DNA from: an uncultured bacterium | GTDB lineage: Bacteria > Bacteroidota > Bacteroidia > Chitinophagales > Chitinophagaceae | Length of the DNA: 64,000 nucleotides | Reading direction: 5' to 3' | Assembly: GCA_963977985.1 (NCBI GenBank) | Contig: CAXBQH010000004.1 | Span: 38,686-102,685, forward strand | In this document: positions 1-64,000 of the stretch, in pieces | Layout of the letters: each line of letters begins with the position of its first letter | How positions within the stretch are numbered: position 1 is the first letter of the stretch | Notes under the pieces: generated by a model | The model's input: the letters and a program-made list of their open reading frames with translations, nothing else | Databases searched by the model: none | What the model was told of the DNA's origin: nothing | Made by a program: the position numbers and the translations under genes

Positions 1-25
1 CATTTAATAAATAAATAAAATATCA

Positions 26-430
26 TTGGAACCTCTTTCTGCCCTAAAAAATCGTAAAAAATCTTCGGTCTTACAACTTACCCGCAGCTCAAAAATTTTC
101 AAAACAATTATACAAGCTATACAAGACAAAAAGGGTACAAATATTTTAAGTTTAGATTTAAAAAAGATTCCAGAGTCTACCAGTGATTTTTTTATTATTT
201 GTGAAGCCAATAATACCACCCAATTAAAAGCCATTGCTGATTTTGTTGAATTGGAAGTCAAAACTAAATGTGGTGAAATTCCTTATAAAAGTGAAGGAAA
301 AAATACAGCTCAATGGTTATTGATAGATTACATAAATATAGTCGTACACGTAATGCATCCTGAAGCAAGACGCTTTTATCAATTGGAAGATATGTGGAGT
401 GATGCAGATACTAAAATGCACGACCTTTAA
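26..430 (+). CDS. rsfS: Ribosome silencing factor RsfS (Iojap family)
   Basis: 134 aa from a TTG start; motifs IQDKKGTNILSLDL, DFFIICEA, WLLIDYINIVVHVM, RRFYQLEDMW. Confidence 0.93.
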   Translation: MEPLSALKNRKKSSVLQLTRSSKIFKTIIQAIQDKKGTNILSLDLKKIPESTSDFFIICEANNTTQLKAIADFVELEVKTKCGEIPYKSEGKNTAQWLLIDYINIVVHVMHPEARRFYQLEDMWSDADTKMHDL

Positions 431-467
431 ACCATTTATTAAAAAATTTGTTTATTAATAGTTACCG

Positions 468-2561
468 ATGATACCAGATAATAATAAGAAAAAAGGATCT
501 CCTTTGAACGATGGACCCAAAATGCCGAAATTTAATATTTATTGGATTTACGGATTAATAGCTATTTCCTTATTGTCTGCTCGTTTTTTTCAAACTGCTC
601 CCGATATTTTAACCACCACAGAACTTGAATTTAAACAAGTAATGTTAAGCGGAGGAGATGTAGAAAAAATTGACTTAATTCAAAATAAAGAATTGGTTCG
701 TGTGTATATCAAACCCGATAGTATTGATAAAGATTTTTATGTTCAAAAATTAAAACGCAAAATTGATAAATCAAAAATTAAAGGGGTGCCTTTATTTGAA
801 TTTAGTGTGACCGACTGGAATAGTTTTAATGAAAGACTTCAAAAATTTTATGAACAAAAAAATATTCAAGAAGTTCCTCAAAATGCAGTGAAGGAAGGAG
901 AGTGGTTTGGTCCTATTGCCAATACCATATTTTCTTTGGTGCTCATTGTTGTAGTTTGGATTTTACTTATGCGTAAGATGGGAGGAGGTTCTGGAAGTGG
1001 CGGTGGTCCTGGTGGCATATTTAATGTAGGAAAATCTAAAGCTACTTTATTTGAAAAAGGCGGCACTAAAGTAAATATAACTTTCGCTGATGTTGCAGGT
1101 TTAGAAGAAGCCAAAGAAGAAGTGATGGAAATTGTGGACTTCTTAAAACAACCCAAAAAATATACAGCCCTTGGAGGTAAAATTCCTAAAGGTGCATTAC
1201 TTGTGGGCCCGCCCGGTACAGGTAAAACTTTATTAGCAAAAGCTATGGCAGGAGAGGCGCAAGTACCTTTCTTTAGTTTAAGTGGATCCGATTTTGTGGA
1301 GATGTTTGTAGGTGTGGGTGCTAGTAGGGTTCGTGATTTATTTAAGCAAGCGCGTGAGAAAGCACCTTGTATAATTTTTATTGATGAGATTGATGCTATT
1401 GGTCGTGCTCGTGGAAAAAATGCGATGATGAGTAATGACGAAAGAGAAAATACTTTGAACCAATTATTGGTGGAGATGGATGGATTTGGTGGTGACACCG
1501 GTATTATTATATTGGCAGCTACCAATCGCCCCGATGTATTAGACTCTGCTTTATTAAGACCAGGTCGTTTCGATCGTCAAATTTCAATTGATCGTCCTGA
1601 TGTAAAAGGACGCGAAGAAATTTTTAAAGTGCATTTAGGTCCATTAAAGGTTTCAGAAAATTTAGATGTTCATAAATTGGCTGAACAAACACCAGGTTTT
1701 GCAGGTGCTGATATAGCTAATGTGTGTAATGAAGCGGCTTTAATTGCAGCTAGAAAAGGAAAGAGCGATGTAGAGATGAAAGATTTTCAAGACGCTATTG
1801 ACAGAGTTATTGGCGGCTTAGAAAAGAAAAATAAAATTATTTCAAAAGAAGAAAAAGAAGTGATTGCTTACCACGAAGCTGGTCACGCTATTTGTGGTTG
1901 GTTCTTAGAACACGCGTATCCTTTATTAAAAGTAACCATTGTTCCTAGAGGTACTGCTGCCTTGGGATATGCGCAGTATACACCCAAAGAGCAATACTTA
2001 TATACCATTGAACAATTAACTGATCAAATGTGTATGACACTTGGAGGTCGCGCGGCTGAACAAATTTTCTTTGGAAAAATATCTACCGGTGCCTCTAATG
2101 ATTTACAACAAATTACTAGAATGGCTTATTCTATGGTGACCACTTATGGAATGAACGATAAAATTGGTAATATAAGTTTCTACGATCCAAGTCAGGAAAA
2201 TGCTTTTCAAAAACCATTTAGTGAAGAGACGGGAAAAATAATTGATGAAGAAGTGCGTAAAATGATTGATGCTGCTTATCGCCGCACATTAGACTTGCTC
2301 ACTTTAAAGAAAGCAGAAGTAGAAAAATTAGCTAAAGAATTATTAGATAAAGAAGTTTTACATAAAAGTGATGTAGAAGCTTTAATTGGTAGAAGGCCTT
2401 ATGAAGAAGAAAAAGTAGTTAGTCTTGAAACAGAAGAAAAGACTGCGGAACAAAAAACTTCAGAAGTATCTGAAACTTCAAAAGATTCCGAAGCATCTGT
2501 AACTTCCGAAACTACAGCAAATTCTTCTTTTGACGCTTCACAAAATTCTACCACTACATAA
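468..2561 (+). CDS. ftsH: ATP-dependent zinc metalloprotease FtsH
   Basis: Two TM segments, Walker A GPPGTGKT, Walker [31 protein letters not shown], zinc motif HEAGH. Confidence 0.98.
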
Positions 2562-2591
2562 AACACTTTCCTAAGCTTAGAAATTATTTTG

Positions 2592-3233
2592 ATGCAATCA
2601 CAAGGAGCGAAAACTAAAATTTTACAAAAAATAAAACAAGCTTTAGAAAAGCCTGTGGCAGTTCCTTTTCCTGATCAAATTGCAGACAAACCCATTTTTA
2701 TTCCTACAGAACAAGAATTAGCTATTGGCTTTGCGCAAAAATTCACAGAATTATTAGGCAAGTTTGTTTATTGTAGCGACGAGGCAGAACTAGCTCAACA
2801 ATTAGGAAAACTTATACATTCCCAAAAATGGGAGAAAATTTATTCAAGGGAAACAGGATGGTTGGATGATATGAAAGAATTTAGTTTTGATCCTGTCACT
2901 ACCGATGATTTAGCTGGTTGCGATGCTGCCATAACTTTATGTGATCATTTAATTGCAAGAACAGGTACTATTGTACTTAGTAGTCAACAATTGAGTGGAA
3001 GAACTTCAAGTGTGTACGCACCTATTCATATTTGTATTGCTTATACGCATCAATTAGTTTTTGATCTGAGTGATAGTTTAGCCTCATTTAAAGCAGAATC
3101 AGATATGTTACCCTCTATGATTAGTTTTGCCACAGGTCCTAGTCGAACAGCCGATATCGAAAAAACTTTGGTGGTGGGGGTACACGGGCCCAAAGAAGTG
3201 TACTGTTTTTTAGTAGATAAGTTATTAGATTAG
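2592..3233 (+). CDS. LUD-domain protein (LutC/YkgG family)
   Basis: C-terminal FATGPSRTADIEKTLVVGVHGPKEV signature; ATG at 2592 (ORF track uses TTG at 2589). Confidence 0.88.
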   Translation: MQSQGAKTKILQKIKQALEKPVAVPFPDQIADKPIFIPTEQELAIGFAQKFTELLGKFVYCSDEAELAQQLGKLIHSQKWEKIYSRETGWLDDMKEFSFDPVTTDDLAGCDAAITLCDHLIARTGTIVLSSQQLSGRTSSVYAPIHICIAYTHQLVFDLSDSLASFKAESDMLPSMISFATGPSRTADIEKTLVVGVHGPKEVYCFLVDKLLD

Positions 3234-3276
3234 TAACTTTATTACAGCAACCTTCATCATTTAAATTATTTACTAC

Positions 3277-4056
3277 ATGCAATGGGTGCCAGGTAAAAAA
3301 ATTTATTTTCTATCAGATTTTCATTTAGGGGCCCCTAATGAAGAGCAAAGTCTTTTACGCGAAAAGAGAATTGTGCGTTTTTTACAAAATGCTAAAAAAG
3401 ACGCCGCTGCAATATTCATTGTAGGAGATATCTTCGATTTTTGGTTTGAATATGCTACTGTGGTTCCCAAAGGTTTTGTAAGACTTTTAGGATGTTTGGC
3501 CGATTTGTCTGATGCTCATATAGAGCTTCATATTTTTACAGGCAATCACGATTTATGGATGAAAAATTATTTCACCACTGAATTCAATGCCAAGGTTTAT
3601 TTCGAACCTCAAGTTTTTAATTTTGCACAGAAAAAGTTTTTTATAGGACACGGAGATGGATTAGGTCCGGGAGATAATGGCTATAAATTTTTAAAGAAAA
3701 TATTTACCAATCCTATATGCCAATGGCTGTTTGGATGGTTGCATCCAGATATGGGTATACCCATAGCGAATTACTTTAGTAGTAAAAGTAGGGCAAAGAC
3801 AGGCACTTCTGATGAAGTATTTATGGGAGAGGACAAAGAATGGTTAATAATATATTCAAAACAAAAAGTAAAAGAAATACCAGCAGATTATTTTATTTTT
3901 GGTCATAGACATTATCCATTAGATATTGCTATTAATGAAACGAGTCGATATATCAATTTAGGGGATTGGTTAAGAAGCAATACCTATGGTGTTTTTGATG
4001 GAAATACGATGCAATTAGTTGCTTGGAAAGAAGAGTCACCCATTAATAATGTATGA
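3277..4056 (+). CDS. lpxH: UDP-2,3-diacylglucosamine diphosphatase (LpxH-like metallophosphoesterase)
   Basis: Motifs SDFHLG, GDIFD, GNHD, HGDG, GHRH, INLGDW. Confidence 0.88.
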   Translation: MQWVPGKKIYFLSDFHLGAPNEEQSLLREKRIVRFLQNAKKDAAAIFIVGDIFDFWFEYATVVPKGFVRLLGCLADLSDAHIELHIFTGNHDLWMKNYFTTEFNAKVYFEPQVFNFAQKKFFIGHGDGLGPGDNGYKFLKKIFTNPICQWLFGWLHPDMGIPIANYFSSKSRAKTGTSDEVFMGEDKEWLIIYSKQKVKEIPADYFIFGHRHYPLDIAINETSRYINLGDWLRSNTYGVFDGNTMQLVAWKEESPINNV

Positions 4057-5117
4057 TGAATTTAGATGAACAATATTTAAATAATTCCTTACGCAGCTAT
4101 ATTATTATTGCTACCATATTTATAGTGTCATTGGTAGTGAAAAGGTTTATTTCTCGTTTTATTGCAAGCATCATTTATACTTGGATTGATAAAAAGAATC
4201 ATTCTGATTTAAGAAAAAGCCACGTTCACCGTCTGGTCATTCCTATTGAACAATTTTTAATTTATTTGGTAGCGGTAATAGCCCTCTATGAATTACATTT
4301 TCCTGCAGAGTGGAATATACATTTATACAAATTAACGCTTCAAGTGGTGGTTGAAGCGGTGGTGAAATTATTTTTTATTATTTTATTTATTCGTGTTTGT
4401 TTAAGAACACTCGAGTTTGTAGCAATAGTTTTAGAAGAAAAAGCCAAACTCACCAAAGATCAATCTGATGATCAGTTGGTATTATTTTTCAGAGATTTCT
4501 TTAAAGTAATTTTATACATCATTGGTTTTTTATTAATTCTACATTATGTATTTAATGAAAATATTGGCAATTTAGTTACCAGCTTAAGCATTGTGGGTGC
4601 CGCCGTGGCATTGTCTATGAGAGAGAGCTTGGAAAATATTATTGCTTCATTTATTATTTTCTTTGATAAGCCTTTTACCATTGGTGATTTAGTGAAAGTA
4701 AATAATTTTACAGGCACCATAGAAAAAATTGGTCTTAGAAGTACCCGCATTCGTACCCAAGATAAAACCTATATATCTGTGCCCAATAAGCAAATGGTAG
4801 ATACCATTGTAGATAATATAAGTTTAAGAACAGACCGAAAAATTGAATTAGACTTACAATTACACGTAACTACTTCTGCACAAGAATTGGCAGCTTTTAG
4901 TCAATATTTGAGAACCCAGTGCTCAGCGCTAGCTTCCGTTTCTAATGTAATGGTGTATGTTTCAGAGGCTGGAAAACAATTTCACATCTTACATATGGAA
5001 TGCTTGGTGAGTATGCAATTAAGCTTGCAAGAATTTTTAGCGTTGAAAGAAAAAATAAATGTGATGGCCATTAGCTATGCTAATGAAAATAAAATTTTAT
5101 TTGCCACTCAGGCTTAA
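4053..5117 (+). CDS. Small-conductance mechanosensitive channel (MscS family)
   Basis: Several TM helices followed by DKPFTIGDLVKV...GTIEKIGLRSTRIRT...VPN. Confidence 0.92.
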   Translation: MMNLDEQYLNNSLRSYIIIATIFIVSLVVKRFISRFIASIIYTWIDKKNHSDLRKSHVHRLVIPIEQFLIYLVAVIALYELHFPAEWNIHLYKLTLQVVVEAVVKLFFIILFIRVCLRTLEFVAIVLEEKAKLTKDQSDDQLVLFFRDFFKVILYIIGFLLILHYVFNENIGNLVTSLSIVGAAVALSMRESLENIIASFIIFFDKPFTIGDLVKVNNFTGTIEKIGLRSTRIRTQDKTYISVPNKQMVDTIVDNISLRTDRKIELDLQLHVTTSAQELAAFSQYLRTQCSALASVSNVMVYVSEAGKQFHILHMECLVSMQLSLQEFLALKEKINVMAISYANENKILFATQA

Positions 5118-5168
5118 ACTAATTTTATTAGTAGTGGTGCAAAGGACTATTACAACTATTGAAACTAT

Positions 5169-5750
5169 TTAAAGAGTTTCTTTAAGAGATACTAAGAATT
5201 GCTTTATATTTTTTAAACTATTTAATAAAGCACTATTTTTTTCAGCTTTTTCTTTATTATTTTTTAAGTAGGTTTTAGCACCTTCAATAGAATACTTTTT
5301 TTCGCGTAGTAAATAATAAAGTTGTCGCAAAAATTCAATGTCCTGGGCTCTAAATAATCGATCTCCTTTTCTGGTTTTTCTGGGTTGTAATTGCTTAAAT
5401 TCTTTTTCCCAATATCTAATTAAAGAAGCATTTACATTAAACCAAGTAGCTACTTCACCAATGGGGTAGTATAATTTTTTAACCAATTCTTCTGAAGAAG
5501 GAATATTTAAAGTATGTATTTCTTCATCCATAGAGGCAAATGATTTTCTTCCTCTTTTACTTACAGAAGCCGTTGTTGAAAATGACATAGGGGTTCTTGA
5601 AACAGTAGGTAATATTTCTTCGTTCAAACTACTAGTTTCTATTTTTTCTACATTAGTTAATACCTCAAATGTGGGAGTATTTTCAGTAGTGGAAGACTTT
5701 ATTTTAGCTTCTAGCCCAAATAAGTCAAGTTGATGCAAGCTTTTTGCCAT
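5169..5750 (-). CDS. MerR-family HTH protein with ~90-aa N-terminal low-complexity extension
   Basis: YYPIGEVATWFNVNASLIRYWEKEF...PRKTRKGDRLF...YSIEGAK is a MerR HTH; no effector domain. Confidence 0.85.
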   Translation of the reverse strand: MAKSLHQLDLFGLEAKIKSSTTENTPTFEVLTNVEKIETSSLNEEILPTVSRTPMSFSTTASVSKRGRKSFASMDEEIHTLNIPSSEELVKKLYYPIGEVATWFNVNASLIRYWEKEFKQLQPRKTRKGDRLFRAQDIEFLRQLYYLLREKKYSIEGAKTYLKNNKEKAEKNSALLNSLKNIKQFLVSLKETL

Positions 5751-5824
5751 AGAACAAAGTTAGGGGACAATGAATAGCAACTAAGCTGGGTAAATGATTG
5801 GTGGATAAATTGTTAAGTATGACC

Positions 5825-5832
5825 TATTTTTG
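5825..5832 (+). promoter_or_regulatory. Bacteroidota -7 promoter element TAnnTTTG (TATTTTTG)
   Basis: Exact consensus in the divergent intergenic region, 3 nt before ATG 5836. Confidence 0.45.
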
Positions 5833-5835
5833 CGA

Positions 5836-6894
5836 ATGCATTTGTTTATACTTAATAGTTCTCAATTTGATGTACCACAGCTTATCCTTAACCAAAAGGT
5901 ATTGGATATCATTGAACTAGGACAAAGTATTCCAGGCATTCATATATATGTAGTGGGCAGTCCCCTCCAAAGTGCAAAAAGAGTTACGATTCAGTATAAA
6001 ACTGCACTAGAGGCAAAAAAATTAATGGGGGAACTTTCACAGCCTATTATTTTTCATTTTGGAGCAACACTTAATGTTGATGCCTCTATTGCACAATATT
6101 TTATTCCTTTAAGCCCTGCTACTAGTTCTTCGCCTATTTCTTTTTTCAAAAAATGGGCACTGCAAAATGCGTATAAAAAATTTATTCAAAAATCAAAGGC
6201 CACTTATGCTATCAACGATTGGGCTTCTGATTTTTTAGTAAAATATTATAAAAAATATAATACTAAAATTAAAACTGCCTATTTACCTACTTCAACTGTC
6301 GCCCATATTGATTGGGTGGAGTTAGCTGCTGCCAAAAATAAATTAACAGAAGGCGCTCATTATTTTTTGGCTTTTCAGCCTTTAGAAAATTTTGTGGATA
6401 TGCTTAAGGAGTTTTCTGTTTTTAAAAAATGGCAACAAACCAATATGGCCCTTGTTTTTATTTTTGAAAATGAATTAGCGGTTTGGCAAGCCAATAAATT
6501 AATATCAGGCTACACTTTTAAAGATTCTGTAATTATTAAGAGTATTAAAGATTTAGAGATGAGTTGGATAGCAGCCACTTATGCTATCACCTTCAATGGC
6601 ACTTATTTTGATAAAGCTATATTAATGGAAATAGCGATTCAATATAATATTCCTTTACTCATTAATACCCCTATGGGTCAACAGCAGCCTATAGTTTCAG
6701 CTTGGACGGGGGCAGGTGAGTGGTTTTCTTTTGCACAAAAAGGAGCATTGTCTAATCATTTTAAACTTTATTATAAAGATGAGCAGTACCGACAAACAAG
6801 GGCACAACAAGCGAAAGAATGGTTACATCATTTATATGCTCAAACAAAGCAATTGGCCAGTGTCTTAGTACCCCTCTCGCATAAGAGCGCATAA
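5836..6894 (+). CDS. Divergent GT-B (GT4-like) glycosyltransferase-like protein
   Basis: Overall layout resembles Bacteroidota GT4 proteins (LLKAFSxFKK-like LKEFSVFKKWQQTNMALV; ...MEIAIQYNIPLL), but the motifs are degenerate; start uncertain. Confidence 0.55.
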   Translation: MHLFILNSSQFDVPQLILNQKVLDIIELGQSIPGIHIYVVGSPLQSAKRVTIQYKTALEAKKLMGELSQPIIFHFGATLNVDASIAQYFIPLSPATSSSPISFFKKWALQNAYKKFIQKSKATYAINDWASDFLVKYYKKYNTKIKTAYLPTSTVAHIDWVELAAAKNKLTEGAHYFLAFQPLENFVDMLKEFSVFKKWQQTNMALVFIFENELAVWQANKLISGYTFKDSVIIKSIKDLEMSWIAATYAITFNGTYFDKAILMEIAIQYNIPLLINTPMGQQQPIVSAWTGAGEWFSFAQKGALSNHFKLYYKDEQYRQTRAQQAKEWLHHLYAQTKQLASVLVPLSHKSA

Positions 6895-6915
6895 GTTTCT
6901 TATGTAATTAATTTG

Positions 6916-6923
6916 TACTTTTG
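6916..6923 (+). promoter_or_regulatory. -7 promoter element TACTTTTG upstream of gldC
   Basis: Exact TAnnTTTG, 17 nt before ATG 6941. Confidence 0.55.
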
Positions 6924-6940
6924 TTGTTCAAATTTTTAAT

Positions 6941-7288
6941 ATGCATCAGTCAAGTATTCAAGTTCAAATAGGATTAGACGAACAGAAAATTCCTCAAAAT
7001 ATTCAATGGTCAGCAACAGATAGCACCGCTACAGAAGCACAAAATGCGCGCGCTATGATGCTTACTTTTTGGGATCCTACCGATAAAACTGCTTTGCGCA
7101 TAGACTTATGGACCAAAGAAATGATGGTAGATGAAATGGCTGATTTTTTTTACCAAAATTTAATGGGAATGAGTGATACCTATTTGAGGGCTACGCAAGA
7201 TGAAGCTTTATCCAATGAATTTAAGGAATTTGCCAAAACTTTTTATACAAAATTTAGAGCCAGTCAACTTTCAGAAAATAATAAATAA
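6941..7288 (+). CDS. gldC: Gliding motility protein GldC
   Basis: IQIGLDEQKIPQNIQWSATD...LRIDLWTKEMMVDEM..FFYQ; typical size (115 aa). Confidence 0.9.
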   Translation: MHQSSIQVQIGLDEQKIPQNIQWSATDSTATEAQNARAMMLTFWDPTDKTALRIDLWTKEMMVDEMADFFYQNLMGMSDTYLRATQDEALSNEFKEFAKTFYTKFRASQLSENNK

Positions 7289-7295
7289 TACAATT

Positions 7296-7748
7296 ATGTC
7301 TTTAGAAAATGAAGTAATGTCTTTAATGAAAGACGCAATGAAAAACAAAGATGAAGCTTTGTTAAGAGGATTAAGAGCTATTAAAGCAGAAATTATAAAA
7401 GCAAAAACTGAGCCAGGGGCCAATGGTACTATTACAGCTGAAACTGAATTAAAACTTTTGCAGAAATTAGTGAAACAAAGAAAAGATTCTTTAGCCATTT
7501 TTGAACAACAAAATAGACCAGATTTAGCCGCAAAAGAATCGGAAGAGATTGCAGTGATAGAAAAATTTTTACCTGCTTCCTTAAGTGAAGAAGAAGTAAA
7601 AGCAGCAGTGCAAGCAATCATTACACAATTGGGAGCTTCAGGCCCACAAGATTTAGGTAAAGTAATGGGAATGGCTACTAAACAATTAGCGGGTCAAACA
7701 GACGGTAAAGTGATTGCTGCCATTGCTAAAACTTTATTAAGTGCTTAG
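7296..7748 (+). CDS. GatB/YqeY domain protein
   Basis: MKDAMKNKD...LRAIKAEI...KQRKDS...DLAAKE..EI...LGKVMG; true start ATG 7296, because the track start at 7200 lies inside gldC. Confidence 0.92.
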   Translation: MSLENEVMSLMKDAMKNKDEALLRGLRAIKAEIIKAKTEPGANGTITAETELKLLQKLVKQRKDSLAIFEQQNRPDLAAKESEEIAVIEKFLPASLSEEEVKAAVQAIITQLGASGPQDLGKVMGMATKQLAGQTDGKVIAAIAKTLLSA

Positions 7749-7751
7749 TGT

Positions 7752-8267
7752 ATGTGGTTAGATATACTCACGGGCACCCTATTTATAATTGCAGTTTTGC
7801 AAGGCTATAGAAGTGGATTTATAAAAGCAGTCATTTCATTTTTTTCTTTAATGATAGGCTTGCTATTGGCTTTTCAATTTGCAGGTTGGGTATCAAGTAT
7901 TTTAAAAGAACATACTAAGATAGCTTCTCACTGGTTACCTTTTATTTCCTTTTTAATGATTGTAGTGGGCGTACTTATTTTATTAAAATTTATTTCAGGT
8001 CTTTTACAACAAACCGCTGAATGGTTATTACTAGGTTGGTTGAATAAATTAATGGGCCTTCTTTTATATGGTTTTATATATTTTACAATATTAAGCGCCA
8101 TCGTTTATTTTTTACAAATACTAGGTGTTGTACAAGCGGCTGAAATGAAAGAGTCTTATAGCTATTCCTATCTTCAACAATGGTGGCCATATTGTTTAGA
8201 AAAAGCATCTCTATGGATGCCCTCTATAAAATCAACTATGGCTAGTTTTTCCACTCCTTTTAAATAG
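7752..8267 (+). CDS. CvpA (colicin V production) family membrane protein
   Basis: MWLDIL...QGYRSGFIKAV, four TM helices, LNKLMGLLL. Confidence 0.85.
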   Translation: MWLDILTGTLFIIAVLQGYRSGFIKAVISFFSLMIGLLLAFQFAGWVSSILKEHTKIASHWLPFISFLMIVVGVLILLKFISGLLQQTAEWLLLGWLNKLMGLLLYGFIYFTILSAIVYFLQILGVVQAAEMKESYSYSYLQQWWPYCLEKASLWMPSIKSTMASFSTPFK

Positions 8268-8420
8268 TCCCTTTTCTATTAAAATAGATTGATTCTTAAT
8301 AGGTTAACAAATTGTTATTTATTCAAGTACTATATTTTTAGGATCTCTTTGCTTTACTAGTTTTTACTATGAATTAACTACCTTTAACACATCAGTACAT
8401 CGTCAAAAGATTTATCATTT

Positions 8421-9182
8421 ATGGAGTATCAAATTATTAAGGAGGGGAAGTTTGAATATGTAGAAGTGGGAGAAGGGGAAACCTTAATGCTTTGTCACGG
8501 ACTTTTTGGGGCCCTCAGTAATTTTTCAGACTTAATAGAAAAATTCAGACATAACTATAAAGTAGTGGTGCCCATTTTACCTTTATTTGATTTAGACATT
8601 TTACATACTTCGGTATCGGGTTTACAAAAACATATTGCTGCTTTTATTGAACATAAAAATTACACTAACATTCATTTATTGGGTAATTCTTTAGGAGGCC
8701 ACGTAGCGCTGGTTTATATTTTAAAGCATCCAGAAAAAATAAAATCTCTCATTCTTACAGGAAGTAGCGGTTTATTTGAAAATGCTATGGGCGATAGTTA
8801 TCCTAAAAGAGGCGATTATGAATATATCAAAAATAAAACAGCACAAACTTTTTATGATCCTGCCATTGCTACACCAGCTTTAGTGGATGAGGTTTTTGAA
8901 ATTACCCGCAATAGATTGAAAGTAATTAAAATAATTGCTTTAGCTAAAAGTGCTATTCGTAATAACTTAGGAGAAGAGTTGAATCAAATTCAACAACCCA
9001 CTTTATTAATTTGGGGTAAAAATGATATAGTTACTCCCCCTTTTGTAGCTGAAGAATTTAAAAAATTAATTCCTAATAGTCAATTACATTTTATAGATAA
9101 ATGTGGCCACGCTCCTATGATGGAAGTGCCTACTGAGTTTAATACCATTTTAGAAAACTTTTTAGCTTCTCTACCAAAATAA
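8421..9182 (+). CDS. Alpha/beta-fold hydrolase
   Basis: HGLFG oxyanion motif, GNSLGG nucleophile elbow, WGKNDIVTP, CGHAPMME. Confidence 0.92.
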   Translation: MEYQIIKEGKFEYVEVGEGETLMLCHGLFGALSNFSDLIEKFRHNYKVVVPILPLFDLDILHTSVSGLQKHIAAFIEHKNYTNIHLLGNSLGGHVALVYILKHPEKIKSLILTGSSGLFENAMGDSYPKRGDYEYIKNKTAQTFYDPAIATPALVDEVFEITRNRLKVIKIIALAKSAIRNNLGEELNQIQQPTLLIWGKNDIVTPPFVAEEFKKLIPNSQLHFIDKCGHAPMMEVPTEFNTILENFLASLPK

Positions 9183-9189
9183 CTATCTA

Positions 9190-9849
9190 ATGCTTACACA
9201 TCAACTAGCTATCAAAGGTTTCCCTATGCTTCGTTTAGAAGATACTGCCTCATTTGTTTTACAGTGTATGGAAGATTATGAAGTACAACATTTACCTATT
9301 GTAAAAGATGATTATTTTATGGGCCTAGTTTCTAAAGAGTGGGTATTAGATATGGCCTTAGACCAGACAATGGCTCAAAGAGCAGATGAAATACTCCCTA
9401 TTGCAGTGAATGGAAAAGAACATTTCACTAAAGCTTTAGAATTGTTTTCTAAACACGAACTTTCTTTACTGCCTGTGTTAAATGACCAAAAAGAGTGTAT
9501 AGGTGTGATTACTCAGAAAATATTAAATGAAAACACTACTCGATTTATAGGGGCTGCACAAAATGGAGCCATTTTGGTACTTTCCATTTCACCTTATCAA
9601 TATTCTTTAGCAGAAATGAGCCGCTTGGTAGAAACTAATAATGCTCAAATATTACAATTAAATAGTTTATTTGATGAAACCACAGGGGCAATGATTATTA
9701 CGCTAAGAATTAATCAAGAAGAAGCTTCAGCTATTATTGCAACTTTTGAGCGTTATGATTATCAAGTGCTTCATTATTTTGGCAAATCGCCTATGCACAA
9801 TGATATAGAAAGTCATTACCATCATTTAATGAACTATTTAGATGTGTAA
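9190..9849 (+). CDS. CBS-pair protein with C-terminal ACT-like domain (AcuB-like)
   Basis: Two CBS repeats (HLPIV..GLVS; LLPVL...GVIT) followed by ILVLSI...YSLAEMSRLVETNNAQIL...ITLRIN. Confidence 0.8.
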   Translation: MLTHQLAIKGFPMLRLEDTASFVLQCMEDYEVQHLPIVKDDYFMGLVSKEWVLDMALDQTMAQRADEILPIAVNGKEHFTKALELFSKHELSLLPVLNDQKECIGVITQKILNENTTRFIGAAQNGAILVLSISPYQYSLAEMSRLVETNNAQILQLNSLFDETTGAMIITLRINQEEASAIIATFERYDYQVLHYFGKSPMHNDIESHYHHLMNYLDV

Positions 9850-11215
9850 TAAAGTAAAATTTGTATTCCTAGTATTTAATTTTTTAATTTTTTCCAATTT
9901 TGTTTCGGCGCAAATAAAAATTAGTTCCATTCAAATTGAAGGAAATAAAAAAACTAAATCCTATATTATTTTAAGAGAGTTGCCTTATCATCAAGGCGAT
10001 AATATTCCCAAAGACTCTTTAGCTATTTTAGATACTACCGCAGAACAACAATTATTTAATACTGCTTTATTTGAACAAGTAAGTGTTCGTTCGCAATTTA
10101 TTGATAGTGCCCAAGTGCTTATTAAAATAAAAGTAAGTGAAAGATGGTATTTATTTCCCATACCTTATTTTAGATGGGTAGACCGAAATTTTAATCAATG
10201 GTGGAATGAACAAAATAGAAGTTTAGATAGAGTGAATTATGGAGTAAGTGTAAGGCAGGCCAATGTTTCAGGTAACAATGATAAACTCACCGCTGCTTTT
10301 ATAACGGGCTATACTCAACAATCTTTGCTTAGATATCAAATACCTTTTATTGATAAAAAATTACGATATGGAGTATCTTTTGGTTGGCAAAGTTTTACTC
10401 AAAAAGAAATAAATATTGCTACTCAATTAGATAAACAAATTTTTTATAAAACGCAAGATATCATTCAAAAAGGATACAGAACTAATGCTACTGTTTTGTA
10501 TCGACCTAATTTATATGAAAGGTATAGTTTTCAAGCAGGCTTTGGTAAAAATGAAATTAGCGATTCTGCTTTTTTAATGCAACCTTCTTTTTTACCCAGC
10601 CTTCAAAAAACATTTTCATATGTGGAAGCTGCTGTTTCTTATACCCAACTACATTTCGATTATAATGCGTATCCCACCAAGGGGCAGTCCACCGACATTT
10701 CTTGGTATCAAAGATTTTCTAAAAATAGTAATCTCACTTCGCTTCAATTAAGAAAAATATGGGCCCGGCCTTTTTCTAAAAATAATTTTGTTTTGTTGGA
10801 ATCTAATTCTTTGGTAAAATTTTTACCGAATAATAATTATACCGATAATAAATTATTAGGCTATGGTAATTTACAAATGAGCGGGTTGGAATATTATGTT
10901 GTAGAGGGAAATGCCGCTTCTATTTTTAAAGCCTCTTGGCAGCACTCTTTAGGAACTATGAATGTGAAAAATTTAATTTTGAAAAAAAGACTGCCATTTA
11001 TAAAATATCAATTTTGGGTAAAAGCATTTACACAATTGGGTTATGTGTATAATGAGCAGCCGCAAGCTGGGAATCGACTTACGAATACGCTACTAAGAAC
11101 AGCGGGTATAGGTATGGATATTATTAGTATTTATGATTTTGTCTTAAAAATTGATTATAGCTTGAATCAGCTTGGGAACAAAGGTTTATATTTGCACGGA
11201 GCCTTTAATTTTTAA
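9842..11215 (+). CDS. Omp85-superfamily outer membrane protein with one POTRA domain
   Basis: Signal peptide ending VSA-Q; POTRA ISSIQIEGNKKTKSYIILREL; VSERWYLFPIP; beta-barrel ending in Phe (HGAFNF). Confidence 0.82.
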   Translation: MCNKVKFVFLVFNFLIFSNFVSAQIKISSIQIEGNKKTKSYIILRELPYHQGDNIPKDSLAILDTTAEQQLFNTALFEQVSVRSQFIDSAQVLIKIKVSERWYLFPIPYFRWVDRNFNQWWNEQNRSLDRVNYGVSVRQANVSGNNDKLTAAFITGYTQQSLLRYQIPFIDKKLRYGVSFGWQSFTQKEINIATQLDKQIFYKTQDIIQKGYRTNATVLYRPNLYERYSFQAGFGKNEISDSAFLMQPSFLPSLQKTFSYVEAAVSYTQLHFDYNAYPTKGQSTDISWYQRFSKNSNLTSLQLRKIWARPFSKNNFVLLESNSLVKFLPNNNYTDNKLLGYGNLQMSGLEYYVVEGNAASIFKASWQHSLGTMNVKNLILKKRLPFIKYQFWVKAFTQLGYVYNEQPQAGNRLTNTLLRTAGIGMDIISIYDFVLKIDYSLNQLGNKGLYLHGAFNF

Positions 11216-11224
11216 ATTCTAAGA

Positions 11225-12106
11225 ATGAAAGTAGCCATATATAGTAGAGGTGTTGATATTGATCAGCAGCAATCATTGCAAGCTTTATTTGATGCGTTGA
11301 ATAAATATGCTGTTAGTATTTATGTATATCAAGAATTACTAGATAAATTTAATCTTAAAGCTGCAGCAGGCAAAGAACCTTTAATTGCTTTTAGTTCCTT
11401 CTCGGGTCTTCAAGATAGTATCGATTGTTTAATTAGTTTAGGAGGAGATGGTACTGTACTAGATGCTGTTACCCTGGTGGGAAATAGTCAAATTCCTATT
11501 TTGGGGATTAATTATGGAAGACTTGGTTTTTTAGCTACCATTTCAAAAGATGAATTAAGTATAATGGTGGAGGCTTTAGTGAATCGAACTTATGTAATAG
11601 AAAAAAGAACATTATTACATTTAGATGCTAGTCCTTCCATTTTTGGAACTTCCCCCTATGCATTAAATGAATTTGCGATTCATAAAAGAGATACTTCTCC
11701 GATGATAAAAATTCATACTTATTTAAATGGAGAATTTTTAAATTCATATTGGGCCGATGGCATTATTGTGGCTACGCCAACAGGTTCAACTGGTTATAAT
11801 ATGAGTTGCAATGGACCTATTTTATTTCCAGATTCTGCAAGTTTTGTAATTACACCGGTAGCACCCCATAATTTAAATGTACGATCTATAGTTGTGCCAG
11901 ATAGTTCTGTTATTTCATTTGAAATGGAAGGTAGAACAGAAGAATTAATATGTTCTCTAGATGCAAGAAAAGAAATTGTACCCAAAAATATACAGTTAGC
12001 TATTAAAAGAGAATCTTTCTCTGTGAATTTCATAAGACTCAATGAGAATAGCTATTTGACTACTTTAAGAACAAAGCTCACTTGGGGCTTGGATAAAAGA
12101 AATTAG
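11225..12106 (+). CDS. nadK: NAD kinase
   Basis: GGDGT, GINYGRLGFL, ALNEF, DGIIVATPTGSTGYNMS. Confidence 0.96.
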   Translation: MKVAIYSRGVDIDQQQSLQALFDALNKYAVSIYVYQELLDKFNLKAAAGKEPLIAFSSFSGLQDSIDCLISLGGDGTVLDAVTLVGNSQIPILGINYGRLGFLATISKDELSIMVEALVNRTYVIEKRTLLHLDASPSIFGTSPYALNEFAIHKRDTSPMIKIHTYLNGEFLNSYWADGIIVATPTGSTGYNMSCNGPILFPDSASFVITPVAPHNLNVRSIVVPDSSVISFEMEGRTEELICSLDARKEIVPKNIQLAIKRESFSVNFIRLNENSYLTTLRTKLTWGLDKRN

Positions 12107-12109
12107 CAT

Positions 12110-12916
12110 ATGCGTAAATTTTGTATTTACTTATCTTTTCTTTTATTCATAAGTGTGCATTCGCGCGCACAATATGTTCAATTATTTGAAAACAAGGGTG
12201 AACTAGGTGTATTTGCAGGGCAGGCTTCTTACAATGGAGATATAGCACCTCAATTACAATTTCTTGCTTGGAACTATGGAGTATTTTATAAAAAGCAATT
12301 AAACGATTATGTAGGTCTAAGACTTAACTATGAGACTATTCCATTGGGCGCCTTAGATACTCTTACTAGTAAAGATATAAATGCCTATGTGAAAGCAAGA
12401 GGGTTATATTTTAAAACTACTTTTCAGGAATATAGTTTAATGAGTGAATTATATTTTTTAAGATTTATTAATGGCAATAAAAATTTTCGATTCACGCCGT
12501 ATTTAGGAATTGGATTGGGGTATATGACTGCTTTGAAAGATGCCTCTAACGCACCTAATAAAATGCCTTCTTCTATAATTACAGCACCTATCAATCTAGG
12601 TTTCAAGTATAATATTGCAGGCTCCTTTAATCTTTTTGCTGAATTTACTTATCGTTTTACCAATACTGATTCATTGGATCATTTTGCCGACAACCATTCC
12701 TATACCAATCCCATTGATCATTTGGTTTACCAGCCAAGTGCTTCTGGAAAAGATCAATTCTTTTCAGCCAAATTGGGGCTTACCTATAATCTTTTAAAAA
12801 TTTATGGCCCCGACCCCAGGCCTAAAGCCAAAAGAAACAATAATTCAAGCAAAGAGTCTAATTCTAGTAAAAAAGCTGGAAACAAGGGTTTATTTGGTTT
12901 TTTTAAACGTAAATAA
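12110..12916 (+). CDS. Outer-membrane beta-barrel protein (DUF6089/PorT-like)
   Basis: Signal peptide SRA-Q; ELGVFAGQASYNGD; FTPYLGIGLG; FAEFTYRFTNTDSLD; KDQFF. Confidence 0.75.
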   Translation: MRKFCIYLSFLLFISVHSRAQYVQLFENKGELGVFAGQASYNGDIAPQLQFLAWNYGVFYKKQLNDYVGLRLNYETIPLGALDTLTSKDINAYVKARGLYFKTTFQEYSLMSELYFLRFINGNKNFRFTPYLGIGLGYMTALKDASNAPNKMPSSIITAPINLGFKYNIAGSFNLFAEFTYRFTNTDSLDHFADNHSYTNPIDHLVYQPSASGKDQFFSAKLGLTYNLLKIYGPDPRPKAKRNNNSSKESNSSKKAGNKGLFGFFKRK

Positions 12917-12942
12917 GCTAGTTATTTTCATATTTTCGCACC

Positions 12943-13692
12943 ATGGAAAACCTGGATCTAAGCAAGTTGCCCCAACATATAGCTATCATAATGGACGGGA
13001 ATGGGAGATGGGCACAAGAACAAGGCCAGGATCGTTTATTTGGTCATTATCAAGGGGTTATAAGTGTAAGAAAAGTAGTGGAAGCGGCTACTGAAATTGG
13101 AATTCAATACCTTACCCTTTATGCTTTTAGCACAGAAAACTGGGAAAGGCCCCAGGAGGAAGTAACAGGTCTAATGACCTTATTTGTTGATACTATTGCC
13201 AAGGAAGTACCTGATTTACATAAAAACAACATCAAACTTCGCTTTATTGGTAATTTAAATTTACTACCCCCTCACGCAAAACAAGCCCTAGAAAACGCCA
13301 CTGCTCAAACAGCTCAAAATACAGGACTCACCCTAATAGTAGCCCTAAGTTATAGCAGTCGATGGGAATTAGTGGAAGCCACAAAAAATATAGCCACTAA
13401 AGTACAACAAGGTACCCTGCAAGTGGATCAAATAACAGAAGCGACATTGTCTGAATCCCTTGCTACCAAAGACTTTCCCGATCCTGAATTAATGATTCGT
13501 ACTAGTGGGGAATATCGTATTAGTAATTTTTTATTATACCAATTGGCCTATGCAGAATTGTATTTTAGTGATATAAGATGGCCAGAATTTAGAAAAGAAG
13601 ATCTAGTAAAAGCCATTGTAGAATTCCAATCCAGAGAGCGTAGATTTGGCAAAACCAGTGGTCAAATTCAATTGAATGAAGAAAAAAAATAA
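12943..13692 (+). CDS. uppS: Undecaprenyl diphosphate synthase
   Basis: HIAIIMDGNGRWA, YAFSTENW, DPELMIRTSGEYRISNFLL, RERRFG. Confidence 0.97.
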   Translation: MENLDLSKLPQHIAIIMDGNGRWAQEQGQDRLFGHYQGVISVRKVVEAATEIGIQYLTLYAFSTENWERPQEEVTGLMTLFVDTIAKEVPDLHKNNIKLRFIGNLNLLPPHAKQALENATAQTAQNTGLTLIVALSYSSRWELVEATKNIATKVQQGTLQVDQITEATLSESLATKDFPDPELMIRTSGEYRISNFLLYQLAYAELYFSDIRWPEFRKEDLVKAIVEFQSRERRFGKTSGQIQLNEEKK

Positions 13693-13782
13693 TATGTTTA
13701 TTTCCACTTTTAACAAAGACTTTCAATTATTACGAGTAATTTGCGACACTTTTAAAATTCTAAATGTTTAGCCGCTTAGCAG

Positions 13783-16521
13783 ATGCATAAATTCCTCCTT
13801 TTTTTTATAGGGTCAGTATTGGTTCTTTTATTGAATTCGACTTCTTATGCCCAGGACGCCCCTGCTAAAGATTCGGTGTCTCAAATTAATGTTAAACTGA
13901 TCAATATTTTTAACCAAAAAACACCTTCTAAATATAAAATTCGAAACATCAAAGTAGTGGGTAATGAAAATTTTGATGAGAACTTATTGCTATCCCTTTC
14001 TACTTTAAATATAGGAGATGAAGTTACCATTCCAGGGGGCGATAATTTTGCAAAGTCTATCCACAAATTAATGGATCAAAATTATTTTAGTGATGTAAGT
14101 ATTTATTTGACAGATTTAGTGGGCAAAGAAATTGATGTTGAAATTAATGTTACTGAAAGACCCCGACTTTCTAAGTTTACTTTTTTAGGGGTAAAAAAAT
14201 CGGATATAGATGAATTGTCTGGTAAAACTGGCTTAACGCCTAATAGGGTCATTACTGATAATATGAAAATTACTGCTATTGATGGTATTAAAAAATATTA
14301 TGCAGAAAAAGGTTTTCAGGATATTAAAGTAACTATTAAAGAGCGTAAAGACCCTGCCAGAAAAAATAATTTATTATTAGATTTTGTAATTGACAAAGGA
14401 CCTAAAGTAAGAATTAACAATATAAATTTTGGTGGGAATAAAGTGGACGAGACAAAGCTTAAAAAAAGTTTGAAAGAAATTCACGAAAAATCCAGAATGA
14501 CTTTATTTCCTATTAACGATAAGCCCATCATTGTTAAAACAAATCCTTATACTTTCGAAGAATATATGTCTGAAAAGGGTTTTTTAACTTTTACGAAAAC
14601 AAGAAAAATTTTAAATCCCTACATTAGACTCTCTCTTTCTTCTGCCAAGTTCAATGAAAAAAAATATGAAGAGAGTAAAGAAAATTTATTGAATTATTAC
14701 AATTCATTAGGTTTTAGAGACGCTGTTATTGAAAAAGATACCGTGTATCATAATGCAGGTGGCAATTTAAATATAGATGTACAATTAAAGGAAGGTCATA
14801 AATATTATTTTGGAAATATTAATTGGAGAGGGAATACCAAATATTCAGATTCAATTTTATCTGTTATTTTAAATATTAAGAAAGGAGAGATTTATAATAG
14901 AGAAACTTTATTTAACAAATTAGGTAAAACACCCACAGCAGAAGGGGGAGATGTAAGCGCCTTGTACCAAGATGATGGTTATTTATTTTTCAGAGTAGAT
15001 CCAGTGGAAACCGCTGTATATAATGATACCATAGATTTTGAAATTAGAGTGGTGGAAGGTCCGCAAGCAACTATTAAAACAATTCGTATTGCTGGTAACG
15101 AAAAAACAAAAGACTTTGTTATTCGTCGTGAGATTAGAACGATACCTGGAGATAAATTTAGTCGTAACTTATTAATTAGATCACAACGAGAGATAGCTCA
15201 ATTAAATTTCTTTGACCAAGAAAAAATAAAAATTGATCCCGTGCCTAATCCAGAGGATGGTACCGTTGACATTAATTATGGGGTGGAAGAAAAATCGAGT
15301 GATCAGTTAGAGTTGAGTGCTGGATGGGGCGGTTATATTGGACTTACAGGAACTTTGGGTGTTACTTTTAATAATTTTAGTTCTAAAAATTTATTTAAAA
15401 GACAAGCCTGGGATCCACTTCCAATGGGGGATGGACAAAAATTAAGTGTAAGGGTACAGAGTAATGGTAAAGCTTTTAGATCTACGAACTTTTCATTTAC
15501 GGAACCTTGGTTTGGTGGTATTAAAAGAAATACTTTAACCTTCAGTGTTTACAATACTAAGTATGGTCAAACTTATAATTTATTGACTGGTATGTATGAT
15601 CCCAATGCTGCTGACTCAAGATATATTTCTACCACTGGTGCCACAGTATCATTTGGTAGACAGTTAGCTTGGCCTGATGATTATTTTTCATTGAGTTTGG
15701 GATTGAACTATACTAGATATACATTGAAAGATTATGCTATTGACCCCTACAATCTTCCGAATTTTAATAATGGAGTGGTAAACAATATTAACTTTAGAAT
15801 TGCTCTACAAAGAACTTCTATAGACCAACCTTTGTTTCCAAGAACTGGATCTACCTTCTTATTGAGTGCACAATTAACGCCTCCTTATTCTTTAATTACT
15901 CCTAATGTAAATAGTGCCGCTAATCCTTTTGAATTATTAGAGTATCACAAATGGAGATTCAATGGAGAGTGGTTTGTGCCCTTAGGAAAGCCTGCAGGAG
16001 CAGATCATAATAAACAATTTGTATTAAGATTTGCAGCTAAATATGGATTCTTAGGTGCTTATAATAGTGATTTACCCATTTCTCCTTTTGAGCGTTTCCA
16101 AGTAGGAGATGCTGGATTAAGTAATCAGTTTGCTTTGTTAGGATATGATATTATTGCACATAGAGGTTATCCAGTATATGAAAGCTCTAATCCAAAAGTT
16201 AACCCCGATCAACAAACTGCAAGACAACATTTCACCATTTTTAATAAATACGCGGTAGAAGTTCGTTATCCTTTAAGTTTAGCGGCAAGCAGTACCATTT
16301 ATGCCTTAGGATTTTTTGAAGCAGCCAATGGTTGGTATAGTATGAAAGAATATAATCCCTTTAACTTAAGGCGTTCGGTGGGTATTGGAATGCGTTTTTA
16401 TCTACCTATGTTTGGATTGTTAGGATTTGATTATGGTATTGGTATTGATAGACTTAATGCCACCAACACATTGAAAGATGCAGGAAGATTTACCTTTATG
16501 CTTGGCTTTGAGCCAGAATAA
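13783..16521 (+). CDS. bamA: Outer membrane protein assembly factor BamA
   Basis: 912 aa with multiple POTRA domains (GNEKTKDFVIRREIR), LRRSVGIGMRFYLPMFGLLGFDYG; adjacent to skp. Confidence 0.96.
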   Translation: MHKFLLFFIGSVLVLLLNSTSYAQDAPAKDSVSQINVKLINIFNQKTPSKYKIRNIKVVGNENFDENLLLSLSTLNIGDEVTIPGGDNFAKSIHKLMDQNYFSDVSIYLTDLVGKEIDVEINVTERPRLSKFTFLGVKKSDIDELSGKTGLTPNRVITDNMKITAIDGIKKYYAEKGFQDIKVTIKERKDPARKNNLLLDFVIDKGPKVRINNINFGGNKVDETKLKKSLKEIHEKSRMTLFPINDKPIIVKTNPYTFEEYMSEKGFLTFTKTRKILNPYIRLSLSSAKFNEKKYEESKENLLNYYNSLGFRDAVIEKDTVYHNAGGNLNIDVQLKEGHKYYFGNINWRGNTKYSDSILSVILNIKKGEIYNRETLFNKLGKTPTAEGGDVSALYQDDGYLFFRVDPVETAVYNDTIDFEIRVVEGPQATIKTIRIAGNEKTKDFVIRREIRTIPGDKFSRNLLIRSQREIAQLNFFDQEKIKIDPVPNPEDGTVDINYGVEEKSSDQLELSAGWGGYIGLTGTLGVTFNNFSSKNLFKRQAWDPLPMGDGQKLSVRVQSNGKAFRSTNFSFTEPWFGGIKRNTLTFSVYNTKYGQTYNLLTGMYDPNAADSRYISTTGATVSFGRQLAWPDDYFSLSLGLNYTRYTLKDYAIDPYNLPNFNNGVVNNINFRIALQRTSIDQPLFPRTGSTFLLSAQLTPPYSLITPNVNSAANPFELLEYHKWRFNGEWFVPLGKPAGADHNKQFVLRFAAKYGFLGAYNSDLPISPFERFQVGDAGLSNQFALLGYDIIAHRGYPVYESSNPKVNPDQQTARQHFTIFNKYAVEVRYPLSLAASSTIYALGFFEAANGWYSMKEYNPFNLRRSVGIGMRFYLPMFGLLGFDYGIGIDRLNATNTLKDAGRFTFMLGFEPE

Positions 16522-16564
16522 AAAATAGTTTATTATAATTTTCAAATTATAAATGATATAATTT

Positions 16565-17089
16565 ATGCAATACAGAAAACATTTATGGGCGTTACTTATA
16601 GGGCTTGCATCTTTTTTTTCTGTGCAGGCACAAACCAAATATGCAGTCATTAATACCAAATATATTTTGGATAAAATTCCTGAATATAAAGATGCTGATA
16701 ACAAATTAAAGGCATTGGGTGATCAATGGCAAAAAGAAATTGATGACAAGCAAATGGTACTTGATAAAATGTATAAAAACTATGAGGCAGAGCAGTTTAT
16801 GCTTTCAGAGGACCTCAGAAAAAAGAGAGAAGATGAGCTATTTGTAAAAGAAAAAGAGTTGAGAGATTTACAAAAAAAGCGATTTGGCTATGAGGGCGAT
16901 TTATTTAAAGAAAGGCAAAAATTGGTAAAACCCATTCAGGACAAGGTATACAATGCGGTACAAAAAATGGCTGCAGCCAGAGCTTATGACTTCATTTTGG
17001 ATAAAAGTGAAGGAATAACCATTATATTTGCAGACCCAAAACTGGATAAAAGTGACGATGTTTTGAAGGAATTGGGAATTAATAATTAG
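16565..17089 (+). CDS. skp: OmpH/Skp periplasmic chaperone
   Basis: Signal peptide VQA-Q; YAVINTKYILDKIPEY; coiled coil; YDFILDK; directly after bamA. Confidence 0.92.
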   Translation: MQYRKHLWALLIGLASFFSVQAQTKYAVINTKYILDKIPEYKDADNKLKALGDQWQKEIDDKQMVLDKMYKNYEAEQFMLSEDLRKKREDELFVKEKELRDLQKKRFGYEGDLFKERQKLVKPIQDKVYNAVQKMAAARAYDFILDKSEGITIIFADPKLDKSDDVLKELGINN

Positions 17090-17132
17090 GGTCTACCCAC
17101 AAAAAAAAGATCAAAAAATAAAACAATATCTT

Positions 17133-17741
17133 ATGAAAAAAGGTTTCTTAGTAGCTGTTATTTTATTTATGGCAGCAGCATTTACTACAAGTGCCACAGC
17201 ACAAACAAAGATTGGTTATTTTGATGACCAAAGCGTTATTGCCTTATTCCCTGGTATCCAAGAAAAATTAGATACAGTTCTTAAGTCATATGCACAAGAT
17301 TCTTTACAAGAAGAATACAACTACACTTTAAAAGATTATCAAATTAAGGATAGTATTTTCAGAAGAGATTCTGCTGAATTATCTAAAAAAGCAAAAGCCT
17401 ACGAAATGGCTACTTCTGATTTGAATAAATTAAAATACAAGTTAATTAACTGGCAACAATACCAACAAGGTATGATGCAACAAAAAGAAGAAGCTCTTTT
17501 ATTGCCCTACAGACAAAAAGTAGCAGCAGCATTAAGTGAAGTGGTAGCTGAAAATAAATATACTTTGGTCTTAAAGGCAGACGCTCTGTCTCCTTATGCG
17601 CAACCTTCTATAGCAGATAATTTAACAATTCGTGTTGCTATTAAATTGAAACTTCCTTTACCTAAGGATGTAGAAGATGCTTTCAAATCGGCTACAGGTG
17701 GAACTGCTACAAAAGCAGCTGCTCCTGCTAAAAAAGGATAA
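17133..17741 (+). CDS. Second OmpH/Skp-family protein
   Basis: Signal peptide ATA-Q; KIGYFD; coiled coil; YTLVLK; DNLTIRVAIKL. Confidence 0.82.
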   Translation: MKKGFLVAVILFMAAAFTTSATAQTKIGYFDDQSVIALFPGIQEKLDTVLKSYAQDSLQEEYNYTLKDYQIKDSIFRRDSAELSKKAKAYEMATSDLNKLKYKLINWQQYQQGMMQQKEEALLLPYRQKVAAALSEVVAENKYTLVLKADALSPYAQPSIADNLTIRVAIKLKLPLPKDVEDAFKSATGGTATKAAAPAKKG

Positions 17742-17764
17742 ACTTTTTAAAAATATTTTTGGAG

Positions 17765-17795
17765 AAGAACCTCGTTGTTATGCAACGAGGTTCTT
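17765..17795 (+). terminator. 13-bp perfect inverted repeat after the skp genes (probable terminator or RNA-stabilising hairpin)
   Basis: AAGAACCTCGTTG-ttatg-CAACGAGGTTCTT; weak U-tract. Confidence 0.6.
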
Positions 17796-17828
17796 AGTTT
17801 TACACTATAGTTCAATTAAATAAATTTT

Positions 17829-18650
17829 ATGGCTGCACCCATTGGTGTATTTGATAGTGGTTATGGTGGTCTCACCATTTTAAAGGAATTAAAAAAACAA
17901 TTGCCTCAGTATGATTATATGTATTTAGGCGATAATGCAAGAGCGCCTTATGGGACCAGATCTTTTGAAACAGTATATCAATATACTTTAGAGGCAGTGC
18001 AGTGGTTTTTTAAACAAGGATGTTCTTTGGTTATTATTGCTTGTAATACTGCCTCTGCTAAAGCACTTAGAAATATTCAACAATTAGATTTACCTCATAT
18101 AGATACTACCAAAAGAGTATTAGGTGTTATTCGTCCTACCACAGAAGTAGTAGGTAATTTTTCAAGCCATCAACATATTGGAATTATGGGCACTTTAGGT
18201 ACGGTACAAAGTGACAGTTATCCTATGGAGTTAAGTAAATTTTTTCCGAAACTAAAAGTATTCCAACAAGCCTGTCCTATGTGGGTGCCTTTAATTGAAA
18301 ATGGTGAATTTGATAAACCAGGGGCTGATTATTTTGTACAGCAATATTTAAACGAGCTTTTTAAGCAATCAAAAAATATTGATACCATTTTACTAGCTTG
18401 TACTCATTACCCTTTATTGGAATCTAAAATAAAATCATTTCTTCCCTCTGGTGTTACCTTAGTTTCACAAGGAGATATTGTAGCAAAAAGCCTTGCTAAA
18501 TACCTTCAAAATCACCCTGAAATGGCAAACAAATGTAGCCAAAGCGGTAAATTAAGCTTCTATACCACTGATAATGAGAAAGTTTTTGAGAAGCAAGGAA
18601 GCTTGTTTTTTGGTCAAAAAATTGAGGCAAAACACACAGATTTAGCTTAA
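17829..18650 (+). CDS. murI: Glutamate racemase
   Basis: IGVFDSGYGG, DNARAPYG, ACNTAS, LACTHYP. Confidence 0.97.
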   Translation: MAAPIGVFDSGYGGLTILKELKKQLPQYDYMYLGDNARAPYGTRSFETVYQYTLEAVQWFFKQGCSLVIIACNTASAKALRNIQQLDLPHIDTTKRVLGVIRPTTEVVGNFSSHQHIGIMGTLGTVQSDSYPMELSKFFPKLKVFQQACPMWVPLIENGEFDKPGADYFVQQYLNELFKQSKNIDTILLACTHYPLLESKIKSFLPSGVTLVSQGDIVAKSLAKYLQNHPEMANKCSQSGKLSFYTTDNEKVFEKQGSLFFGQKIEAKHTDLA

Positions 18651-18667
18651 AAAATGAAAAAATACCC

Positions 18668-18675
18668 TATTTTTG
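18668..18675 (+). promoter_or_regulatory. -7 promoter element TATTTTTG for rpmH
   Basis: Exact TAnnTTTG just after the murI stop, ~90 nt upstream of the rpmH ATG. Confidence 0.6.
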
Positions 18676-18766
18676 CCGTCCTTTCACAGGTAGTGGTATG
18701 GTGACTGCTATTGAAGTGGGAAAATTTAAGAAAAAAGCAAGTTAAAGACATCCAAAAAGACAAACA

Positions 18767-18922
18767 ATGAAACGTACATTTCAACCACATAAGCGTCGTC
18801 GTAAATCTGTACACGGTTTTCGTAAGCGTATGCAAACTGCTAATGGCCGCAAGGTATTAGCTAGCCGTAGAAAGAAAGGTCGCAAAAAATTAACTGTTTC
18901 TAGCGAGAAAGGTTTAAAGTAA
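18767..18922 (+). CDS. rpmH: 50S ribosomal protein L34 (absent from the ORF track, 51 aa)
   Basis: Manual translation [51 protein letters not shown]; upstream of rnpA. Confidence 0.97.
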
Positions 18923-18976
18923 ATTTAATCTAGTAAGAGTTCCTTCCTAGCTATTACAAATAAATTCAATAATTTT

Positions 18977-19012
18977 AAAGTCCTTCCCAATTCTAGGGAG
19001 GGACTTTTTTTA
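18977..19012 (+). terminator. Intrinsic terminator between rpmH and rnpA
   Basis: AAAGTCCTTCCC-aattcta-GGGAGGGACTTT followed by a T-run. Confidence 0.75.
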
Positions 19013-19030
19013 TCAAATTAATTTTCTGCA

Positions 19031-19441
19031 GTGCCTAAGGTTTTTACATATCAAAAACTAGATAAATTAAAAAGTAGAAAACAAACACAATTTTTATTTT
19101 CTAAGGGGCAAGCTATTACTGTATTTCCCATTCGACTTGTATATACTATTGAAATAATTGATAATACTATTTCCACTACACATTCTTCTTTATTGCAAGC
19201 AGGGGTAGGGGCGCCTAGTAACACTTTTAAAAAAGCAGTACTTCGTAATAGAGTAAAAAGATTATTAAGAGAGGCGTATCGTTTAGAGAAACCTAGTTTT
19301 GTTAACCAAGCTGCACTTGAAAATAAAAAAGTAAATTTATTTTTTTTGTATACCGACACCTTGGTGCTTACCCAAGCAGAAATACAAGCTAAAGTCAAAG
19401 AGGCTTTAGCACTGCTACTTACTAAATTGAAAAAAGCTTAA
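19031..19441 (+). CDS. rnpA: Ribonuclease P protein component
   Basis: KLKSRKQTQFLF, FKKAVLRNRVKRLLREAYRL (RNR motif); GTG start. Confidence 0.93.
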   Translation: MPKVFTYQKLDKLKSRKQTQFLFSKGQAITVFPIRLVYTIEIIDNTISTTHSSLLQAGVGAPSNTFKKAVLRNRVKRLLREAYRLEKPSFVNQAALENKKVNLFFLYTDTLVLTQAEIQAKVKEALALLLTKLKKA

Positions 19442-19451
19442 ATAAAAAATC

Positions 19452-19685
19452 TTGCTTACCTTAAAAAAAATAATCAGCTTCCCTTTTATTGTATTAATTC
19501 GTATGTATCAATACATCCTTTCACCTTGGATGGGTCCTAGTAAATGTAGATTCACCCCCAGTTGTTCTCATTACACTAGTGAAGCCATACAAAAATATGG
19601 TCCTATCAAGGGCATTTATTTAGGTGCCAAAAGACTGAGTAAATGCAGGCCGGGTGGAGGGCAGGGGTATGATCCCGTTCCTTAA
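19452..19685 (+). CDS. yidD: Membrane protein insertion efficiency factor YidD
   Basis: YQYILSP...[19 protein letters not shown]...R..KC.P....GYDPVP. Confidence 0.94.
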
Positions 19686-19730
19686 ATAAGACCTGTGCTT
19701 TAAAATAGAATAATAATTATTTTAAAATTT

Positions 19731-20336
19731 TTATTTAGCTGCAGCAAAACGATCTTCTATTACAGACCAATTTACTAAGTTCCAAAAAGCTGCTAAATAA
19801 TCGGCCCTTCTATTTTGATATTTTAAATAGTAAGCGTGTTCCCAAACATCGGCACCTAAAAGAGGATGACCTTTTACCTCTGCTACATCCATCAAAGGAT
19901 TGTCTTGATTAGGTGTAGAGCTTACTTCTAATTTTCCCTCTTTTACAATTAACCAAGCCCAGCCACTTCCAAAGCGAGTCATTCCAGCAGTTGCAAATTT
20001 TTCTTTGAAGCTGTCAAAACTTCCAAATGCACTATGAATAGCATCGGCTAAAGCACCCGAAGGAGTACCTCCTTTTTGTGGTGCTAAGCTAGCCCAAAAG
20101 AAACTATGGTTCCAATGTCCGCCACCATTGTTTCTCACAGCAGGACTAATACTGCCAGCATTTTTTACTAATTCTTCTAAACTTTTTCCTTCATTAGCAG
20201 TGCCTGCAATAGCCTTGTTTAAATTGTCTACATAGGCTTGATGATGTTTGCCGTGATGAATTTGCATAGTTAAAGTATCAAAATGGGGTTCTAAAGCTTC
20301 GTGTGCATAAGGTAATGCGGGTAAGGTAAATGACAT
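19731..20336 (-). CDS. sodA: Superoxide dismutase, Mn/Fe family (Mn-type or cambialistic signature)
   Basis: [36 protein letters not shown]. Confidence 0.93.
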
Positions 20337-20493
20337 ATTCTAATGTTTTAAATTGTTTTTTAATGAAGCCTAAAATTACAATGCTTTGGGCTGATTTAAG
20401 CTAGACTTCCCTATTTTTTTTCTACTAGAATTAAAGACTATCTAAATAGATATTCAATATTTCAAAACAAAAGATGAATTTATAGTAAAATGG

Positions 20494-20934
20494 TTATCGC
20501 TTGGCTTTAAAAAAAGATTGCATAAGCGCTGCACATTCGTCTTGTAGTATACCTCCCACAATTGTAGTGGAGGGGTGAAAGGGATTTTTTTCTGTGACCC
20601 TTCTATAACTGTTTTTCTCATCATAAGCCCCAAATACAATATGACCTATTTTATTCCAATACAAGGCACCTGCACACATTAAGCAAGGCTCTAGTGTCAC
20701 ATATAATGTAGCTGCTGGTAAATACTTTTCTTGTAAGTTTTCGCAAGCAGCACTGATGGCTAAAATTTCAGCGTGGGCGGTTACATCTTTTAACAATTGT
20801 ACTTGATTGTAGGCTTTGGCAATTACTTTTTCATTCATTACAATGATGGCGCCTACGGGAACTTCCTCTGCGTCAAAAGCCCTTTGTGCTTGTTGCAGGG
20901 CTTGACGCATAAAGTTTTCGTGAATAGCTTGCAC
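20494..20934 (-). CDS. tadA: tRNA adenosine deaminase / nucleoside deaminase
   Basis: EVPVGAI, TAHAEI, TLEPCLMCAGA; GTG start. Confidence 0.88.
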   Translation of the reverse strand: MQAIHENFMRQALQQAQRAFDAEEVPVGAIIVMNEKVIAKAYNQVQLLKDVTAHAEILAISAACENLQEKYLPAATLYVTLEPCLMCAGALYWNKIGHIVFGAYDEKNSYRRVTEKNPFHPSTTIVGGILQDECAALMQSFFKAKR

Positions 20935-20942
20935 TATTGGAC

Positions 20943-21629
20943 CTATAATTTTTGAATACGAATATTTCTATAAGAAACTAGATCTCCGTGATCTTGTAGT
21001 GCAATATGCCCAGAGAATATTTTTCCAAAATCGGGCGATTCGCCTTTAGAAAATTTAGATCTTCTAATAAGTTCTTTCCAACTATCATCACCTACGTGAG
21101 TGCTCACTACGGTAACATCATTTAATATTAAATCTAATTTATCTTTTTTAAAGATGATATCAACTTTATTCCACTGATCATAAGGTTTTACAACACCTTC
21201 TTTACCTACAATTAAATCATATAAATTTCCTGCTCTATGGCTAATAATTTTTGCATCAGGATGTCCTTCATTATCCAACACTTGCATTTCTGGTCCCGTA
21301 TGCCAAGTGTTTTTATATTTACTAGGGTCGTCTTGTACAAAAAAGATAATACCGCTATTACCATTTTTTGAAATTTTCCATTCTAATTGTAAATGAAAAT
21401 CATTGAAACTTTCATCGGTTACAATATCACCTCCTTCTTTTCCTTCTTTTTTTAATGCTGGATCTAATACAATGGCACCCTCTTCTACTTTCCAAGCTCC
21501 CCCTACACTGGTTTTACCATAACTATGCCAGCCATTAGTAGTTTTGCCATCAAATAGGGGTATCCATTTTTGAGCATAATTGGAAGTAGCTATGAAGCTT
21601 ACTATATAAACAAAAAATATTTTTTTCAT
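20943..21629 (-). CDS. DUF1080 (3-keto-disaccharide hydrolase/hydratase family) secreted protein
   Basis: Signal peptide NYA-Q; PLFDGKT..GW, NSGIIF, GPEMQVLDN, GHIALQDHG...YRNIRIQKL. Confidence 0.9.
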   Translation of the reverse strand: MKKIFFVYIVSFIATSNYAQKWIPLFDGKTTNGWHSYGKTSVGGAWKVEEGAIVLDPALKKEGKEGGDIVTDESFNDFHLQLEWKISKNGNSGIIFFVQDDPSKYKNTWHTGPEMQVLDNEGHPDAKIISHRAGNLYDLIVGKEGVVKPYDQWNKVDIIFKKDKLDLILNDVTVVSTHVGDDSWKELIRRSKFSKGESPDFGKIFSGHIALQDHGDLVSYRNIRIQKL

Positions 21630-21691
21630 AAACTGTGTTTTAGTAATTCATTTAAATGATTTGAACAGAAATAATAATAATATAAATGTAT

Positions 21692-22090
21692 TTACTTTTT
21701 TAAGAGTAAAATGTATTTAATCATTTGTTCTACATCTTCTTGTTTTAATTGAGGATGTGGTGTCATTGGAATCGCGCCCCAGTTACCGCTACCACCTTTA
21801 ATTACTTTTGCTGCTAACATTTTAATATTAGCCTCCGTATTTTCATATTTGGCTGCTACATCTTTATAAGCAGGGCCAATATTTTTCTCACTTGTTTTAT
21901 GACAAGTTAAGCAATCACTTCCCGCGATGAGGGTTAAACCTTTTTGATAATCTGGATTATCAGCTAATGTATTTGCGCTAGAAGCAGTGGCTTCTTTTGC
22001 ACTTGTAGTTTTTGTTGCCTCAGTGGATCCACCTCCACCACAGGCGGTTGCTAAAATAGCCATAGTTACCATACATAAAACCTTCTTCAT
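21692..22090 (-). CDS. Lipoprotein c-type cytochrome (c551/c552-like)
   Basis: Lipobox LATA-C, Ser/Thr/Ala linker, CLTCH heme motif, GPAY, axial Met in WGAIPMTPH. Confidence 0.92.
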   Translation of the reverse strand: MKKVLCMVTMAILATACGGGGSTEATKTTSAKEATASSANTLADNPDYQKGLTLIAGSDCLTCHKTSEKNIGPAYKDVAAKYENTEANIKMLAAKVIKGGSGNWGAIPMTPHPQLKQEDVEQMIKYILLLKK

Positions 22091-22110
22091 AATACTTCTT
22101 TTTTAATAGT

Positions 22111-23163
22111 TTAAATACCTAAAATTTTCTTGTTATAAGATTCATCTGAACCTGTACTAGCAAAGTCATCAAATGCTTTCTCGGTTACTTTAATAATATT
22201 TTTTTGAATAAATACTGCTCCTTCAGCAGCACCTACTTCTGGATGTTTGATAGCACATTCCCATTCCATCACTGCCCAACCCTTGTAATTATAGGCAGCA
22301 AGTTTACTAAAAATACTTTTGAAGTCTACTTGTCCATCTCCTAAAGATCTAAACCTGCCAGCACGATCAATCCAATTTTGATAACCACCATACACTCCTT
22401 GTTTCGCACTAGGGTTGAACTCTGCATCTTTCACGTGAAACATTTTAATGCGATCGTGAAAAGCATCGATATATCCTAAGTAATCCATACATTGTAAAAC
22501 AAAATGAGAAGGATCATATAATAAACAAGCACGCTTATGTTGTTTGACTTTATCTAAAAACATTTCATAAGTGACTCCGTCGTGTAAATCTTCACCAGGA
22601 TGAATTTCATAACAAAGATCTACGCCTACATTATCAAACTCATTTAAAATTGGCATCCATCTTTTGGCAAGTTCAGTAAAACCAGTTTCCACTAATCCAG
22701 CGGGCCTTTGTGGCCAAGGATATACTGTATGCCATAATAAAGAACCACTAAAAGTAGCGTGTGCATTTAATCCTAAATTTTGAGAGGCTTTAGCTGCATA
22801 CATTAATTGTTGTACAGCCCATTGAGTTCTAGCTTTGGCATTACCGTGCACTTCTTTAGGGGCAAATCCATCAAATTGAGCATCATAAGCTGGATGCACT
22901 GCTACTAATTGTCCTTGCAGATGTGTAGATAATTCTGTAATCTCTAAACCTGCTTTAGCAACAATACCTTTGATTTCATCTGCATAGGTTTTGCTTTCAG
23001 CAGCTTTTTTTAAATCGATACATCTAGCATCCCAACTTGGAATTTGGACTCCTTTGAAACCCAAGCCTGCGGCCCATTTACAAATACTCTCTAAAGTATT
23101 GAAGGGCGCTTGATCACCCATAAATTGAGCTAAAAAAATGGCAGGTCCTTTGATTGTTGTCAT
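22111..23163 (-). CDS. Sugar phosphate isomerase/epimerase (IolE/xylose isomerase-like TIM barrel), cytoplasmic
   Basis: YEIHP, YDPSH, FHVKDAE, GDGQVDF, VMEWE metal ligands. Confidence 0.88.
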   Translation of the reverse strand: MTTIKGPAIFLAQFMGDQAPFNTLESICKWAAGLGFKGVQIPSWDARCIDLKKAAESKTYADEIKGIVAKAGLEITELSTHLQGQLVAVHPAYDAQFDGFAPKEVHGNAKARTQWAVQQLMYAAKASQNLGLNAHATFSGSLLWHTVYPWPQRPAGLVETGFTELAKRWMPILNEFDNVGVDLCYEIHPGEDLHDGVTYEMFLDKVKQHKRACLLYDPSHFVLQCMDYLGYIDAFHDRIKMFHVKDAEFNPSAKQGVYGGYQNWIDRAGRFRSLGDGQVDFKSIFSKLAAYNYKGWAVMEWECAIKHPEVGAAEGAVFIQKNIIKVTEKAFDDFASTGSDESYNKKILGI

Positions 23164-23173
23164 AATTTTATTT

Positions 23174-24340
23174 TTATATTACATAAGGTGTCCATTTCTG
23201 AGAGGACTGTGAAGAGGCAACTACATTATCTATAAATGCCATACCTCTGATGCCATCTTCAATACCAGGGAAATCTAACATTTCAGCAGTGGGTGTAGTA
23301 CCATCTATTTTACAACCCAAGGTTAAAGCAAAGTTGCGATAAATATTTGCAAATGCTTCTAAATATCCTTCTGGATGTCCGCCGGGAGTTCTCGTGTTGT
23401 GAATAGCAGTGGCAGATAAATGTGCTCCATAGTTTCCTCCAGCTCTTAATACTTGTGCAGGTTGATCTAACCATTTTATATGTAATGTATTAGGTTCGTG
23501 TTGCATCCATTCTAAGCCACCTTTTTCACCATACACTCTAATTTTTAAATTATTCTCTTCACCTGCAGCTACTTGTGATGCCATTAGTACTCCTTTGGCG
23601 CCATTGTCAAATTTTAACATCACAGAGCCATCATCATCTAATAATCTTCCCTCTACCATTGTATTTAATTCAGCGCATACATCGGTTATTTTAGAACCTG
23701 TAATATATTCTGCTAAATGTGCAGCGTGAGTTCCTATATCGCCCATAACAGAACTTTTACCAGATTTTTTAGGGTCGGTTCTCCAAGCAGCTTGAGTATT
23801 TCCTTCTTTTTCAGATAATTTACTCAACCAACCTTGTGCGTATTCCACCCATACTTTTCTAATTTTTCCAAATTTTCCTTCTCTTACCATTGCTTTGGCG
23901 TGTTTTACCATTGGATATCCAGAATAGGTATGCGTTAAACAAAGTAGTAAACCTGTTTCTTCTAATTTTTGTTTTAATTGTTTCGCTTCCTCTAAAGAAA
24001 AAGTAATGGGTTTTTCAATCACTACGTGAAAGCCGTGTTCTAGCGCCATCATTGCAGGTGCAAAATGTGCAAAGTTGGGAGTGACAATAGTAACAAAATC
24101 CATTCTTTGGTTCGCAGGAAGTGCAGCTTCTTTTTTTATCATTTCTTCAAAACTGGTATAAGTTCTTTCTTTGGGAAGAAACAAAGCTTCGCCGGAGGCC
24201 ATTGCCACTTCAGGTCTTACACTTAGTGCGCCACAACTAACTTCAATGAGGCCATCCATATTTGCGGCAATTCTGTGAATGGCTCCTATAAAGGCATCTT
24301 TGCCTCCACCTACCATTCCCATTCGTAATTTTCTATTCAT
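23174..24340 (-). CDS. Gfo/Idh/MocA family oxidoreductase, cytoplasmic
   Basis: GMVGGG..AFIG..H, IVTPNFAH, EKP, DIGTH, GHPEGY. Confidence 0.9.
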   Translation of the reverse strand: MNRKLRMGMVGGGKDAFIGAIHRIAANMDGLIEVSCGALSVRPEVAMASGEALFLPKERTYTSFEEMIKKEAALPANQRMDFVTIVTPNFAHFAPAMMALEHGFHVVIEKPITFSLEEAKQLKQKLEETGLLLCLTHTYSGYPMVKHAKAMVREGKFGKIRKVWVEYAQGWLSKLSEKEGNTQAAWRTDPKKSGKSSVMGDIGTHAAHLAEYITGSKITDVCAELNTMVEGRLLDDDGSVMLKFDNGAKGVLMASQVAAGEENNLKIRVYGEKGGLEWMQHEPNTLHIKWLDQPAQVLRAGGNYGAHLSATAIHNTRTPGGHPEGYLEAFANIYRNFALTLGCKIDGTTPTAEMLDFPGIEDGIRGMAFIDNVVASSQSSQKWTPYVI

Positions 24341-24516
24341 ACTGGATTGTTTTTTAAGCGTACAAAAACCGTTAATTGTGTCATAATAACACTTTCAGAC
24401 GGTTCTAGTAGCAATTTCCTTATTATTTTGCAAATAACCCCCTTTTTTAATCAAAAACTTTACAAAAAATAAGAAATAAAAATTATATTTATCGAACCAT
24501 TTAATCCGTACTTGCT

Positions 24517-25404
24517 ATGTCCACCAAAGTCAACAGGCGTAAGCTTATTAAACAAGTCATTACAGGTTCTGCAGCTATTGCTTCAAGTGCTGTAGTGCCT
24601 TCACCAATTTTAGCGGCAGTGAAAAATCAAAATACACCCCTTAAAGGAAATATTCAACATTCTGCTTGCAGATGGTGCTACGATCGTATTCCCATTGCAA
24701 CATTGGCAAAAAATTTTAAGCAATTAGGTATGGTGGGAATGGATTTAGTAGGTCCTTCCGACTGGAAAATTTTAAAAGAAAATAATCTTATTTCCACTAT
24801 GTGTAATGGTGCAGAAATAAGTTTAACTGAAGGTTTTAATACGCTACAATACCACGATAAATTAGTAAAAAATTATACCGATCATATTAATTATGTAGCA
24901 GATGCAGGTTATACGAATTTAATTTGTTTTTCTGGTAGTAGAAGAGGAATGGATGATGAAACAGGATTGAACAATTGTGTTACCGGTTTGAAAAAAATTA
25001 TGTCTCTTGCTGAAAAAAGAGGAGTAATGATTCATATGGAACTGCTCAATTCAAGAGTGGATCATAAAGATTATATGTGCGATAGATCTACTTGGGGTGT
25101 TGAATTATGTAAAAGACTAGGCTCACCCAATTTCAAATTGCTATTTGATATTTATCATATGCAAATAGATGAAGGAGATATTATTCATTCTATTAGAACC
25201 AATCATTCTTATTATGGACATTACCATACTGGAGGGGTACCTGGTAGAAATGAAATTGATGAAAGACAAGAATTATATTATCCCGCCATTATGCGCGCGA
25301 TTTTAGCCACTGGATTTAAAGGATATGTAGCACAAGAATTTATTCCTGCTGATAAAGATCCTATGGCATCCTTAGCTGCAGCCATTAAAATTTGTGATGT
25401 ATAA
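24517..25404 (+). CDS. Tat-exported hydroxypyruvate isomerase-like TIM barrel protein
   Basis: N-terminal NRRKLIK; MELLN, FDIYHMQ, HYHTGGVPGRNE, GYVAQEF. Confidence 0.85.
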   Translation: MSTKVNRRKLIKQVITGSAAIASSAVVPSPILAAVKNQNTPLKGNIQHSACRWCYDRIPIATLAKNFKQLGMVGMDLVGPSDWKILKENNLISTMCNGAEISLTEGFNTLQYHDKLVKNYTDHINYVADAGYTNLICFSGSRRGMDDETGLNNCVTGLKKIMSLAEKRGVMIHMELLNSRVDHKDYMCDRSTWGVELCKRLGSPNFKLLFDIYHMQIDEGDIIHSIRTNHSYYGHYHTGGVPGRNEIDERQELYYPAIMRAILATGFKGYVAQEFIPADKDPMASLAAAIKICDV

Positions 25405-25408
25405 AAAA

Positions 25409-25515
25409 TAAAATTTCAAAAAATAAAGTGTACAACTACAAAGTTCAAAAATTATAAAATTTAAATCAATAAAGTTCAAAATATAAAATTTCAAAAATAT
25501 AAAGTTCAAAATTAA
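25409..25515 (+). repeat. Degenerate tandem repeat, seven units of 14-16 nt (consensus TAAA[G/A]TT(T)CAAAA(A)T)
   Basis: Units start at 25409, 25424, 25439, 25455, 25470, 25484 and 25500. Confidence 0.65.
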
Positions 25516-25536
25516 TTCTAAATAAAAACAAGAAAT

Positions 25537-27216
25537 ATGGCAGCACAACAGTATGATGCAATTGTAGTAGGATCGGGCATTAGCGGCGGATGGGCAGCTA
25601 AAGAGCTAACACAAAAAGGATTAAAAGTTTTAATGTTAGAGCGAGGCCGAAACATTGAGCACATTAAAGATTATGTAAATGCTAATAAAGAAGCTTGGGA
25701 TTTTCCTCACCGTGGAACACGCACCCAGGAAATGATTAAAGACTATCCTGTTTTAAAAAGAGATTATCCTTTAAATGAAACCAATTTAGATTATTGGTGT
25801 TCAGATAAAGAGAGTCCCTATGTGGAAACTAAACGCTTTGATTGGTTTAGAGGATACCACGTGGGAGGTCGTTCCTTAATGTGGGGTCGTCAATCTTATC
25901 GTTGGTCCGATTTAGATTTTGAAGCCAATGCCAAAGATGGTCACGGAGTGGATTGGCCTGTTCGTTATAAGGACATTGAACCTTGGTATGATTATGTAGA
26001 AAAATTTGCAGGCATTAGTGGTAATCGCGATGGCCTTGCAGTTTTACCTGACGGACAATTTTTACCTGCTATGGATTTAACCTGCGTGGAGAAAGATGTG
26101 GCTGCAAGATTAAAAGAAGTATATAAAGGTACTCGTCATTTAATTATAGGACGCACTGCTAATATTACAGTTCCTCACGAAGGTCGCCCAGGATGTCAGT
26201 TTAGAAATAAATGTTGGTTGGGTTGTCCATTTGGTGGTTATTTTAGTACGCAGTCTTCTACTTTACCCGCGGCTATGGCTACAGGTAATTTAACTTTAAG
26301 ACCTTGGAGTATTGTAACTGAAATTAAATACGACAAAGATAAAAAACGCGCAACGGGTGTAATGGTATTAGATGCCGAAACCAATAAAACAATAGAGTAC
26401 AGCGCAAAAATTATTTTTGTGAACGCTTCAACTTTAAATAGTACTTGGTTATTGATGAACTCTGCTACTGATGTTTGGGAAGGTGGATTAGGAAGTAGCA
26501 GTAATGCTTTGGGTAAATATTTAATGGATCATCATTTGGGAGTGGGTGCTGGTGGAACGATAGAAGGATATGAAGATAAATATACTTATGGTCGTCGTGC
26601 CAATGGATTTTATATTCCTCGTTTTAGAAATGTAGGAGATGATAAACGCGATTATGTTCGTGGTTTTGGTTACCAAGGAAGCGGCTCTCGTCAAAACTGG
26701 AGAAGAGATGTAGCAGAATTTACCATCGGAGGTGATTTTAAAGACGCATTAACAGAACCCGGTAGCTGGACCATTGGAATGGGAGGTTTCGGTGAAATGT
26801 TACCCGATGAAACTAACAAGGTAACCTTAGATAAAAAAGTGAAAGATAAGTGGGGATTGAATGTCTTAAATATTGATTGCGAATTAAAAGAGAATGAAAA
26901 AAAGATGCGCAAAGATATTTTAGCAGATGCGCAAGAAATGTTAGAAAAAGCAGGTGTAAAAAATGTAAATGCACACGATGGAGATGGCACCCCAGGTAGA
27001 GGTATTCACGAAATGGGTACTGCTCGTATGGGTAAGGATCCTAAAACTTCGGTATTAAATGGAAATAACCAAGTATGGGATGCGCCCAATGTATTTGTTA
27101 CAGACGGATCTTTTATGGCAAGTTCATCTTGTGTGAATCCTTCTTTAACTTATATGGCATTTACTGCACGCGCTGCTGATTTCGCAGTAAAAGAATTAAA
27201 AAAAGGAAACTTATAA
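25537..27216 (+). CDS. GMC flavoprotein oxidoreductase (glycoside 3-dehydrogenase catalytic subunit-like)
   Basis: FAD motif VGSGISGG, GGRSLMWG, Cys cluster CQFRNKCWLGCP, HEMGTARMG, NPSLT; no signal peptide. Confidence 0.92.
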   Translation: MAAQQYDAIVVGSGISGGWAAKELTQKGLKVLMLERGRNIEHIKDYVNANKEAWDFPHRGTRTQEMIKDYPVLKRDYPLNETNLDYWCSDKESPYVETKRFDWFRGYHVGGRSLMWGRQSYRWSDLDFEANAKDGHGVDWPVRYKDIEPWYDYVEKFAGISGNRDGLAVLPDGQFLPAMDLTCVEKDVAARLKEVYKGTRHLIIGRTANITVPHEGRPGCQFRNKCWLGCPFGGYFSTQSSTLPAAMATGNLTLRPWSIVTEIKYDKDKKRATGVMVLDAETNKTIEYSAKIIFVNASTLNSTWLLMNSATDVWEGGLGSSSNALGKYLMDHHLGVGAGGTIEGYEDKYTYGRRANGFYIPRFRNVGDDKRDYVRGFGYQGSGSRQNWRRDVAEFTIGGDFKDALTEPGSWTIGMGGFGEMLPDETNKVTLDKKVKDKWGLNVLNIDCELKENEKKMRKDILADAQEMLEKAGVKNVNAHDGDGTPGRGIHEMGTARMGKDPKTSVLNGNNQVWDAPNVFVTDGSFMASSSCVNPSLTYMAFTARAADFAVKELKKGNL

Positions 27217-27241
27217 TTTATAATATTTTAAATACAATTTT

Positions 27242-27805
27242 ATGATGAATAGAAGAGAAGCCTTATCAAGAGTGGCCCTTATTATGGGAGGCACTGTATT
27301 AGGTGCAGAAGCTTTTTTATCCGGTTGTACTACGGGTGCCGCTAAAATTACTTTTTCAAAAGAGGATATTTCATTTTTAAATGAAGTAGCTGAAACTATC
27401 TTACCTGCTACACAAACGCCAGGTGCCAAAGAAGCAAAAGTGGGCGAGTTTATGACAGTGATTGTAAATGACTGTTATGAATCAAAAGACCAAACTGCTT
27501 TTATGGAAGGGATAAAAAAATTAAATGAAGCTTGTACTAAAGCAGTAGGTAAAAATTTTATGCAAGCCACTGCTGAACAACGCCATCAATTTTTAGTAGA
27601 TTTAGACAAAGAAGCTGCTGCTTTTCAAAAATCAAAAAAGCCAGATGAAACCAAGCACTATTTTACTATGATGAAAGAGCTTACCTTATGGGGATTCTTT
27701 AGCTCAGAACCTGGTGCTACCAAAGCTTTACGTTATGTTGCAGTTCCTGGAAGATACGAAGGTACGGTGCCTTATAAAAAAGGAGATAAGGCTTGGGCTA
27801 CTTAA
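27242..27805 (+). CDS. Gluconate 2-dehydrogenase subunit 3 family protein (Tat-signal partner of the GMC enzyme)
   Basis: NRREAL twin-arginine signal; ETILPAT.TPGAK; LTLWGFFSSE.GA. Confidence 0.9.
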   Translation: MMNRREALSRVALIMGGTVLGAEAFLSGCTTGAAKITFSKEDISFLNEVAETILPATQTPGAKEAKVGEFMTVIVNDCYESKDQTAFMEGIKKLNEACTKAVGKNFMQATAEQRHQFLVDLDKEAAAFQKSKKPDETKHYFTMMKELTLWGFFSSEPGATKALRYVAVPGRYEGTVPYKKGDKAWAT

Positions 27806-27895
27806 TATATATAGTAGATTCATTCATTAAATAAATGGTCAACTAGTTTTTATAAATAGTATCTCTCCCAACAAATAAACTTTTAAAACGATTGT

Positions 27896-28750
27896 ATGAA
27901 TAATTCAAGAAGAAAATTTTTGCGTCAAAGCGCTTTAGCAGGGGCAGCTTTCAGCTTGCCTTTTGGAAAAGAATTAATGGCAATGGCTGGAAAATCAAAA
28001 GCGATAGGTATTCAATTATGGACCGTAAAACAAGCTTTATATAAAGATACGCTGGGAGTGCTTAAACATTTATCTAAATGTGGGTATAAACAAATTGAAG
28101 GATTTGAAGGTGATTTAGGTATTTTTTGGGGTATGAAAAATACTGAATTGAAAAAAGTGTTAGATGATTTGGGAATGAAAATGGTTTCTTCTCATTGTAA
28201 CAACACCCAAGATTTTGAAAGAAAAGCAGCACAAGCAGCAGAGATAGGTATGAAGTATTTAATTTGTCCTCATAAAGGAGCACAAAAATCGATTGATAAT
28301 TTTAAGCGCTTCTCTGATGAGTTTAATGCTTGTGGTGAAATAACCAAGAAAAATGGTTTACGATTTGCATATCACAACCACGATTATTCATTTGTACCAA
28401 TGAATGGAATTGTACCACAGGATTTAATGATGCAATCTACTAATCCTGATACTGTAGATTTTGAAATGGATATGTACTGGACAGTAGCAGCAGGAGTAGA
28501 TCCTATTGGATATATGAAAAAATTCCCGAATCGTTTTAAGTTAGTGCATGTAAAAGATTTAGCTAAAACTTCTACTGGCATTGAATCTTGTATTATTGGA
28601 AAGGGAACTATTAATTATAAGTCTTTATTACCACAGGCAGCCGCACAGGGCGTACAATATTATATTGTTGAGCAAGAAGCGTATACTGGCACTTCAGAAT
28701 TAGATTGTGCTAAAGAGGATGCTGCTTATTTAAAAACACTTCAATGGTAA
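27896..28750 (+). CDS. Tat-exported sugar phosphate isomerase/epimerase TIM barrel
   Basis: SRRKFLRQ signal; GIQLWTV, YHNHDYSF, EMDMYW, HVKD, IVEQE. Confidence 0.88.
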   Translation: MNNSRRKFLRQSALAGAAFSLPFGKELMAMAGKSKAIGIQLWTVKQALYKDTLGVLKHLSKCGYKQIEGFEGDLGIFWGMKNTELKKVLDDLGMKMVSSHCNNTQDFERKAAQAAEIGMKYLICPHKGAQKSIDNFKRFSDEFNACGEITKKNGLRFAYHNHDYSFVPMNGIVPQDLMMQSTNPDTVDFEMDMYWTVAAGVDPIGYMKKFPNRFKLVHVKDLAKTSTGIESCIIGKGTINYKSLLPQAAAQGVQYYIVEQEAYTGTSELDCAKEDAAYLKTLQW

Positions 28751-28800
28751 GAGAGTACTAGTTTTAAAACCGAAGGTTTCTGGCCTCCCTATTTAATTAG

Positions 28801-28808
28801 TATTTTTG
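28801..28808 (+). promoter_or_regulatory. -7 promoter element TATTTTTG
   Basis: Exact consensus 19 nt before ATG 28828; suggests separate transcription from the upstream operon. Confidence 0.55.
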
Positions 28809-28827
28809 CAAAGTTGAATGAAGCGTT

Positions 28828-31740
28828 ATGATAAATAAGTTAAAGCAACTTGCAAAAACATTGGAAGGTGATCTTTTTTTCGATAAAATGATCAAAACCT
28901 TGTATGCTACAGATGCTTCTAGTTATAGAGAGTTTCCCTTGGCTGTAGCCATACCAAAAACTCAGCAAGACATTGCAAAGCTTATTCAATTTGCATCTAC
29001 TCATCAAACATCTTTAATTCCAAGAACCGCTGGCACCTCACTTGCAGGACAAGTAGTGGGTAGCGGTATTGTGGTGGATGTCTCCAAGCATTTCAATAAA
29101 ATTTTAGAGCTCAATAAAGAGCAAGGTTGGGTAAGGGTAGAGCCAGGCGTTATTCGCGATGAATTAAATATGTTTTTACAAGAACACGGATTGTTTTTTG
29201 GTCCAGAAACTTCTACTGCTAATAGAGCGATGGTGGGTGGAATGGTGGGTAATAATTCTTGTGGCTCTAATTCTGTAGTTTACAAAAGTACCAGAGAACA
29301 TTTATTAGAAGTAAAAGCTTTTTTAAGTGACGGCACGCAGGCAGTTTTTTCAAGTGTATCTACCGATGCCTTTCATCAGAAATGTGATTTGAACACACTG
29401 GAGGGAAATATTTATAGATCGATGAGAGCTATGCTTAGCAACTATGAAAATCAAGTAGAGATAAAAAATCAATTTCCCAAAAAATCGATACTCAGAAGAA
29501 ATACAGGTTATGCTATAGATATTTTAGTAGACGCCGATCCCTTTACTGCCGGAGGGCCACCCTTTAATTTTTGTAATTTAATTGCTGGCTCTGAAGGAAC
29601 GCTGGCTTTTATTACTGAGATAAAATTAAATCTCGTGCCTATCCCTGCTAAAGAAGTAGGTTTATTGTGTGTGCATTTTAATAGTATTGATGAATCGCTC
29701 CGTGCAAATTTAATTGGTCTACAATTTCAGCCAAGTGCTAGTGAACTTATTGACCATTATATTTTAGAATGTACCAAAGAAAATGCCGAGCAAGCAAAGA
29801 ACCGATTTTTTGTACAAGGAGACCCAGGAGCTATTTTAGTCATAGAATTTGTCAGAGAAACTAAGGAGGAAATTTTGGAACTCACGCAAAAAGTGGAAGC
29901 AGCAATGCGTGCAGCTGGCTTGGGTTACCACTTCCCAGTGTTGTATGGTGCTGATGCAAAAAAAATATGGGCTTTGCGTAAAGCGGGATTAGGCTTACTT
30001 AGTAATTTACCAGGAGATGAAAAAGCGGTACCTGTTATAGAAGATACTGCAGTAGATGTAAACGATTTACCTGATTATATTCGTGAGTTTAATGAAATAT
30101 TAAAAAAGCACGGTCTTTATTCCGTGCACTATGCGCACGCAGGTTCGGGTGAACTTCATTTGCGTCCTATTATTAATTTAAAAACAGAGCAAGGGAATCA
30201 ACTTTTTAGAACCATAGCCCAGGAAGTAGCTACACTAGTAAAAAAATATAAGGGTTCTTTGAGTGGTGAACACGGAGATGGAAGATTAAGAGGTGAATTT
30301 ATTCAACAAATGGTGGGTGCTAAAAATTATGCTTTATTAGAAGAAGTAAAAAATATTTGGGATCCCCAACATATATTGAATCCAAATAAAATTGTGCATA
30401 CCCCTTCTATGAACTCTATGTTGAGGTATACGCCAGGACAATTCACACCAGCCTTTAAAACTATTTTTCGTTTTCATCAACAAAATATTTTACAACACGC
30501 CGAACAATGCAATGGTTCGGGAGATTGTAGAAAAACACATTTATCAGGAGGTACAATGTGTCCTTCTTATATGGCTACTCGCGATGAAAAAGATACTACT
30601 CGTGCAAGGGCCAACATACTCAGAGAATTTTTAACACACTCTGAAAAAGAAAATAGATTTGATCATAAAGAAATTTATGAAGTAATGAGTTTGTGTTTAA
30701 GTTGTAAAGCTTGTAAATCGGAATGTCCTTCTAATGTGGATATGGCTAAACTTAAAGCTGAATTTTTACAACATTATTATGACGCTAATGGAGTTCCTTT
30801 CAGAGCAAGGTTAATAGCCAATTTCACTAAAGCGGCTCAATTAGCTTCTATGGCCCCGCGTATATATAATACTATTATTAGTAACCCCCTCACTGCAAGT
30901 GTAGTTAAATTATTTTCTGGTTTTGCCTTACAAAGATCAATGCCAAAAATAGCCATTCAAACCCTTCAAGCCTGGTATAAAAAAAATTATAAAGCTCCTT
31001 CCACTCCCATAAAAAAACTGTATTTATTTTGTGATGAGTTTACCAATTACAATGATGCACCTATAGGTATTAAGGCCATTGAATTATTGCATACTCTGGG
31101 CTATGAAGTTATTATTCCTTTTCATTTGGAAAGTGGTAGAACTTGGTTATCGAAAGGTTTAGTTAGAAAAGCTAAAAAAATTGCCAATCAAAATATTGAA
31201 CTTTTAAGTTCTTTGATAAGTGCTTCCACTCCTCTCATTGGCCTGGAACCCTCTGCCATACTAACTTTCAGAGATGAATACCCCGACCTTGCCACAGACG
31301 AAAATGTAGCAGCTGCACAACATTTAGCTAAGCATAGTTTTTTTATTGACGAGTTTTTAGCAAGTGAAATGCAGGCAGGAAATATTACAAAAGATCAATT
31401 CACTGATCAAGCCAAATCTATTTTATTGCACGGACATTGTCAACAAAAGGCAGTGAGCTCTTTATCGGATACGGTAAAAGTACTTTCATTTCCTACAAAT
31501 TTTAAAGTTGATACTATTGCTTCAGGTTGTTGCGGTATGGCGGGTTCTTTTGGATATGAAAAAGAACATTATAAAGTTTCAATGAATATTGGAGAGTTGG
31601 TATTGTTTCCCAAAATAAGAGCACATCATCACAATTGTACAATTGCTGCTGCAGGTACCAGCTGTCGTCATCAGATTAAAGATGGTACGGGTGTTCAAGC
31701 TCTACATACAGTAGAAATACTACATACTGCGTTAAGATAG
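28828..31740 (+). CDS. FAD-linked oxidase fused to 4Fe-4S and CCG domains (YdiJ/GlcD-GlcF-like 2-hydroxyacid dehydrogenase)
   Basis: RTAGTSLAGQ, GEHGDG, CNGSGDC...MCPS, CLSCKACKSECP, HGHCQQK, GCCGMAGSFGY. Confidence 0.9.
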   Translation: MINKLKQLAKTLEGDLFFDKMIKTLYATDASSYREFPLAVAIPKTQQDIAKLIQFASTHQTSLIPRTAGTSLAGQVVGSGIVVDVSKHFNKILELNKEQGWVRVEPGVIRDELNMFLQEHGLFFGPETSTANRAMVGGMVGNNSCGSNSVVYKSTREHLLEVKAFLSDGTQAVFSSVSTDAFHQKCDLNTLEGNIYRSMRAMLSNYENQVEIKNQFPKKSILRRNTGYAIDILVDADPFTAGGPPFNFCNLIAGSEGTLAFITEIKLNLVPIPAKEVGLLCVHFNSIDESLRANLIGLQFQPSASELIDHYILECTKENAEQAKNRFFVQGDPGAILVIEFVRETKEEILELTQKVEAAMRAAGLGYHFPVLYGADAKKIWALRKAGLGLLSNLPGDEKAVPVIEDTAVDVNDLPDYIREFNEILKKHGLYSVHYAHAGSGELHLRPIINLKTEQGNQLFRTIAQEVATLVKKYKGSLSGEHGDGRLRGEFIQQMVGAKNYALLEEVKNIWDPQHILNPNKIVHTPSMNSMLRYTPGQFTPAFKTIFRFHQQNILQHAEQCNGSGDCRKTHLSGGTMCPSYMATRDEKDTTRARANILREFLTHSEKENRFDHKEIYEVMSLCLSCKACKSECPSNVDMAKLKAEFLQHYYDANGVPFRARLIANFTKAAQLASMAPRIYNTIISNPLTASVVKLFSGFALQRSMPKIAIQTLQAWYKKNYKAPSTPIKKLYLFCDEFTNYNDAPIGIKAIELLHTLGYEVIIPFHLESGRTWLSKGLVRKAKKIANQNIELLSSLISASTPLIGLEPSAILTFRDEYPDLATDENVAAAQHLAKHSFFIDEFLASEMQAGNITKDQFTDQAKSILLHGHCQQKAVSSLSDTVKVLSFPTNFKVDTIASGCCGMAGSFGYEKEHYKVSMNIGELVLFPKIRAHHHNCTIAAAGTSCRHQIKDGTGVQALHTVEILHTALR

Positions 31741-31755
31741 TTTCACTAACAATAC

Positions 31756-32931
31756 TTATTGAATTAAAACACCTTCTTTTTTTATAGCTTCTAAAGCTTG
31801 GTACAAAGTATCTAAATCGGCCACTGAATTGAATGCATTTATTGAATAGCGCATATACACATCATTTTCCTGACGCATAATAGGAATTTCAATTTTATAG
31901 TCAGTGAATAATTTTCTTTGTAAAACCTCAGGTTCAGTACTACGAAGAGGTATGCTTATCATTTGTCCAATCCACTGATCGTTTAAGGGGCTGATAGGTT
32001 GGGTGCCCAGTAATTGGTAGAATCTACCTGCATTGGATAGCACTATCTCGTGACATTTTTTGGAAACCGCTCTCCAATTATTTTTTTCCATAAATTCAAT
32101 AGAAGCTTCCACTGTTAAAAAAGCTGAAAAGTCGCGTGTACCAATCATTTGATGATAATCTAAAAATGTAGAAGCAGAAGGTTTGAAGGCTTTGTAACCC
32201 CAACTTACAATAAGAGGGTCGCATAAATGTTGGACCGATTTATGTGCGTATAAAAAACTACAGCCTTTAGCTGTCATCATCCATTTGTGACAAGCGCCTG
32301 TATAAAAATCGGCATTAATTTCATTTAAGTTAAAGGGAATATGCGCAGGCACGTGGGCTCCATCTACAATGGTAATTAACCCTTTTGATTTTGCCATCGC
32401 ACAAATTTCTTTCACTGGAAATATTAAACCGGTAGCACTTGTAATATGACTGATAAAAATAGCTTTAGTAGTGGGCCTGAGTCCTTCAAAAAAATTTTCA
32501 ATAAATTTTTCTTTTGTGGTAATAGGTAAATGTATTTTCTGTCTTCTATAAACGGCTTTACTTTTTTTGCAATAATAATCCCAAGTGCGATCGCAAGCAC
32601 CATATTCAATATCGGTAGCTAAAATTTCATCGCCTTCTTGCAATGGAAAATTTTTGGCAATCATATTCACTGCAAAAGAAGGATTGGTGACCATCACTAA
32701 ATCGTCTTTATCTGCACAGCCAATGAATTTTGCTAAAGCTGCTCTGGTGTTGGCTAAATAAGTAACCCCATCAAAAGCAATAAATTGAACCGGCTCCGCC
32801 TCTAAAACTCTTTGCCAATGCTGATATACATCAAAAATGGGTTTAGGAGTGGCACCAAAAGAACCGAAATTTAAAAAAGTAATCTCGGGGTTTAATAAAA
32901 ATTGTTCACGCAAATTTTCCATAGCTACCAT
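31756..32931 (-). CDS. Class V PLP-dependent aminotransferase/lyase (CefD/cysteine desulfhydrase-like)
   Basis: FLNFGSFGA, SHITSATG, VDGAH, GACHKW (PLP lysine), GTRD. Confidence 0.87.
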   Translation of the reverse strand: MVAMENLREQFLLNPEITFLNFGSFGATPKPIFDVYQHWQRVLEAEPVQFIAFDGVTYLANTRAALAKFIGCADKDDLVMVTNPSFAVNMIAKNFPLQEGDEILATDIEYGACDRTWDYYCKKSKAVYRRQKIHLPITTKEKFIENFFEGLRPTTKAIFISHITSATGLIFPVKEICAMAKSKGLITIVDGAHVPAHIPFNLNEINADFYTGACHKWMMTAKGCSFLYAHKSVQHLCDPLIVSWGYKAFKPSASTFLDYHQMIGTRDFSAFLTVEASIEFMEKNNWRAVSKKCHEIVLSNAGRFYQLLGTQPISPLNDQWIGQMISIPLRSTEPEVLQRKLFTDYKIEIPIMRQENDVYMRYSINAFNSVADLDTLYQALEAIKKEGVLIQ

Positions 32932-32968
32932 TTTTATTTTTTTATTTAGAACTTTAAAGGTAGCATAA

Positions 32969-33003
32969 AAAAATCTCGATTGATTTTATCAACCGAGATT
33001 TTT
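32969..33003. terminator. Hairpin flanked by A/T runs; probable terminator of the upstream Gfo gene (minus strand)
   Basis: AAAAATCTCGATTGA-tttta-TCAACCGAGATTTTT with one mismatch. Confidence 0.7.
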
Positions 33004-33074
33004 AAAGTGTTATTTATATTGATGTTGGTGATATCAAAAATATAAATGATACCATTGATAGCAATACACCATAA

Positions 33075-34535
33075 CTATACTCCTAAACTCCAACCTTCAC
33101 GATAGGTTCTTTTAACATATTGATTGGCTTCTTCAAAATTGGTGATTTTCATATTAGGTCCATCCCATAATAATTGAATGTTTCTTCCAGGATAAGAAGT
33201 ACTTCCTTTTTTATCTGTAGACTTAATATCATAACTTCTAATAGCCAAATTACCCATCAATACTGATTCAGTTAAGGGACCTGCTATATCAAAATGGGAA
33301 CTTAAAGCTTTGGCTTCTTTACTACCTGCACCTGCAATACAAGCTTCCACCCAAGCAGCATAGTGTCCGCCTTCGCCCCCTTTCACTCTATCAACAGTTT
33401 TAGGAACAGTGGTAGTTTTAGTTAAATTAGTGGGAAGTAATTGAGGATTGATACCATAAGTACCTGCCATCATTTTTCCTTTAGTACCTTCAAAAATTAC
33501 ACCATTACCACCGTCGCCCATAATTTCATTAGGTCCCAATTCAGCAGGTCGTTCTGGTTGAATACCACCATCCATCCAATGTAATTTCACATTGGGCTTT
33601 CCATTTTGACCTTGGAATGTTAAAATAATATGAGATCCCATAGGACCAGAATCTGGTGCGTATAATTTTTGCCAAGGAGCTGTATAACGAGTGGCAACGC
33701 TACATTCTGCAGCAATGGGATAACCTAAACCAGCTACTGCAAAAGCAGGTGCCATAATATGACAAGCCATATCACCTAATGCGCCGGTTCCGTAATCCCA
33801 CCATCCTCTCCAATTAAAGGGAAGTAATCCTTCGAAATAATCTTTTTGGGGAGCGGTACCTAACCATAAATTAAAATCTAATTCAGGGGGTATAGCGACA
33901 GGGGTAGTTGAAACTGGTCGATTAACTCCTTGAGGCCATACGGGTCGGTCTGTATAACAATATATAGTATGAATATCGCCAATTAATCCAGCAGCGTGCC
34001 AATCTTGTAACATACGCACTCCATCTCCTGAAGAACCTTGGTTACCCATTTGAGTCACTACATTATAATCGTGCGCCGCTTTGGTCATAATTCTTGCTTC
34101 ATATATATCGTGTGCCATTGGCTTTTGAACATATACGTGTTTTCCTAATTGCATCGCTGCCATAGCTTGCACGGCGTGCATATGATCGGGTGTAGAAACT
34201 GAACAAGCATCAATATGCATATGTTCTTTATCTAACATTTCTCTATAGTCTTTATAATATTTGGCTTTCGGATATCTTTGACGACTTTTCACTGCTTGTC
34301 TATCATCTACATCGCATAGAAAAGCAATATCTGCTTTACCGCTATTATAGAAAGCAAATAAATCACTTTCTCCTTTTCCGCCAGCACCTATACCGGCAAC
34401 TTGTAATTTATCACTTGGAGCGGTAAAACCTTTTCCTCCAAGGACGTGTCTAGGTAAAATGTAAAAGCCTCCTAAAGCAAGGGCAGAATTTTTTATAAAA
34501 TCCCTTCTTGATTTATCTGATTTTTTCTTGGACAT
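33075..34535 (-). CDS. Tat-exported Gfo/Idh/MocA oxidoreductase
   Basis: SRRDFIKN signal; GIGAGGKG, STPDHMH, YVQKP, WRGWWDYGTGALGDMACH. Confidence 0.9.
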   Translation of the reverse strand: MSKKKSDKSRRDFIKNSALALGGFYILPRHVLGGKGFTAPSDKLQVAGIGAGGKGESDLFAFYNSGKADIAFLCDVDDRQAVKSRQRYPKAKYYKDYREMLDKEHMHIDACSVSTPDHMHAVQAMAAMQLGKHVYVQKPMAHDIYEARIMTKAAHDYNVVTQMGNQGSSGDGVRMLQDWHAAGLIGDIHTIYCYTDRPVWPQGVNRPVSTTPVAIPPELDFNLWLGTAPQKDYFEGLLPFNWRGWWDYGTGALGDMACHIMAPAFAVAGLGYPIAAECSVATRYTAPWQKLYAPDSGPMGSHIILTFQGQNGKPNVKLHWMDGGIQPERPAELGPNEIMGDGGNGVIFEGTKGKMMAGTYGINPQLLPTNLTKTTTVPKTVDRVKGGEGGHYAAWVEACIAGAGSKEAKALSSHFDIAGPLTESVLMGNLAIRSYDIKSTDKKGSTSYPGRNIQLLWDGPNMKITNFEEANQYVKRTYREGWSLGV

Positions 34536-34682
34536 AGTAAATCTTTATTTGGTTTATAATCGTGGTTGAATAAGTATGTTAAATTATCAAAAAAATTGGA
34601 ATTTTTAGAATTATTTTGATAAGTGAATATTGGACGACTTGCTTTCGTGAATAAGCCTTAAATTGCTTAACAATTTTTACTT

Positions 34683-36050
34683 ATGTCTACCAGTATTCAA
34701 CCTTTGCGTTCCTATTTTGCCACAGGCGCCACGCAGTCTTATGCGTTCAGAATAGAGCAGTTACAACGCCTTAAAAAGGCAGTTCTAGATGCTGAAAAAG
34801 AACTTTATGAAGCCCTCTATGCCGATTTGAAAAAAACGCAGGAAGATGCTTGGGCAACAGAGATTGGTTTTTTCTTAAGTGAATTAAACCATACTATAAA
34901 AAATTTAAAGCAGTGGATGGAGCCTACATCTGTGGCTACCAATTTGGTCAATTTACCTTCCGCAAGTTTTATAGTACAAGAGCCATTAGGGGTAGTATGT
35001 ATCATAGCACCTTGGAACTATCCTTTTCAACTTTTATTCACTCCACTTATAGGAGCTATTGCTGGTGGCAATTGTGCTGTCTTAAAACCAAGTGAGTTTG
35101 CACCCGCTACAGCAGCAGTAATGCAAAAAATTATTCATTCTTTATTTTCAGATAATTATATAATGTATATAGAAGGAGAGGGGGCTGCAGTGCTTCCGCC
35201 CTTACTCTCTGAAAATAGATTTGATCATATTTTTTATACTGGTAGTACCCTGGTGGGAAAAATCATTTACAAATTAGCTGCAGAACAATTAGTGCCTGTT
35301 ACTTTAGAATTAGGAGGGAAAAGCCCCGCAGTGATTTGTGAAGATGCTAATTTAAGAGTGGCTGCTCGCAGGTTGGCCAATCCAAAATTTTCTAATTGTG
35401 GTCAAATGTGTATTGCACCCGACTATATTTTGGTGCCCCCTGCTCTGAAAGATAAACTTATAGAGGAACTAATAATTGCTATTCAAGCATTCTATGGAAA
35501 AGAAGCAGAAGCTTCAGAGCATTATGGAAAAATAATTAATGAAAAACAATGGTTGCGTATAAATGCTTATTTAGGGGATGGAGAAATTGTGTATGGAGGT
35601 AAATCTAATAAAGAAAAATTATTCATTGAACCAACTATAATGGTGGGGGTAAGTCCAGAAGCAAAAATTATGCAGGATGAAATTTTCGGACCACTACTAC
35701 CCATTCTTACTTATCAAAGCAAGGAAGAAGCTTTATCTATTATTCAAAAAAATCCTAACCCATTAGCATTTTATGTTTTCGCTGAAAATAAAAATGATCA
35801 GCAGTATTGGTTGACAAATGTACCTTCAGGAGGAGCTTGTATTAACAATGCTACTATGCATATTACCAACCACGATTTACCTTTTGGTGGTAGAGGTTTT
35901 AGTGGAACAGGAGGCTATCACGGTAAATCTAGTTTTGATACTTTCACGCATTCAAAATCGGTTTTAAAAACGCCTACCTGGATAGATCCTAGTTTTAAAT
36001 ATCCCCCTTATAAAGGGAAAGCTTGGTTATTGAAAAGATTAATAGGGTAA
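34683..36050 (+). CDS. Aldehyde dehydrogenase (ALDH3-like)
   Basis: PWNYP, YTGST, LELGGKSP, catalytic Cys GQMCIAPD, EIFGP, PFGG. Confidence 0.94.
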   Translation: MSTSIQPLRSYFATGATQSYAFRIEQLQRLKKAVLDAEKELYEALYADLKKTQEDAWATEIGFFLSELNHTIKNLKQWMEPTSVATNLVNLPSASFIVQEPLGVVCIIAPWNYPFQLLFTPLIGAIAGGNCAVLKPSEFAPATAAVMQKIIHSLFSDNYIMYIEGEGAAVLPPLLSENRFDHIFYTGSTLVGKIIYKLAAEQLVPVTLELGGKSPAVICEDANLRVAARRLANPKFSNCGQMCIAPDYILVPPALKDKLIEELIIAIQAFYGKEAEASEHYGKIINEKQWLRINAYLGDGEIVYGGKSNKEKLFIEPTIMVGVSPEAKIMQDEIFGPLLPILTYQSKEEALSIIQKNPNPLAFYVFAENKNDQQYWLTNVPSGGACINNATMHITNHDLPFGGRGFSGTGGYHGKSSFDTFTHSKSVLKTPTWIDPSFKYPPYKGKAWLLKRLIG

Positions 36051-36062
36051 TTCTTTAAGTCA

Positions 36063-36740
36063 ATGAAAAATAAAAAAACTATTATGATAAAAATTGCTAT
36101 AGCATTAGGTGTAGTAGTGGCAGCCAGTGTTTTAATGAAAAAACAAGGTATGTCTTATCGTCAATCAATATTGAAAACCATTTACCCTGCGATTATGTGG
36201 TCGAGTAAAGCCGCAGGTAAAAAACAAATTCAATGGAATCAAGAAAATAAAATTCCACTGGTACCCATTTATAGTCTTACCACCAAGGATATCAATGGTA
36301 AAGATTTTGATTTTAGTTCAGTAAAAGGAAAAAAAATATTATTGGTAAATACAGCTAGTGATTGCGGGTTTACAGGGCAATATGAAGCGCTTGAAAAATT
36401 ACAGGAAAAATATTCCCCTAATCTTGTTGTTATTGGATTTCCAGCCAATGACTTTAAAGAGCAAGAAAGTAAAGACAATGAAAGTATTGCCACATTTTGT
36501 AAGAAAAATTATGGTGTAAGTTTTCCTTTAATGTCAAAATCGGTGGTGGTGAAAAAACAAAATCAAAATGAAGTGTTTCGATGGTTGTCAGAAGCTTCTA
36601 TGAATGGTTGGAATCAACAAGCACCCGTTTGGAATTTTTGCAAATATTTAGTGAATGAACAAGGGGTACTCACGCACTATTTCCCAATGACAGTAGATCC
36701 TTTGGATGCATCAGTAGTAGAGGCTATTGAAAAAAAATAA
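36063..36740 (+). CDS. Glutathione peroxidase family protein (Cys-type) with N-terminal membrane anchor
   Basis: VNTASDCGFTGQY, GFPANDF..QE, WNFCKYLV; hydrophobic N-terminus. Confidence 0.9.
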   Translation: MKNKKTIMIKIAIALGVVVAASVLMKKQGMSYRQSILKTIYPAIMWSSKAAGKKQIQWNQENKIPLVPIYSLTTKDINGKDFDFSSVKGKKILLVNTASDCGFTGQYEALEKLQEKYSPNLVVIGFPANDFKEQESKDNESIATFCKKNYGVSFPLMSKSVVVKKQNQNEVFRWLSEASMNGWNQQAPVWNFCKYLVNEQGVLTHYFPMTVDPLDASVVEAIEKK

Positions 36741-36746
36741 AATTTC

Positions 36747-37787
36747 CTAGTTAATAGAACAGTGTTCGTGGTAGTTTTCAAGTACAATTTTACCAGACTC
36801 AATTACAAGGTCTTTGTATTTATCTTTAATTTCATCTAAGATTGCTTCAATTTCTTGTTGCGTTGTAATGCGCACTAATTTATTTCTATATTCTTTGATA
36901 TTGGGAAGTCCTCTTAAATAATTTGCATAATGTCTTCTCATTTCATTAATGCCTGCAATGGGTCCTTTCCACTCAATGGATTTAATTAAATGTTTTCTGG
37001 CTACTTCAACTCGCTCTTCAATAGTAGGGTCGGTTCTTTTTTCTGAAGTGGCGACAAAATGTTTTATTTCTCTAAATATCCAAGGATATCCAATGGCTGC
37101 TCTTCCAATCATAATACCATCTACCCCATATTTATTTTTATATTCAAGTGCCTTCTCAGGTGAATTGATATCACCGTTACCAAAAATGGGAATATGCACA
37201 CGAGGATCATTTTTTATTTCTCCAATTAAAGTCCAATCAGCATCTCCTTTATACATTTGTACTCTTGTGCGTCCGTGAATGGAGATGGCTTTCACTCCCA
37301 CCTCTTGTAATCTTAGCACTACTTCGTGAATATTTTTTGAACTTTCATCCCAGCCCAATCTTGTTTTTACTGTAACAGGTAGGTGGGTGCTTTTGACAAC
37401 GGCTGCGGTGAGTTTTACCATTAAATCTAAATCTTTTAATACGCCTGCACCTGCTCCTTTGGTGACTACTTTTTTTACAGGACATCCAAAATTTATATCA
37501 ATTAAATCGGGGTTAACAGTATCAACAATTTTGGTACAAAGCGCTAAAGCTTCTTCATCGCCACCAAATATTTGAATGCCAATGGGGCGTTCATAATCAA
37601 ATATGTCTAATTTTTGTTTACTCTTAATTGCATTTCTGATTAATCCCTCACTACTAATAAATTCAGTATACATAAGGTCGGCACCGTTTTCTTTACAAAC
37701 GGCTCTAAAGGGGGGATCGCTCACATCCTCCATAGGAGCAAGTAATAAAGGAAAGTCGGGTAATTGAATAGGACCTATAGAAACCAT
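36747..37787 (-). CDS. dusB: tRNA-dihydrouridine synthase DusB
   Basis: LAPMEDVSD, DINFGCP, TVKTRLGW, IHGRT, GNGD, MIGR. Confidence 0.93.
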   Translation of the reverse strand: MVSIGPIQLPDFPLLLAPMEDVSDPPFRAVCKENGADLMYTEFISSEGLIRNAIKSKQKLDIFDYERPIGIQIFGGDEEALALCTKIVDTVNPDLIDINFGCPVKKVVTKGAGAGVLKDLDLMVKLTAAVVKSTHLPVTVKTRLGWDESSKNIHEVVLRLQEVGVKAISIHGRTRVQMYKGDADWTLIGEIKNDPRVHIPIFGNGDINSPEKALEYKNKYGVDGIMIGRAAIGYPWIFREIKHFVATSEKRTDPTIEERVEVARKHLIKSIEWKGPIAGINEMRRHYANYLRGLPNIKEYRNKLVRITTQQEIEAILDEIKDKYKDLVIESGKIVLENYHEHCSIN

Positions 37788-37820
37788 ATATATTTGTTAT
37801 CTTGCATCAGACTGATACAA

Positions 37821-38732
37821 ATGCAAATGTACCAATTATTTGATAGTAGGCCTCCTTTGAGAATGGCCCTTTTTTTAGGTATCACAGGCATAGCTATGTT
37901 GGCAGGTGCCTTCATAAGTTTTTCTATTGTTTGTGCAATTTTACAAATTCCATTTTCCTCTATTCAAAATATATTATTGCAACCTAAGTATGCCACTATG
38001 GCTCAATTGGCCAATGCACTTGCTTCTATCATTGCTTTTGGTTTGCCCAGTGTACTACTTGCATTTTTTATTAAAGGAAATTGGATACACAATATGGGTT
38101 TTAGACCTATTAAATCCTATCCCTCCATAGTGGTGGTTATTTTATTAGCGCTAACAGGATTACTATTAAGTGGCGCTTTAGGTTCAGTCACCGAAAAAAT
38201 TCCAATCCCTGCTCATTTTAAAAATTGGGCCATCAGCTTGGAAGACCAATACAAAAAAGCAATGATCTCGATGACCCATATGTCCTCATTGAAAGATCTA
38301 TTTTTTACATTAACAGCAGTAGCTATTATTCCTGCCATAGTGGAAGAAGTTTATTTTAGAGGTACGCTACAAAAAATTTTATTGGATTGGACAGGTAAGC
38401 CTTTTATAGCAATTATAATAACTGCCATTTTTTTTAGTGCTTTTCATTTTTCTTATTTTGGTTTTTTATCCAGATTAGCTTTAGGCGCTATATTGGGTTA
38501 TATTTATCATTATTCTAAAACTATTTGGCTGCCAATTTTGCTTCACTTTGTAAACAATGGAATTGCGGTAGTAACTTTATACTTATTCAGAAATAGTGCA
38601 ACACCCGTAGAAAAAATAATGGATGATAATTTACCCATTTATTGGGGAGTGGTAGCGCTCATAGGTATTTATTATTTATTCATTCAACTTAAAAATTATT
38701 ATATAGATGCAGGATTGGAAAAAAATATTTAG
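37821..38732 (+). CDS. CPBP/Abi family intramembrane metalloprotease
   Basis: EEVYFRG, FSAFH, HFVNN; multiple TM helices; start uncertain (37821, 37827 or 37863), and the track start at 37764 overlaps dusB. Confidence 0.88.
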   Translation: MQMYQLFDSRPPLRMALFLGITGIAMLAGAFISFSIVCAILQIPFSSIQNILLQPKYATMAQLANALASIIAFGLPSVLLAFFIKGNWIHNMGFRPIKSYPSIVVVILLALTGLLLSGALGSVTEKIPIPAHFKNWAISLEDQYKKAMISMTHMSSLKDLFFTLTAVAIIPAIVEEVYFRGTLQKILLDWTGKPFIAIIITAIFFSAFHFSYFGFLSRLALGAILGYIYHYSKTIWLPILLHFVNNGIAVVTLYLFRNSATPVEKIMDDNLPIYWGVVALIGIYYLFIQLKNYYIDAGLEKNI

Positions 38733-38925
38733 TAGTAGTCAATTAACAAGTGCTTCTATGGTGATGGGCATTTTAAATGATAATGACATACCTGCAAAAA
38801 CATTAAATAAACAAGATTCTTCCTATGTTTTTTTAGGAGAAGTTGAAGTATATGTACCTTTAGCTATGTTTGAAAAAGCCAAGGCATTGATTGCTACAAT
38901 TCAAATGGGCACGCCTAGTCATTAA
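38707..38925 (+). CDS. DUF2007-like small protein
   Basis: WKKIF...ASMVMGILNDNDIPA..LNKQDSSY..GEVEVYV; 26-nt overlap with the upstream gene. Confidence 0.75.
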   Translation: MQDWKKIFSSSQLTSASMVMGILNDNDIPAKTLNKQDSSYVFLGEVEVYVPLAMFEKAKALIATIQMGTPSH

Positions 38926-38957
38926 TTTTTTATACCTTTATTTTTAATAAATATACT

Positions 38958-39818
38958 ATGGCATTCAAGGCATCTAATTTTAAAGTAAGAGCACTCTCTG
39001 CAATTGTTTTTGTGATTATTATGTTAGCGGGTTTAGTTTGGAACCAATGGTCTTTTTTTACGCTGTTCTTAATCATTCAATTAGGTTGCTTATATGAATA
39101 TCAAAAACTATTAGCACTCATTTATCCCTCTTATAAAAATATTTCAATGGTTCATCAATGGGGTTTATTAATAGTGGGCTGTTTAATGATGATGACATTG
39201 GGGCCAGTGGATTTGAACATTTTTGGAATGAGTATTAAGTATATAGGAAGTAGGGCACTGCCCCTAGTGCTAGGGCTTATGTTAGTAGTAGATATTTTTT
39301 CAAAGAAATTTCAATTACAAAATTGGGCTATTTCTTTTGCGGGACTCGTATATATTCCAATGGGATTGTCATTATTTTTTCAATTGAAAAGTTTTATGAC
39401 TACTACTTATTATGAAAATTGGACTTTTTCTATTCCTTTATTATTAATTGTGGCTATATGGGTAAATGATACGATGGCATATTTGGTGGGTTCGGTGATT
39501 GGTAAAACCCCATTGTCTCCCATCTCTCCCAATAAAACTTGGGAAGGAACCATAGCGGGTGTTGTTCTTTCTATTTTAATAGTCTCAAAGGGAATGGCTT
39601 TAATAGTACCTATACAAGAAAAATATATTTTTTACATAAGTTTTGTGGCCTCCATTGCAGGAAATTTTGGCGATTTGTTAGAAAGTAAATTAAAGCGTTT
39701 AGCTGGTGTAAAAGATAGTGGGTCAATGATGCCCGGCCACGGTGGGTTTTTAGATAGATTTGATTCAATCTTATTTGCCACGCCTTTTGTATGGCTTATT
39801 CTTCATATTCTGTTTTAG
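38958..39818 (+). CDS. cdsA: Phosphatidate cytidylyltransferase
   Basis: NDTMAY, SPNKTWEG, GDLLESKLKRLAGVKDSG..MPGHGGFLDRFDS. Confidence 0.96.
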   Translation: MAFKASNFKVRALSAIVFVIIMLAGLVWNQWSFFTLFLIIQLGCLYEYQKLLALIYPSYKNISMVHQWGLLIVGCLMMMTLGPVDLNIFGMSIKYIGSRALPLVLGLMLVVDIFSKKFQLQNWAISFAGLVYIPMGLSLFFQLKSFMTTTYYENWTFSIPLLLIVAIWVNDTMAYLVGSVIGKTPLSPISPNKTWEGTIAGVVLSILIVSKGMALIVPIQEKYIFYISFVASIAGNFGDLLESKLKRLAGVKDSGSMMPGHGGFLDRFDSILFATPFVWLILHILF

Positions 39819-39848
39819 ATGCTTTAGATTTGCAACCAAATATACACT

Positions 39849-40508
39849 ATGACCATACATAAAGAAGGTACGGCTACCATATCTCTTATAGCAATTTTAA
39901 TGGGGGTCTTGAACATAGTTAACTTTTCATATTTATATCCTCTTAGTGCTGCAGGTGCTTGGTGTGTATTTATTATAACGCTCGCTTTTTTCTTATTTAT
40001 TGTTTCTTTTTTTAGAATACCTAATCGCACACTTACCATTAGTGATGGCGCCATAGTATCACCTGCTGATGGTAAAGTAGTAGTCATTGAAGAAGTGCAA
40101 CCAGATGAATTTTATACAGAAAAGAGAATTCAAATAAGTGTATTTATGAGTCCTGCTAATGTGCACGTGAACCGATTGCCCATTGCAGGTAATATCATTT
40201 ATAACAAATATCATCCTGGTAAATTTTTAGTGGCTTGGCATCCTAAATCTTCTACCGATAATGAAAGATGGTCGGTAGTGGTTGAAAATAGTCGGGGGAG
40301 TATTTTATGTAAACAAATTGCGGGCGCCCTAGCAAGAAGAATTTGTAATTACACAACCATAGGAAAATCCTATCAACAATGTGAAGAGTACGGATTTATA
40401 AAATTTGGAAGTAGGGTAGATCTTTTATTACCCTTAGACGCTACTATTCATACCAAAATAGGGGATGTAGTAAAAGGAGGCGTTACTGTACTTGCTAGTT
40501 GGAAATAA
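39849..40508 (+). CDS. psd: Phosphatidylserine decarboxylase proenzyme
   Basis: FFRIPNR, SPADG, FMSPANVH, FGSRVD self-cleavage motif. Confidence 0.94.
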   Translation: MTIHKEGTATISLIAILMGVLNIVNFSYLYPLSAAGAWCVFIITLAFFLFIVSFFRIPNRTLTISDGAIVSPADGKVVVIEEVQPDEFYTEKRIQISVFMSPANVHVNRLPIAGNIIYNKYHPGKFLVAWHPKSSTDNERWSVVVENSRGSILCKQIAGALARRICNYTTIGKSYQQCEEYGFIKFGSRVDLLLPLDATIHTKIGDVVKGGVTVLASWK

Positions 40509-40526
40509 TATTTTCAAATAGCCCAT

Positions 40527-41222
40527 TTATAAAATACTTTCTAATTCTTTTAAATGAGTAATGGTATGTGTGGCAGGTACCGTGGGTTGTATTTTTAAAT
40601 GATTTACAAATATAGAATCCATATTGGCGTTAATAGCGCCTTGTATATCTGCAGCTTCATTATCTCCTATCATAATACTTGTTTGTACTTCTGCGTTGGC
40701 CGCTTTTAATGCATATTCAAAAATTTCTTTATTGGGTTTTAAACTACCACTGGCTTCTGAAGTAATAACTTGTGTAAAGAAATGGGTTAAATTGGCATTT
40801 TTAATTTTATTAAATTGAACCGATTCAAATCCATTGGTAATTAAATGCATTTTGTAATGCTTACTTTTTAGATATTCCAGAATTTCATAAGTATAAGGAA
40901 ATACATTCTTTTTATGAGGGAGTATCTCTAAGTATTCAACAGACATAGCTTTGGATAAAGATTCATCTGCAATTTTAAAATCTAATAAACTTAAGTAAAT
41001 GCGTTTCCATCTTAATTCTTCCTGTTTTATAAATCCTTTGGTATACCTATCCCATAACCGATGATTGTGTTCGCTGTAAGTGGCATAAAAATTATGGAAA
41101 TCTTTAATGCCATTGGCTGCTAACTCATATTTTTGATAGAGATCCCATAAGGTTTCTTTGGAGTTTGATTCAAAGTCCCACAGGGTATGATCAAGGTCAA
41201 AAAATAAGTCTTTGTAAAGCAT
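40527..41222 (-). CDS. YjjG-family HAD nucleotidase
   Basis: FDLDHTLWDF, ITNGF, LKP, MIGDN..ADI; ATG at 41222. Confidence 0.9.
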   Translation of the reverse strand: MLYKDLFFDLDHTLWDFESNSKETLWDLYQKYELAANGIKDFHNFYATYSEHNHRLWDRYTKGFIKQEELRWKRIYLSLLDFKIADESLSKAMSVEYLEILPHKKNVFPYTYEILEYLKSKHYKMHLITNGFESVQFNKIKNANLTHFFTQVITSEASGSLKPNKEIFEYALKAANAEVQTSIMIGDNEAADIQGAINANMDSIFVNHLKIQPTVPATHTITHLKELESIL

Positions 41223-41293
41223 CAATAAATATTGTATTGAACGAATTTACAAATTTGATGCTTATCTTTATTTTTTATTTAGCGACCTTTTAA

Positions 41294-42001
41294 ATGAATA
41301 CTATGTGGGTAGTTGTTACAGGTGCTTCTCAGGGTATTGGTTTTGCAGTAGCAGAAGCTTTTGCAAAACAAGGATATCATTTGTTATTAGGTAGTAAAAC
41401 TGATTCACATTTACAATCGGCTGTAGCGCAATTACAATTAACTTATCCAAATGTTACTATACATAGTAAGCAAGTAAACTTAGCTATACCCGAGGAGTGT
41501 AAAAAATTTGGTGAATGGTGTTTGAGTTTGGGTACTCCTTCTATTTTAGTGAATAATGCGGGATATTTTTTACCTGGAAATTTAATGGAAGAAGAGTCTG
41601 GTGTTTTAGACGCTCAAATTGCCAATAATTTGTATTCAGCTTATCATACTTCAAGAGCCATTGTGCCTGCTATGATACAAGCGGGTAGTGGACATATATT
41701 TAATATTTGTTCCATAGCTTCTTTGCAAGCATACCCACAAGGTGGTTCTTATAGTATTAGTAAATATGCCCTCGACGGGTTTTCAAAAAATTTAAGAGAG
41801 GAACTAAAAGAGAAAGGCATAAAAGTTACTAGCGTGTATCCTGGAGCTACTTATACTAATAGCTGGAAGGGGAGTGGTGTAGATCCTGCTAGAATAATGG
41901 AAGCACAAGATATTGCTACAATGATTTTTGCAGCCACTCAGTTAAGCCCACAAGCAGTGGTGGAAGATATTGTTATGCGACCTCAATTAGGAGATATCTA
42001 A
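41294..42001 (+). CDS. Short-chain dehydrogenase/reductase
   Basis: TGASQGIG, NNAG, YSISK, PGAT. Confidence 0.92.
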   Translation: MNTMWVVVTGASQGIGFAVAEAFAKQGYHLLLGSKTDSHLQSAVAQLQLTYPNVTIHSKQVNLAIPEECKKFGEWCLSLGTPSILVNNAGYFLPGNLMEEESGVLDAQIANNLYSAYHTSRAIVPAMIQAGSGHIFNICSIASLQAYPQGGSYSISKYALDGFSKNLREELKEKGIKVTSVYPGATYTNSWKGSGVDPARIMEAQDIATMIFAATQLSPQAVVEDIVMRPQLGDI

Positions 42002-42006
42002 TTTTT

Positions 42007-42765
42007 TCACCATTTTTCATTCACACCAAGGCTAAATAAGGCAAAATCATATTTAACAGGATCGGCTGCATCTAAAGTTCTACAATAATTGGTTAATTCA
42101 ATGGCTGTTTGCCAATCTGTTTGTTTTCTTTTTATAATACCTAAATTTCTTGAAACCCTTGCTACGTGCACATCTACCGGCATAATGAGTGCGGAGGGAG
42201 CTACCCTTTTCCAGATCCCAAAATCTACTGCTTGTGCATCGCTTCGAACCATCCATCTTAAAAACATATTAAGTCTTTTGCAAGTAGAACCTGCCAAAGG
42301 GCTAGCAATATGTTTTTTTGTTCTACTAGGAGCTTCTTTTAATGAAAAAAAATAATTATGAAAATGAATGAGCGCTTCTTCAACACTATTACAATTATTA
42401 AAAAAAGCAGTTTCTAAACTTTTATGAGTAGCGTAATGATGTTTTAAAAATGCTATACAGTATAATAAGTCGGTAGTATTAAAAGTTCTATGGGCAAAGC
42501 CCATTAATTTTTTTAAATCTTTGTCTTGGTGTTGAGTGCAAAAATGAAAAGGATCGTTATCCATTCTTTGAAGCAACTCTTTACTTTTATTAATAATGGT
42601 AGTTCTATTTCCCCAAGCAAAAATGGCTGCAAAAAAACCTGCAATTTCTATATCCTGCTGTTGGGTAAATTGATGCGCAATACTAATGGGATCTTTTTCA
42701 ATAAAATCAATGCTATTGTATTGCTTAACTTTTTGATCTAGTAATTTTTGGAGGGCATCCATCAT
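42007..42765 (-). CDS. TIGR02757 family protein (HhH-GPD-like, function unknown)
   Basis: DPISIAH, WGNR, STCKRLNMFLRWMVR, PVDVHV, DPVKYDFALF. Confidence 0.88.
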   Translation of the reverse strand: MMDALQKLLDQKVKQYNSIDFIEKDPISIAHQFTQQQDIEIAGFFAAIFAWGNRTTIINKSKELLQRMDNDPFHFCTQHQDKDLKKLMGFAHRTFNTTDLLYCIAFLKHHYATHKSLETAFFNNCNSVEEALIHFHNYFFSLKEAPSRTKKHIASPLAGSTCKRLNMFLRWMVRSDAQAVDFGIWKRVAPSALIMPVDVHVARVSRNLGIIKRKQTDWQTAIELTNYCRTLDAADPVKYDFALFSLGVNEKW

Positions 42766-43904
42766 TCACCTATGGCTTGTGCGATATCTGCAATTAAGTC
42801 GTTGACATCTTCAATGCCCACGCTTAAGCGAATTAATCCATCTGATAATCCATTGGCTATTCTTTGTTCACGCGGTATAGAAGCGTGTGTCATACTTGCA
42901 GGGTGATTGATTAAAGATTCTACGCCACCTAAACTTTCAGCTAAAGAAAATATTTTTGTACTGGAGAGTACTTTGGTAGCTGCTTCAAGCGTATCTGTTT
43001 TTAAAGTAAAGCTCATCATAGCTCCAAATCCACGCATTTGTTTTTTTGCAATACTATGATTCGGATGATCTTCAAAACCGCACCAATATACTTTACCTAC
43101 TTTAGGATGTTGTCTTAAGTAATGAGCTATTTGAATACCATTTTCACAGTGTCTTTGCATACGAACGTGTAAGGTTTTAATACCTCTTAATACTAAAAAA
43201 CAATCCTGCGGGCCTGGAACAGCACCTGTACTTTTTTGAATAAAATATAACTGATCTCTTAAAGTGGGGTCATTCATTACTAAACAACCTTGAATAACAT
43301 CGCTATGGCCCCCTAAATATTTAGTTGCTGAATGCATTACGATATCGGCCCCAAAATCTAAAGGATTTTGTAAATAAGGAGAGGCGAAAGTATTATCTAC
43401 ACAAACCCAACAATTATGTTTTTTGGCTATTTGAGCTACTGCTTCAATATCACTTATATTCATTAAAGGATTGGTGGGCGTTTCTAACCAAATTAATTTA
43501 GTGGATGCACTTATGGCTTTTGCTACATTATTGGCATCTGTGGTATCCACATATATAAATTTGATGCCCATTTTTTCATACACTTTGGAAAACAATCTAA
43601 AAGTGCCACCATACATATCGTGAGCAGCTATCACTTCATCTCCAGGAACCAATAAACGCATTACGGCATCAGTGGCAGCAACACCACTAGAGAAAGCCAA
43701 TCCAAATTTTCCATTTTCAATAATGGCCAAAGCTTCTTCCAATGCAAATCTGGTAGGATTTTGACTTCTAGCATATTCATATCCTTTATGTACTCCTGGT
43801 GCCGATTGTACATAAGTAGAAGTTTGATAAATAGGTGTCATAATAGCACCAGTGCTAGGATCGGGATGTGCCCCTGCGTGGATATATTTAGTAGCTGGTT
43901 TCAT
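42762..43904 (-). CDS. Cystathionine gamma-synthase/lyase (Cys/Met PLP enzyme)
   Basis: YARSQNPT, ETPTNP, DNTF, HSATKYLGGHSD, AESLGG, RLSVGIE. Confidence 0.93.
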   Translation of the reverse strand: MKPATKYIHAGAHPDPSTGAIMTPIYQTSTYVQSAPGVHKGYEYARSQNPTRFALEEALAIIENGKFGLAFSSGVAATDAVMRLLVPGDEVIAAHDMYGGTFRLFSKVYEKMGIKFIYVDTTDANNVAKAISASTKLIWLETPTNPLMNISDIEAVAQIAKKHNCWVCVDNTFASPYLQNPLDFGADIVMHSATKYLGGHSDVIQGCLVMNDPTLRDQLYFIQKSTGAVPGPQDCFLVLRGIKTLHVRMQRHCENGIQIAHYLRQHPKVGKVYWCGFEDHPNHSIAKKQMRGFGAMMSFTLKTDTLEAATKVLSSTKIFSLAESLGGVESLINHPASMTHASIPREQRIANGLSDGLIRLSVGIEDVNDLIADIAQAIGE

Positions 43905-43911
43905 ATGTATT

Positions 43912-44574
43912 TTAAGTGGGCTTGTTTCCGTTTTTAAACATTCTATAAGAATAAATAGCAGGTACTAATACCATTATGATCATATTTATAAAAAATATGA
44001 CAAATGAAGTTACAGAGCTAAACACAATACCTGCGATACATTGAAAAAGGCCACCATAGAGCCAAACTTTTCCCGCAATTTTATGTGTAGCATTCCAATT
44101 GTCTTCATTCTCTAATGTCCAAGGCAATTTAAATCCTGCAAAATAATTTTGTTTTAAGTGAGGCATATACCATCCCAAACCCGCAAAAGCTACTCCCAAC
44201 ATAGGAAATAATAATTTTTCAATTGAAATGCCTGGATGTGTAGTTGAATATAAAATCACTAAACAGAGTAAGCTTAAAAACACTACTGTAAAAAATCCAA
44301 ATTTTTTAAATAAACCATCATCTACTTGTTGGGTTCTTTTGGGATCAATATTTTTAATATTGGCTAATAAAAAATAAGTGAATAAGCTAGCTACACCTAG
44401 TATGATGGGTCCTAAATAAATACTATCTTTTCCGCCAAAGCCATCGGCCTCACCCTTGATATTAAAATGAATGGGAATAATCTCGGGTAAACTTGGGTAG
44501 AGATAAGCTGCATATATAAAGGGAATTCCGATAAGGATACCCACATATAGGAGCATCAATTTTTTATTATCCAT
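43912..44574 (-). CDS. SdpI/DUF1648 membrane protein
   Basis: LPEIIPIHFN..GEAD, NYFAGFKLPWTL...W..TH..AG. Confidence 0.85.
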   Translation of the reverse strand: MDNKKLMLLYVGILIGIPFIYAAYLYPSLPEIIPIHFNIKGEADGFGGKDSIYLGPIILGVASLFTYFLLANIKNIDPKRTQQVDDGLFKKFGFFTVVFLSLLCLVILYSTTHPGISIEKLLFPMLGVAFAGLGWYMPHLKQNYFAGFKLPWTLENEDNWNATHKIAGKVWLYGGLFQCIAGIVFSSVTSFVIFFINMIIMVLVPAIYSYRMFKNGNKPT

Positions 44575-44647
44575 AAAATGGCTTTAGGTGCTAAAGTTAC
44601 TATTTATTCGGTTTGCATCCATACTACGCTATATCCCCAAAAAAAAT

Positions 44648-44655
44648 TACTTTTG
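44648..44655 (+). promoter_or_regulatory. -7 promoter element TACTTTTG
   Basis: Exact consensus 16 nt before ATG 44672; lies inside the track ORF, supporting the downstream start. Confidence 0.55.
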
Positions 44656-44671
44656 CTTCAAATTGTATAAA

Positions 44672-45646
44672 ATGAACAAAGGCCCCATTTCAAAGTTTAT
44701 TGAACACCATTATCGACACTTTAATGCTGCTGCATTAGTAGATGCTGCCAAAGGCTATGAAAATCACCTTTTAGAAGGTGGTAAAATGCTTGTAAGTTTA
44801 GCGGGCGCAATGAGTACTGCTGAGTTAGGCATTAGTTTAGCTGAAATGATTCGCCAAGATAAAATTGCTATCATTAGTTGTACGGGGGCAAACCTAGAAG
44901 AAGATGTAATGAATTTAGTGGCACATAGCCATTATAAGCGTGTGCCTAATTATCGTGATCTTACTCCACAAGACGAGTGGGATTTATTAGAAAATCATTA
45001 TAACCGAGTTACCGATACTTGTATACCTGAAGAAGAGGCTTTTAGAAGACTTCAAAAACATATCGTCAAATTTTGGAAACAAGCGGAAGCTAAGGGGGAG
45101 CGTTATTTCCCACACGAATTTTTATACCAAGTAGTTTTGAGTGGTGAATTAGAACAATATTATGAAATAGATCCTAAAGACAGTTGGATTGTAGCAGCTG
45201 CTCAAAAAAATATACCCATTGTGGTACCAGGATGGGAAGATAGTACCACTGGAAATATTTTTGCAAGCTATGTTATTAAAAATGAATTAAAAGCAAGCAC
45301 TGTTAAAAATGGTATAGAATATATGGTGGCATTAACAGAGTGGTACCGTGCTAACAGTGGTGGAAAAGGAGTTGGATTTTTCCAAGTGGGTGGAGGTATT
45401 GCCGGAGATTTTCCTATTTGTGTGGTGCCAATGATGTATCAGGATTTAGAATGGCACGATGTTCCTTTTTGGAGTTATTTCTGTCAAGTGAGCGATAGTA
45501 CTACTTCTTATGGTTCTTATTCTGGGGCTGTACCTAATGAAAAAATTACTTGGGGTAAATTAGATATTCATACACCTAAATTTATTGTGGAAAGTGATGC
45601 TACCATTGTAGTACCATTAATTTTTGCTTATATACTTGGACAGTAA
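44672..45646 (+). CDS. Deoxyhypusine synthase-like protein (probable homospermidine synthase)
   Basis: HFNAAAL, AGAMSTAELG, GGGIAGD, SYSGAVPNEKITWGK; start MNKGP at 44672. Confidence 0.9.
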   Translation: MNKGPISKFIEHHYRHFNAAALVDAAKGYENHLLEGGKMLVSLAGAMSTAELGISLAEMIRQDKIAIISCTGANLEEDVMNLVAHSHYKRVPNYRDLTPQDEWDLLENHYNRVTDTCIPEEEAFRRLQKHIVKFWKQAEAKGERYFPHEFLYQVVLSGELEQYYEIDPKDSWIVAAAQKNIPIVVPGWEDSTTGNIFASYVIKNELKASTVKNGIEYMVALTEWYRANSGGKGVGFFQVGGGIAGDFPICVVPMMYQDLEWHDVPFWSYFCQVSDSTTSYGSYSGAVPNEKITWGKLDIHTPKFIVESDATIVVPLIFAYILGQ

Positions 45647-45648
45647 AT

Positions 45649-45680
45649 AAAAAAGCCCTTAAAAATCTAAGGGCTTTTTT
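45649..45680. terminator. Bidirectional intrinsic terminator between convergent genes
   Basis: AAAAAAGCCCTTA-aaaatc-TAAGGGCTTTTTT. Confidence 0.85.
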
Positions 45681-45695
45681 ATTTTTAAATTATTA

Positions 45696-47240
45696 TTACC
45701 TAGCGGGCATATTTAAAGGAATATCTCTTTTAAGCATATCATCTCTTTGGGCAATTTCACAAGCAGTATGAAATACCATAGACACTCTTTTTTGCATTAG
45801 ATCAAAATTAATTTTTTCTATAGTATCGCTGGGTTGGTGGTAATCGGCTAATAACATACCATCATAGAAAAATAAAATAGGTACACCTTTTTTTGCAAAA
45901 TTATAATGGTCGCTACGGTAGTAAATTCTATTTTTATCGTTAGGATCGTCGTATTTGTAATCTAAAGTGATATTGCTAGAAGCTTTATTGGCAGCTTCAT
46001 TAATAACTACTAAATCAGAGCTTAATTTATCGTGACCTATCACATATACATAATTAAGGGTATCTCCTAAATGTCTTTCAGTGTCCACACGACCTACCAT
46101 ATCAGTATTTAAATCTGCAGTTGTTTTATCTAAAGGAAACAATGGATGTTCTGAATAATAATCAGAACCCCATAGCCCTTTTTCCTCTCCACTCACCGTC
46201 ATAAATACGATGGTTCTACGAGGTTTAAAACCTTTTTTGGCAGCTGTTGAAAATGCTTCAGCCATTTGCATTACGCTCACTGTTCCTGAACCATCATCAT
46301 CTGCGCCATAATAAATAACATCACCTCTTTTGCCTAAATGATCATAGTGGCCAGTAAGCATTAGATATTCTTCTTTTTTATCGGTGCCTGGTAATACTGC
46401 CACAACATTACTGCTTTCTAAATTTTCAGTGGTTTTACTTACGCTGATACTTGCCTCAGTTGCATAATTACCTTTTTTTAATTCTTTGATAGAAGAAAGA
46501 GTACTAGCGCTATTGCCTAATAAAGCGGCTGCTAATTCAATAGAAACATTGGCCATTAAAAAACCTGGGTTGAGATTAGCTTTTACATACATATTTCCTT
46601 TAATAGGTGTTGGATTTTTGCGAGGGAAATCGGCAGATACAATAAATAAACCTGCGGCTCCTTTGGTGCTTGCCTGTCTTTGTTTGGCCATAGGAGAGGC
46701 AGGATTAGCAAAAAATGCACGATTGCCTCCTGGTCCCATTGTTACTGGTCCTGTGCTGGTACCTTCTATAACAACTACCATTTTTCCTTTCACTTCTAAA
46801 TTTTCATAATCGTTAATTCCTTTTTCAGCATCTACTATTCCATATCCAGCAAATACTACTTCTTTAAAATTAGCATTACCATTAGCAATGGTTTGTAAAT
46901 TAAAATTGAAGTCTTTGTCCCATTCAAATGAACGACCACCTACAGTGAATTTTTTTTCAGCCAAAATATCTTGATACACTGGATACACTTGTTGATAGCT
47001 ATTGCCATTTCCAGGTAATAATCCCATTCTTTTAAACTCTGATTCAATGTAAGCAGCAGCGCGTTTTTGTCCGGGTGATGCTGTTTCTCGACCTTCCATT
47101 TCAGCACTCGCAATAATAGAAAGCTTTTCTTTTAATGCTTTAGCGGTGATTACATTGGCAAATGGTGTGAGCTCTTTTGATTTTTGAGCAAAAGACATTG
47201 TGCTCATAAGAAGCAAAGAAATTCCAAGTAGTTTTTTCAT
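45696..47240 (-). CDS. Secreted M28 family aminopeptidase with PA domain
   Basis: Signal peptide SFA-Q; GHYDH, GADDDGSG, SGEEKGLWGS, NTDMVGR, RSDH, YHQPSD. Confidence 0.92.
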   Translation of the reverse strand: MKKLLGISLLLMSTMSFAQKSKELTPFANVITAKALKEKLSIIASAEMEGRETASPGQKRAAAYIESEFKRMGLLPGNGNSYQQVYPVYQDILAEKKFTVGGRSFEWDKDFNFNLQTIANGNANFKEVVFAGYGIVDAEKGINDYENLEVKGKMVVVIEGTSTGPVTMGPGGNRAFFANPASPMAKQRQASTKGAAGLFIVSADFPRKNPTPIKGNMYVKANLNPGFLMANVSIELAAALLGNSASTLSSIKELKKGNYATEASISVSKTTENLESSNVVAVLPGTDKKEEYLMLTGHYDHLGKRGDVIYYGADDDGSGTVSVMQMAEAFSTAAKKGFKPRRTIVFMTVSGEEKGLWGSDYYSEHPLFPLDKTTADLNTDMVGRVDTERHLGDTLNYVYVIGHDKLSSDLVVINEAANKASSNITLDYKYDDPNDKNRIYYRSDHYNFAKKGVPILFFYDGMLLADYHQPSDTIEKINFDLMQKRVSMVFHTACEIAQRDDMLKRDIPLNMPAR

Positions 47241-47257
47241 AAATTGTTTTTAAATTT

Positions 47258-47713
47258 TTAAGCGCAAGTGATTTTGTTGACTCTATTTTCATGTCTACCT
47301 CCTTCAAAAGCGGTAGTCATAAATTTCTCTATCATTTCAAAACTTAATTCCATACTCACAAAACGAGCAGGGATACAAATAATATTGGCATTATTGTGTA
47401 ATCGAACAAGTTCGGCAACTTCTGTATTCCAACATAGACCTGCTCTTATTCCTGCGTGCTTATTAGCAGTCATTGCAACCCCATTAGCACTGCCACAAAA
47501 TAAAATTCCAAAGCAAGCTTCTCCCTTTTCTACACTACTGGAGGTTGGGTGTGCGTAGTCGGGGTAGTCCACTGAATCGCTGTTATAAGTACCAAAGTCC
47601 TTTGTGCTATAGCCTTTTTCCTCGAGCCATTTTTTAGTAGCATTTTTATAATCGATACCTGCGTGATCTGCACCAATAGCTATGGGTTTGGAAGCATCAA
47701 ATACAAATGACAT
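47258..47713 (-). CDS. rpiB: Ribose-5-phosphate isomerase B
   Basis: IGADHAG, VDYPD, CGSANG, RLHNNAN, FEGGRH. Confidence 0.95.
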   Translation of the reverse strand: MSFVFDASKPIAIGADHAGIDYKNATKKWLEEKGYSTKDFGTYNSDSVDYPDYAHPTSSSVEKGEACFGILFCGSANGVAMTANKHAGIRAGLCWNTEVAELVRLHNNANIICIPARFVSMELSFEMIEKFMTTAFEGGRHENRVNKITCA

Positions 47714-47762
47714 ATTATTTTATTTAGTAGTAAGTAGTATTATTTTACTTTATGAAGGTAGA

Positions 47763-48614
47763 TTAATCCCAGGTTTCTTCTTCAGCTTTCATTTTTTTAT
47801 GGGCCCATCTGGATACAAAAATGCTACACTCAAATAAAGTATATAAAGGAATAAATACAATGGTTTGACTATACCAGTCTGGACTAGGCGTTATAAATGC
47901 AGCTACAAATAAAATAATGACTACAGCATATTTACGGGTAGTACTTAAAAATTGTGGTGTGATAAACCCAATTTTAGTTAATAAAAATACTATCACAGGT
48001 AATTCAAAAGCAATACCACAACCTAAAATTAAGTTGGTTAAGTTATCCAAATAGTCAGCAAAAGTGGGTATGGTAGTGATAGCACCTCTAGATCCTAGTT
48101 GAAAGCCTGCCAAGAAATTAAATGTAAAAGGCCCCAAGACTAAAAATCCAAAAGCGGCACCCATAAAGAAAAAGAAAGAAACCCAAAAAATCATAAACCT
48201 AGTATTTTTAATTTCTTTTTCTTTCAAAGCGGGTTTTACAAAAGCCCATATTTGATAAAAGATATAAGGAAAAGCTACTATGAGTCCTCCCACAAAAGCC
48301 ATACTAATACTACTTAAAAATTGTCCACCGAAAGTGGTGCTTTGTAATGATACTTTTACGGGAGGCATACAAAGTGAATCTCCTAAATGTAAAAAATGAC
48401 TTAATCTACAAAATGCTCTATAAGTGATAAAGTCTGGATTTAAGGGACCCGTAATTACATAGTCCATTACCCAATCACGATAAATAAAAATAATAATGGA
48501 GGTAACTAATATTGAAATTAATGAACGAATAATGGTTCCTCTTAATTCTTCTAAATGATCGATGAAAGACATCTCAGATTCATCGTTTTTCTTAAATCGG
48601 TCAAATAATGCCAT
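47763..48614 (-). CDS. tatC: Twin-arginine translocase subunit TatC
   Basis: MSFIDHLEELR, FVKPAL, FELP, AFITPSPD. Confidence 0.95.
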   Translation of the reverse strand: MALFDRFKKNDESEMSFIDHLEELRGTIIRSLISILVTSIIIFIYRDWVMDYVITGPLNPDFITYRAFCRLSHFLHLGDSLCMPPVKVSLQSTTFGGQFLSSISMAFVGGLIVAFPYIFYQIWAFVKPALKEKEIKNTRFMIFWVSFFFFMGAAFGFLVLGPFTFNFLAGFQLGSRGAITTIPTFADYLDNLTNLILGCGIAFELPVIVFLLTKIGFITPQFLSTTRKYAVVIILFVAAFITPSPDWYSQTIVFIPLYTLFECSIFVSRWAHKKMKAEEETWD

Positions 48615-48685
48615 ACTACATTTTAATGAGGGTTAAAGTTAAGCTTTCTAGTGGAAAAACAGGGGTCCAAAAGATAAAAAAAGGA

Positions 48686-49921
48686 CTAGTGGATTTTAAT
48701 TTTAGCCTTCTCAATTCTGGTATCACTTACTGCCAATATTTCTGCGTCAAAATGAGGTAAATGAATAATGGTACGGATTTTGGGTATGGACGCGTGGTGG
48801 TGTATTAAATAACCACTGAGTGTTTCTGAGCTATCTGCTGAAAAATCTATACCATATTTTTCATAGAGATAATCAAGCTCTAAGCGACCACTAAAAATAA
48901 ATTCGGTCTCTGAAATCTTTTTTTCTATTAATTCTTGTTCATCATATTCGTCTTCTATTTCGCCAAAAATTTCTTCTAGCACATCTTCCATAGTTACAAT
49001 TCCTGCTGTACCACCAAATTCATCTACCACCCAGGCAATACTTTTTCTTTTTTTTGAAAATAAATTAATTAAATCGGCGGCATTCATACTTTCAGTAACC
49101 AGTGGTATAGAATGCAAAATGGAAGCAATCGAAGAGGGCTTTTTAAATAAATCTAATTGATGAATGTATCCTATAATAACATCCAAGCTTTCTTCGTATA
49201 CAATAAGTTTGCTTAATTTGGTTTCAATAAAAATATTACTTACGGTTTCTATAGAAGTATTGATGTCAACCCCTATAATTTCTGTTCTAGGCACCAAGCA
49301 CTCTCTAATTTTTATATCGGGTAAGCTTAATGCGTTTTCAAATAAATCGGTATTGAGCTCCTGCTGTTCTTTCGATTGTTTGGTTTGTTGCACAAAATGT
49401 GCTAAATCTACTTTTGTGAATCCTTCTTTATTATGAATAATTCGAATTTGGAATAAATTTTTTAAGACCAATTGTGCTAAGTTGACCAGTAGAATAGTGA
49501 TGGGTCGAAAAACTAAATGAAAAAAATTAGCAAGGGGTGCCAAAGTAGTAATCATAGCAACTGCTCTTGCTTTAAATATAGCTTTGGGAATAAGTTCCCC
49601 TATTAATAAAATTACTAGGGTAGATATAATAGTATTTCCTAATAATATAGAGTAGGGCCCCAAAGACCATTTATTCCAAATATAGGTATCTAATAAAGAC
49701 TCAAATTGTATACCAAATACTACCAATGAAATATTCAGGCCTATTAAACAAGTGCCTATAAATTGTGTCGGAGCTTGTAAAAAAGAGGCAATTATTTTTC
49801 CTGAATGATGTCCCTGCTTTTTTTTAAGTTCTAAACTTAAGCGATTAGCACTTACAAATCCAATCTCATACCCAGAGAAAAAACCAATTAATATTAAGGA
49901 GGCTATTATAGCAAAAAGCAT
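48686..49921 (-). CDS. Hemolysin family CNNM/CBS/CorC protein
   Basis: FFSGYEIGFVS, GELIPK, VPRTEI, VVDEFGGTAGIVTMED. Confidence 0.92.
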   Translation of the reverse strand: MLFAIIASLILIGFFSGYEIGFVSANRLSLELKKKQGHHSGKIIASFLQAPTQFIGTCLIGLNISLVVFGIQFESLLDTYIWNKWSLGPYSILLGNTIISTLVILLIGELIPKAIFKARAVAMITTLAPLANFFHLVFRPITILLVNLAQLVLKNLFQIRIIHNKEGFTKVDLAHFVQQTKQSKEQQELNTDLFENALSLPDIKIRECLVPRTEIIGVDINTSIETVSNIFIETKLSKLIVYEESLDVIIGYIHQLDLFKKPSSIASILHSIPLVTESMNAADLINLFSKKRKSIAWVVDEFGGTAGIVTMEDVLEEIFGEIEDEYDEQELIEKKISETEFIFSGRLELDYLYEKYGIDFSADSSETLSGYLIHHHASIPKIRTIIHLPHFDAEILAVSDTRIEKAKIKIH

Positions 49922-49952
49922 AGCTTAGTTTTATTGCATTCAAAATTAGAAT

Positions 49953-50942
49953 TTACCATTCAGGTAATTTCGGTTTTGTTTCAACAATGTCTTCTATTTG
50001 CTCCATAATGGCGGGCGTTAATAAACTCGCTGTATGTATAGCGCTTAAATTATCTAGGAGTTGCGTTTTGTTAGTAGCGCCTAAAATGGCAGTGCTCACA
50101 TTTGGATTTTTGATACACCAAGCAATACTTAAAGAAGCAGTACTTACTTTTAATGCTTTTGCTAGGGCTGCTAATTGTTGTACTTTTTTGACACTGGCTT
50201 GAATTAATAAGCGGTCTCTTAACCATTCAAATCCTTCTAAGTGAAAACGAGAACCTTCAGGAATACCATCGTTGTATTTTCCGGTTAAAAGCCCAGAGGC
50301 TAGGGGACTCCAGATAGTAGTACCCATACCTACATTTTTAAAAATTTCTAGGTATTCGTTTTCCATTTTTGTGCGCTCAAATAAATTGTATTGAGGCTGT
50401 TCCACGCAAGGGCCTATTAAATGCTGTGCTGCAGCCACTCTATGGGCTTCCATAATTTCAACTCCACTCCATTCGCTCGTACCCCAATATAAAATTTTAC
50501 CTTGTTGAATTAAAGTATGCATTGTTTGCACTACTTCTTCAATAGGAGTGGTTTTATCGGGTCGGTGACAAAAGTAGAGATCTAAATAATCTGTTTGTAA
50601 TCTCTTTAAAGCTTCGTGACAGGCTTCTGTTAAATGTTTTCTACTAAGCCCCGTTTGATTCGGTTTGTTTTCTTTACCTCTCCATCCAAAATAAGCTTTG
50701 GAAGATAAAACTATAGAAGTTCTATCCCAGTTTTTTTTACTCAACACCCGACCCATCATTTTTTCACTCTCTCCTGCGGCATACACTTCTGCATTATCAA
50801 AAAAATTAACGCCGGCATCGTAAGCGACGCCCATTAGTTCATCGGCAATGTTGTCATTAATTTGTTTGTGAAAAGTAACCCAGCTTCCAAAACTTAGTGT
50901 GCTTAGTTGTAAGCCTGTCTTTCCCATTTTTCTATATTCCAT
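49953..50942 (-). CDS. Aldo/keto reductase (Kv-beta/KCNAB-like)
   Basis: LSFGSW, FDNAEVY, SSK, LYFCHRPD, WGTSEW, WSPL. Confidence 0.92.
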   Translation of the reverse strand: MEYRKMGKTGLQLSTLSFGSWVTFHKQINDNIADELMGVAYDAGVNFFDNAEVYAAGESEKMMGRVLSKKNWDRTSIVLSSKAYFGWRGKENKPNQTGLSRKHLTEACHEALKRLQTDYLDLYFCHRPDKTTPIEEVVQTMHTLIQQGKILYWGTSEWSGVEIMEAHRVAAAQHLIGPCVEQPQYNLFERTKMENEYLEIFKNVGMGTTIWSPLASGLLTGKYNDGIPEGSRFHLEGFEWLRDRLLIQASVKKVQQLAALAKALKVSTASLSIAWCIKNPNVSTAILGATNKTQLLDNLSAIHTASLLTPAIMEQIEDIVETKPKLPEW

Positions 50943-50950
50943 ACAATAAT

Positions 50951-51547
50951 TTATTTAGGTTTAGTATTAATGGTACTATCTGAAAGTAACGCAAAACTAT
51001 TGGGTTGGGGTTCTAAGATATGTATATCTGTTAAATTTTGATTGGCTTCAAATCCCTTACCATAAATTTTAGCAATGGGATTATGTTGTTTTACAATTAC
51101 TTCTTTATCGGTAGTGAATTTATTGGTATTTTGATCCCAGATCATTTCTTTACACCATAAAGTATCTCCCAAAACATTATATACTACCACATTGTCTTTT
51201 AAAAATATTTTATTTTCAGTTTCTTTATAATTCGCATAGTTGGCACTTAATTTACTTTCAATGTGTAAACTGTCTTTATAAAAATCTACTTTTAGGGTTT
51301 GGGGAAATTCCACCATTCTGCCACTGTCTAGTAAATATTTTTTCATTAATGGGGCCATTAGTTTAGCATTCATCTTTCCATCGGTACTTATATAAATTGA
51401 TACATCTTTACCCACATCAATACCTCCAATACGCGCACTTAAGGCTTGTACTTCATTGACATTATTTTCGCAGGCAAACATAAAAAAGCAGCTACTCACT
51501 AAAGCAACTGCTAATCTGGTTTTATTAAAAAATAATCTATTAATCAT
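50951..51547 (-). CDS. lptC: LPS export protein LptC
   Basis: Lipoprotein-like MFA-C; EFPQTLKVDFY, LWCKEMIWD, IYGKGFEAN; ATG 51547 overlaps the upstream stop. Confidence 0.85.
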   Translation of the reverse strand: MINRLFFNKTRLAVALVSSCFFMFACENNVNEVQALSARIGGIDVGKDVSIYISTDGKMNAKLMAPLMKKYLLDSGRMVEFPQTLKVDFYKDSLHIESKLSANYANYKETENKIFLKDNVVVYNVLGDTLWCKEMIWDQNTNKFTTDKEVIVKQHNPIAKIYGKGFEANQNLTDIHILEPQPNSFALLSDSTINTKPK

Positions 51548-52925
51548 ATTTGCGTTTGTTAAACCAAACATCACTTAAGCTATAACCTAATGAAAATTGA
51601 ACAAAATTTTCTTTATAATCATTTACGCTGGTGCCTCTTTGTCCTACTTGCAAAGCTAAATTTAGTAAAGTATATTGGTAATCGTAGGAGCGATATTTTC
51701 TAATGGGCAGTCCCATACCTAATGTCATTGCTGAAATTTTCAAGCCTTTACTGTCGATGTTTAAGTAGTCCTTTCCTGAATAAAAACCGGCTCTGTAAAC
51801 CACTGTAGACCAATAACTTTCGTAGTTATAGGGATTGGGACAAAACTGGAGACCTACTCTATACATCCAAGAATTAGAGAGCACATCCTTTTGTCCATAA
51901 AAACTATATTTATCTTGCCAAGCAGCACTATTGTATTCCATACCCAAAACCCATTGGTCATAATTGCCTCTGTTATCATATTCTTTTTTATGTAAAGCTA
52001 GCCCTGCTGTATAATGTGCAGGAATGACAACAGTTCCTGGAATATTTTTTGAAGAGATGGCAGTATCGAGTGGGGTAGAAGCATTCACCGTAAAATTACC
52101 AGTGGAGCGAACCATATCTTGTTTTCCAGTCATAGTTTGATCTAAAGTGGCAGTAAACCCATAACTAATCGTGTATTCAGTTTTTTGTAAAGATTTTTCT
52201 TTTTGAATTTTATAAATGGGGAAATCTCCTAATAGGCCCCATTGAAAAAAAGCGCCACCAAAAATAGTATTGGTATTAGCAGTAGACTGAAAAAAATAAT
52301 TGGAGTCGGTACTGTTTTGAAATGATTTTATATTTTCAATTTTCTTTCGTCCAAAATTATATCCTGTATTCACCCCTATGCTCAAATATTTCCAAGATTT
52401 ACCAAAACCTAAAAATAATTGGTTCAATCCGCCTTGTCCTATATAATTATTAAAAATAGTATCTCCTGAAGAGATTCTTTTAGTTTCAGTGACTGCATAA
52501 TTGATGGAAGAAAGAGGTCTTAATCCAAATGCCATTCCTGATTTTTTATTTTTATCCAAGGGTAAACCCACCACAACATAATTAGGACTTAAATAAGTGG
52601 ATTGCTCTCTTCCGGTAGGTTCAGTCAATTTCTTTAAAGTGTTGTTATAAAAATTGACACCTAAATCAAAAGTGGTCAAATAAATAGATCCGTATGAAGC
52701 AGGATTATTAAAATTGATACTTTGTCCAAAGCTTCCATTCATAGAGGAAGTATATGCGGCAGAAAAACCTCCCATAGCTTGGCTTGTGGTATTTTGACTA
52801 TTCACTACTTCTGTGCCTAAGCCATACCTTGAAAAAGGAGAATTGATTTGAGCCTTGGTAGGGGTAATAAAACACAATAAACTTAAAGTGGGTATTAGCC
52901 TAATTATTTTTTTCGCAAATAGCAT
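51540..52925 (-). CDS. Uncharacterised outer-membrane beta-barrel protein (FadL-like, Bacteroidota coaX-lptC locus)
   Basis: Signal peptide TKA-Q; NSPFSRYGLG; NPASY; C-terminal DVWFNKRKYD. Confidence 0.75.
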   Translation of the reverse strand: MLFAKKIIRLIPTLSLLCFITPTKAQINSPFSRYGLGTEVVNSQNTTSQAMGGFSAAYTSSMNGSFGQSINFNNPASYGSIYLTTFDLGVNFYNNTLKKLTEPTGREQSTYLSPNYVVVGLPLDKNKKSGMAFGLRPLSSINYAVTETKRISSGDTIFNNYIGQGGLNQLFLGFGKSWKYLSIGVNTGYNFGRKKIENIKSFQNSTDSNYFFQSTANTNTIFGGAFFQWGLLGDFPIYKIQKEKSLQKTEYTISYGFTATLDQTMTGKQDMVRSTGNFTVNASTPLDTAISSKNIPGTVVIPAHYTAGLALHKKEYDNRGNYDQWVLGMEYNSAAWQDKYSFYGQKDVLSNSWMYRVGLQFCPNPYNYESYWSTVVYRAGFYSGKDYLNIDSKGLKISAMTLGMGLPIRKYRSYDYQYTLLNLALQVGQRGTSVNDYKENFVQFSLGYSLSDVWFNKRKYD

Positions 52926-53625
52926 ACAGTCCTTTATATATTAAATTTTGGTCGGCAAATATCCTCTTTTTTAAATGAGGTACAAAATAAGAAATGTCTC
53001 CACCGGTTAATAGCACGTTAAAGTTGTCATATTTCTGCTCATAGGCTGTAATTATACCATCTATTTCAGCCGCCATCCCTAAAATTACCCCACTTAAAAT
53101 ATTGGTTTTGGTATCATAACCTACTAGGGGAAATTCATTGGAAGGGCTAATTAAAGGCAAAAGTGCAGTTTGTTCGTGCATTGCTTTAAAACGCATTTGC
53201 ATACCAGGAGAGATACTTCCTCCTAAAAAAGCGTGTGCATTATTGACAAAATTATAAGTAATACAGGTTCCTAAAGAAATGACAAGATTGTGTTGCTGGG
53301 GATATAAATCTACCGCTGCAGCAATTAAAGCTAATCTGTCTGCTCCTATAGTTTCTGGCTTACCTACGGGAGTAGTGAAATTAATAAGTGAAGTGGGTCC
53401 TAATAAATGAAACTGCGTCTTTTGAGCCAGTAATTGTTCAATGTCTTTATTATGATGAATCACCGAAGATAAAATGGTTTTTTTAGCAGGAAATTCAATG
53501 AGTAATTTTTCAATTTCTTGCACATCACCAGTACTTAGCACACGAATTTCTTTAAGCGACCCATTCAAAAATAGGGCAGCTTTCATTCGGGTATTGCCAA
53601 AATCAAAACAAATGGCGGAAGACAT
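52900..53625 (-). CDS. coaX: Type III pantothenate kinase
   Basis: DFGNTRMK, GADR, LGTCIT, GGSISPG, TGGD. Confidence 0.93.
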   Translation of the reverse strand: MSSAICFDFGNTRMKAALFLNGSLKEIRVLSTGDVQEIEKLLIEFPAKKTILSSVIHHNKDIEQLLAQKTQFHLLGPTSLINFTTPVGKPETIGADRLALIAAAVDLYPQQHNLVISLGTCITYNFVNNAHAFLGGSISPGMQMRFKAMHEQTALLPLISPSNEFPLVGYDTKTNILSGVILGMAAEIDGIITAYEQKYDNFNVLLTGGDISYFVPHLKKRIFADQNLIYKGLYAICEKNN

Positions 53626-53641
53626 AGCTTTGCTTTAGCTT

Positions 53642-53649
53642 CAAAAATA
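53642..53649 (-). promoter_or_regulatory. -7 promoter element TATTTTTG for coaX
   Basis: CAAAAATA on the + strand, 16 nt upstream of the coaX ATG. Confidence 0.55.
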
Positions 53650-53730
53650 AAGCCTTTGTTGCAAAGTTTAGGTAAAACAATAGGCAAGTTGCAAAAGATT
53701 TCGGTTATTTGAAGTACAAAATGAGCGGGG

Positions 53731-54606
53731 ATGAAAATAGCAGGGTTTACCATTATTAAAAACGCAGTAATCAATGACTTTCCCATTGTAGAAGCCATAA
53801 GGTCAATTTTGCCAGTGGTAGACGAAATGATAGTTTTAATAGGAGATTCTACCGACGCTACCACCTCTTTAATAGCATCTATAGGTGATCCAAAAATTAA
53901 AATTCATCATTCTATTTGGAATAAAAATTTAAGAAAAGGAGGTGCCGTATTAGCCGATCAAACCAATCAAGCTTTTAATCTTATTGGACCAGCATATACT
54001 TGGGCATTTTATATTCAAGCAGATGAAGTAGTGCACGAAAAATACCACGCTGCCATACAAGAAGGATGTAAAAAATATGCACAGGATACAGAAGTACAAG
54101 GGCTTTTATTTAATTACAAACATTTTTATGGCACTTACGATTATGTAGGAGATAGTAGAAAATGGTATGCCAAAGAAATTAGAATCATTAGAAATAATAA
54201 AGCCATAAGTGCTTATAGAGATGCACAAGGTTTTAGAATAGGTAATAAAAAATTACCAGTTGCAACGATTAATGCATCTATATATCATTACGGTTGGGTG
54301 AAAAGTCCCACTCAAATGCGAAAAAAAATTAAAGAGAGTAGTGTATTTTGGAATGATGATACTCAAATGCAGAAAATAAAAGCCGGTCCTGAAGATTATG
54401 ATTTTACTGAATTTGACTCTTTAGTAAAATTTACCGAAACGCATCCCGCTGTGATGCTAGAAAGAATACAAAGAAAAAATTGGAATGTAGAGATAGATCT
54501 TTCTCAAAAAAAGTTTTCTTTTAAAAATAAATGCTTGTATCTTTTTGAAAAATTTACAGGGATACGACCTTTTGATTTTAAAAATTATAAAATAATTAGA
54601 AAATAA
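53731..54606 (+). CDS. GT2-like glycosyltransferase
   Basis: GFTIIKNA, DSTD, YIQADE, HFYG, YHYGWVK. Confidence 0.82.
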   Translation: MKIAGFTIIKNAVINDFPIVEAIRSILPVVDEMIVLIGDSTDATTSLIASIGDPKIKIHHSIWNKNLRKGGAVLADQTNQAFNLIGPAYTWAFYIQADEVVHEKYHAAIQEGCKKYAQDTEVQGLLFNYKHFYGTYDYVGDSRKWYAKEIRIIRNNKAISAYRDAQGFRIGNKKLPVATINASIYHYGWVKSPTQMRKKIKESSVFWNDDTQMQKIKAGPEDYDFTEFDSLVKFTETHPAVMLERIQRKNWNVEIDLSQKKFSFKNKCLYLFEKFTGIRPFDFKNYKIIRK

Positions 54607-54607
54607 A

Positions 54608-55510
54608 ATGTATTCTATTTCCGAAATTCAACAAGGAGTGGCTAAAGGAGATTTTCTTTTACTTGCCAAAGCTATTTCCTTTATTGAAAATGGAAATGAG
54701 GGCAGCGCTCGTTTTTTAGAAGAATTATTACCCTCTGCCATTCCTATTATTGGTGTGACGGGCCCCCCTGGTGCGGGAAAAAGCACTTTAATTAATGCAC
54801 TTATAAGTACTTGGGTGGAACAAGAAAAAAAAGTAGCTGTGTTATCTGTTGACCCTTCTTCTCCATTTCATCAGGGTGCTATTTTGGGTGATCGCATTCG
54901 AATGAGGGATTGGTATTTACATTCTGGAGTTTATATTAGATCACTCGCTGCAAGAGGTCATTTGGGGGGACTGAATAGTGCTATGCTTTCACTGACTACT
55001 TTAATGCAGTCGGTAGGTTTTGATTATATTATTGTGGAGACAGTGGGTGTGGGTCAATCTGAAGTAGAGATTGCATCTTTAGCGGATACCACTGTGGTGG
55101 TGCTGGTTCCAGAAGCAGGCGATGAGGTTCAAATGATGAAATCGGGTTTAATGGAAATTGCAAATGTATTTGTGGTGAATAAAAGCGATCGACCCAATGC
55201 CGGAACTTTTGTACATCATTTACAACAAATGATTGCAGAAAATACTTCTCCACACAATAGACCACAAGTAGTAAGTACCATTGCTACTGAAAGAGAAGGT
55301 ATTTCGGAATTATTGCGTTTAATTCAAGCGCATCAATCGGGGTTACAAGGGGGACATCAAAAAAATGAAATGTTATTTACAAAAGTAATGCAACTTATAA
55401 TGACTCATAAAGTGAATCAAATTGATACCAAAAAATTGAAATTAAATTTAGAGAAAGCGTCGAGTGAGGCGCATTTCAATATTTTTAAATTTGCTCAAAA
55501 TTTCTATTAA
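54608..55510 (+). CDS. meaB: MeaB/ArgK-family G3E GTPase (B12-enzyme chaperone)
   Basis: TGPPGAGKST, VDPSSP, LGDRIRM, ETVGVGQSE, NKSD. Confidence 0.9.
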   Translation: MYSISEIQQGVAKGDFLLLAKAISFIENGNEGSARFLEELLPSAIPIIGVTGPPGAGKSTLINALISTWVEQEKKVAVLSVDPSSPFHQGAILGDRIRMRDWYLHSGVYIRSLAARGHLGGLNSAMLSLTTLMQSVGFDYIIVETVGVGQSEVEIASLADTTVVVLVPEAGDEVQMMKSGLMEIANVFVVNKSDRPNAGTFVHHLQQMIAENTSPHNRPQVVSTIATEREGISELLRLIQAHQSGLQGGHQKNEMLFTKVMQLIMTHKVNQIDTKKLKLNLEKASSEAHFNIFKFAQNFY

Positions 55511-55710
55511 GATTTTTCTTGCTTCCACCATTTAAAAGTGATGTAACCAGCAATGGCAAATGGCATTGCGGCCAAATATAGAATACCTGAATTAAAACCT
55601 TTGCCCGCTTCTTGGCCAATTTGGCTGGCCGTTTTGGTACAAATAGAGCATTGTGCGAATGCACTTATTGCCACAACTTGGGACAGTATAAAAAAAGTGA
55701 TGCGTTTCAT
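55507..55710 (-). CDS. Small exported membrane protein with CxxC motif (unknown function)
   Basis: Signal peptide AFA, then QCSICTKTA, then GFNSGILYL and a TM helix; stop overlaps the meaB stop (TTAA). Confidence 0.75.
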   Translation of the reverse strand: MKRITFFILSQVVAISAFAQCSICTKTASQIGQEAGKGFNSGILYLAAMPFAIAGYITFKWWKQEKS

Positions 55711-55724
55711 AAAAAGCCAGGAAG

Positions 55725-55916
55725 TTAAGCTTTCGCTTTGGGTGCTTTTTCAGTTTTTGCAGCGGGTTTTGCAGCAGTTGCTTTTGCTTTAGGAGCAGTA
55801 GCTTTTTTTTCAGTGGCAGCAGCGGCTGTTTTTTTAGCTACTTTATGTGGTCTGCTTTTGCCAAATGAACCTTGAAATCTTTTTCCTTTAGCTGTTTTTT
55901 TATCTCCTCTACCCAT
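55725..55916 (-). CDS. 30S ribosomal protein THX (bTHX) with Ala/Lys/Pro-rich C-terminal extension
   Basis: MGRGDKKTAKGKRFQGSFGKSRP N-terminus. Confidence 0.88.
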   Translation of the reverse strand: MGRGDKKTAKGKRFQGSFGKSRPHKVAKKTAAAATEKKATAPKAKATAAKPAAKTEKAPKAKA

Positions 55917-55949
55917 ATACTTGTTTTTTGTTGGTGTTTAAATGAAGAG

Positions 55950-55957
55950 CAAAATTA
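55950..55957 (-). promoter_or_regulatory. -7 promoter element TAATTTTG for bTHX
   Basis: CAAAATTA on the + strand, immediately after the HU terminator U-tract. Confidence 0.55.
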
Positions 55958-55989
55958 AAAAAACCCTCGCATATACGAGGGTTTTTTTT
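55957..55989 (-). terminator. Intrinsic terminator of the HU gene
   Basis: AAAAAAACCCTCG-catata-CGAGGGTTTTTTT. Confidence 0.88.
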
Positions 55990-56025
55990 CAAAATCTTGT
56001 GTTTAAGCGATTTTAGTTGTTGAAA

Positions 56026-56295
56026 CTATAATTTAGCGCCTAATTCTTTACCTGCTTTGAATTTAGCAACTTTCTTAGCTTTGATTTTGATAGTAGCACC
56101 AGTTTGTGGATTGCGTCCCATACGAGCAGCACGCTTAGAAACTGAGAATGTACCAAAACCTACTAAAGTTACTTTGTCTCCTTTTTTCAAGGCTTTAGTA
56201 ACTGCTTCGATAAAGGCATCAACAGATGCATTTGCTTGAGTTTTTGTGATCTCTGCATTGTCAGCAATGTGAGCGATCAATTCTGCTTTGTTCAT
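56026..56295 (-). CDS. hup: DNA-binding protein HU
   Basis: [25 protein letters not shown]. Confidence 0.96.
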
Positions 56296-56327
56296 AGATG
56301 TTTTTTTAAAGTTTTAAAACGATATAA

Positions 56328-56335
56328 CAAATTTA
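56328..56335 (-). promoter_or_regulatory. -7 promoter element TAAATTTG for hup
   Basis: CAAATTTA on the + strand, 32 nt upstream of the ATG. Confidence 0.6.
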
Positions 56336-56554
56336 TTGGGTTTTATCATCTCAAAAAATATTTTTTTCAAAAATTAAATTTTTATTATTCCCTTGAAACC
56401 CTTAAATAGTAAGGTTTTCGTGGTTAAATACTGAATGTTTGGATAAAAGTGATAGATTAGAAAATGATGTAAATCCTTGCTGGTATTGAGTTTGAAAGGT
56501 AATCGGCTGAAATATAGGCCAGCCTTGAGTTTTAGCTTTTTAAACTATCCACAT

Positions 56555-56857
56555 TCAATTCACAATTTGCATTTCTGTACAAAAATAGAAGCATTTATCA
56601 CCCCAATGTAGAGATACTTCCTTTAAATGCTCATTGGCCTGTAATGCTTGATAGGCTTGCCATAGCTCCTCATTGTCACAATATAATTGTAAAGTATAAG
56701 TGGGCGATTGGTCCTGAGGTACCTTAATTTGATATAATTTATGATCTGTAAATTTTTTACTTGCCAATACTAAAGGGATAAAATTATCTTTCATCCAGGC
56801 AAGCCATTGAAATTCCAAAGGGGCTTCTATTTGAAAACTTATATTATATACTTTCAT
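56555..56857 (-). CDS. DUF4286 family protein
   Basis: YNISFQI...WLAWMK...P..L.S..F...TYTLQ...WGDK. Confidence 0.8.
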   Translation of the reverse strand: MKVYNISFQIEAPLEFQWLAWMKDNFIPLVLASKKFTDHKLYQIKVPQDQSPTYTLQLYCDNEELWQAYQALQANEHLKEVSLHWGDKCFYFCTEMQIVN

Positions 56858-56875
56858 TCCTTTTTATTATAAATA

Positions 56876-57643
56876 TTAATAGAGCTCAACAACAATGGGA
56901 CAGTGATCGCTATGTTTTATCAAAGGCAAAATAGTAGCTTCTTTGATGGCGCTTTCTAAACTGTCTGTGGCACAAAGATAATCGATACGCCATCCCTTGT
57001 TCTGTAGTCTGACGCTGGGGAACCTTTGAGACCACCAAGAATAAGCTCCCGTTTGAGTGGGATGTAATTTTCTATAACAGTCTATCCATCCATTTTTTAA
57101 AAACAAGTCCATCCAAGCCCTTTCTTCAGGTAAAAATCCGGATGATTTTTTATTGCCTTTAGGATCGTGAATATCAATTTCTTGATGTGCTATATTATAA
57201 TCTCCTGCTACAATAATTTTAGCGCGCGTTTTTTTTAATTTTTTTAAATAAGTTTCAAATTCTTTCAACCATTGATATTTATAGTTTTGTCTCAACTCTC
57301 CGCTAGTACCTGAAGGGAAATAAGCATTGACGATAGTGAGCTCTCCTATGTCCATTCTTATAACTCTTCCTTCTTCGTCACTTTGTTTATATCCGCTACC
57401 TAGTTGTACAAAATCAGGTTTCACCTTACTAAAGATAGCTACTCCACTATACCCTTTTTTTTGAGCAGCTAACCAAGAAATGTGATAACCTAAACTTTTA
57501 AAAATTTGAAGGTCAACATCATTTTCACTAGCCTTGGTTTCTTGCACGCAAAGCACATCTATGGGATATTCTTTTAACCATTCGATCCATCCTTTTTTGA
57601 TGGCAGCTCTAATACCATTTACATTATAACTTACAATGCGCAT
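56876..57643 (-). CDS. xth: Exodeoxyribonuclease III / AP endonuclease
   Basis: SYNVNGIRA, QETKA, GDYNIAH, GWRIDY, SDHCP. Confidence 0.95.
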   Translation of the reverse strand: MRIVSYNVNGIRAAIKKGWIEWLKEYPIDVLCVQETKASENDVDLQIFKSLGYHISWLAAQKKGYSGVAIFSKVKPDFVQLGSGYKQSDEEGRVIRMDIGELTIVNAYFPSGTSGELRQNYKYQWLKEFETYLKKLKKTRAKIIVAGDYNIAHQEIDIHDPKGNKKSSGFLPEERAWMDLFLKNGWIDCYRKLHPTQTGAYSWWSQRFPSVRLQNKGWRIDYLCATDSLESAIKEATILPLIKHSDHCPIVVELY

Positions 57644-57648
57644 TTTAT

Positions 57649-59037
57649 TTATGTTCCGGGGGGTTGAAAAATTTCTGCATAAGCCATAAGCAATAATAAG
57701 GATTGTAAAGGAGCTTCAAGATTTCCTTTAGTCACCATTTGACTTGGTTTTTTATATCCACTAATGGCCATTACTATTATTTTATCTACCAGTATAGTGG
57801 TAATATTGTTTTCATAATTCAGTTGAATAGAAAATTCGTGGTTCATTGCCTTACCACTAATGACTCTAGTGTGAATGATGGGTTGTTTGGCATAAAAGGT
57901 ACCTAAAGGAGCAATACGAGTGGAATCATATCCATTGTATATAATATCTGGGTAGTAAAATTTATTTTCTTCTTTTACAAATTCTTTTACTGTAAAATAT
58001 CCAATACTGTCTTTGTCTTGAAATATACGATGGGTAATTTCAGGTAAAAATTCTATAGCCCATTTTGGTTTATTGTCGGTCAATATGGGTTCTGCATTGA
58101 ATTCAATATAAGCATCAAGGGAAAAATCGATATTATTTTTAATATCACGAAGAGGTTGTAAGATTTGATAGTACTCGCTTTTGTTAAAAAAAGGCCTTGT
58201 TTTTCTAATAACGCTTATGATATCTTTATAAGGATTATTTTCAGCTCTGTCTTTTTGATTTATTCTTTTTAAAATAGCAGTAGGCATTCTTAAAGCGTGC
58301 ATACCTCCCTGATCGTTAAAAGAAATAAAGGATTTGCTTGTATCAAAAATAATTCTTGGGGTATTATGAACAAAAGGCATCCAGTAATTATCGGTAGCAA
58401 AAGCAGCTGGAATTTTAACATCGATATAATCTAGATCATCTCCTTGCGCATCTAAATAATTCATTGACTTGGCAATGGCATTGAAAAGTAAAGAGGGAAG
58501 ACTAGGGGAAGTTTTAATGGTGTATCCTATGCCTAAAGAGTTAATAGGGGTGAAGCCTAATAATATGGTTTTTTGAAAAACTCGTTCTTGTTTCAAATTA
58601 AAAATGGAACAAGCTATGAACCAAATGGAATGTATGCTATCTTTTTTTGCATCTGAAAATTTCACTAAGTCATTTTTATAAGCGTATTCAGGATCCATTT
58701 CATACATTTCAATATAAGCGTGATAGGGAATATCTCTGCTAGCTGTCCAATCAATTTTTATTTTACCTGCTTGACTTGGTTTTGTAAGTTTTAAATTAAG
58801 TGTAGGATATTCTTTTACTCTTTGCATTTTTAATGAAGCAAATAGACTGGTATCCAAAGCTTCTAAAAATGGATTGATATTTGATGGAATTTGCCAGTAG
58901 TTAGCGCTGGGGTTAATATAAGAAAAGGCTTGCATTTGTTCCACCACCACCAAGGGCTTAGTAATATTTTGAGCACGCACAGCACTCGAAAAAAATAATA
59001 CATAAAGAAATAATGCCGTGACGAAAGTGGGCTTCAT
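57649..59037 (-). CDS. Secreted hypothetical protein, no recognised domain
   Basis: 462-aa open frame, signal peptide VRA-Q, upstream TAAATTTG element at 59059-59066. Confidence 0.75.
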   Translation of the reverse strand: MKPTFVTALFLYVLFFSSAVRAQNITKPLVVVEQMQAFSYINPSANYWQIPSNINPFLEALDTSLFASLKMQRVKEYPTLNLKLTKPSQAGKIKIDWTASRDIPYHAYIEMYEMDPEYAYKNDLVKFSDAKKDSIHSIWFIACSIFNLKQERVFQKTILLGFTPINSLGIGYTIKTSPSLPSLLFNAIAKSMNYLDAQGDDLDYIDVKIPAAFATDNYWMPFVHNTPRIIFDTSKSFISFNDQGGMHALRMPTAILKRINQKDRAENNPYKDIISVIRKTRPFFNKSEYYQILQPLRDIKNNIDFSLDAYIEFNAEPILTDNKPKWAIEFLPEITHRIFQDKDSIGYFTVKEFVKEENKFYYPDIIYNGYDSTRIAPLGTFYAKQPIIHTRVISGKAMNHEFSIQLNYENNITTILVDKIIVMAISGYKKPSQMVTKGNLEAPLQSLLLLMAYAEIFQPPGT

Positions 59038-59140
59038 AATTATTACAAAATATTAAGTCAAATTTAGTTTATTTAATGTACTAAGCTTGAATATTTATTT
59101 TAACTTCATTTATAGAAATTGTTAAAAAGTAGAAGAACTT

Positions 59141-59878
59141 ATGAAATCAGTAGCTAAGCAAAGAATTATTCCAGCATTTAAACAATTTGACTTAGAAGGT
59201 CCCAAGCCTAGGGTCAATGAATTTTTATTTGCGCTTCAAATTTTTGTTGAATTTATCAAAGGATTTAGAACCTTACATTTCGTAGGTCCTAGTGTCACCG
59301 TTTTTGGCTCTGCAAGATTTGATGAAAATCATAAGTATTATAAAATGGCAAGAGAAATGGGCAAGCGTATTGCTCAATTGGGTTTTACTACTATGACTGG
59401 AGGAGGCCCTGGCATTATGGAGGCAGCGAATAGAGGTGCTTTTGAAAATTCAGGACATTCTGTGGGTTGTAATATAAAATTGCCTTTTGAACAATCACCT
59501 AATCCCTACACACAAACTTCTATTACTTTTTCTTATTTTTTTATTCGAAAAGTTTTATTGGTAAAATATTCTTATGCTTTTATTATTATGCCTGGTGGTT
59601 TTGGTACCCAAGATGAATTTTTTGAAACTTTGACTTTAGCACAAACGAAAGTCATCAATGATTTTCCCATTGTGGTGATGGGTAAAGAATATTACGAACC
59701 GTTTCATCAATGGGTAGATCAAATGATAGCAGCAGGCACCATTGGACAGGAGGATAAAAAATTTATGTTATTTACGGATAGTGTGGATGAAGCTATGGAA
59801 CACATAAGTAAATATGTTCGTAAAAATTATACAGTCAAACCAAGAAAGCGCTTATGGTGGTTATTTGAAAAAGTATAA
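59141..59878 (+). CDS. TIGR00730/LOG family Rossmann-fold nucleosidase
   Basis: VFGSAR, TGGGPGIMEAANRGA, FFIRK, PGGFGTQDE. Confidence 0.92.
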   Translation: MKSVAKQRIIPAFKQFDLEGPKPRVNEFLFALQIFVEFIKGFRTLHFVGPSVTVFGSARFDENHKYYKMAREMGKRIAQLGFTTMTGGGPGIMEAANRGAFENSGHSVGCNIKLPFEQSPNPYTQTSITFSYFFIRKVLLVKYSYAFIIMPGGFGTQDEFFETLTLAQTKVINDFPIVVMGKEYYEPFHQWVDQMIAAGTIGQEDKKFMLFTDSVDEAMEHISKYVRKNYTVKPRKRLWWLFEKV

Positions 59879-59898
59879 AATAGAAACCATTTTTATAT

Positions 59899-62610
59899 TT
59901 AATCTAGCACAGGTTGTAACCATCTAGTGATATACTCCAAAGGCTTATTTTTTCTTTGCGTATAATCTAGTACTTGATCTTGACTAATTTTACCCACTCC
60001 AAAATATTGACTTTGTGGATGAGCAAAATACCAACCACAAACACTAGAAGCTGGATACATAGCAAGGCTCTCTGTTAATTGAATACCTGTATTTTTTTCT
60101 GTTTCTAATAAATCAAATAAAGTATATTTTTCTGTGTGGTCTGGGCAGGCGGGGTAACCAGGTGCTGGGCGAATACCTACATATTGTTCCTCAATCAAAG
60201 AAGCATTTGTTAAATTTTCATCGGGAGCATAGCCCCAATACTCTTTTCTAGTTTTAGTGTGTAAATATTCTGCAAAAGCTTCTGCAAGTCGGTCGGCTAA
60301 AGCTTGCAAGATAATTTTGTTATAATCGTCTAAGTTTTCTTCAAATTTTTTGATATGCTTTTCAATACCGTGAATGGTCACTGCAAAAGCACCTATATAA
60401 TCTTCTTTATTTTCAGTAGCAGGGCAAATAAAATCGGCCAATGAAAAATTAGGTTGACCCGCAGTTTTTTTAGCTTGCTGTCTTAAAAAATGTAAAGCAA
60501 TTTTATCTTTTCCTTGTTGCACAAGCACATCGTCATTCTCTGCACTCGCTGGCCAGAAACCTACAACACCTTTGGCGCTTAACCATTTTTGTTCAATAAT
60601 TTGTGTGAGTAGTTTTTGTGCATCACTATATAATTTAGAAGCCACTTCTCCTACCACCGAATCGGTTAAGATAGCTGGAAAATTTCCGTGTAATTCCCAA
60701 GCAATAAAAAAAGGTTTCCAATCGATATAATCCACTAGTACCGATAGATTGTCTAACTCTATAGCTTTGTTGCCTGTAAATTGGGGCTTTACTGCTTTAA
60801 AATTTTTCCAATCAATGGCCACTTTATTTTCTAAGGCTTCTTTATAGCTAAGAGATTGTTTGGTTGTTTTTTTATTGTCAAAGTCGTTTTTTAAGGCCGC
60901 ATATGTTTTTTCTAAATCTTGTAAGAAGGGAGCTTTTTGATCTTTATTTAATAAAGAGCCTGCTACTGTTACACTTCTAGAAGCATCTAAAACGTGTATT
61001 ACCCCTTCACTATATTCGGGTGCAATCTTAACAGCTGTATGCATTCGAGAAGTAGTGGCTCCACCAATCATTAGTGGCATTGTCATACCTCTTCTTTTCA
61101 TTTCTTTGGCGATGTAAACCATTTCATCTAAAGAAGGTGTAATTAAACCACTGAGTCCAATAATATCAACCTGATGTTGCTGTGCTTGCTCTAAAATTTT
61201 ATCTGCAGGCACCATTACTCCTAAATCTATAATTTCATAACCATTACATCCCAATACTACACTCACAATATTTTTTCCAATATCGTGTACATCTCCTTTT
61301 ACAGTAGCTAATAAAATTTTAGCAGGGCCCTTGCTGGGTCCTTCAGCGTTTACGGAAACTAATTTCTTTTTTTCTTTTTCTGCTTCAATGAAGGGCGTTA
61401 AAAAAGCAACACTTTTTTTCATTACCCTTGCACTTTTTACCACCTGAGGTAAAAACATTTTTCCCGCTCCAAATAAATCACCCACCTGATTCATACCTGC
61501 CATTAGTGGACCTTCAATGACTTCTAAGGGTTCACTGTATTTTAATCTTGCTTCTTCTGTATCTGCTTCAATAAAATCGGTAATACCATTAATTAAAGAA
61601 TGTGCTAATCTTTCTTCAACGGATGTTTCTCTCCAAGCGGCACTTTTTACTTCTATTTTTCCTTTGGCTTTTACAGTATCAGCATATTGTATCAAAGCTT
61701 CAGTGGCTTCATTATTGCTATTATTTCTATTGAGTATGACATCCTCACATAAATTTCTTAAAGTGGGCTCAATTTCATCATACACTTCTAATTGACCAGC
61801 ATTGACAATGCCCATATCCATACCTGCTTTCACTGCGTGGTATAAAAATACAGCGTGGATAGCTTCTCTTACAGTATCGTTTCCTCTAAAGGAGAAAGAA
61901 ACATTTGAAACGCCACCACTTACTTTAGCCAAGGGCAATGTTTGTTTAATGACTCTGGTAGCTTCAATAAAATCAACTGCATAATTATTATGTTCTTCAA
62001 TGCCTGTAGCAATAGCAAAAATATTGGGATCAAATATGATGTCTTGAGGATTAAATCCTACTTGTTCTACTAAAATTTTATAGGCCCTAGTACATATTTG
62101 AATTTTACGATCCTTGGTATCGGCTTGACCTATTTCATCAAATGCCATTACAATAACTGCAGCCCCAAATGCTTTGCAGATATATGCCTGTTCAATAAAT
62201 TTGGCTTCTCCCTCTTTCATTGAAATGGAATTCACAATACATTTTCCTTGAACACATTTTAATCCCGCTTCAATGATTTCAAATTTAGAACTATCAATCA
62301 TAATGGGAATCTTGGCAATATCGGGTTCGCTTTGTACTAAATTTAAAAAAGTAGTCATAGCTTTTACGCCCTCTAGTAAAGCATCATCCATATTCACATC
62401 AATAATTTGAGCACCATTTTCAACTTGCTGTCTTGCTACCGATAATGCTTCTTCATATTTGTTCTCTCGAATTAATCTGGCGAATTTTTTAGAACCTGTT
62501 ACATTGGTTCTTTCTCCTACATTGACAAAATTGGTTTCAGGACGAATGACTAAGGGTTCTAATCCTGATAATCTTAAGTAAGGTTTAATATGTATTATTT
62601 CTTCACTCAT
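59899..62610 (-). CDS. metH: B12-dependent methionine synthase, C-terminal part (pterin-binding, cobalamin-binding and reactivation domains)
   Basis: [56 protein letters not shown]. Confidence 0.96.
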
Positions 62611-62612
62611 AA

Positions 62613-63626
62613 TTAAATAGTTGGATCTAGTATAGGAATAGAACGGGGTACTAGATTTTTTACACTTTCAGCAATATGTTTGATATGATCAGGGGTGGTA
62701 CCGCAACAGCCACCTACAATATTTACAAATTTACTTTTAGCCCATTGCTCAATGAAATGAGCTGTTTGAGGAGGCTCTTCATCATATTCTCCCATTGCAT
62801 TGGGAAGTCCCGCATTGGGATAAGCCGAAGTATAACAAGTGGCTATTTGAGAAAGTTCTTCAATATGGCTGCGCATTTCTTTAGCACCTAAAGCACAGTT
62901 TAAACCCACACTTAAAGGTTTTGCGTGTTCCACAGAAGTATAAAAAGCGGCTAAGGTTTGACCACTTAAAGTTCTACCAGAAGCATCGGTAATAGTGCCA
63001 CTTATCATCATTGGTAATTCAGGCCTACCTTCTTTTCTACAAAATTCTTTCACTGCATAAATGGCTGCTTTGGCATTCAAGGTATCAAAAATGGTTTCAA
63101 TTAAAATCACATCCACGCCTGCATCTATGAGTCCGCGAATTTGTTCGGTATAAGCGGCAACCACTTCATCAAAACTAACGGCACGATAACCAGGGTTGTT
63201 TACATCCGGTGATAAGCTTAGCGTTTTATTCAAAGGTCCAATGGAGCCAGCAATATATTTTTCTGTGGCGTTGGGATATTTGCTTTGATACTGTTCAATT
63301 GCTGCCCTTACACATTTTACAGCTGCTACATTCAGTTCATATGCCAATGATTGCATATTATAATCTGCCATAGCAATTGAAGTGCTACTAAAAGTATTGG
63401 TTTCAATAATATCGGCCCCTGCTTCTAAATACTGTAAATGAATTCCAGTAATGATGTCGGGTTGAGTAATACACAATAAATCGTTATTGCCTTTGAGGTC
63501 AGTAGGCCAATCAGCAAAACGGTCACCGCGGTAATCGGCTTCAGTTAATTTATGGCGCTGAATCATAGTACCCATAGCACCATCTATGACCAATATTCTT
63601 TTTTTGAGCGTCTCTTGAATTGACAT
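62613..63626 (-). CDS. Methionine synthase N-terminal homocysteine S-methyltransferase domain (separate gene)
   Basis: DGAMGT, ETNTF, ETIFD, GLNC, PNAGLP, GGCCGT; start ATG 63626 or 63644. Confidence 0.95.
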
Positions 63627-63708
63627 AAATAAATTTTTATGCATACATCCAAAAGAAATCGGAGTAACTAATAATACTATTGAAAAAAAGGGGAGGGTAA
63701 ATAGTATG

Positions 63709-63769
63709 GTTTATTAGTTCTTTTTTTTCCTTTCGGAAGGCAGGTTGAACAATAAACAAATCCACCTGC
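63709..63769 (-). ncRNA. Putative SAM-II/SAM-V-type riboswitch (H-type pseudoknot) upstream of the metH operon
   Basis: Minus strand: P1 GCAGGU/ACCUGC; loop GAUUU; loop GUUUAUU-GUUC pairs with 3' GAAC-U-AAUAAAC with one bulged U; located 5' of Met-synthesis genes and just after a promoter. Confidence 0.72.
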
Positions 63770-63779
63770 AATGCAGATG

Positions 63780-63811
63780 CAAAGTTAATACACTATTGTT
63801 TTACAGCCAAA
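63780..63811 (-). promoter_or_regulatory. Full Bacteroidota promoter: TTTG-N20-TAACTTTG
   Basis: -33 element at 63808-63811, -7 element at 63780-63787, 20-nt spacer. Confidence 0.75.
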
Positions 63812-63840
63812 TAATGCTTGCAGTATGAAACTAAAGTGGT

Positions 63841-64000
63841 TTAAGGATAAGTAGCTTTAATATCTACATTAATTTTATCTGCCACCATCTTAATAAGCAA
63901 TCCGCCTATATTAAAGTCCTTTAAAGTCACTGTAAATTGAGCAGTGGCAGTGGGAATCCCATTTTTAATTTCTATCACTGCGTTGGTTTGAAGGGATTTA
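63841..64000 (-). CDS. C-terminal end of a gene truncated by the window edge, probably YceI-like
   Basis: Manual translation ...KSLQTNAVIEIKNGIPTATAQFTVTLKDFNIGGLLIKMVADKINVDIKATYP*. Confidence 0.6.
   Translation of the reverse strand, partial: KSLQTNAVIEIKNGIPTATAQFTVTLKDFNIGGLLIKMVADKINVDIKATYP

Follow-up and report, generated by a model that had tools for sequence, protein, structure and literature searches.

The question raised by this locus is why a long stretch of bacterial DNA should be almost free of a single four-base word. The stretch (GCA_963977985.1, CAXBQH010000004.1:38686-102685, from an uncultured bacterium; positions 1 to 64,000, hereafter the window) was found to carry four CATG sites, compared with 204 expected from base composition, 184 from a second-order Markov model (ratio 0.022) and 112.4 ± 8.7 from a codon-preserving shuffle in which the amino acid sequence and codon usage of each gene were held fixed (minimum of 96 in 20 shuffles). 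This near-absence extends across the whole window and is brought about by codon choice at codon junctions. A preliminary description of the same DNA had proposed window-wide avoidance of CATG against an expectation near 200, and this was confirmed, with the avoidance being real and stronger than stated there. Its remark that GATC, CTAG and TGCA are frequent also held, all three being near expectation in the window (136 vs 141, 124 vs 177 and 301 vs 320, respectively).

The depletion was found to reach beyond the window. The assembly is a MAG of 2.03 Mb in 55 contigs, rated 99.58% complete and with about 80 open contig ends. It contains 179 CATG sites, compared with a Markov expectation of 5684 (ratio 0.031) and a codon-shuffle expectation of 3368 ± 38 (ratio 0.053, far from 1; z = -84). 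The overall loss is thus approximately 97% (to about 2-5% of expectation). By the Markov model, no other 4-mer of the genome is nearly as depleted as CATG; ACGT follows at 0.21, and the remaining words stand at 0.65 or above. The depletion is uniform across all 55 contigs and also holds outside genes, where 22 sites were found compared with 187 expected (ratio 0.12).

Genome-wide codon-context counts revealed the manner in which the word is avoided. When the next base is A, C or T, 79-85% of histidine codons are CAT, compared with 2.1% when it is G (54 CAT vs 2502 CAC). NCA accounts for 28.7% of NCN codons overall vs 0.5% before TG, and NNC accounts for 22.5% of NNY codons overall vs 0.8% before ATG. 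Within the window, histidine before G is encoded by 89 CAC and 2 CAT codons, with NCA used at none of 89 positions before TG and NNC at none of 185 before ATG. The purge is equal in all three reading frames. These counts agree with the preliminary observations that histidine is CAC before G and that NCA is avoided before TG; among the examples given for the former, CACGAC at 419, CACGAA at 1872 and CACGAT at 3547 were located as described, while CACGGA starts one base earlier than reported, at 3649. When aligned with relatives, positions that are CATG in those genomes were found to read CTTG, TATG, CACG, CCTG, AATG, CAAG and others here, with substitutions at all four positions of the word and the choice depending on frame. 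At each site, the change used is the single base that is silent in the frame concerned (CAT-G to CAC-G, NCA-TGN to NCT/NCC-TGN, and NNC-ATG to NNT-ATG). This recoding pattern points to selection at the level of double-stranded DNA, as frame-appropriate synonymous removal at four positions argues against both an artefact and a one-way mutation bias.

A bias of the latter kind, in which deamination of methylated C or Vsr-like short-patch repair would convert CATG to one neighbouring word, would be in keeping with the somewhat CG-poor composition of the genome and the presence of CG within ACGT. However, the replacement words show changes at each of the four positions, CATA and TATG not being the sole products, and NNC-ATG junctions, where C to T at the first position is the only silent change, and CAT-G junctions, where T to C at the third is required, are equally purged. 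Furthermore, neither a C5 methyltransferase nor a Vsr-like motif was found in the genome. With such diverse, frame-specific products and no C5 methylase or Vsr motif, this explanation was rejected as scarcely probable.

The four sites that remain in the window were examined individually. The preliminary description had noticed three of them (3276, 12942 and 28547), all of which are real, and had overlooked a fourth at 47290. The site at 3276-3279 (plus strand; C4:41961; TTTACTACATGCAATGG) supplies the ATG start codon of a 259-aa ORF (3277-4056), and that at 12942-12945 (plus strand; C4:51627) supplies the called start of a 249-aa ORF (12943-13692), so that two of the four sites, both classed as start sites, overlap start codons as had been noted. 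The latter is kept in six of eight aligned relatives (CACCATGGAA). The site at 28547-28550 (plus strand) lies in frame 0 within the ORF at 27896-28750, reading GTG CAT GTA, and is one of the two cases of a histidine CAT before G in the whole window. The site at 47290-47293 (minus strand) is located 50 bp upstream of the start of a minus-strand peptidase gene (45696-47240) and falls within a 151-aa ORF of uncertain status.

Of the 179 sites remaining in the genome, 92 lie in contig interiors, at an average spacing of about 20 kb, and about 58 of these are unconstrained. Survivors are found mainly in constrained places (rRNA, tRNA and start codons) or in DNA that appears recently acquired (phage-like genes, an integrase and low-GC islands at contig ends). 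The 2.5 kb next to contig ends show a 6-fold excess of residual sites, which is attributed to foreign or variable DNA sitting at assembly break points. Contig ends do resemble such DNA, and one is phage-derived. Phages related to this phage-like end have normal CATG content and so offer no sign that CATG restriction is active, and a query with the integrase returned no viral relatives. Fifteen overlapping contig ends, representing strain variants (2.5 kb, 95-100% identical), lack CATG in both copies. An origin of the contig-end clusters as chimeras with a congener was not supported at the one end examined, a recJ-like end of contig C7, for which identity to congeners does not exceed 71%. Repeats or insertion sequences that might represent a CATG-targeting mobile element were not found at contig ends, which instead overlap one another at 95-100% identity.

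The fragmentation of the MAG into 55 contigs and the enrichment of residual sites near their ends could also be read as signs of an error in sequencing, assembly or binning. Such an error could not give synonymous, frame-fitted codons in genes whose proteins are 92-94% identical to those of relatives, the depletion is uniform over the 55 contigs, and the end enrichment reflects foreign or variable DNA at breaks. An artefact was rejected on the synonymous, frame-specific replacements, and its probability is regarded as negligible.

A second, weaker avoided palindrome, ACGT, was identified as a strong depletion additional to the preliminary account. In the window (1-64,000), 19 sites were found compared with 64.7 expected (0.29), and genome-wide 429 were found compared with 2000 (0.21 by Markov model, 0.17 by codon shuffle, z = -69). 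The remaining 14 four-base palindromes range from 0.67 to 1.04 in the genome (Markov), so depletion is not shared equally by all 4-bp palindromes. Among 5- and 6-mers, once the effects of CATG and ACGT are taken into account, only ACGTC falls below 0.5 (0.40), and this word contains ACGT. The genome is somewhat CG-poor in general, and ACGT includes CG. Avoidance of ACGT differs among congeners and was also seen in a freshwater phage contig, L314 (0 vs 14.8 expected). That the two most depleted of the 256 words are both palindromes has a chance of about 0.004, and fits dimeric readers of double-stranded DNA.

Selection on RNA, in which CAUG (and ACGU) would be avoided because transcripts containing them could be cleaved by a sequence-specific ribonuclease or give rise to spurious translation starts, has to be weighed at this point, as depletion on the sense strand and at the DNA level cannot be told apart for palindromes inside genes, and almost the entire genome is transcribed. 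However, a single-strand reader leaves the palindromy of both words unexplained, intergenic DNA is depleted too, and the abundant rRNAs retain CATG. Avoidance is also limited to ATG preceded by C, with GATG being the most over-represented 4-mer of the genome (1.48), so that spurious AUG starts are not the cause. An effect at the RNA level is accordingly given a minimal probability. Taken together, these data show purifying selection on double-stranded CATG, and more weakly on ACGT, acting now or until very recently.

Comparison with related genomes showed that the trait belongs to this single species and not to a broader lineage. The genus consists of freshwater, Sediminibacterium-like Chitinophagaceae, among which one of 281 species is CATG-depleted and the other 280 are normal. 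The pooled CATG ratio of 160 related loci was 0.79. In 400 further Bacteroidota genomes the lowest ratio was 0.30, compared with 0.036 here, so that none of the 680 other Bacteroidota genomes sampled comes within about 8-fold of the depletion seen in this species. The nearest known relatives, with BamA amino acid identities of 92-94%, have normal CATG content; no relatives or conspecific contigs closer than 94% BamA identity were returned, and an exact-protein look-up was empty. The distance to the nearest relatives at four-fold sites is 0.87-1.03, a long branch that gives time enough for CATG to have been purged. The preliminary suggestion that this lineage has long carried a CATG-directed system is therefore plausible as regards long coexistence, but applies to one species only.

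The persistence of the depletion also places limits on its timing. Neutral one-step routes back to CATG number about 20,000, from which about 67 new sites would arise per 1% divergence. As unconstrained interior sites number only about 58, the pressure must be current or very recent: either it persists, or less than about 1% of neutral divergence has accumulated since it ceased. At mutation-selection-drift balance, a level of 2-5% of expectation would correspond to a per-site scaled selection coefficient (2Nes) as low as about 3-4.

Avoidance of one palindrome that is strand-symmetric, synonymous in all frames, present in intergenic DNA and relaxed only at constrained or acquired DNA is the signature of restriction pressure, and the preliminary description had inferred a CATG-directed restriction-modification (R-M) or modification system encoded outside the window. 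The restriction-type signature stands, but no cognate gene was identified in the assembly. A six-frame search of the whole 2.03-Mb assembly for DNA methyltransferases of the D12, N6_N4, N6_Mtase and C5 families (PF02086, PF01555, PF02384 and PF00145) returned none. For the D12 class of N6-adenine methyltransferases (PF02086) there were no candidates, with the model giving matches in six control genomes and five relatives of other genera. No match to the NlaIII/IceA1 nuclease family (PF05315) was found at E <= 10 in the same six-frame search, and proteins with a (D/N/S)PP(Y/F/W/H) motif, identified by regular expression, were only TrmN, PrmC and unrelated enzymes. PADLOC matched no restriction, modification or Type IV protein among the 823 proteins scanned (cytoplasmic, non-P-loop proteins of 150-650 aa from the whole genome); for the first fifth of the proteome this refers to the best 25 of 38 families, with weak matches (E 7e-8 to 1e-5) outside view. 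Proteins below 150 aa or above 650 aa, P-loop proteins and those with signal or membrane segments were covered by the six-frame Pfam searches only. PADLOC matches to 'REase_II' were rejected as a restriction enzyme, this being a generic model with matches in 14 of 14 control genomes; here it matched Nth and MutY, the gene of the latter being split across two contigs.

The depletion probably reflects restriction-type selection exerted by a Type II system with CATG specificity, the genes of which either lie in unassembled flexible DNA or were lost very recently. A Type II endonuclease of this specificity would occasionally cut chromosomal sites that are transiently unprotected, imposing a small fitness cost per CATG site, and in a freshwater population of large size such rare self-restriction would suffice. 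The weaker depletion of ACGT would be explained by a second system, with specificity for that word. The causal genes may quite possibly be located on flexible or plasmid DNA left unassembled or unbinned, and that they were lost during the past ~1% of neutral divergence is rather unlikely. This Type II reading needs two R-M systems, for CATG and ACGT, both absent from the assembly, and a system long resident throughout the species should be encoded in the core genome, a part that is readily assembled. Against loss of the system stands the fact that no relative shares the trait.

Known systems offer partial parallels. CATG is recognized by NlaIII and HpyI (iceA1-hpyIM) of Neisseria and Helicobacter, and ACGT by MaeII and HpyCH4IV, so that the recognition words of known enzymes are identical to both words avoided here; the D12-class methylase and NlaIII/IceA1 nuclease families were not detected in this genome, however, nor was a C5 methylase for ACGT. 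Avoidance of palindromic restriction sites in prokaryotic genomes, associated with orthodox Type II R-M systems, was reportedly described by Gelfand and Koonin in 1997 and by Rocha in 2001. Points in common with the present case are the under-representation of a known restriction palindrome, its synonymous loss and the restriction of the effect to one or two words. The differences are the depth, at 0.02-0.05 compared with a survey threshold of 0.78 (PMC4687349), and that no cognate genes were found. Avoidance of such sites has been linked to orthodox Type II systems, lost ones included, and Rusinov et al. (2015) found only 0.7% of site-genome pairs to be under-represented in genomes encoding no R-M system (PMC4687349). 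In published cases of lost systems, the avoidance is usually found in close relatives too, or these still carry the system. The present genome resembles such traces of lost systems in showing avoidance without a matching system, but differs in that none of 280 congeners shares it and the missing regain means that any loss took place no more than ~1% of neutral divergence ago.

A different possibility is that erasure of the word, not methylation, shields the chromosome from a CATG nuclease, whether encoded by the species itself and of an unrecognized family, or brought in by phages or competitors; this is considered quite improbable. In the first form, the species would possess its own nuclease and be safe through the near-absence of sites, the remaining ~60-90 being tolerated owing to low activity of the enzyme or a requirement for a pair of neighbouring sites. 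Consistent with this are the absence of DNA methyltransferases of the searched families from a 99.6%-complete genome, the roughly 8-fold deeper depletion than in 680 other Bacteroidota genomes and the ~20-kb average spacing of interior sites; restriction nucleases are also very diverse and often beyond recognition by sequence. PacI provides a likeness, being a solitary rare cutter with an 8-bp site naturally absent from a host without a methylase, so that protection would likewise come from site absence instead of methylation. To our knowledge, 8-bp rare cutters of this type are the sole precedent; here, in contrast, a 4-bp word with ~5,700 expected copies has been actively purged, ~90 copies remain in contig interiors and no nuclease gene was found. 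The 92 interior sites, some in apparently recently acquired genes, would moreover be cut, and acquisition of a 4-bp cutter with ~5,700 sites exposed would be impossible without a methylase, so that a methylase stage is needed anyway. An own nuclease of this kind is accordingly given very little probability.

Alternatively, the agent might not reside in the genome at all, being a nuclease from dominant phages or competitors, or a CATG-targeting mobile element or recombinase, with a very small cost per site. The selection required is indeed tiny (2Nes about 3-4), no R-M genes were found, and ACGT avoidance in congeners and in phage contig L314 shows that nucleases directed at 4-bp words circulate in this habitat. 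Yet the 280 congeners, many from like lakes, are undepleted, so the agent would have to be species-specific. There is also no repeated mobile element in the assembly, and damage by a phage nuclease is not lessened gradually by site loss, leaving no stepwise selective path. Such an agent is very unlikely, and even when protection without a methylase and agents other than an R-M system are taken together they remain unlikely.

This species represents one of the cleanest natural cases of a whole cellular genome recoded against one 4-bp word, and, as the recoding occurs on just one species-level branch and hundreds of normal congeners can serve as controls, it allows a direct estimate of selection per site. 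The depletion also serves as a barcode, since a CATG-free contig of at least 5 kb at about 34% GC is almost certainly from this organism; it could be used to recruit the missing flexible genome and to look there for the causal system. That no DNA methyltransferase was found in the assembly is unusual and, if confirmed, would make this bacterium a test case for self-protection by site erasure in place of methylation. Should such protection prove real, it would be a case of 'restriction without modification' involving a 4-bp site, and its host would have no DNA methyltransferase at all.

Exactly four CATG sites were identified in the window (positions 3276, 12942, 28547 and 47290), compared to 204 expected by base composition and 184 by a second-order Markov model. 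The first three had been listed in the preliminary description and were all present, with the site at 47290 being additional to these. Across the genome under study (G000; 55 contigs, 2.03 Mb, 33.7% GC), in which the window occupies C4:38686-102685, 179 CATG sites were found against 5684 expected (ratio 0.031), and no other of the 256 tetranucleotides was depleted as strongly. The second-lowest was ACGT, with 429 sites against 2000 expected (ratio 0.21), and with 19 against 65 in the window. Depletion was not shared equally among palindromes, as the third-lowest tetranucleotide stood at 0.65 and the remaining 14 four-base palindromes at 0.67-1.04. None of the 5- and 6-mers of the genome was strongly depleted, the sole word below 0.5 being ACGTC (0.40), which contains ACGT. 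With palindromes in both of the lowest ranks (probability by chance about 0.004), a reader that recognises DNA in double-stranded form is indicated.

A codon-preserving null was built from 1,734 non-overlapping ORFs representing 93% of the genome, with synonymous codons shuffled within each gene between positions encoding an identical amino acid. Shuffled genomes contained 3368±38 CATG sites compared to the 179 observed (z = -84), and the shuffled window 112±9 compared to 4, a ratio far from 1 that bears out the avoidance through codon choice first proposed for the window. The null is a conservative one, since avoidance had already shaped the codon usage that entered the shuffle. Genome-wide, CAT accounted for 79-85% of histidine codons when A, C or T followed and for 2.1% when G followed. 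NCA made up 28.7% of NCN codons generally versus 0.5% before TG, and NNC made up 22.5% of NNY codons generally versus 0.8% before ATG. Silent removal of CATG is possible in all three frames, with the purge being equally deep in each, and intergenic CATG was also depleted (22 versus 187 expected, 0.12). Replacement words were read from a 6.7 kb window alignment with eight relatives; where these carry CATG, G000 was found to carry CTTG (n=12), TATG (n=11), CACG (n=7), CCTG (n=6) and also AATG, CAAG, CAGG and others, with changes falling on all four positions of the site according to what the frame leaves silent. The depletion of CATG is real and due to selection on the site. A base-calling or assembly artefact was rejected, as it cannot produce frame-silent swaps while proteins stay 92-94% identical to those of relatives, as was one-directional mutation (C to T deamination, Vsr-like repair), which cannot clear all frames equally.

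BamA, FtsH, MetH and other proteins of the window were found to be ordinary, with BamA placing the organism within the freshwater Sediminibacterium-like Chitinophagaceae. Two BamA/Omp85-family genes lie 2.5 kb apart (9842-11215 and 13783-16521), one being a full-length BamA of 912 aa and the other a barrel-only paralogue of 457 aa. Methionine synthase appears to be split between two adjacent minus-strand ORFs (59899-63644), of which that at 59899-62610 covers MetH positions 337-1230 only, with the adjoining upstream ORF (62613-63644, 343 aa) as the probable source of the N-terminal homocysteine-binding part.

Avoidance of CATG was confined to this one species. Loci around the BamA orthologue showed normal CATG in 80 of 80 cases from GTDB genomes and 80 of 80 from metagenomes (pooled, 3732 versus 4708 over 1.56 Mb). 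As a proxy for comparison across genomes, CATGRRRR was counted with the reversed pattern as control, giving 33 versus 929 (0.036) for G000, and 0.87-3.6 for all 280 other species of its GTDB genus. Among 400 Bacteroidota genomes sampled evenly from 179 genera, the lowest value outside G000 was 0.30. Within this sample a few other families (f55 and f62) showed moderate depletion, with proxy ratios of 0.3-0.5, so that a weaker CATG-directed pressure may exist elsewhere in the phylum. Unlike that of CATG, depletion of ACGT was variable across the congeners, mostly at 0.15-0.35 on a similar scale, with G000 reaching 0.076 and a single further species (G028) lower still at 0.036.

The surviving sites were unevenly distributed, with 87 of the 179 located within 2.5 kb of a contig end, corresponding to 0.33 per kb near ends versus 0.05 per kb in interiors and decaying over about 2 kb. 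Fifteen pairs of contig ends, outside the window, overlap mutually at 95-100% identity over 68-365 bp (for example the start of C4 and the end of C46, C13 with C42, and C47 with C48), with no CATG within 2.5 kb in either copy. These ends represent strain variants, differing by about 3-5%, that were assembled together, and many of the contigs actually adjoin one another; C4, the contig of the window, overlaps C46 and C10, and a MutY gene is split across C37 and C51. Contig ends at which CATG clusters terminate not in overlaps but in atypical genes, namely a phage-like block (its IMG/VR relatives having normal CATG), an integrase, low-GC islands, a second recJ-like gene (at most 71% identity to any congener) and the rRNA operon. 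At one such end (C5:79507-81939), phage-derived genes show normal CATG density, and the C-terminal third of a 446-aa protein shares 51-77% identity with proteins encoded by freshwater IMG/VR contigs, a number of which are about 160 kb long. At the start of another contig (C21:233-2503), a chimeric-looking ORF has five CATG sites in its N-terminal half; this half is RecB/UvrD-like and of different (Q/A-rich) composition, whereas the C-terminal half is AT-rich and of low complexity. Further survivors lie at start codons and within a sequence resembling a tRNA, although C is still the rarest base at position -1 of ATG starts (30 of 1,375). This pattern is as expected where native DNA has been purged to the limit of constraint and incoming DNA is still unpurged. 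Among phages related to the C5-end genes, one freshwater contig (L314, IMGVR_UViG_3300042542_001535, 11.2 kb) has no ACGT against 14.8 expected with CATG normal, and in several of these phage contigs GATC is about 2-fold low, a sign that the lake communities may harbour active restriction directed at ACGT and GATC.

The preliminary description had placed a CATG-directed restriction-modification (R-M) or modification system outside the window, a proposal that found no match in the whole assembly. A six-frame profile search revealed no DNA methyltransferase of the D12, N6_N4, N6_Mtase or C5 families, while the same profiles do match control genomes and relatives. The amino-methyltransferase motif was limited to TrmN, PrmC and unrelated enzymes, and the NlaIII/IceA1 family was not found in the assembly. 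Scanning of 823 proteins with PADLOC, after conversion of the genome into loci (the rest of the proteome being covered by six-frame Pfam only), identified no restriction, modification or Type IV proteins. Only one REase model, the generic 'REase_II', was matched, and this was rejected as a restriction enzyme, the proteins being Nth and MutY. With all of these searches negative, no recognisable R-M system is encoded in the assembly, which as a MAG has about 80 contig ends left unjoined. From sequence, restriction nucleases are difficult to identify. To our knowledge, it is uncommon for a free-living bacterium to lack all four major families of DNA methyltransferase. This total absence from the assembly, together with the need of an R-M explanation for two missing systems (CATG and ACGT), leaves room for two other readings, both of which appear improbable and have weaknesses of their own: a CATG-directed agent acting from outside the genome, and a nuclease without a methylase for which erasure of sites would be the sole protection.

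The depletion pattern matches the product of orthodox Type II restriction pressure, and R-M-type selection is ranked first and considered reasonably probable. Such a CATG system could sit in unassembled flexible or plasmid DNA, a placement that is put forward tentatively. Avoidance of sites in genomes without the system has been described as the trace of a lost R-M system (PMC4687349). Very recent loss would be an unlikely course here, weighted below unassembled DNA because a relic could be caught undecayed only within a short span of time and the trait is shared by no relative.

At four-fold degenerate sites of BamA, 51-56% differ from the nearest known relatives (Jukes-Cantor 0.87-1.03); the species is on a long branch, with ample time for the purge. 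About 20,000 positions of the genome lie one synonymous or non-coding substitution away from CATG, which would yield about 67 new sites per 1% of neutral divergence. Sites lying over 2.5 kb from any contig end number 92; as many as 34 of them fall at start codons, whether called or possible, so that about 58 remain unconstrained. From these counts we infer that the pressure is still acting, or ended less than about 1% of neutral divergence ago. By our own calculation with a standard two-state model, a 2-5% occupancy at mutation-selection-drift balance implies 2Nes of only about 3-4 per site, so a minute cost per site is all that is needed.

The present case does not belong to the NlaIII/HpyI gene family, since both defining proteins were searched for and not found; that it may work like a system of this type is the leading reading. 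Palindrome avoidance is well known, and G000 is a new and unusually extreme case of it, restricted to one species and lacking detectable R-M genes, with none of the 680 other Bacteroidota genomes sampled coming within about 8-fold of its CATG depletion.

Follow-up and report, generated by a model that had tools for sequence, protein, structure and literature searches.

The eight adjoining open reading frames at positions 20943-28750 of the window (the whole 64,000-nucleotide stretch of DNA that was analysed, from a small freshwater Bacteroidota genome) very probably constitute a glycoside utilization locus of the GlycDH (GMC) type, in which glycosides would be broken down by a non-hydrolytic 3-keto-glycoside pathway divided between two compartments. 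The reading is based on homology, export signals, conserved catalytic residues, and synteny; from these we infer the substrates, the direction of flux, the intermediate that crosses the membrane, and the role of one enzyme, a Hyi-like barrel. The reading frames, their two divergent arms, the domains, and the export signals described in a first-pass annotation were all confirmed, positions included.

Organization and conservation of the locus

GC content is 0.31-0.37, and the nearest relatives were lake and river Sediminibacterium MAGs, in keeping with the earlier description of a low-GC aquatic Bacteroidota. Gene order and strands (----++++) were identical in 18 of 18 Chitinophagales loci that contained all eight genes within the fetched flanks; because both are fixed in every one of these complete loci, the clustering is not a matter of chance. 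Across the Chitinophagaceae, the order and strands of the cluster genes are kept. The genome (99.58% complete) contains tatC and encodes two haem-copper oxidases. None of the eight cluster proteins reached an NCBIfam equivalog cut-off.

The 176 bp AT-rich region between the arms (24341..24516) presumably holds the promoters of both; a sigma-70 scan, a tool ill-suited to Bacteroidota, yielded no callable promoter there. Of 38 full-length related loci, 21 had an MFS transporter gene inserted in the divergent region and 15 did not. The cluster in the window contains neither a transporter nor a regulator, and co-regulation of the arms and import of an intermediate are therefore assumptions. The pathway had been called complete, which holds for the enzymes but not for these two functions. 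An orthologue of the relatives' cluster MFS transporter (74% identical) was located elsewhere in the genome, at C1:32123-33361. On the right arm, an AT-rich spacer of 132 bp (25405..25536) contains a degenerate tandem array with a unit of about 15 nt. Its counterpart in most relatives is 27-55 nt of unrelated sequence, and in one locus (L001) a different array of 153 nt; the array is particular to this lineage and does not belong to the conserved system.

Proposed route from glycoside to glucose

The GMC flavoprotein (25537..27216, plus strand; 559 aa, PF00732/PF05199, no signal peptide) was 70% identical across residues 1-559 to the Rhizobium sp. GIN611 enzyme GlycDH (its sequence taken from PMC10628242, Suppl. 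Table 6), for which C3-selectivity has been shown and whose substrates include O- and C-glucosides (PMC10628242). It carries the FAD motif GSGISG at residues 12-17 and a Cys-rich motif, C220-x5-C226-x3-C230, and is homologous to the large subunits of Fe-S/FAD fructose and glucose dehydrogenases (PDB 7W2J and 6A2U). Its assignment as a putative GlycDH orthologue, the catalytic subunit of a glycoside 3-dehydrogenase, is supported at the level of sequence. The adjacent Gluconate_2-dh3 small subunit (27242..27805, plus strand; 187 aa; PF13618, E = 1.9e-39) has the Tat motif NRREAL and, after it, LSGC at residues 26-29, a stretch (SGC) found again in the relatives examined, and shares 38-41% identity with its counterparts in Xanthomonas and Paracoccus clusters. 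It is probably a Tat-exported lipoprotein ‘hitch-hiker’ that exports the signal-less GMC protein and anchors it to the membrane; a TAT protein of this kind was co-expressed with GlycDH (PMC10628242). The third component, a monohaem lipoprotein cytochrome c (21692..22090, minus strand; 132 aa; PF00034, E = 5.9e-9) bearing the lipobox LATAC and, at residues 60-64, a single haem motif, CLTCH, is the predicted electron acceptor of the dehydrogenase, the role played by a monohaem cytochrome c for the glucoside 3-dehydrogenase of R. radiobacter (PMC9915066). Its gene was located between those for DUF1080 and the hydratase in 46 of 80 related loci. Outside the order the protein is poorly conserved, and tblastn returned no match to it in the Xanthomonas and Paracoccus loci.

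In Bacteroides and Alistipes, the 3-keto-beta-glycoside lyase is a TIM barrel, and a DUF1080 protein serves as alpha-lyase and hydratase (10.1101/2024.03.25.586180). The last gene of the right arm (27896..28750, plus strand; 284 aa, Tat motif SRRKFLR) encodes a barrel that matched the BT1/AL1 lyases (PDB 8TCD/8TCR, 8TCS, and 8TCT; E = 1e-31 to 2e-30) and AtOGE (PDB 8BVK; E = 4.5e-16, 24% identity). Eight of its residues, H100, H160, H162, D192, W195, H218, E259, and E261, were invariant among 35 orthologues and are the counterparts of metal and substrate residues of AL1/BT1. We predict it to be a periplasmic 3-keto-beta-glycoside 1,2-lyase of the BT1/AL1/AtOGE type. At the opposite end of the cluster, the DUF1080 protein (20943..21629, minus strand; 228 aa, Sec signal peptide) covered the whole PF06439 profile (E = 2e-51) and matched BT2/AL2 structures (PDB 8TDA/8TDE, 8RR2, and 9FBE; E of about 4e-40). 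Residues N91, E114, Q116, Y137, K192, Q212, and H214 were invariant among 32 orthologues and fit the channel residues of BT2 (10.1101/2024.03.25.586180) by pattern and spacing, not by alignment. Its predicted function is that of a periplasmic 3-keto-alpha-glycoside 1,2-lyase and 2-hydroxy-3-keto-glucal hydratase of the BT2/AL2 type. Both proteins are just 24-36% identical to characterized lyases, so their anomer preference is extrapolated. Cleavage of C-glycosides, also proposed in the first-pass annotation, found no support, as no two-subunit lyase of the DgpBC/CarBC type was present in the cluster.

Two enzymes of the left arm lack signal peptides. The 350-aa TIM barrel (22111..23163, minus strand; PF01261) aligned over residues 1-350 with residues 1-349 of AtHYD of A. 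tumefaciens (PDB 8RO4; E = 1.4e-169, about 70% identity); identities were 64-65% to its counterparts in the clusters of Xanthomonas and Paracoccus and 74-94% within the Chitinophagales loci. Homology thus supports a candidate AtHYD orthologue, a 2-hydroxy-3-keto-glucal hydratase, which fits better than the former label ‘IolE-like’ (65 bits on the NCBIfam IolE model against a cut-off of 290). The Gfo/Idh/MocA oxidoreductase (23174..24340, minus strand; 388 aa) shared 44% identity with the 3-keto-glucose reductase ‘Gfo Oxo’ of A. tumefaciens over a stretch of 376 residues (E = 4e-99) and also matched PDB 3V5N (E = 1e-104); it is a predicted NAD(P)H-dependent 3-keto-glucose reductase. ‘Gfo Oxo’ with NADH, AtOGE, and AtHYD converted 3-keto-phlorizin to glucose (PMC10628242).

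The proposed sequence of events would be as follows: the GMC protein, with FAD and probably a 3Fe-4S cluster, takes on its fold in the cytoplasm and, carried along by the lipoprotein-like small subunit, leaves through Tat. In the periplasm it would oxidize a glycoside's non-reducing sugar at its C3 hydroxyl, with electrons flowing by way of the lipoprotein cytochrome c to a terminal oxidase. The 3-keto-glycoside would then shed its aglycone by 1,2-elimination, beta-linkages being handled by the Tat-exported barrel and alpha-linkages by the Sec-exported DUF1080 protein, which may also hydrate the product. Next, 2-hydroxy-3-keto-glucal (or 3-keto-glucose) would enter the cytoplasm by a transporter encoded outside the cluster. 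There, the AtHYD orthologue would add water to 2-hydroxy-3-keto-glucal to give 3-keto-glucose, and the Gfo/Idh/MocA enzyme would reduce this to glucose with NAD(P)H. The same order of oxidation, elimination, hydration, and reduction had been put forward in the first-pass annotation, and comparison with characterized proteins, as suggested there, agrees with it through the matches to GlycDH, AtOGE, BT1/AL1, BT2/AL2, AtHYD, and the A. tumefaciens reductase.

The Hyi-like barrel

The first gene of the right arm (24517..25404, plus strand) encodes a Hyi-like TIM barrel of 295 aa with the Tat motif NRRKLIK. Its Tat arginines (R7-R8) and metal tetrad (E175-D211-H237-E274) were invariant among 35 orthologues. 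The top NCBIfam matches were OtnI and Hyi, with a score of 84 bits for OtnI against a cut-off of 325; the nearest structures to its AlphaFold model (pLDDT 80.7) were 3NGF, D-psicose 3-epimerases, and YcjR (6WN6). In 70 of 80 loci an orthologue immediately preceded the GMC gene; in 28 of 62 Bacteroidota genomes the distance to a GMC orthologue was no more than 300 bp, and the two genes adjoin in replicons of Xanthomonas, Halomonas, Paracoccus, and Palleronia. Its gene is linked with those of GlycDH orthologues across three bacterial classes. It shares the TIM-barrel fold with YcjR, a 3-keto-D-glucoside 4-epimerase, and with ketose 3-epimerases (PDB 6WN6, 2HK0, and 3VNI), and its tetrad aligns with residues of D-psicose 3-epimerase. 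However, identity to these enzymes is just 16-22%, the best sequence matches are of the Hyi/OtnI type (3NGF), and the barrel is Tat-exported and periplasmic whereas they are cytoplasmic. As a working guess, it is a 3-keto-glycoside epimerase or isomerase, and would be a conserved fifth enzyme, active on a 3-keto intermediate in the periplasm. Roles had been considered unassignable for all three TIM barrels, which remains so for this one; homology has supplied them for the 350-aa and 284-aa barrels.

Alternative readings and related systems

We consider it very unlikely that the cluster serves to degrade an anhydro sugar or a free one (for example 1,5-anhydroglucitol, levoglucosan, or glucose via 3-keto-glucose) with the barrels as keto-sugar isomerases or hydratases. 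The top NCBIfam match of the Gfo protein is indeed levoglucosan dehydrogenase, the protein also matches PDB 6A3F (E = 3.6e-24), the levoglucosan operon of Bacillus smithii is analogously organized (PMC10628242), and PDB relatives of the GMC protein oxidize free fructose or glucose. However, the levoglucosan dehydrogenase score was 114 bits against a cut-off of 650, the Gfo protein is closer to the A. tumefaciens 3-keto-glucose reductase, the GMC protein is 70% identical to an enzyme acting on O- and C-glucosides, and the cluster keeps two types of periplasmic lyase with intact active sites. Even less probable is hydrolytic cleavage after oxidation, with DUF1080 a true 3-keto-disaccharide hydrolase, as the Pfam name of PF06439 has it and as proposed for 3'-ketolactose (PMC9007349), and the 284-aa barrel an isomerase. 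NMR of BT2/AL2 revealed lyase and hydratase activity and no hydrolysis, BT1/AL1 are beta-lyases (10.1101/2024.03.25.586180), and the residues conserved in both pairs are invariant in the window's orthologue sets.

Least probable of all, the arms would be unrelated neighbours, the left a cytoplasmic inositol-like or keto-sugar pathway and the right an independent periplasmic dehydrogenase. In favour of this, both cytoplasmic enzymes weakly resemble IolE/IolG, the arms show no common regulator, and each is transcribed separately; but the two sets are linked in fixed order in Chitinophagales and, rearranged, in Xanthomonas and Paracoccus, and the left arm itself includes the periplasmic DUF1080 protein and cytochrome c. 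Furthermore, in A. tumefaciens a single operon holds the homologues of both arms, which act sequentially in vitro (PMC10628242).

The cluster has a close parallel in the GlycDH operon of A. tumefaciens and Rhizobium sp. GIN611 (PMC10628242; PDB 8BVK and 8RO4), in which AtOGE eliminates, AtHYD hydrates, and Gfo reduces with NADH. The four-step chemistry, the protein families (70% identity for GMC, about 70% for the hydratase, 44% for the reductase, 24% for the beta-eliminase), the Tat hitch-hiker small subunit, and the cytoplasmic placement of hydratase and reductase are common to both. The window differs in its two divergent arms, in the addition of the DUF1080 lyase/hydratase, lipoprotein cytochrome c, and Tat Hyi-like barrel, and in a beta-lyase nearer the Bacteroides and Alistipes enzymes than AtOGE. 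The B. thetaiotaomicron BT2156-2160 and Alistipes AL1-AL5 systems (10.1101/2024.03.25.586180; PDB 8TCD, 8TCS, 8TCT, 8TDA, and 8TDE) likewise have a periplasmic beta-lyase barrel, a DUF1080 alpha-lyase/hydratase with the same conserved residues, and a cytosolic Gfo. Their oxidant, however, is a Tat-exported Gfo/Idh/MocA protein with tightly bound NAD, where the window has a GMC/small subunit/cytochrome c dehydrogenase linked to the respiratory chain; on the BT_2158 family model the window's Gfo reached only 32 bits against a cut-off of 750, and a DUF6377 regulator is absent from its cluster. In gene content, LacABC of Caulobacter crescentus (PMC9007349) is alike in setting a three-component dehydrogenase beside a DUF1080 protein with a signal peptide, there taken as a hydrolase, unlike here. 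Clusters of this kind are known from Caulobacter, Pedobacter, and Indibacter, and fitness phenotypes were recorded on glycosides such as lactose and salicin (PMC9007349).

All eight parts, including a small cytochrome c, were found in a Xanthomonas sacchari locus (NZ_CP010410.1), and seven, with no cytochrome c listed, in Paracoccus liaowanqingii (NZ_CP040764.1), at identities of 68-71% for GMC, 64-65% for the hydratase, and 56-58% for the Hyi-like barrel. Gene order there is unlike that of the window, and two parts missing from the window's cluster are added, a LacI regulator and a transporter (either ABC or an MFS of the nucleoside-permease type). The two clusters sit on a plasmid or chromid and carry only generic annotation. 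The cluster described here is a good, well-conserved example of a known, recently described glycoside-oxidizing system.

The cluster and its flanking DNA

The eight open reading frames that the first-pass annotation had placed in two divergent arms at 20943-28750 were recovered with exactly those coordinates and that layout. The minus-strand arm encodes a DUF1080 protein of 228 aa (PF06439, E = 2e-51; Sec-type signal peptide), a cytochrome c of 132 aa in which a lipobox (LATAC) and one haem motif (CLTCH) are present, a xylose-isomerase-like TIM barrel of 350 aa, and a 388-aa Gfo/Idh/MocA oxidoreductase. On the plus strand are a 295-aa Hyi-like TIM barrel (24517-25404; Tat motif NRRKLIK), a 559-aa GMC flavoprotein, a 187-aa Gluconate_2-dh3 protein (subunit 3; PF13618, E = 1.9e-39) in which a Tat motif is followed by LSGC, and a 284-aa TIM barrel (Tat motif SRRKFLR). 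GC content is 0.31-0.37, and the nearest relatives are Sediminibacterium MAGs of lake and river origin. None of the eight proteins reached an NCBIfam equivalog cut-off, so names were not taken from that source.

The Hyi-like barrel gene is separated from the GMC gene by an AT-rich spacer of 132 bp (25405-25536) that contains a degenerate tandem array of approximately 15-nt units, TAAAGTTCAAAAT and TAAAATTTCAAAAA. The corresponding spacer in most relatives is 27-55 nt of unrelated sequence; in one related locus (L001) it is a different array, of 153 nt, built of GTAATTAAATAAG units. The array looks like a fast-evolving AT-rich expansion, and a regulatory role for it was dropped because it is not conserved in relatives. 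A sigma-70 scan, whose model does not cover Bacteroidota promoters, returned 41 promoter-like sites where 33 +/- 6 were expected; the same scan returned one terminator-like site where 4.7 were expected. Directly 3' of the cluster, 28828-31740 encodes a 970-aa FAD/Fe-S oxidase. Its N-terminal 600 residues score 634 bits on the model for YdiJ, a D-2-hydroxyglutarate dehydrogenase (cut-off 1350), and the C-terminal part resembles GlpC. This YdiJ-like gene was dropped as a cluster member; it is syntenic in one of the 80 best of at least 591 loci. The upstream tadA, a housekeeping neighbour, was likewise set aside.

A predicted oxidative pathway over two compartments

The reading best supported by homology, export signals, conserved residues and synteny is a four-step non-hydrolytic pathway that would span two compartments. 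In the periplasm, the GMC flavoprotein, exported together with the small Tat subunit, would oxidize the terminal sugar at C3, with the cytochrome c, a monohaem lipoprotein, taking up the electrons. The aglycone would then be eliminated by the 284-aa barrel for beta-linkages and by the DUF1080 protein for alpha-linkages. Once the glucal or 3-keto-glucose had been imported to the cytoplasm, the 350-aa barrel would hydrate the glucal and the Gfo enzyme would reduce 3-keto-glucose to glucose. We infer the substrates, the transported species and the co-regulation of the two arms.

The oxidant is identified by its resemblance to GlycDH, the glycoside 3-dehydrogenase of Rhizobium sp. GIN611, with which the GMC protein shares 70% identity across residues 1-559 (E = 0). 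The GlycDH sequence was taken from Supplementary Table 6 of PMC10628242; that supplement was machine-read with a few OCR errors, so this identity and those to Gfo Oxo and AtOGE, the reductase and eliminase of A. tumefaciens, are slightly underestimated. GlycDH oxidizes O- and C-glucosides selectively at C3 (PMC10628242). The GMC protein also has full-length homology to the large subunits of fructose and glucose dehydrogenases (7W2J, 6A2U) and contains a Cys-rich stretch, C220-x5-C226-x3-C230. In complexes of the 7W2J and 6A2U type, such a stretch presumably binds a 3Fe-4S cluster. The GMC protein carries no signal peptide; its gene lies 25 nt from that of subunit 3, whose RR motif occupies residues 4-5. 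A GMC complex loaded with cofactors would explain hitch-hiking export through Tat. Subunit 3, which found no relative among solved structures, is probably lipid-anchored. In R. radiobacter the electron acceptor of the glucoside 3-dehydrogenase is a monohaem cytochrome c (PMC9915066).

Both candidate lyases were placed by structure matches and invariant residues. The 284-aa barrel matched the Alistipes and Bacteroides lyases AL1/BT1 (8TCD, 8TCS, 8TCT) at E of about 1e-31 and AtOGE (8BVK) at E = 4.5e-16 with 24% identity; H100, H160, H162, D192, W195, H218, E259 and E261 are invariant in its orthologue alignment. We predict its activity at the level of the family, that of metal-dependent TIM-barrel 3-keto-glycoside beta-eliminases; within this family, AtOGE cleaves 3-ketocellobiose, not 3-ketomaltose (PMC10628242). 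The DUF1080 protein matched 8TDA/8TDE, 8RR2 and 9FBE at E of about 4e-40, with N91, E114, Q116, Y137, K192, Q212 and H214 invariant among orthologues. The invariant residues of both lyases are those named by the authors of 10.1101/2024.03.25.586180, mapped onto the DUF1080 protein by pattern and spacing.

For the cytoplasmic steps, the 350-aa barrel aligned end to end with PDB 8RO4, '2-hydroxy-3-keto-glucal hydratase', at about 70% identity (E = 1.4e-169), and the length and function of 8RO4 are those of the A. tumefaciens hydratase AtHYD in PMC10628242. The Gfo enzyme is 44% identical to Gfo Oxo, which with NADH, AtOGE and AtHYD converted 3-keto-phlorizin to glucose (PMC10628242). The hydratase and Gfo genes are adjacent, 10 nt apart, and both products lack a signal peptide.

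This pathway has already been published (PMC10628242; 10.1101/2024.03.25.586180; PMC9007349), and the cluster was compared with the known systems part by part. Every tested defining feature of a GlycDH-type locus (A. tumefaciens, Rhizobium sp. GIN611) is predicted from the window genes: a GlycDH orthologue, a Tat small subunit, a TIM-barrel eliminase, and adjacent cytoplasmic AtHYD and Gfo proteins. All three components of a LacABC-type dehydrogenase (GMC, small subunit and cytochrome c) are encoded as well. Complexes of the Fe-S/FAD type (fructose dehydrogenase, FAD-GDH, gluconate 2-dehydrogenase) share the Cys-rich region of the catalytic subunit, but their cytochrome c is membrane-bound and trihaem, whereas that of the cluster has 132 aa and a single CxxCH. 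With Bacteroides BT2156-2160 and Alistipes AL1-5 the cluster shares the BT1-type beta-lyase and the BT2-type DUF1080 alpha-lyase/hydratase; the oxidant there is a periplasmic Tat-Gfo enzyme (BT3/AL3), in place of which the cluster has the GMC complex. An oxidant of the BT3/AL3 type is absent from the cluster, the sole Gfo enzyme lacking a signal peptide and scoring 32 bits on NF058561 (cut-off 750). The cluster would work like the BT2156-2160 system, yet is outside that architecture. Judged by family membership, the oxidant, hydratase and reductase of the locus are of Agrobacterium type and both of its lyases are of Bacteroides type. For such loci, Kastner et al. in 2024 reportedly defined the term 'glycoside utilization locus'. 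The first-pass annotation had mentioned C-glycosides among the substrates of this chemistry; this part is unsupported because the cluster contains no two-subunit C-C lyase of the DgpBC/CarBC type. None of the three cluster barrels matched DgpB or CarB at E <= 1e-3, and no ORF for a small beta subunit of that type was found in the cluster.

The Hyi-like barrel

The protein encoded at 24517-25404 is the one enzyme of the cluster for which neither sequence nor fold comparison found a characterized counterpart. Its best family matches were 2-oxo-tetronate and hydroxypyruvate isomerases, with scores far under the cut-offs. Orthologues were present in 63 of 301 sampled Bacteroidota genomes; among the 62 besides the window's own, 61 also encoded a GMC orthologue. 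Of these 62 genomes, 28 have the two genes under 300 bp from each other (13 co-directional, 15 on opposite strands), and 33 have them within 12 kb. The Hyi-like gene also adjoins a dehydrogenase gene in replicons of Xanthomonas, Halomonas, Paracoccus and Palleronia; two different arrangements of the pair occur, and the protein retains 52-59% identity across Bacteroidota, Gammaproteobacteria and Alphaproteobacteria. Such co-occurrence and adjacency are strong evidence that the Hyi-like barrel is functionally coupled to the dehydrogenase.

What it does is a more tentative matter. Two features do not vary among 35 orthologues: the Tat motif R7-R8 and the tetrad E175-D211-H237-E274, the latter in alignment with the residues that serve metal binding and catalysis in D-psicose 3-epimerases. 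The AlphaFold model (pLDDT 80.7) was closest to 3NGF, ketose 3-epimerases and the 3-keto-D-glucoside 4-epimerase YcjR. It is possible, though we would put it well below an even chance, that the protein is a fifth enzyme of GMC-type loci, a periplasmic epimerase or isomerase of 3-keto-glycosides acting, for example, at C4 or C2. The main alternative is a third lyase or hydratase. The fold search accommodates both, confirming the superfamily and not separating epimerase, isomerase and lyase; C-glycoside lyases appeared in it at ranks 22-38 only. The epimerase reading draws on the E-D-H-E site that the protein shares with ketose 3-epimerases and YcjR. If the Hyi-like barrel is indeed an epimerase, it would turn 3-keto-galactosides or 3-keto-mannosides into gluco-configured substrates for the lyases, and it could explain the use of lactose by GlycDH/LacABC systems.

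Conservation, genomic setting and meaning

A scan that took one genome from each species gave at least 591 loci with a relative of the GMC protein, and the best 80, nearly all labelled Chitinophagales or unclassified Bacteroidota, were examined. Gene order and strands were identical in all 18 loci that had the eight genes inside the fetched flanks. An MFS gene stood between the Gfo and Hyi-like barrel genes in 21 of the 38 full-length loci with both flanking genes, and in 9 of the 37 full-length loci with both GMC and subunit 3 genes, the first GMC gene was followed by one to four extra paralogues ahead of a single subunit 3 gene. The window has neither the cluster MFS gene nor the extra paralogues, and is thus the minimal form. 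In six relatives' loci (L015, L017, L028, L040, L042 and L047) the inserted MFS protein is 406-432 aa long, with two in Terrimonas (L040). Tandem GMC paralogues with a common subunit 3 gene number up to five, in L047, as compared to the window's one GMC gene.

The same parts occur in another phylum. In Xanthomonas sacchari, one locus of a replicon holds the whole set of eight, including a small cytochrome c, a 285-aa barrel and a 350-aa barrel, and also encodes a LacI regulator and an MFS of the nucleoside-permease type. On a replicon of Paracoccus liaowanqingii there are seven (no cytochrome c listed), accompanied by a LacI regulator and an ABC transporter. Identities of these proteins to those of the window were 68-71% for GMC, 64-65% for the hydratase and 56-58% for the Hyi-like barrel, then 38-41% for subunit 3, 30-42% for Gfo and 25-29% for the two lyases. 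That identity between phyla stays at 56-71% for the GlycDH, AtHYD and Hyi-like proteins points to horizontal sharing of the module.

At 2.03 Mb and 99.58% completeness, as compared to mostly 2.9-5.5 Mb in sampled relatives, the genome is streamlined for a member of the Chitinophagaceae, with several oxidative glycoside modules kept. Its sole tatC (47847-48560, minus strand; PF00902, E = 7.6e-60) is located in the window, some 19 kb downstream from the cluster, four proteins of which need Tat, and the genome encodes two haem-copper oxidases. An MFS_1 protein encoded elsewhere in the genome (contig C1:32123-33361), among unrelated, amidohydrolase-like genes, is 74% identical to the relatives' cluster MFS; in this lineage the transporter gene has apparently become detached from the cluster. 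Besides the cluster, at least three other GMC genes (identities of 52%, 50% and 32%) were found in the genome, as were several modules of the DUF1080, Tat-Gfo and BT1-like TIM-barrel kinds. A module at C8:26000-43000 encodes GMC, GH30, a probable GH3, an NrtR-like regulator, a BT1-like Tat barrel, Gfo and a nucleoside-symporter-type MFS. At C24:1-9000, a GMC and subunit 3 pair adjoins two Gfo-type enzymes. At C46:5000-10000 is a BT-like module, similar to the Bacteroides BT2156-2160 set, with MFS, a double DUF1080, Tat-Gfo and a TIM-barrel-like ORF (RR N-terminus) that is truncated by the end of the contig, and at C1:20765-24216 a double-DUF1080 protein adjoins a Tat-Gfo enzyme.

These results do not open a new field, the pathway having been worked out between 2021 and 2024 in Agrobacterium and gut Bacteroidales. 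Within the module, the Hyi-like barrel, a conserved exported enzyme, is a concrete target for biochemistry. The finding for the organism is that a full, respiratory-linked version of the pathway is kept in a streamlined freshwater Chitinophagaceae genome of 2.0 Mb. Since it is kept together with the further GMC genes and the DUF1080 and Tat-Gfo modules, oxidative cleavage looks like a core feeding mode in lakes, one that draws on dissolved glycosides from plants and algae.

Follow-up and report, generated by a model that had tools for sequence, protein, structure and literature searches.

A putative SAM-responsive riboswitch of the SAM-II/SAM-V fold in the metH leader of Chitinophagales

A pseudoknot RNA located upstream of metH, spanning positions 63769-63709 on the minus strand of the window (the whole stretch of 64,000 nt that was analysed, from an uncultured member of the Chitinophagaceae), is with a probability of roughly 70% the aptamer of a SAM-responsive OFF riboswitch, displaying the SAM-II/SAM-V fold in a Chitinophagales-specific variant, with metH as the only gene found downstream. 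Judged by its sequence, it is a real and so far unrecorded variant of the SAM-II/SAM-V type and not a new class of regulator, since it has nearly the same ligand pocket, is conserved across the Chitinophagales and is missed by all Rfam models. Literature searches for this metH-leader variant yielded no description of it. We infer that SAM is the ligand, that the switch follows an OFF logic and that the signal is relayed to the start codon; the likely function is that of a SAM-responsive OFF switch acting on translation.

The components of the element and of its surroundings are listed in Table 1. The letters agree base for base with those of a preliminary description of this DNA, and the structure claimed there was recovered in the minus-strand sequence, namely a P1 of six Watson-Crick pairs, a GGAUUU loop, a P2 of 11 pairs with U63716 as the single bulged nucleotide, and a SAM-II/SAM-V-type core with the conserved L1 and the UUG / C-U-AA pairing present. 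In this core, U63752, U63751 and G63750 pair with C63717-(U63716)-A63715 A63714, and these positions are invariant among 56 distinct cores. The same description had placed a promoter about 10 nt before the element and the element itself 5' of metH, and both placements were confirmed, the former by a TAnnTTTG box at exactly this distance from P1 and the latter by the Pfam domains of the two genes downstream, which reveal the 337-aa and 903-aa proteins as a split MetH. The 3' end of the element lies 82 nt before this gene pair.

Table 1. Features of the metH leader and its surroundings (positions of the window).
Feature	Sequence	Position	Strand	Remarks
-33 promoter element	TTTG	63808..63811	-	20 nt upstream of the -7 box
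Bacteroidota -7 box	TAACTTTG (TAnnTTTG)	63780..63787	-	ends 10 nt before P1
P1, 5' strand	GCAGGU	63764..63769	-	pairs with 63745-63740; compensatory double changes at 6/6 pairs (56 distinct cores)
L1, predicted third (triplex) strand	GGAUUU	63758..63763	-	runs on into G63757; GAUUU invariant in 56 cores
P2, 5' (descending) strand	GUUUAUUGUUC	63747..63757	-	complementary to 63720-63709
Unpaired junction between P2 and P1	A	63746	-	A or G among Chitinophagales relatives
P1, 3' strand	ACCUGC	63740..63745	-	read from sequence; covariation
P3 hairpin in L3	UUCC-GAAA-GGAA	63727..63738	-	preceded by a single C; hairpin predicted by folding
A6 run, 3' end of L3	A6	63721..63726	-	read from sequence
P2, 3' (ascending) strand	GAAC-U-AAUAAAC	63709..63720	-	AACUAAUAA invariant in 56 cores
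Leader hairpin	AUACUAUU / AAUAGUAU	63674..63707	-	18-nt C-rich, G-free loop (63699-63682); predicted in free and aptamer-blocked folds
Anti-P2 segment	UUAUUAGUU	63666..63674	-	complementary to AACUAAUAA (63719-63711)
Pyrimidine tract	UUUCUUUUGGAU	63647..63658	-	predicted alternative partners: P3 (63736-63727) and codons 3-5 (63620-63612)
Start-codon hairpin	GCAUAAA...UUUAUGU	63623..63642	-	AUG at 63626-63624; sole structure kept by RNAalifold in 16 close relatives
metH part 1, homocysteine S-methyltransferase domain protein, 337 aa		62613..63626	-	Pfam PF02574, E 7e-101
metH part 2, pterin-binding, B12-binding and activation domains, 903 aa		59899..62610	-	Pfam PF00809, PF02607, PF02310, PF02965

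The promoter arrangement is shared by the relatives. The TAnnTTTG box was found in 170 of 188 distinct related loci, and in most or nearly all of these 170 its end lies 11-19 nt upstream of GAUUU, compared with 4.6% for random 80-nt windows; 114 of them also carry TTG at the -33 position. The metH transcript probably starts a few nucleotides before P1. All of the 41 first-checked matches and of 20 further core-bearing matches lie upstream of metH, with leaders between 50 and 270 nt in length, and in some genomes of another family (f11; checked in L222) the gene downstream is the pterin/B12 part. No gene other than metH was found downstream in any verified copy. A regulon consisting of one gene, metH alone, is unusual among SAM riboswitches and counts against a SAM-riboswitch reading.

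The core is near-invariant in more than 180 loci of the Chitinophagales. A search with the model R1, which scores the window locus at 86.6 bits, gave one copy each in 48 of 301 Chitinophagales genomes, the share being 27 of 30 within the family to which the window belongs; nearly every genome with an R1 match has a single copy. The invariant core is present in all 30 loci fetched from the genus, and within the GTDB collection at least 120 species have the exact core; apart from a few mislabelled MAGs, they are labelled as Chitinophagaceae, as Chitinophagales or with an unspecific Bacteroidota name. Thirteen weak R1 matches outside the order, obtained in a class-wide search, were set aside, showing unrelated contexts, broken cores and in many cases apparently coding sequence; loci L217-L219 within the order were dropped for their unrelated contexts and broken cores.

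Among the 56 distinct cores, paired cells amounted to 95.4%, as against 88.3% in shuffles and about 40-50% in slid controls. Compensatory double changes were detected at eight pairs, comprising all six of P1 and two of the 11 of P2: C63747-G63720 is changed from C-G to U-A in 13 sequences and U63756-A63710 from U-A to C-G in five, in both cases without one-sided changes. The remaining nine P2 pairs display no compensatory change, seven of them being invariant, and are therefore uninformative either way. A check for covariation upstream of metH in Chitinophagaceae, as proposed in the preliminary description, revealed P1 and P2 to be conserved and covarying. Moreover, a pocket descriptor built solely from published features of SAM-V and SAM-II long loops had one match in the 2.03-Mb genome, namely the window locus, compared with a mean of 0.3 in shuffled genomes. 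The pseudoknot element is more than chance.

SAM-V (RF01826), represented by metY/bhmT of 'Candidatus Pelagibacter ubique' and crystal structure 6FZ0 (PMC6061858), served as the reference for the pocket. Sixteen of the 17 triplex and ligand-contact nucleotides, including the adenine-binding U, are identical to the contact table of SAM-V metY. GGAUUUG (63763-63757) equals G5 C6 A7 U8 U9 U10 G11 of that RNA, save the extruded C6, and by analogy L1 may form a major-groove triplex, the exact register of which is uncertain because the linker between the third strand and P2a has 0-1 nt, compared with 2-3 nt in SAM-V. In P2, AUUGUUC of the 5' strand corresponds to SAM-V A18-C24, with A23-U44 changed to U-A in a compensatory manner, while GUUU constitutes a P2a-like extension, which comprises four to five Watson-Crick pairs in the Chitinophagales element; the bulged U63716 corresponds to U47, and U63713 stands at the position of A50.

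The likeness to SAM-V extends to the overall design, i.e., an H-type pseudoknot with a third strand G-N-A-U-U-U-G, a P2 core AUUGU-C / G-ACUAA of six pairs with a bulged U that binds the adenine of SAM in SAM-V, a P3 hairpin in L3 with adenines behind it, a P2a helix of which the 3' strand serves as ribosome-binding region, and a methionine-cycle gene downstream. Most SAM-V riboswitches carry the P3 helix together with A-minor adenines, and A40-A42, to which the A-run of the window corresponds, dock in the P1 minor groove (PMC6061858). Measured against these features, the window has the 6-bp P2 and P3, and many relatives are without P3. The Chitinophagales element differs from SAM-V in a P1 of 5-6 bp instead of four, in an unpaired A between P2 and P1, in the absence of a Shine-Dalgarno sequence, which in SAM-V lies in the 3' tail (PMC6061858, Fig. 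S5), and in a distant relay platform in most of its members, the window included. The range is also a different one, SAM-V being known from marine Alphaproteobacteria.

The adenine that follows C-U-AA in SAM-V, A50, is missing in the Chitinophagales element; its place is taken by U63713, which is invariant in the 56 cores and can pair with A63753, the equivalent of A18. The preliminary description had overlooked this replacement. CUAAU also occurs in one seed row of RF01726, among the rows in parts 1 and 4 of the four parts of that alignment. In SAM-V, A50 contacts the aminoacyl group of SAM, and its substitution weakened binding about 2- to 30-fold (PMC6061858). Because this contacting adenine is replaced in 56 of 56 cores and metH alone lies downstream, one may ask whether the same fold serves another ligand, be it SAH or a different adenosyl compound, or does not discriminate between SAM and SAH. 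SAH riboswitches precede and activate metH in Proteobacteria. We nevertheless regard such a change of ligand as unlikely, as both sulfonium-facing uridines and the adenine-binding U are kept, and the loss of binding upon A50 substitution in SAM-V is limited to the range given above. As SAM and SAH do not differ in their amino-acid end, loss of A50 alone would not switch the preference. Moreover, relatives in which the AUG comes immediately after P2 suggest an OFF logic, which would suit SAM, an end product, but not SAH. Rather improbable, too, is a third, separately evolved scaffold for the SAM-II/SAM-V pocket, confined to the Chitinophagales, in which an A-U Watson-Crick pair has taken the place of the A.A pair holding the aminoacyl group of SAM and ligand recognition is possibly altered. 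If true, the rebuilt amino-acid end could mean a relaxed or shifted specificity, with, e.g., SAH or decarboxylated SAM also being bound, and a shifted specificity might explain the wiring to metH alone.

SAM-II long loops (RF01726; Weinberg et al. 2010, PMC2864571) have been described from Bacteroidetes and marine metagenomes, and thus from the same phylum. In the seed rows covered here, the family shares GAUUUG in L1, the UUG / C-U-AA core, an A-rich L3 and a conserved single A column between P2 and P1 with the Chitinophagales element, and L3 holds a hairpin insert in some members; the original alignment file notes the TAnnTTTG promoter of the Bacteroidetes. In contrast to our element, P2b in these rows reads UUGCA/UGCUAA, with CUAAA almost always followed by A, and P2a is set off from P2b by an internal loop. 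Classical SAM-II (RF00521, metA/metX; 2QWY) displays the same fold and ligand pocket and a P1 of about 6 bp, but has a 4-bp P2 and no P3 (PMC6061858). This class is mostly proteobacterial. The cores of SAM-V and SAM-II superpose at 0.37 A (PMC6061858). The core described here resembles SAM-V more than it does SAM-II. Its novelty lies in the lineage-specific scaffold, with A50 replaced by an invariant U, a long P2a made up entirely of Watson-Crick pairs, no Rfam score and metH as its only gene.

It had been suggested that standard models may miss the variant, and this proved to be the case. Rfam scans of the locus, using 301 nt and 73 nt, returned no SAM family either with the gathering threshold or with E<=10, and no Rfam SAM model scored the locus even at about 9-12 bits. 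RF01826 (gathering 41 bits) left it unmatched in the 73-nt and 301-nt scans at E<=10 and in the whole genome, as did RF01726 (gathering 44 bits); for RF00521 (gathering 36 bits), the locus was absent both from the locus scans and from 12 weak whole-genome matches. A 25-bit RF01726 match at C34 seems fortuitous. The model R2, which derives from 13 seed sequences of RF01726 and treats the P2 pseudoknot as base pairs, found nothing at the window locus and only a single true site, L062, at 9.8 bits (E 3.8). As no Rfam SAM model scores the locus and R2 does not find the family, the link to the known SAM classes is based on the shared architecture and on short motifs that are identical.

The claim that the inserted hairpin represents a novel structured L3 did not stand. 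In its position the hairpin matches P3 of SAM-V, similar inserts are present in RF01726, and among the Chitinophagales relatives it is optional, ranging from none to about 40 nt with variable sequence and complementary arms; at the A-run the relatives are A-rich, without being invariant. The insert also bears on whether the element simply belongs to RF01726 or RF01826 and is missed by the models solely because of this hairpin. RF01726 is defined around L3-type inserts (Rfam), its seeds tolerate such inserts in the rows covered, and covariance models penalise long insertions. Nine relatives without the hairpin, however, match no SAM family at E<=10 either, so the hairpin is not the cause of the failure, and RF01726 has no match in 151 genomes of the order, although a Bacteroides thetaiotaomicron control was matched. 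With R2 failing as well, ordinary membership appears extremely improbable.

The lack of a statistical link to the SAM-II/V families in covariance models would also fit an element that is not a metabolite sensor, but a conserved leader pseudoknot for a protein or sRNA, or a constitutive structure, whose likeness to SAM-II/V is convergent or coincidental. The 16 identical pocket nucleotides in the same topology, the one descriptor match lying at a methionine gene where 0.3 were expected, and an alternative helix that lies at a conserved distance and competes for the 3' strand of P2, as is typical of switches, render this very unlikely.

For the SAM-responsive OFF switch, the following course can be proposed. 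P1 would form first, whereupon GAAC-U-AAUAAAC would pair with its loop as P2, and GGAUUU(G) would occupy the major groove of P2, forming the third strand. The binding of SAM would be that seen in SAM-V, its adenine pairing with the bulged U63716 and its sulfonium being placed beside the O4 atoms of the U.A-U triple U63759, A63715, U63751. The ligand would thereby lock P2 together with its upper extension, which corresponds to P2a, the helix that occludes the Shine-Dalgarno sequence in the published SAM-V model. In some relatives, the AUG lies 0-8 nt after P2, and there the locked P2 would bury the ribosome landing site directly. We infer the OFF logic from the parallel to this P2a model and from L063, L066 and L067, in which the AUG follows AAUAAAC without a gap.

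In the window, the locked P2 would instead keep its 3' strand from the anti-P2 segment and probably also P3 from the pyrimidine tract, and the released tract would enclose the start codon and the first codons in a helix, leading to less metH translation. An equivalent of the anti-P2 segment, with the consensus CGUUUAU(U/A)GUUC, is found 27-35 nt after P2 in most relatives, and in 29 of 50 leaders the anti-P2 duplex is better than in shuffles (p<=0.05); for the window, E is -7.5 kcal/mol with a p of 0.07. P3 is also complementary to 63658-63649, a predicted alternative pairing, and folds of the close relatives L010, L016 and L018 show the tract paired with P3 when free and with the coding region when the aptamer is blocked. 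The pyrimidine tract may thus switch between the two, as far as these folding models indicate. RNAalifold on the 16 close leaders did not recover the relay helices; in the start-codon hairpin that it kept, six of the seven predicted pairs never vary, and covariation therefore speaks neither for nor against this hairpin. Once released, the anti-P2 segment is predicted to pair with the start region from -12 to +4 in L036-L038 and from +14 to +30 in L041, L057 and L033. A partner near the AUG is convincing in some relatives only (L036-38, L041, L057, L049, L046), and none is convincing in the window's subclade. Blocking the aptamer lowers the predicted accessibility of the start region in 33 of the 50 leaders and raises it in four; the change at the start codon of the window itself is small (0.07).

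This weak effect in the window leaves some room for a transcriptional output of the same aptamer with the same ligand, which we consider possible, if doubtful: the switch would expose or hide a site in the C-rich leader at which Rho is loaded, or a pause signal there, and premature termination would be the primary event, translation being affected secondarily. It would agree with the G-free tract between P2 and the anti-P2 segment, which recurs in C-rich, G-poor form in the relatives, and with the length of the leaders. Rho dependence, however, is speculation, and the search for an intrinsic terminator in the leader returned only a hairpin that overlaps the P1 5' strand and probably spans the transcription start. 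Relatives with an AUG 0-8 nt after P2 leave no room for attenuation, and the pairing of the released anti-P2 segment with the start region in several relatives likewise speaks for translation as the target.

Since whole-genome searches with RF00162, RF00521, RF01726 and RF01826 found no SAM riboswitch, the element would be the only recognisable SAM sensor of this genome. With more than 180 examples, a tight consensus and clear covariation, a database entry would be easy to make. The SAM-responsive OFF switch would extend the SAM-V-like architecture, comprising P3, a 6-bp P2 and occlusion by P2a, from marine Alphaproteobacteria to Bacteroidota of soil and freshwater. It would further represent a translational riboswitch that manages without a Shine-Dalgarno sequence, either burying the A/U-rich stretch that precedes the AUG or making use of a relay helix. 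Finally, the invariant change from A to U at the position of the aminoacyl contact would be a natural experiment on how the pocket reads the amino-acid end of SAM.

Read directly from the minus strand, the element has exactly the base sequence written in the preliminary description, and its structure holds as proposed there: P1 consists of six Watson-Crick pairs and P2 of eleven pairs between the P1 loop and the 3' tail, with U63716 bulged. Nested fold prediction, which is unable to display P1 and P2 together, returned a structure with P2 and the L3 hairpin whose energy had a z-score of -2.6. The promoter described 5' of the element is of the Bacteroidota type, with 10 nt between the end of its -7 box and P1, and the gene downstream is, by domain homology, indeed metH: a 337-aa homocysteine S-methyltransferase domain protein (part 1) and, next downstream, a 903-aa protein that comprises the pterin-binding, B12-binding and activation domains (part 2) make up a split MetH. 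A 7-bp hairpin, CAUCUGC-AUU-GCAGGUG (63763-63779, minus strand), called terminator-like in a scan, shares bases with the P1 5' strand; the transcription start probably lies within this hairpin, which is not kept in more distant relatives.

Features of the element and its leader in the window
Feature	Position	Strand	Sequence or remark
-33 element	63811-63808	-	TTTG; sequence read
-7 box	63787-63780	-	TAACTTTG; Bacteroidota-type promoter
P1 5' strand, then L1	within 63769-63709	-	GCAGGU, then GGAUUU; sequence read
P2 5' strand, unpaired A, P1 3' strand	within 63769-63709	-	GUUUAUUGUUC, single A, ACCUGC
L3	within 63769-63709	-	one C, hairpin UUCC-GAAA-GGAA, six A
P2 3' strand	within 63769-63709	-	GAAC-U-AAUAAAC; sequence read
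anti-P2 segment	63674-63666	-	UUAUUAGUU; copy-like of P2 5' strand, predicted to pair with P2 3' strand
Start of metH part 1	63626	-	AUG; first with homology support

The element is a real, strongly conserved cis-regulatory RNA. BLAST with a 96-nt query against 60 related genomes found it throughout the genus, and the invariant strings GGATTTGTTTATTGTTC and GAACTAATAA(A/T)C occur 5' of a metH homologue, between diverging flanks, in all 30 genus loci fetched. A covariance model built from 29 genus sequences with P1 as its sole paired element (R1), in which the window locus scores 86.6 bits, detected the element in 48 of 301 genomes searched in the order, always as a single copy; within the window's own family it matched 27 of 30 genomes, spanning many genera, and its matches extend to five further families. 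Outside the order, R1 gave weak matches (24-30 bits), which were dismissed for their unrelated contexts and broken cores, many lying apparently in coding sequence. Searching a single genome for each GTDB species with the exact pattern yielded at least 120 loci. Nearly all of those listed are named Chitinophagaceae/Chitinophagales or unspecific Bacteroidota, with a few MAGs bearing evidently wrong labels, and the genera among them include Sediminibacterium, Ferruginibacter, Chitinophaga, Niabella, Puia, Segetibacter and Flavihumibacter; among named records, an uncultured Sediminibacterium MAG comes closest (85% identity over 1.1 kb). Every verified match has metH downstream, which in some genomes of one other family, f11 (checked in locus L222), is the pterin/B12 part and not the Hcy domain gene. 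At L222:158-2833 (genome G046), the pterin/B12/activation part consists of two ORFs of 179 and 690 aa, being either frameshifted or split again. A TAnnTTTG box was present in 170 of 188 distinct loci, compared with 4.6% of random windows, and ends 11-19 nt 5' of GAUUU in nearly all of them, a spacing that would place the start of the aptamer essentially at the mRNA 5' end.

Pairing was counted on 56 distinct cores, which revealed compensatory double substitutions at all six P1 pairs. In P2, the bottom pair changes from C-G to U-A in 13 sequences without a one-sided change, a pair near the top changes from U-A to C-G in five, and seven pairs are invariant and thus uninformative; these counts are of sequences and not of evolutionary events, each P2 switch representing perhaps just one or two. 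Paired cells made up 95.4%, as against 27-50% with the 3' partners slid by 1-3 columns. Covariation shows that the pair U63756-A63710 forms in some state of the RNA. The L3 hairpin, whose arms are complementary, ranges in relatives from none to about 40 nt, and the spacing of the two P2 strands is continuous from 8 to 37 nt (114 exact-core loci); this makes the hairpin an insertion that is both optional and variable. At locus L050 (genome G118), the P2 5' strand reads UUGUAC, the SAM-V sequence, yet GAAC is retained in the 3' strand, so that the second P2 pair becomes an A.A mismatch without compensation.

Standard models miss the element, as had been anticipated. No Rfam family matched it at gathering thresholds over the whole window or at E<=10 in 301 nt or 73 nt around it, and the locus is absent from the genome-wide match lists of SAM-II (RF00521), SAM-II long loops (RF01726) and SAM-V (RF01826). 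The L3 hairpin was rejected as the cause, nine relatives without it being likewise undetected. RF01726 revealed no match in 151 genomes of the order, the Bacteroides thetaiotaomicron control being matched, and a model built from 13 RF01726 seed sequences with P2 as base pairs (R2) failed to recover the family, a single true site scoring no more than 9.8 bits. Covariance models thus fail to demonstrate homology to the known classes, and no account of the element was found in the searchable literature. Across the window's own genome, neither SAM-I (RF00162) matches nor above-cut-off matches to SAM-II, SAM-II long loops or SAM-V were found. Its best RF01726 match (L039:2557-2613, C34:17056-17112; 25 bits, E 0.015, cut-off 44 bits) has UGCUAA and three non-canonical P1 pairs, falls inside a 346-aa ORF or at its beginning, and is probably due to chance.

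A descriptor using published features only (G-N-AUUUG, 2-8 nt, AUUG plus 2-3 nt complementary to the stretch preceding C-U-AA, P1 of at least 4 bp) matched a single site in the 2.03-Mb genome, namely this locus, and on average 0.3 sites in ten shuffled genomes. The supplement to the SAM-V crystal structure gives a full contact table and the metY sequence, AGGC GCAUUUG AAC UGUAUUGUAC GCCU UGCAUAAAGCA AAA GUACUAAAAAAGG (PMC6061858). Its G5-G11 corresponds to the window's third strand GGAUUUG, the extruded C6 excepted, A18-C24 to AUUGUUC and G43-A49 to GAACUAA; the two differences, A23 to U and U44 to A, form a compensatory change, and 16 of 17 triplex and ligand-pocket nucleotides are the same. 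U47, the partner of the SAM adenine, is U63716, and the U9.A48-U20 triple, which presents its O4 atoms to the sulfonium, is kept in the window's sequence. Most SAM-V RNAs carry a P3 hairpin after P1 followed by adenines docking in the P1 minor groove (PMC6061858), and RF01726, a family of Bacteroidetes and marine sequences (Weinberg et al. 2010), was built around L3 inserts, its seed including members with an L3 hairpin such as that of Gramella forsetii. The extra hairpin and A-run of the preliminary description are therefore normal SAM-V architecture and not a novelty.

Distinct differences from SAM-V were also found. A50, which in SAM-V holds the SAM aminoacyl group and pairs non-canonically with A18, is replaced by an invariant U (63713) with a possible Watson-Crick pair to A63753, and the helix above this position (G/U-U-U-U with A-A-A-C) is continuous. 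The linker from the upper helix to the third strand has 0-1 nt instead of 2-3. In comparison with the 4-bp P1 and 6-bp P2 of SAM-V and the P1 of at least 6 bp and 4-bp P2 of SAM-II (PMC6061858), P1 of the element has 5-6 bp; an unpaired A separates P2 and P1, as in RF01726. The element has no Shine-Dalgarno sequence. SAM-V masks the ribosome-binding site in its P2a helix, formed upon SAM binding.

Bacteroidota ribosomes use an A/U-rich stretch instead of a Shine-Dalgarno site. Two types of platform occur among the loci. In the direct type, seen in families f19 and f21 and in part of f11, 0-8 nt separate the P2 3' strand from the AUG downstream, as in L063 (AAACUAAUAAAC-AUG). Stabilisation of P2/P2a by the ligand would bury the A/U-rich stretch, by the same OFF logic that SAM-V follows. 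In the relay type, that of the window's family, the aptamer is situated 50-270 nt 5' of the AUG, and a segment resembling the P2 5' strand (consensus CGUUUAU(U/A)GUUC) lies 27-35 nt after P2. Its duplex with the P2 3' strand was better than shuffles (p<=0.05) in 29 of 50 leaders; in this window it reached -7.5 kcal/mol (p 0.07). In several relatives, the released segment is predicted to pair with the start region, its partner spanning -12 to +4 in L036-38 and falling among the first codons in L041, L057 and L033. The window's own subclade behaves differently: in folds of L010, L016 and L018, the P3 sequence of the free RNA pairs with a pyrimidine tract (63658-63647 in the window), which pairs with codons 3-5 once the aptamer is blocked. 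With the aptamer blocked, predicted accessibility from -15 to +18 went down in 33 of 50 relay leaders and up in four, with a mean drop of 0.07 over these related sequences and an effect of 0.07 for the window itself. RNAalifold recovered the invariant start-codon hairpin alone and not the relay helices. This putative hairpin, GCAUAAA...UUUAUGU (63623-63642, minus strand), has an almost wholly invariant stem and zero covariation among 16 close relatives.

Based on platform geometry and leader folding, we hold translational repression to be the likeliest output, with moderate confidence. Rho-dependent attenuation is a live alternative, which would act through the conserved C-rich, G-free loop that separates the anti-P2 segment from the P2 3' strand (63699-63682, minus strand). 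At the equivalent position in L010-L038 the tract, for example CCCUCCCC, CACCCCCCA, CGCCCCCC or CUCCCCAAC, is likewise C-rich and almost free of G; it is often followed by a U-run and might serve for Rho loading or pair with some other element.

With the adenine-binding and sulfonium-facing residues kept, OFF logic proposed and a methionine-making gene downstream, SAM is our best guess for the ligand; given a U in place of A50 and a regulon of metH alone, a shifted or relaxed specificity has about one chance in eight. As a riboswitch the element is not of a new kind, and what makes it unusual does not lie in the inserted hairpin; the description that fits best is that of a SAM-II/SAM-V fold variant specific to Chitinophagales and, in its core, nearest to SAM-V.
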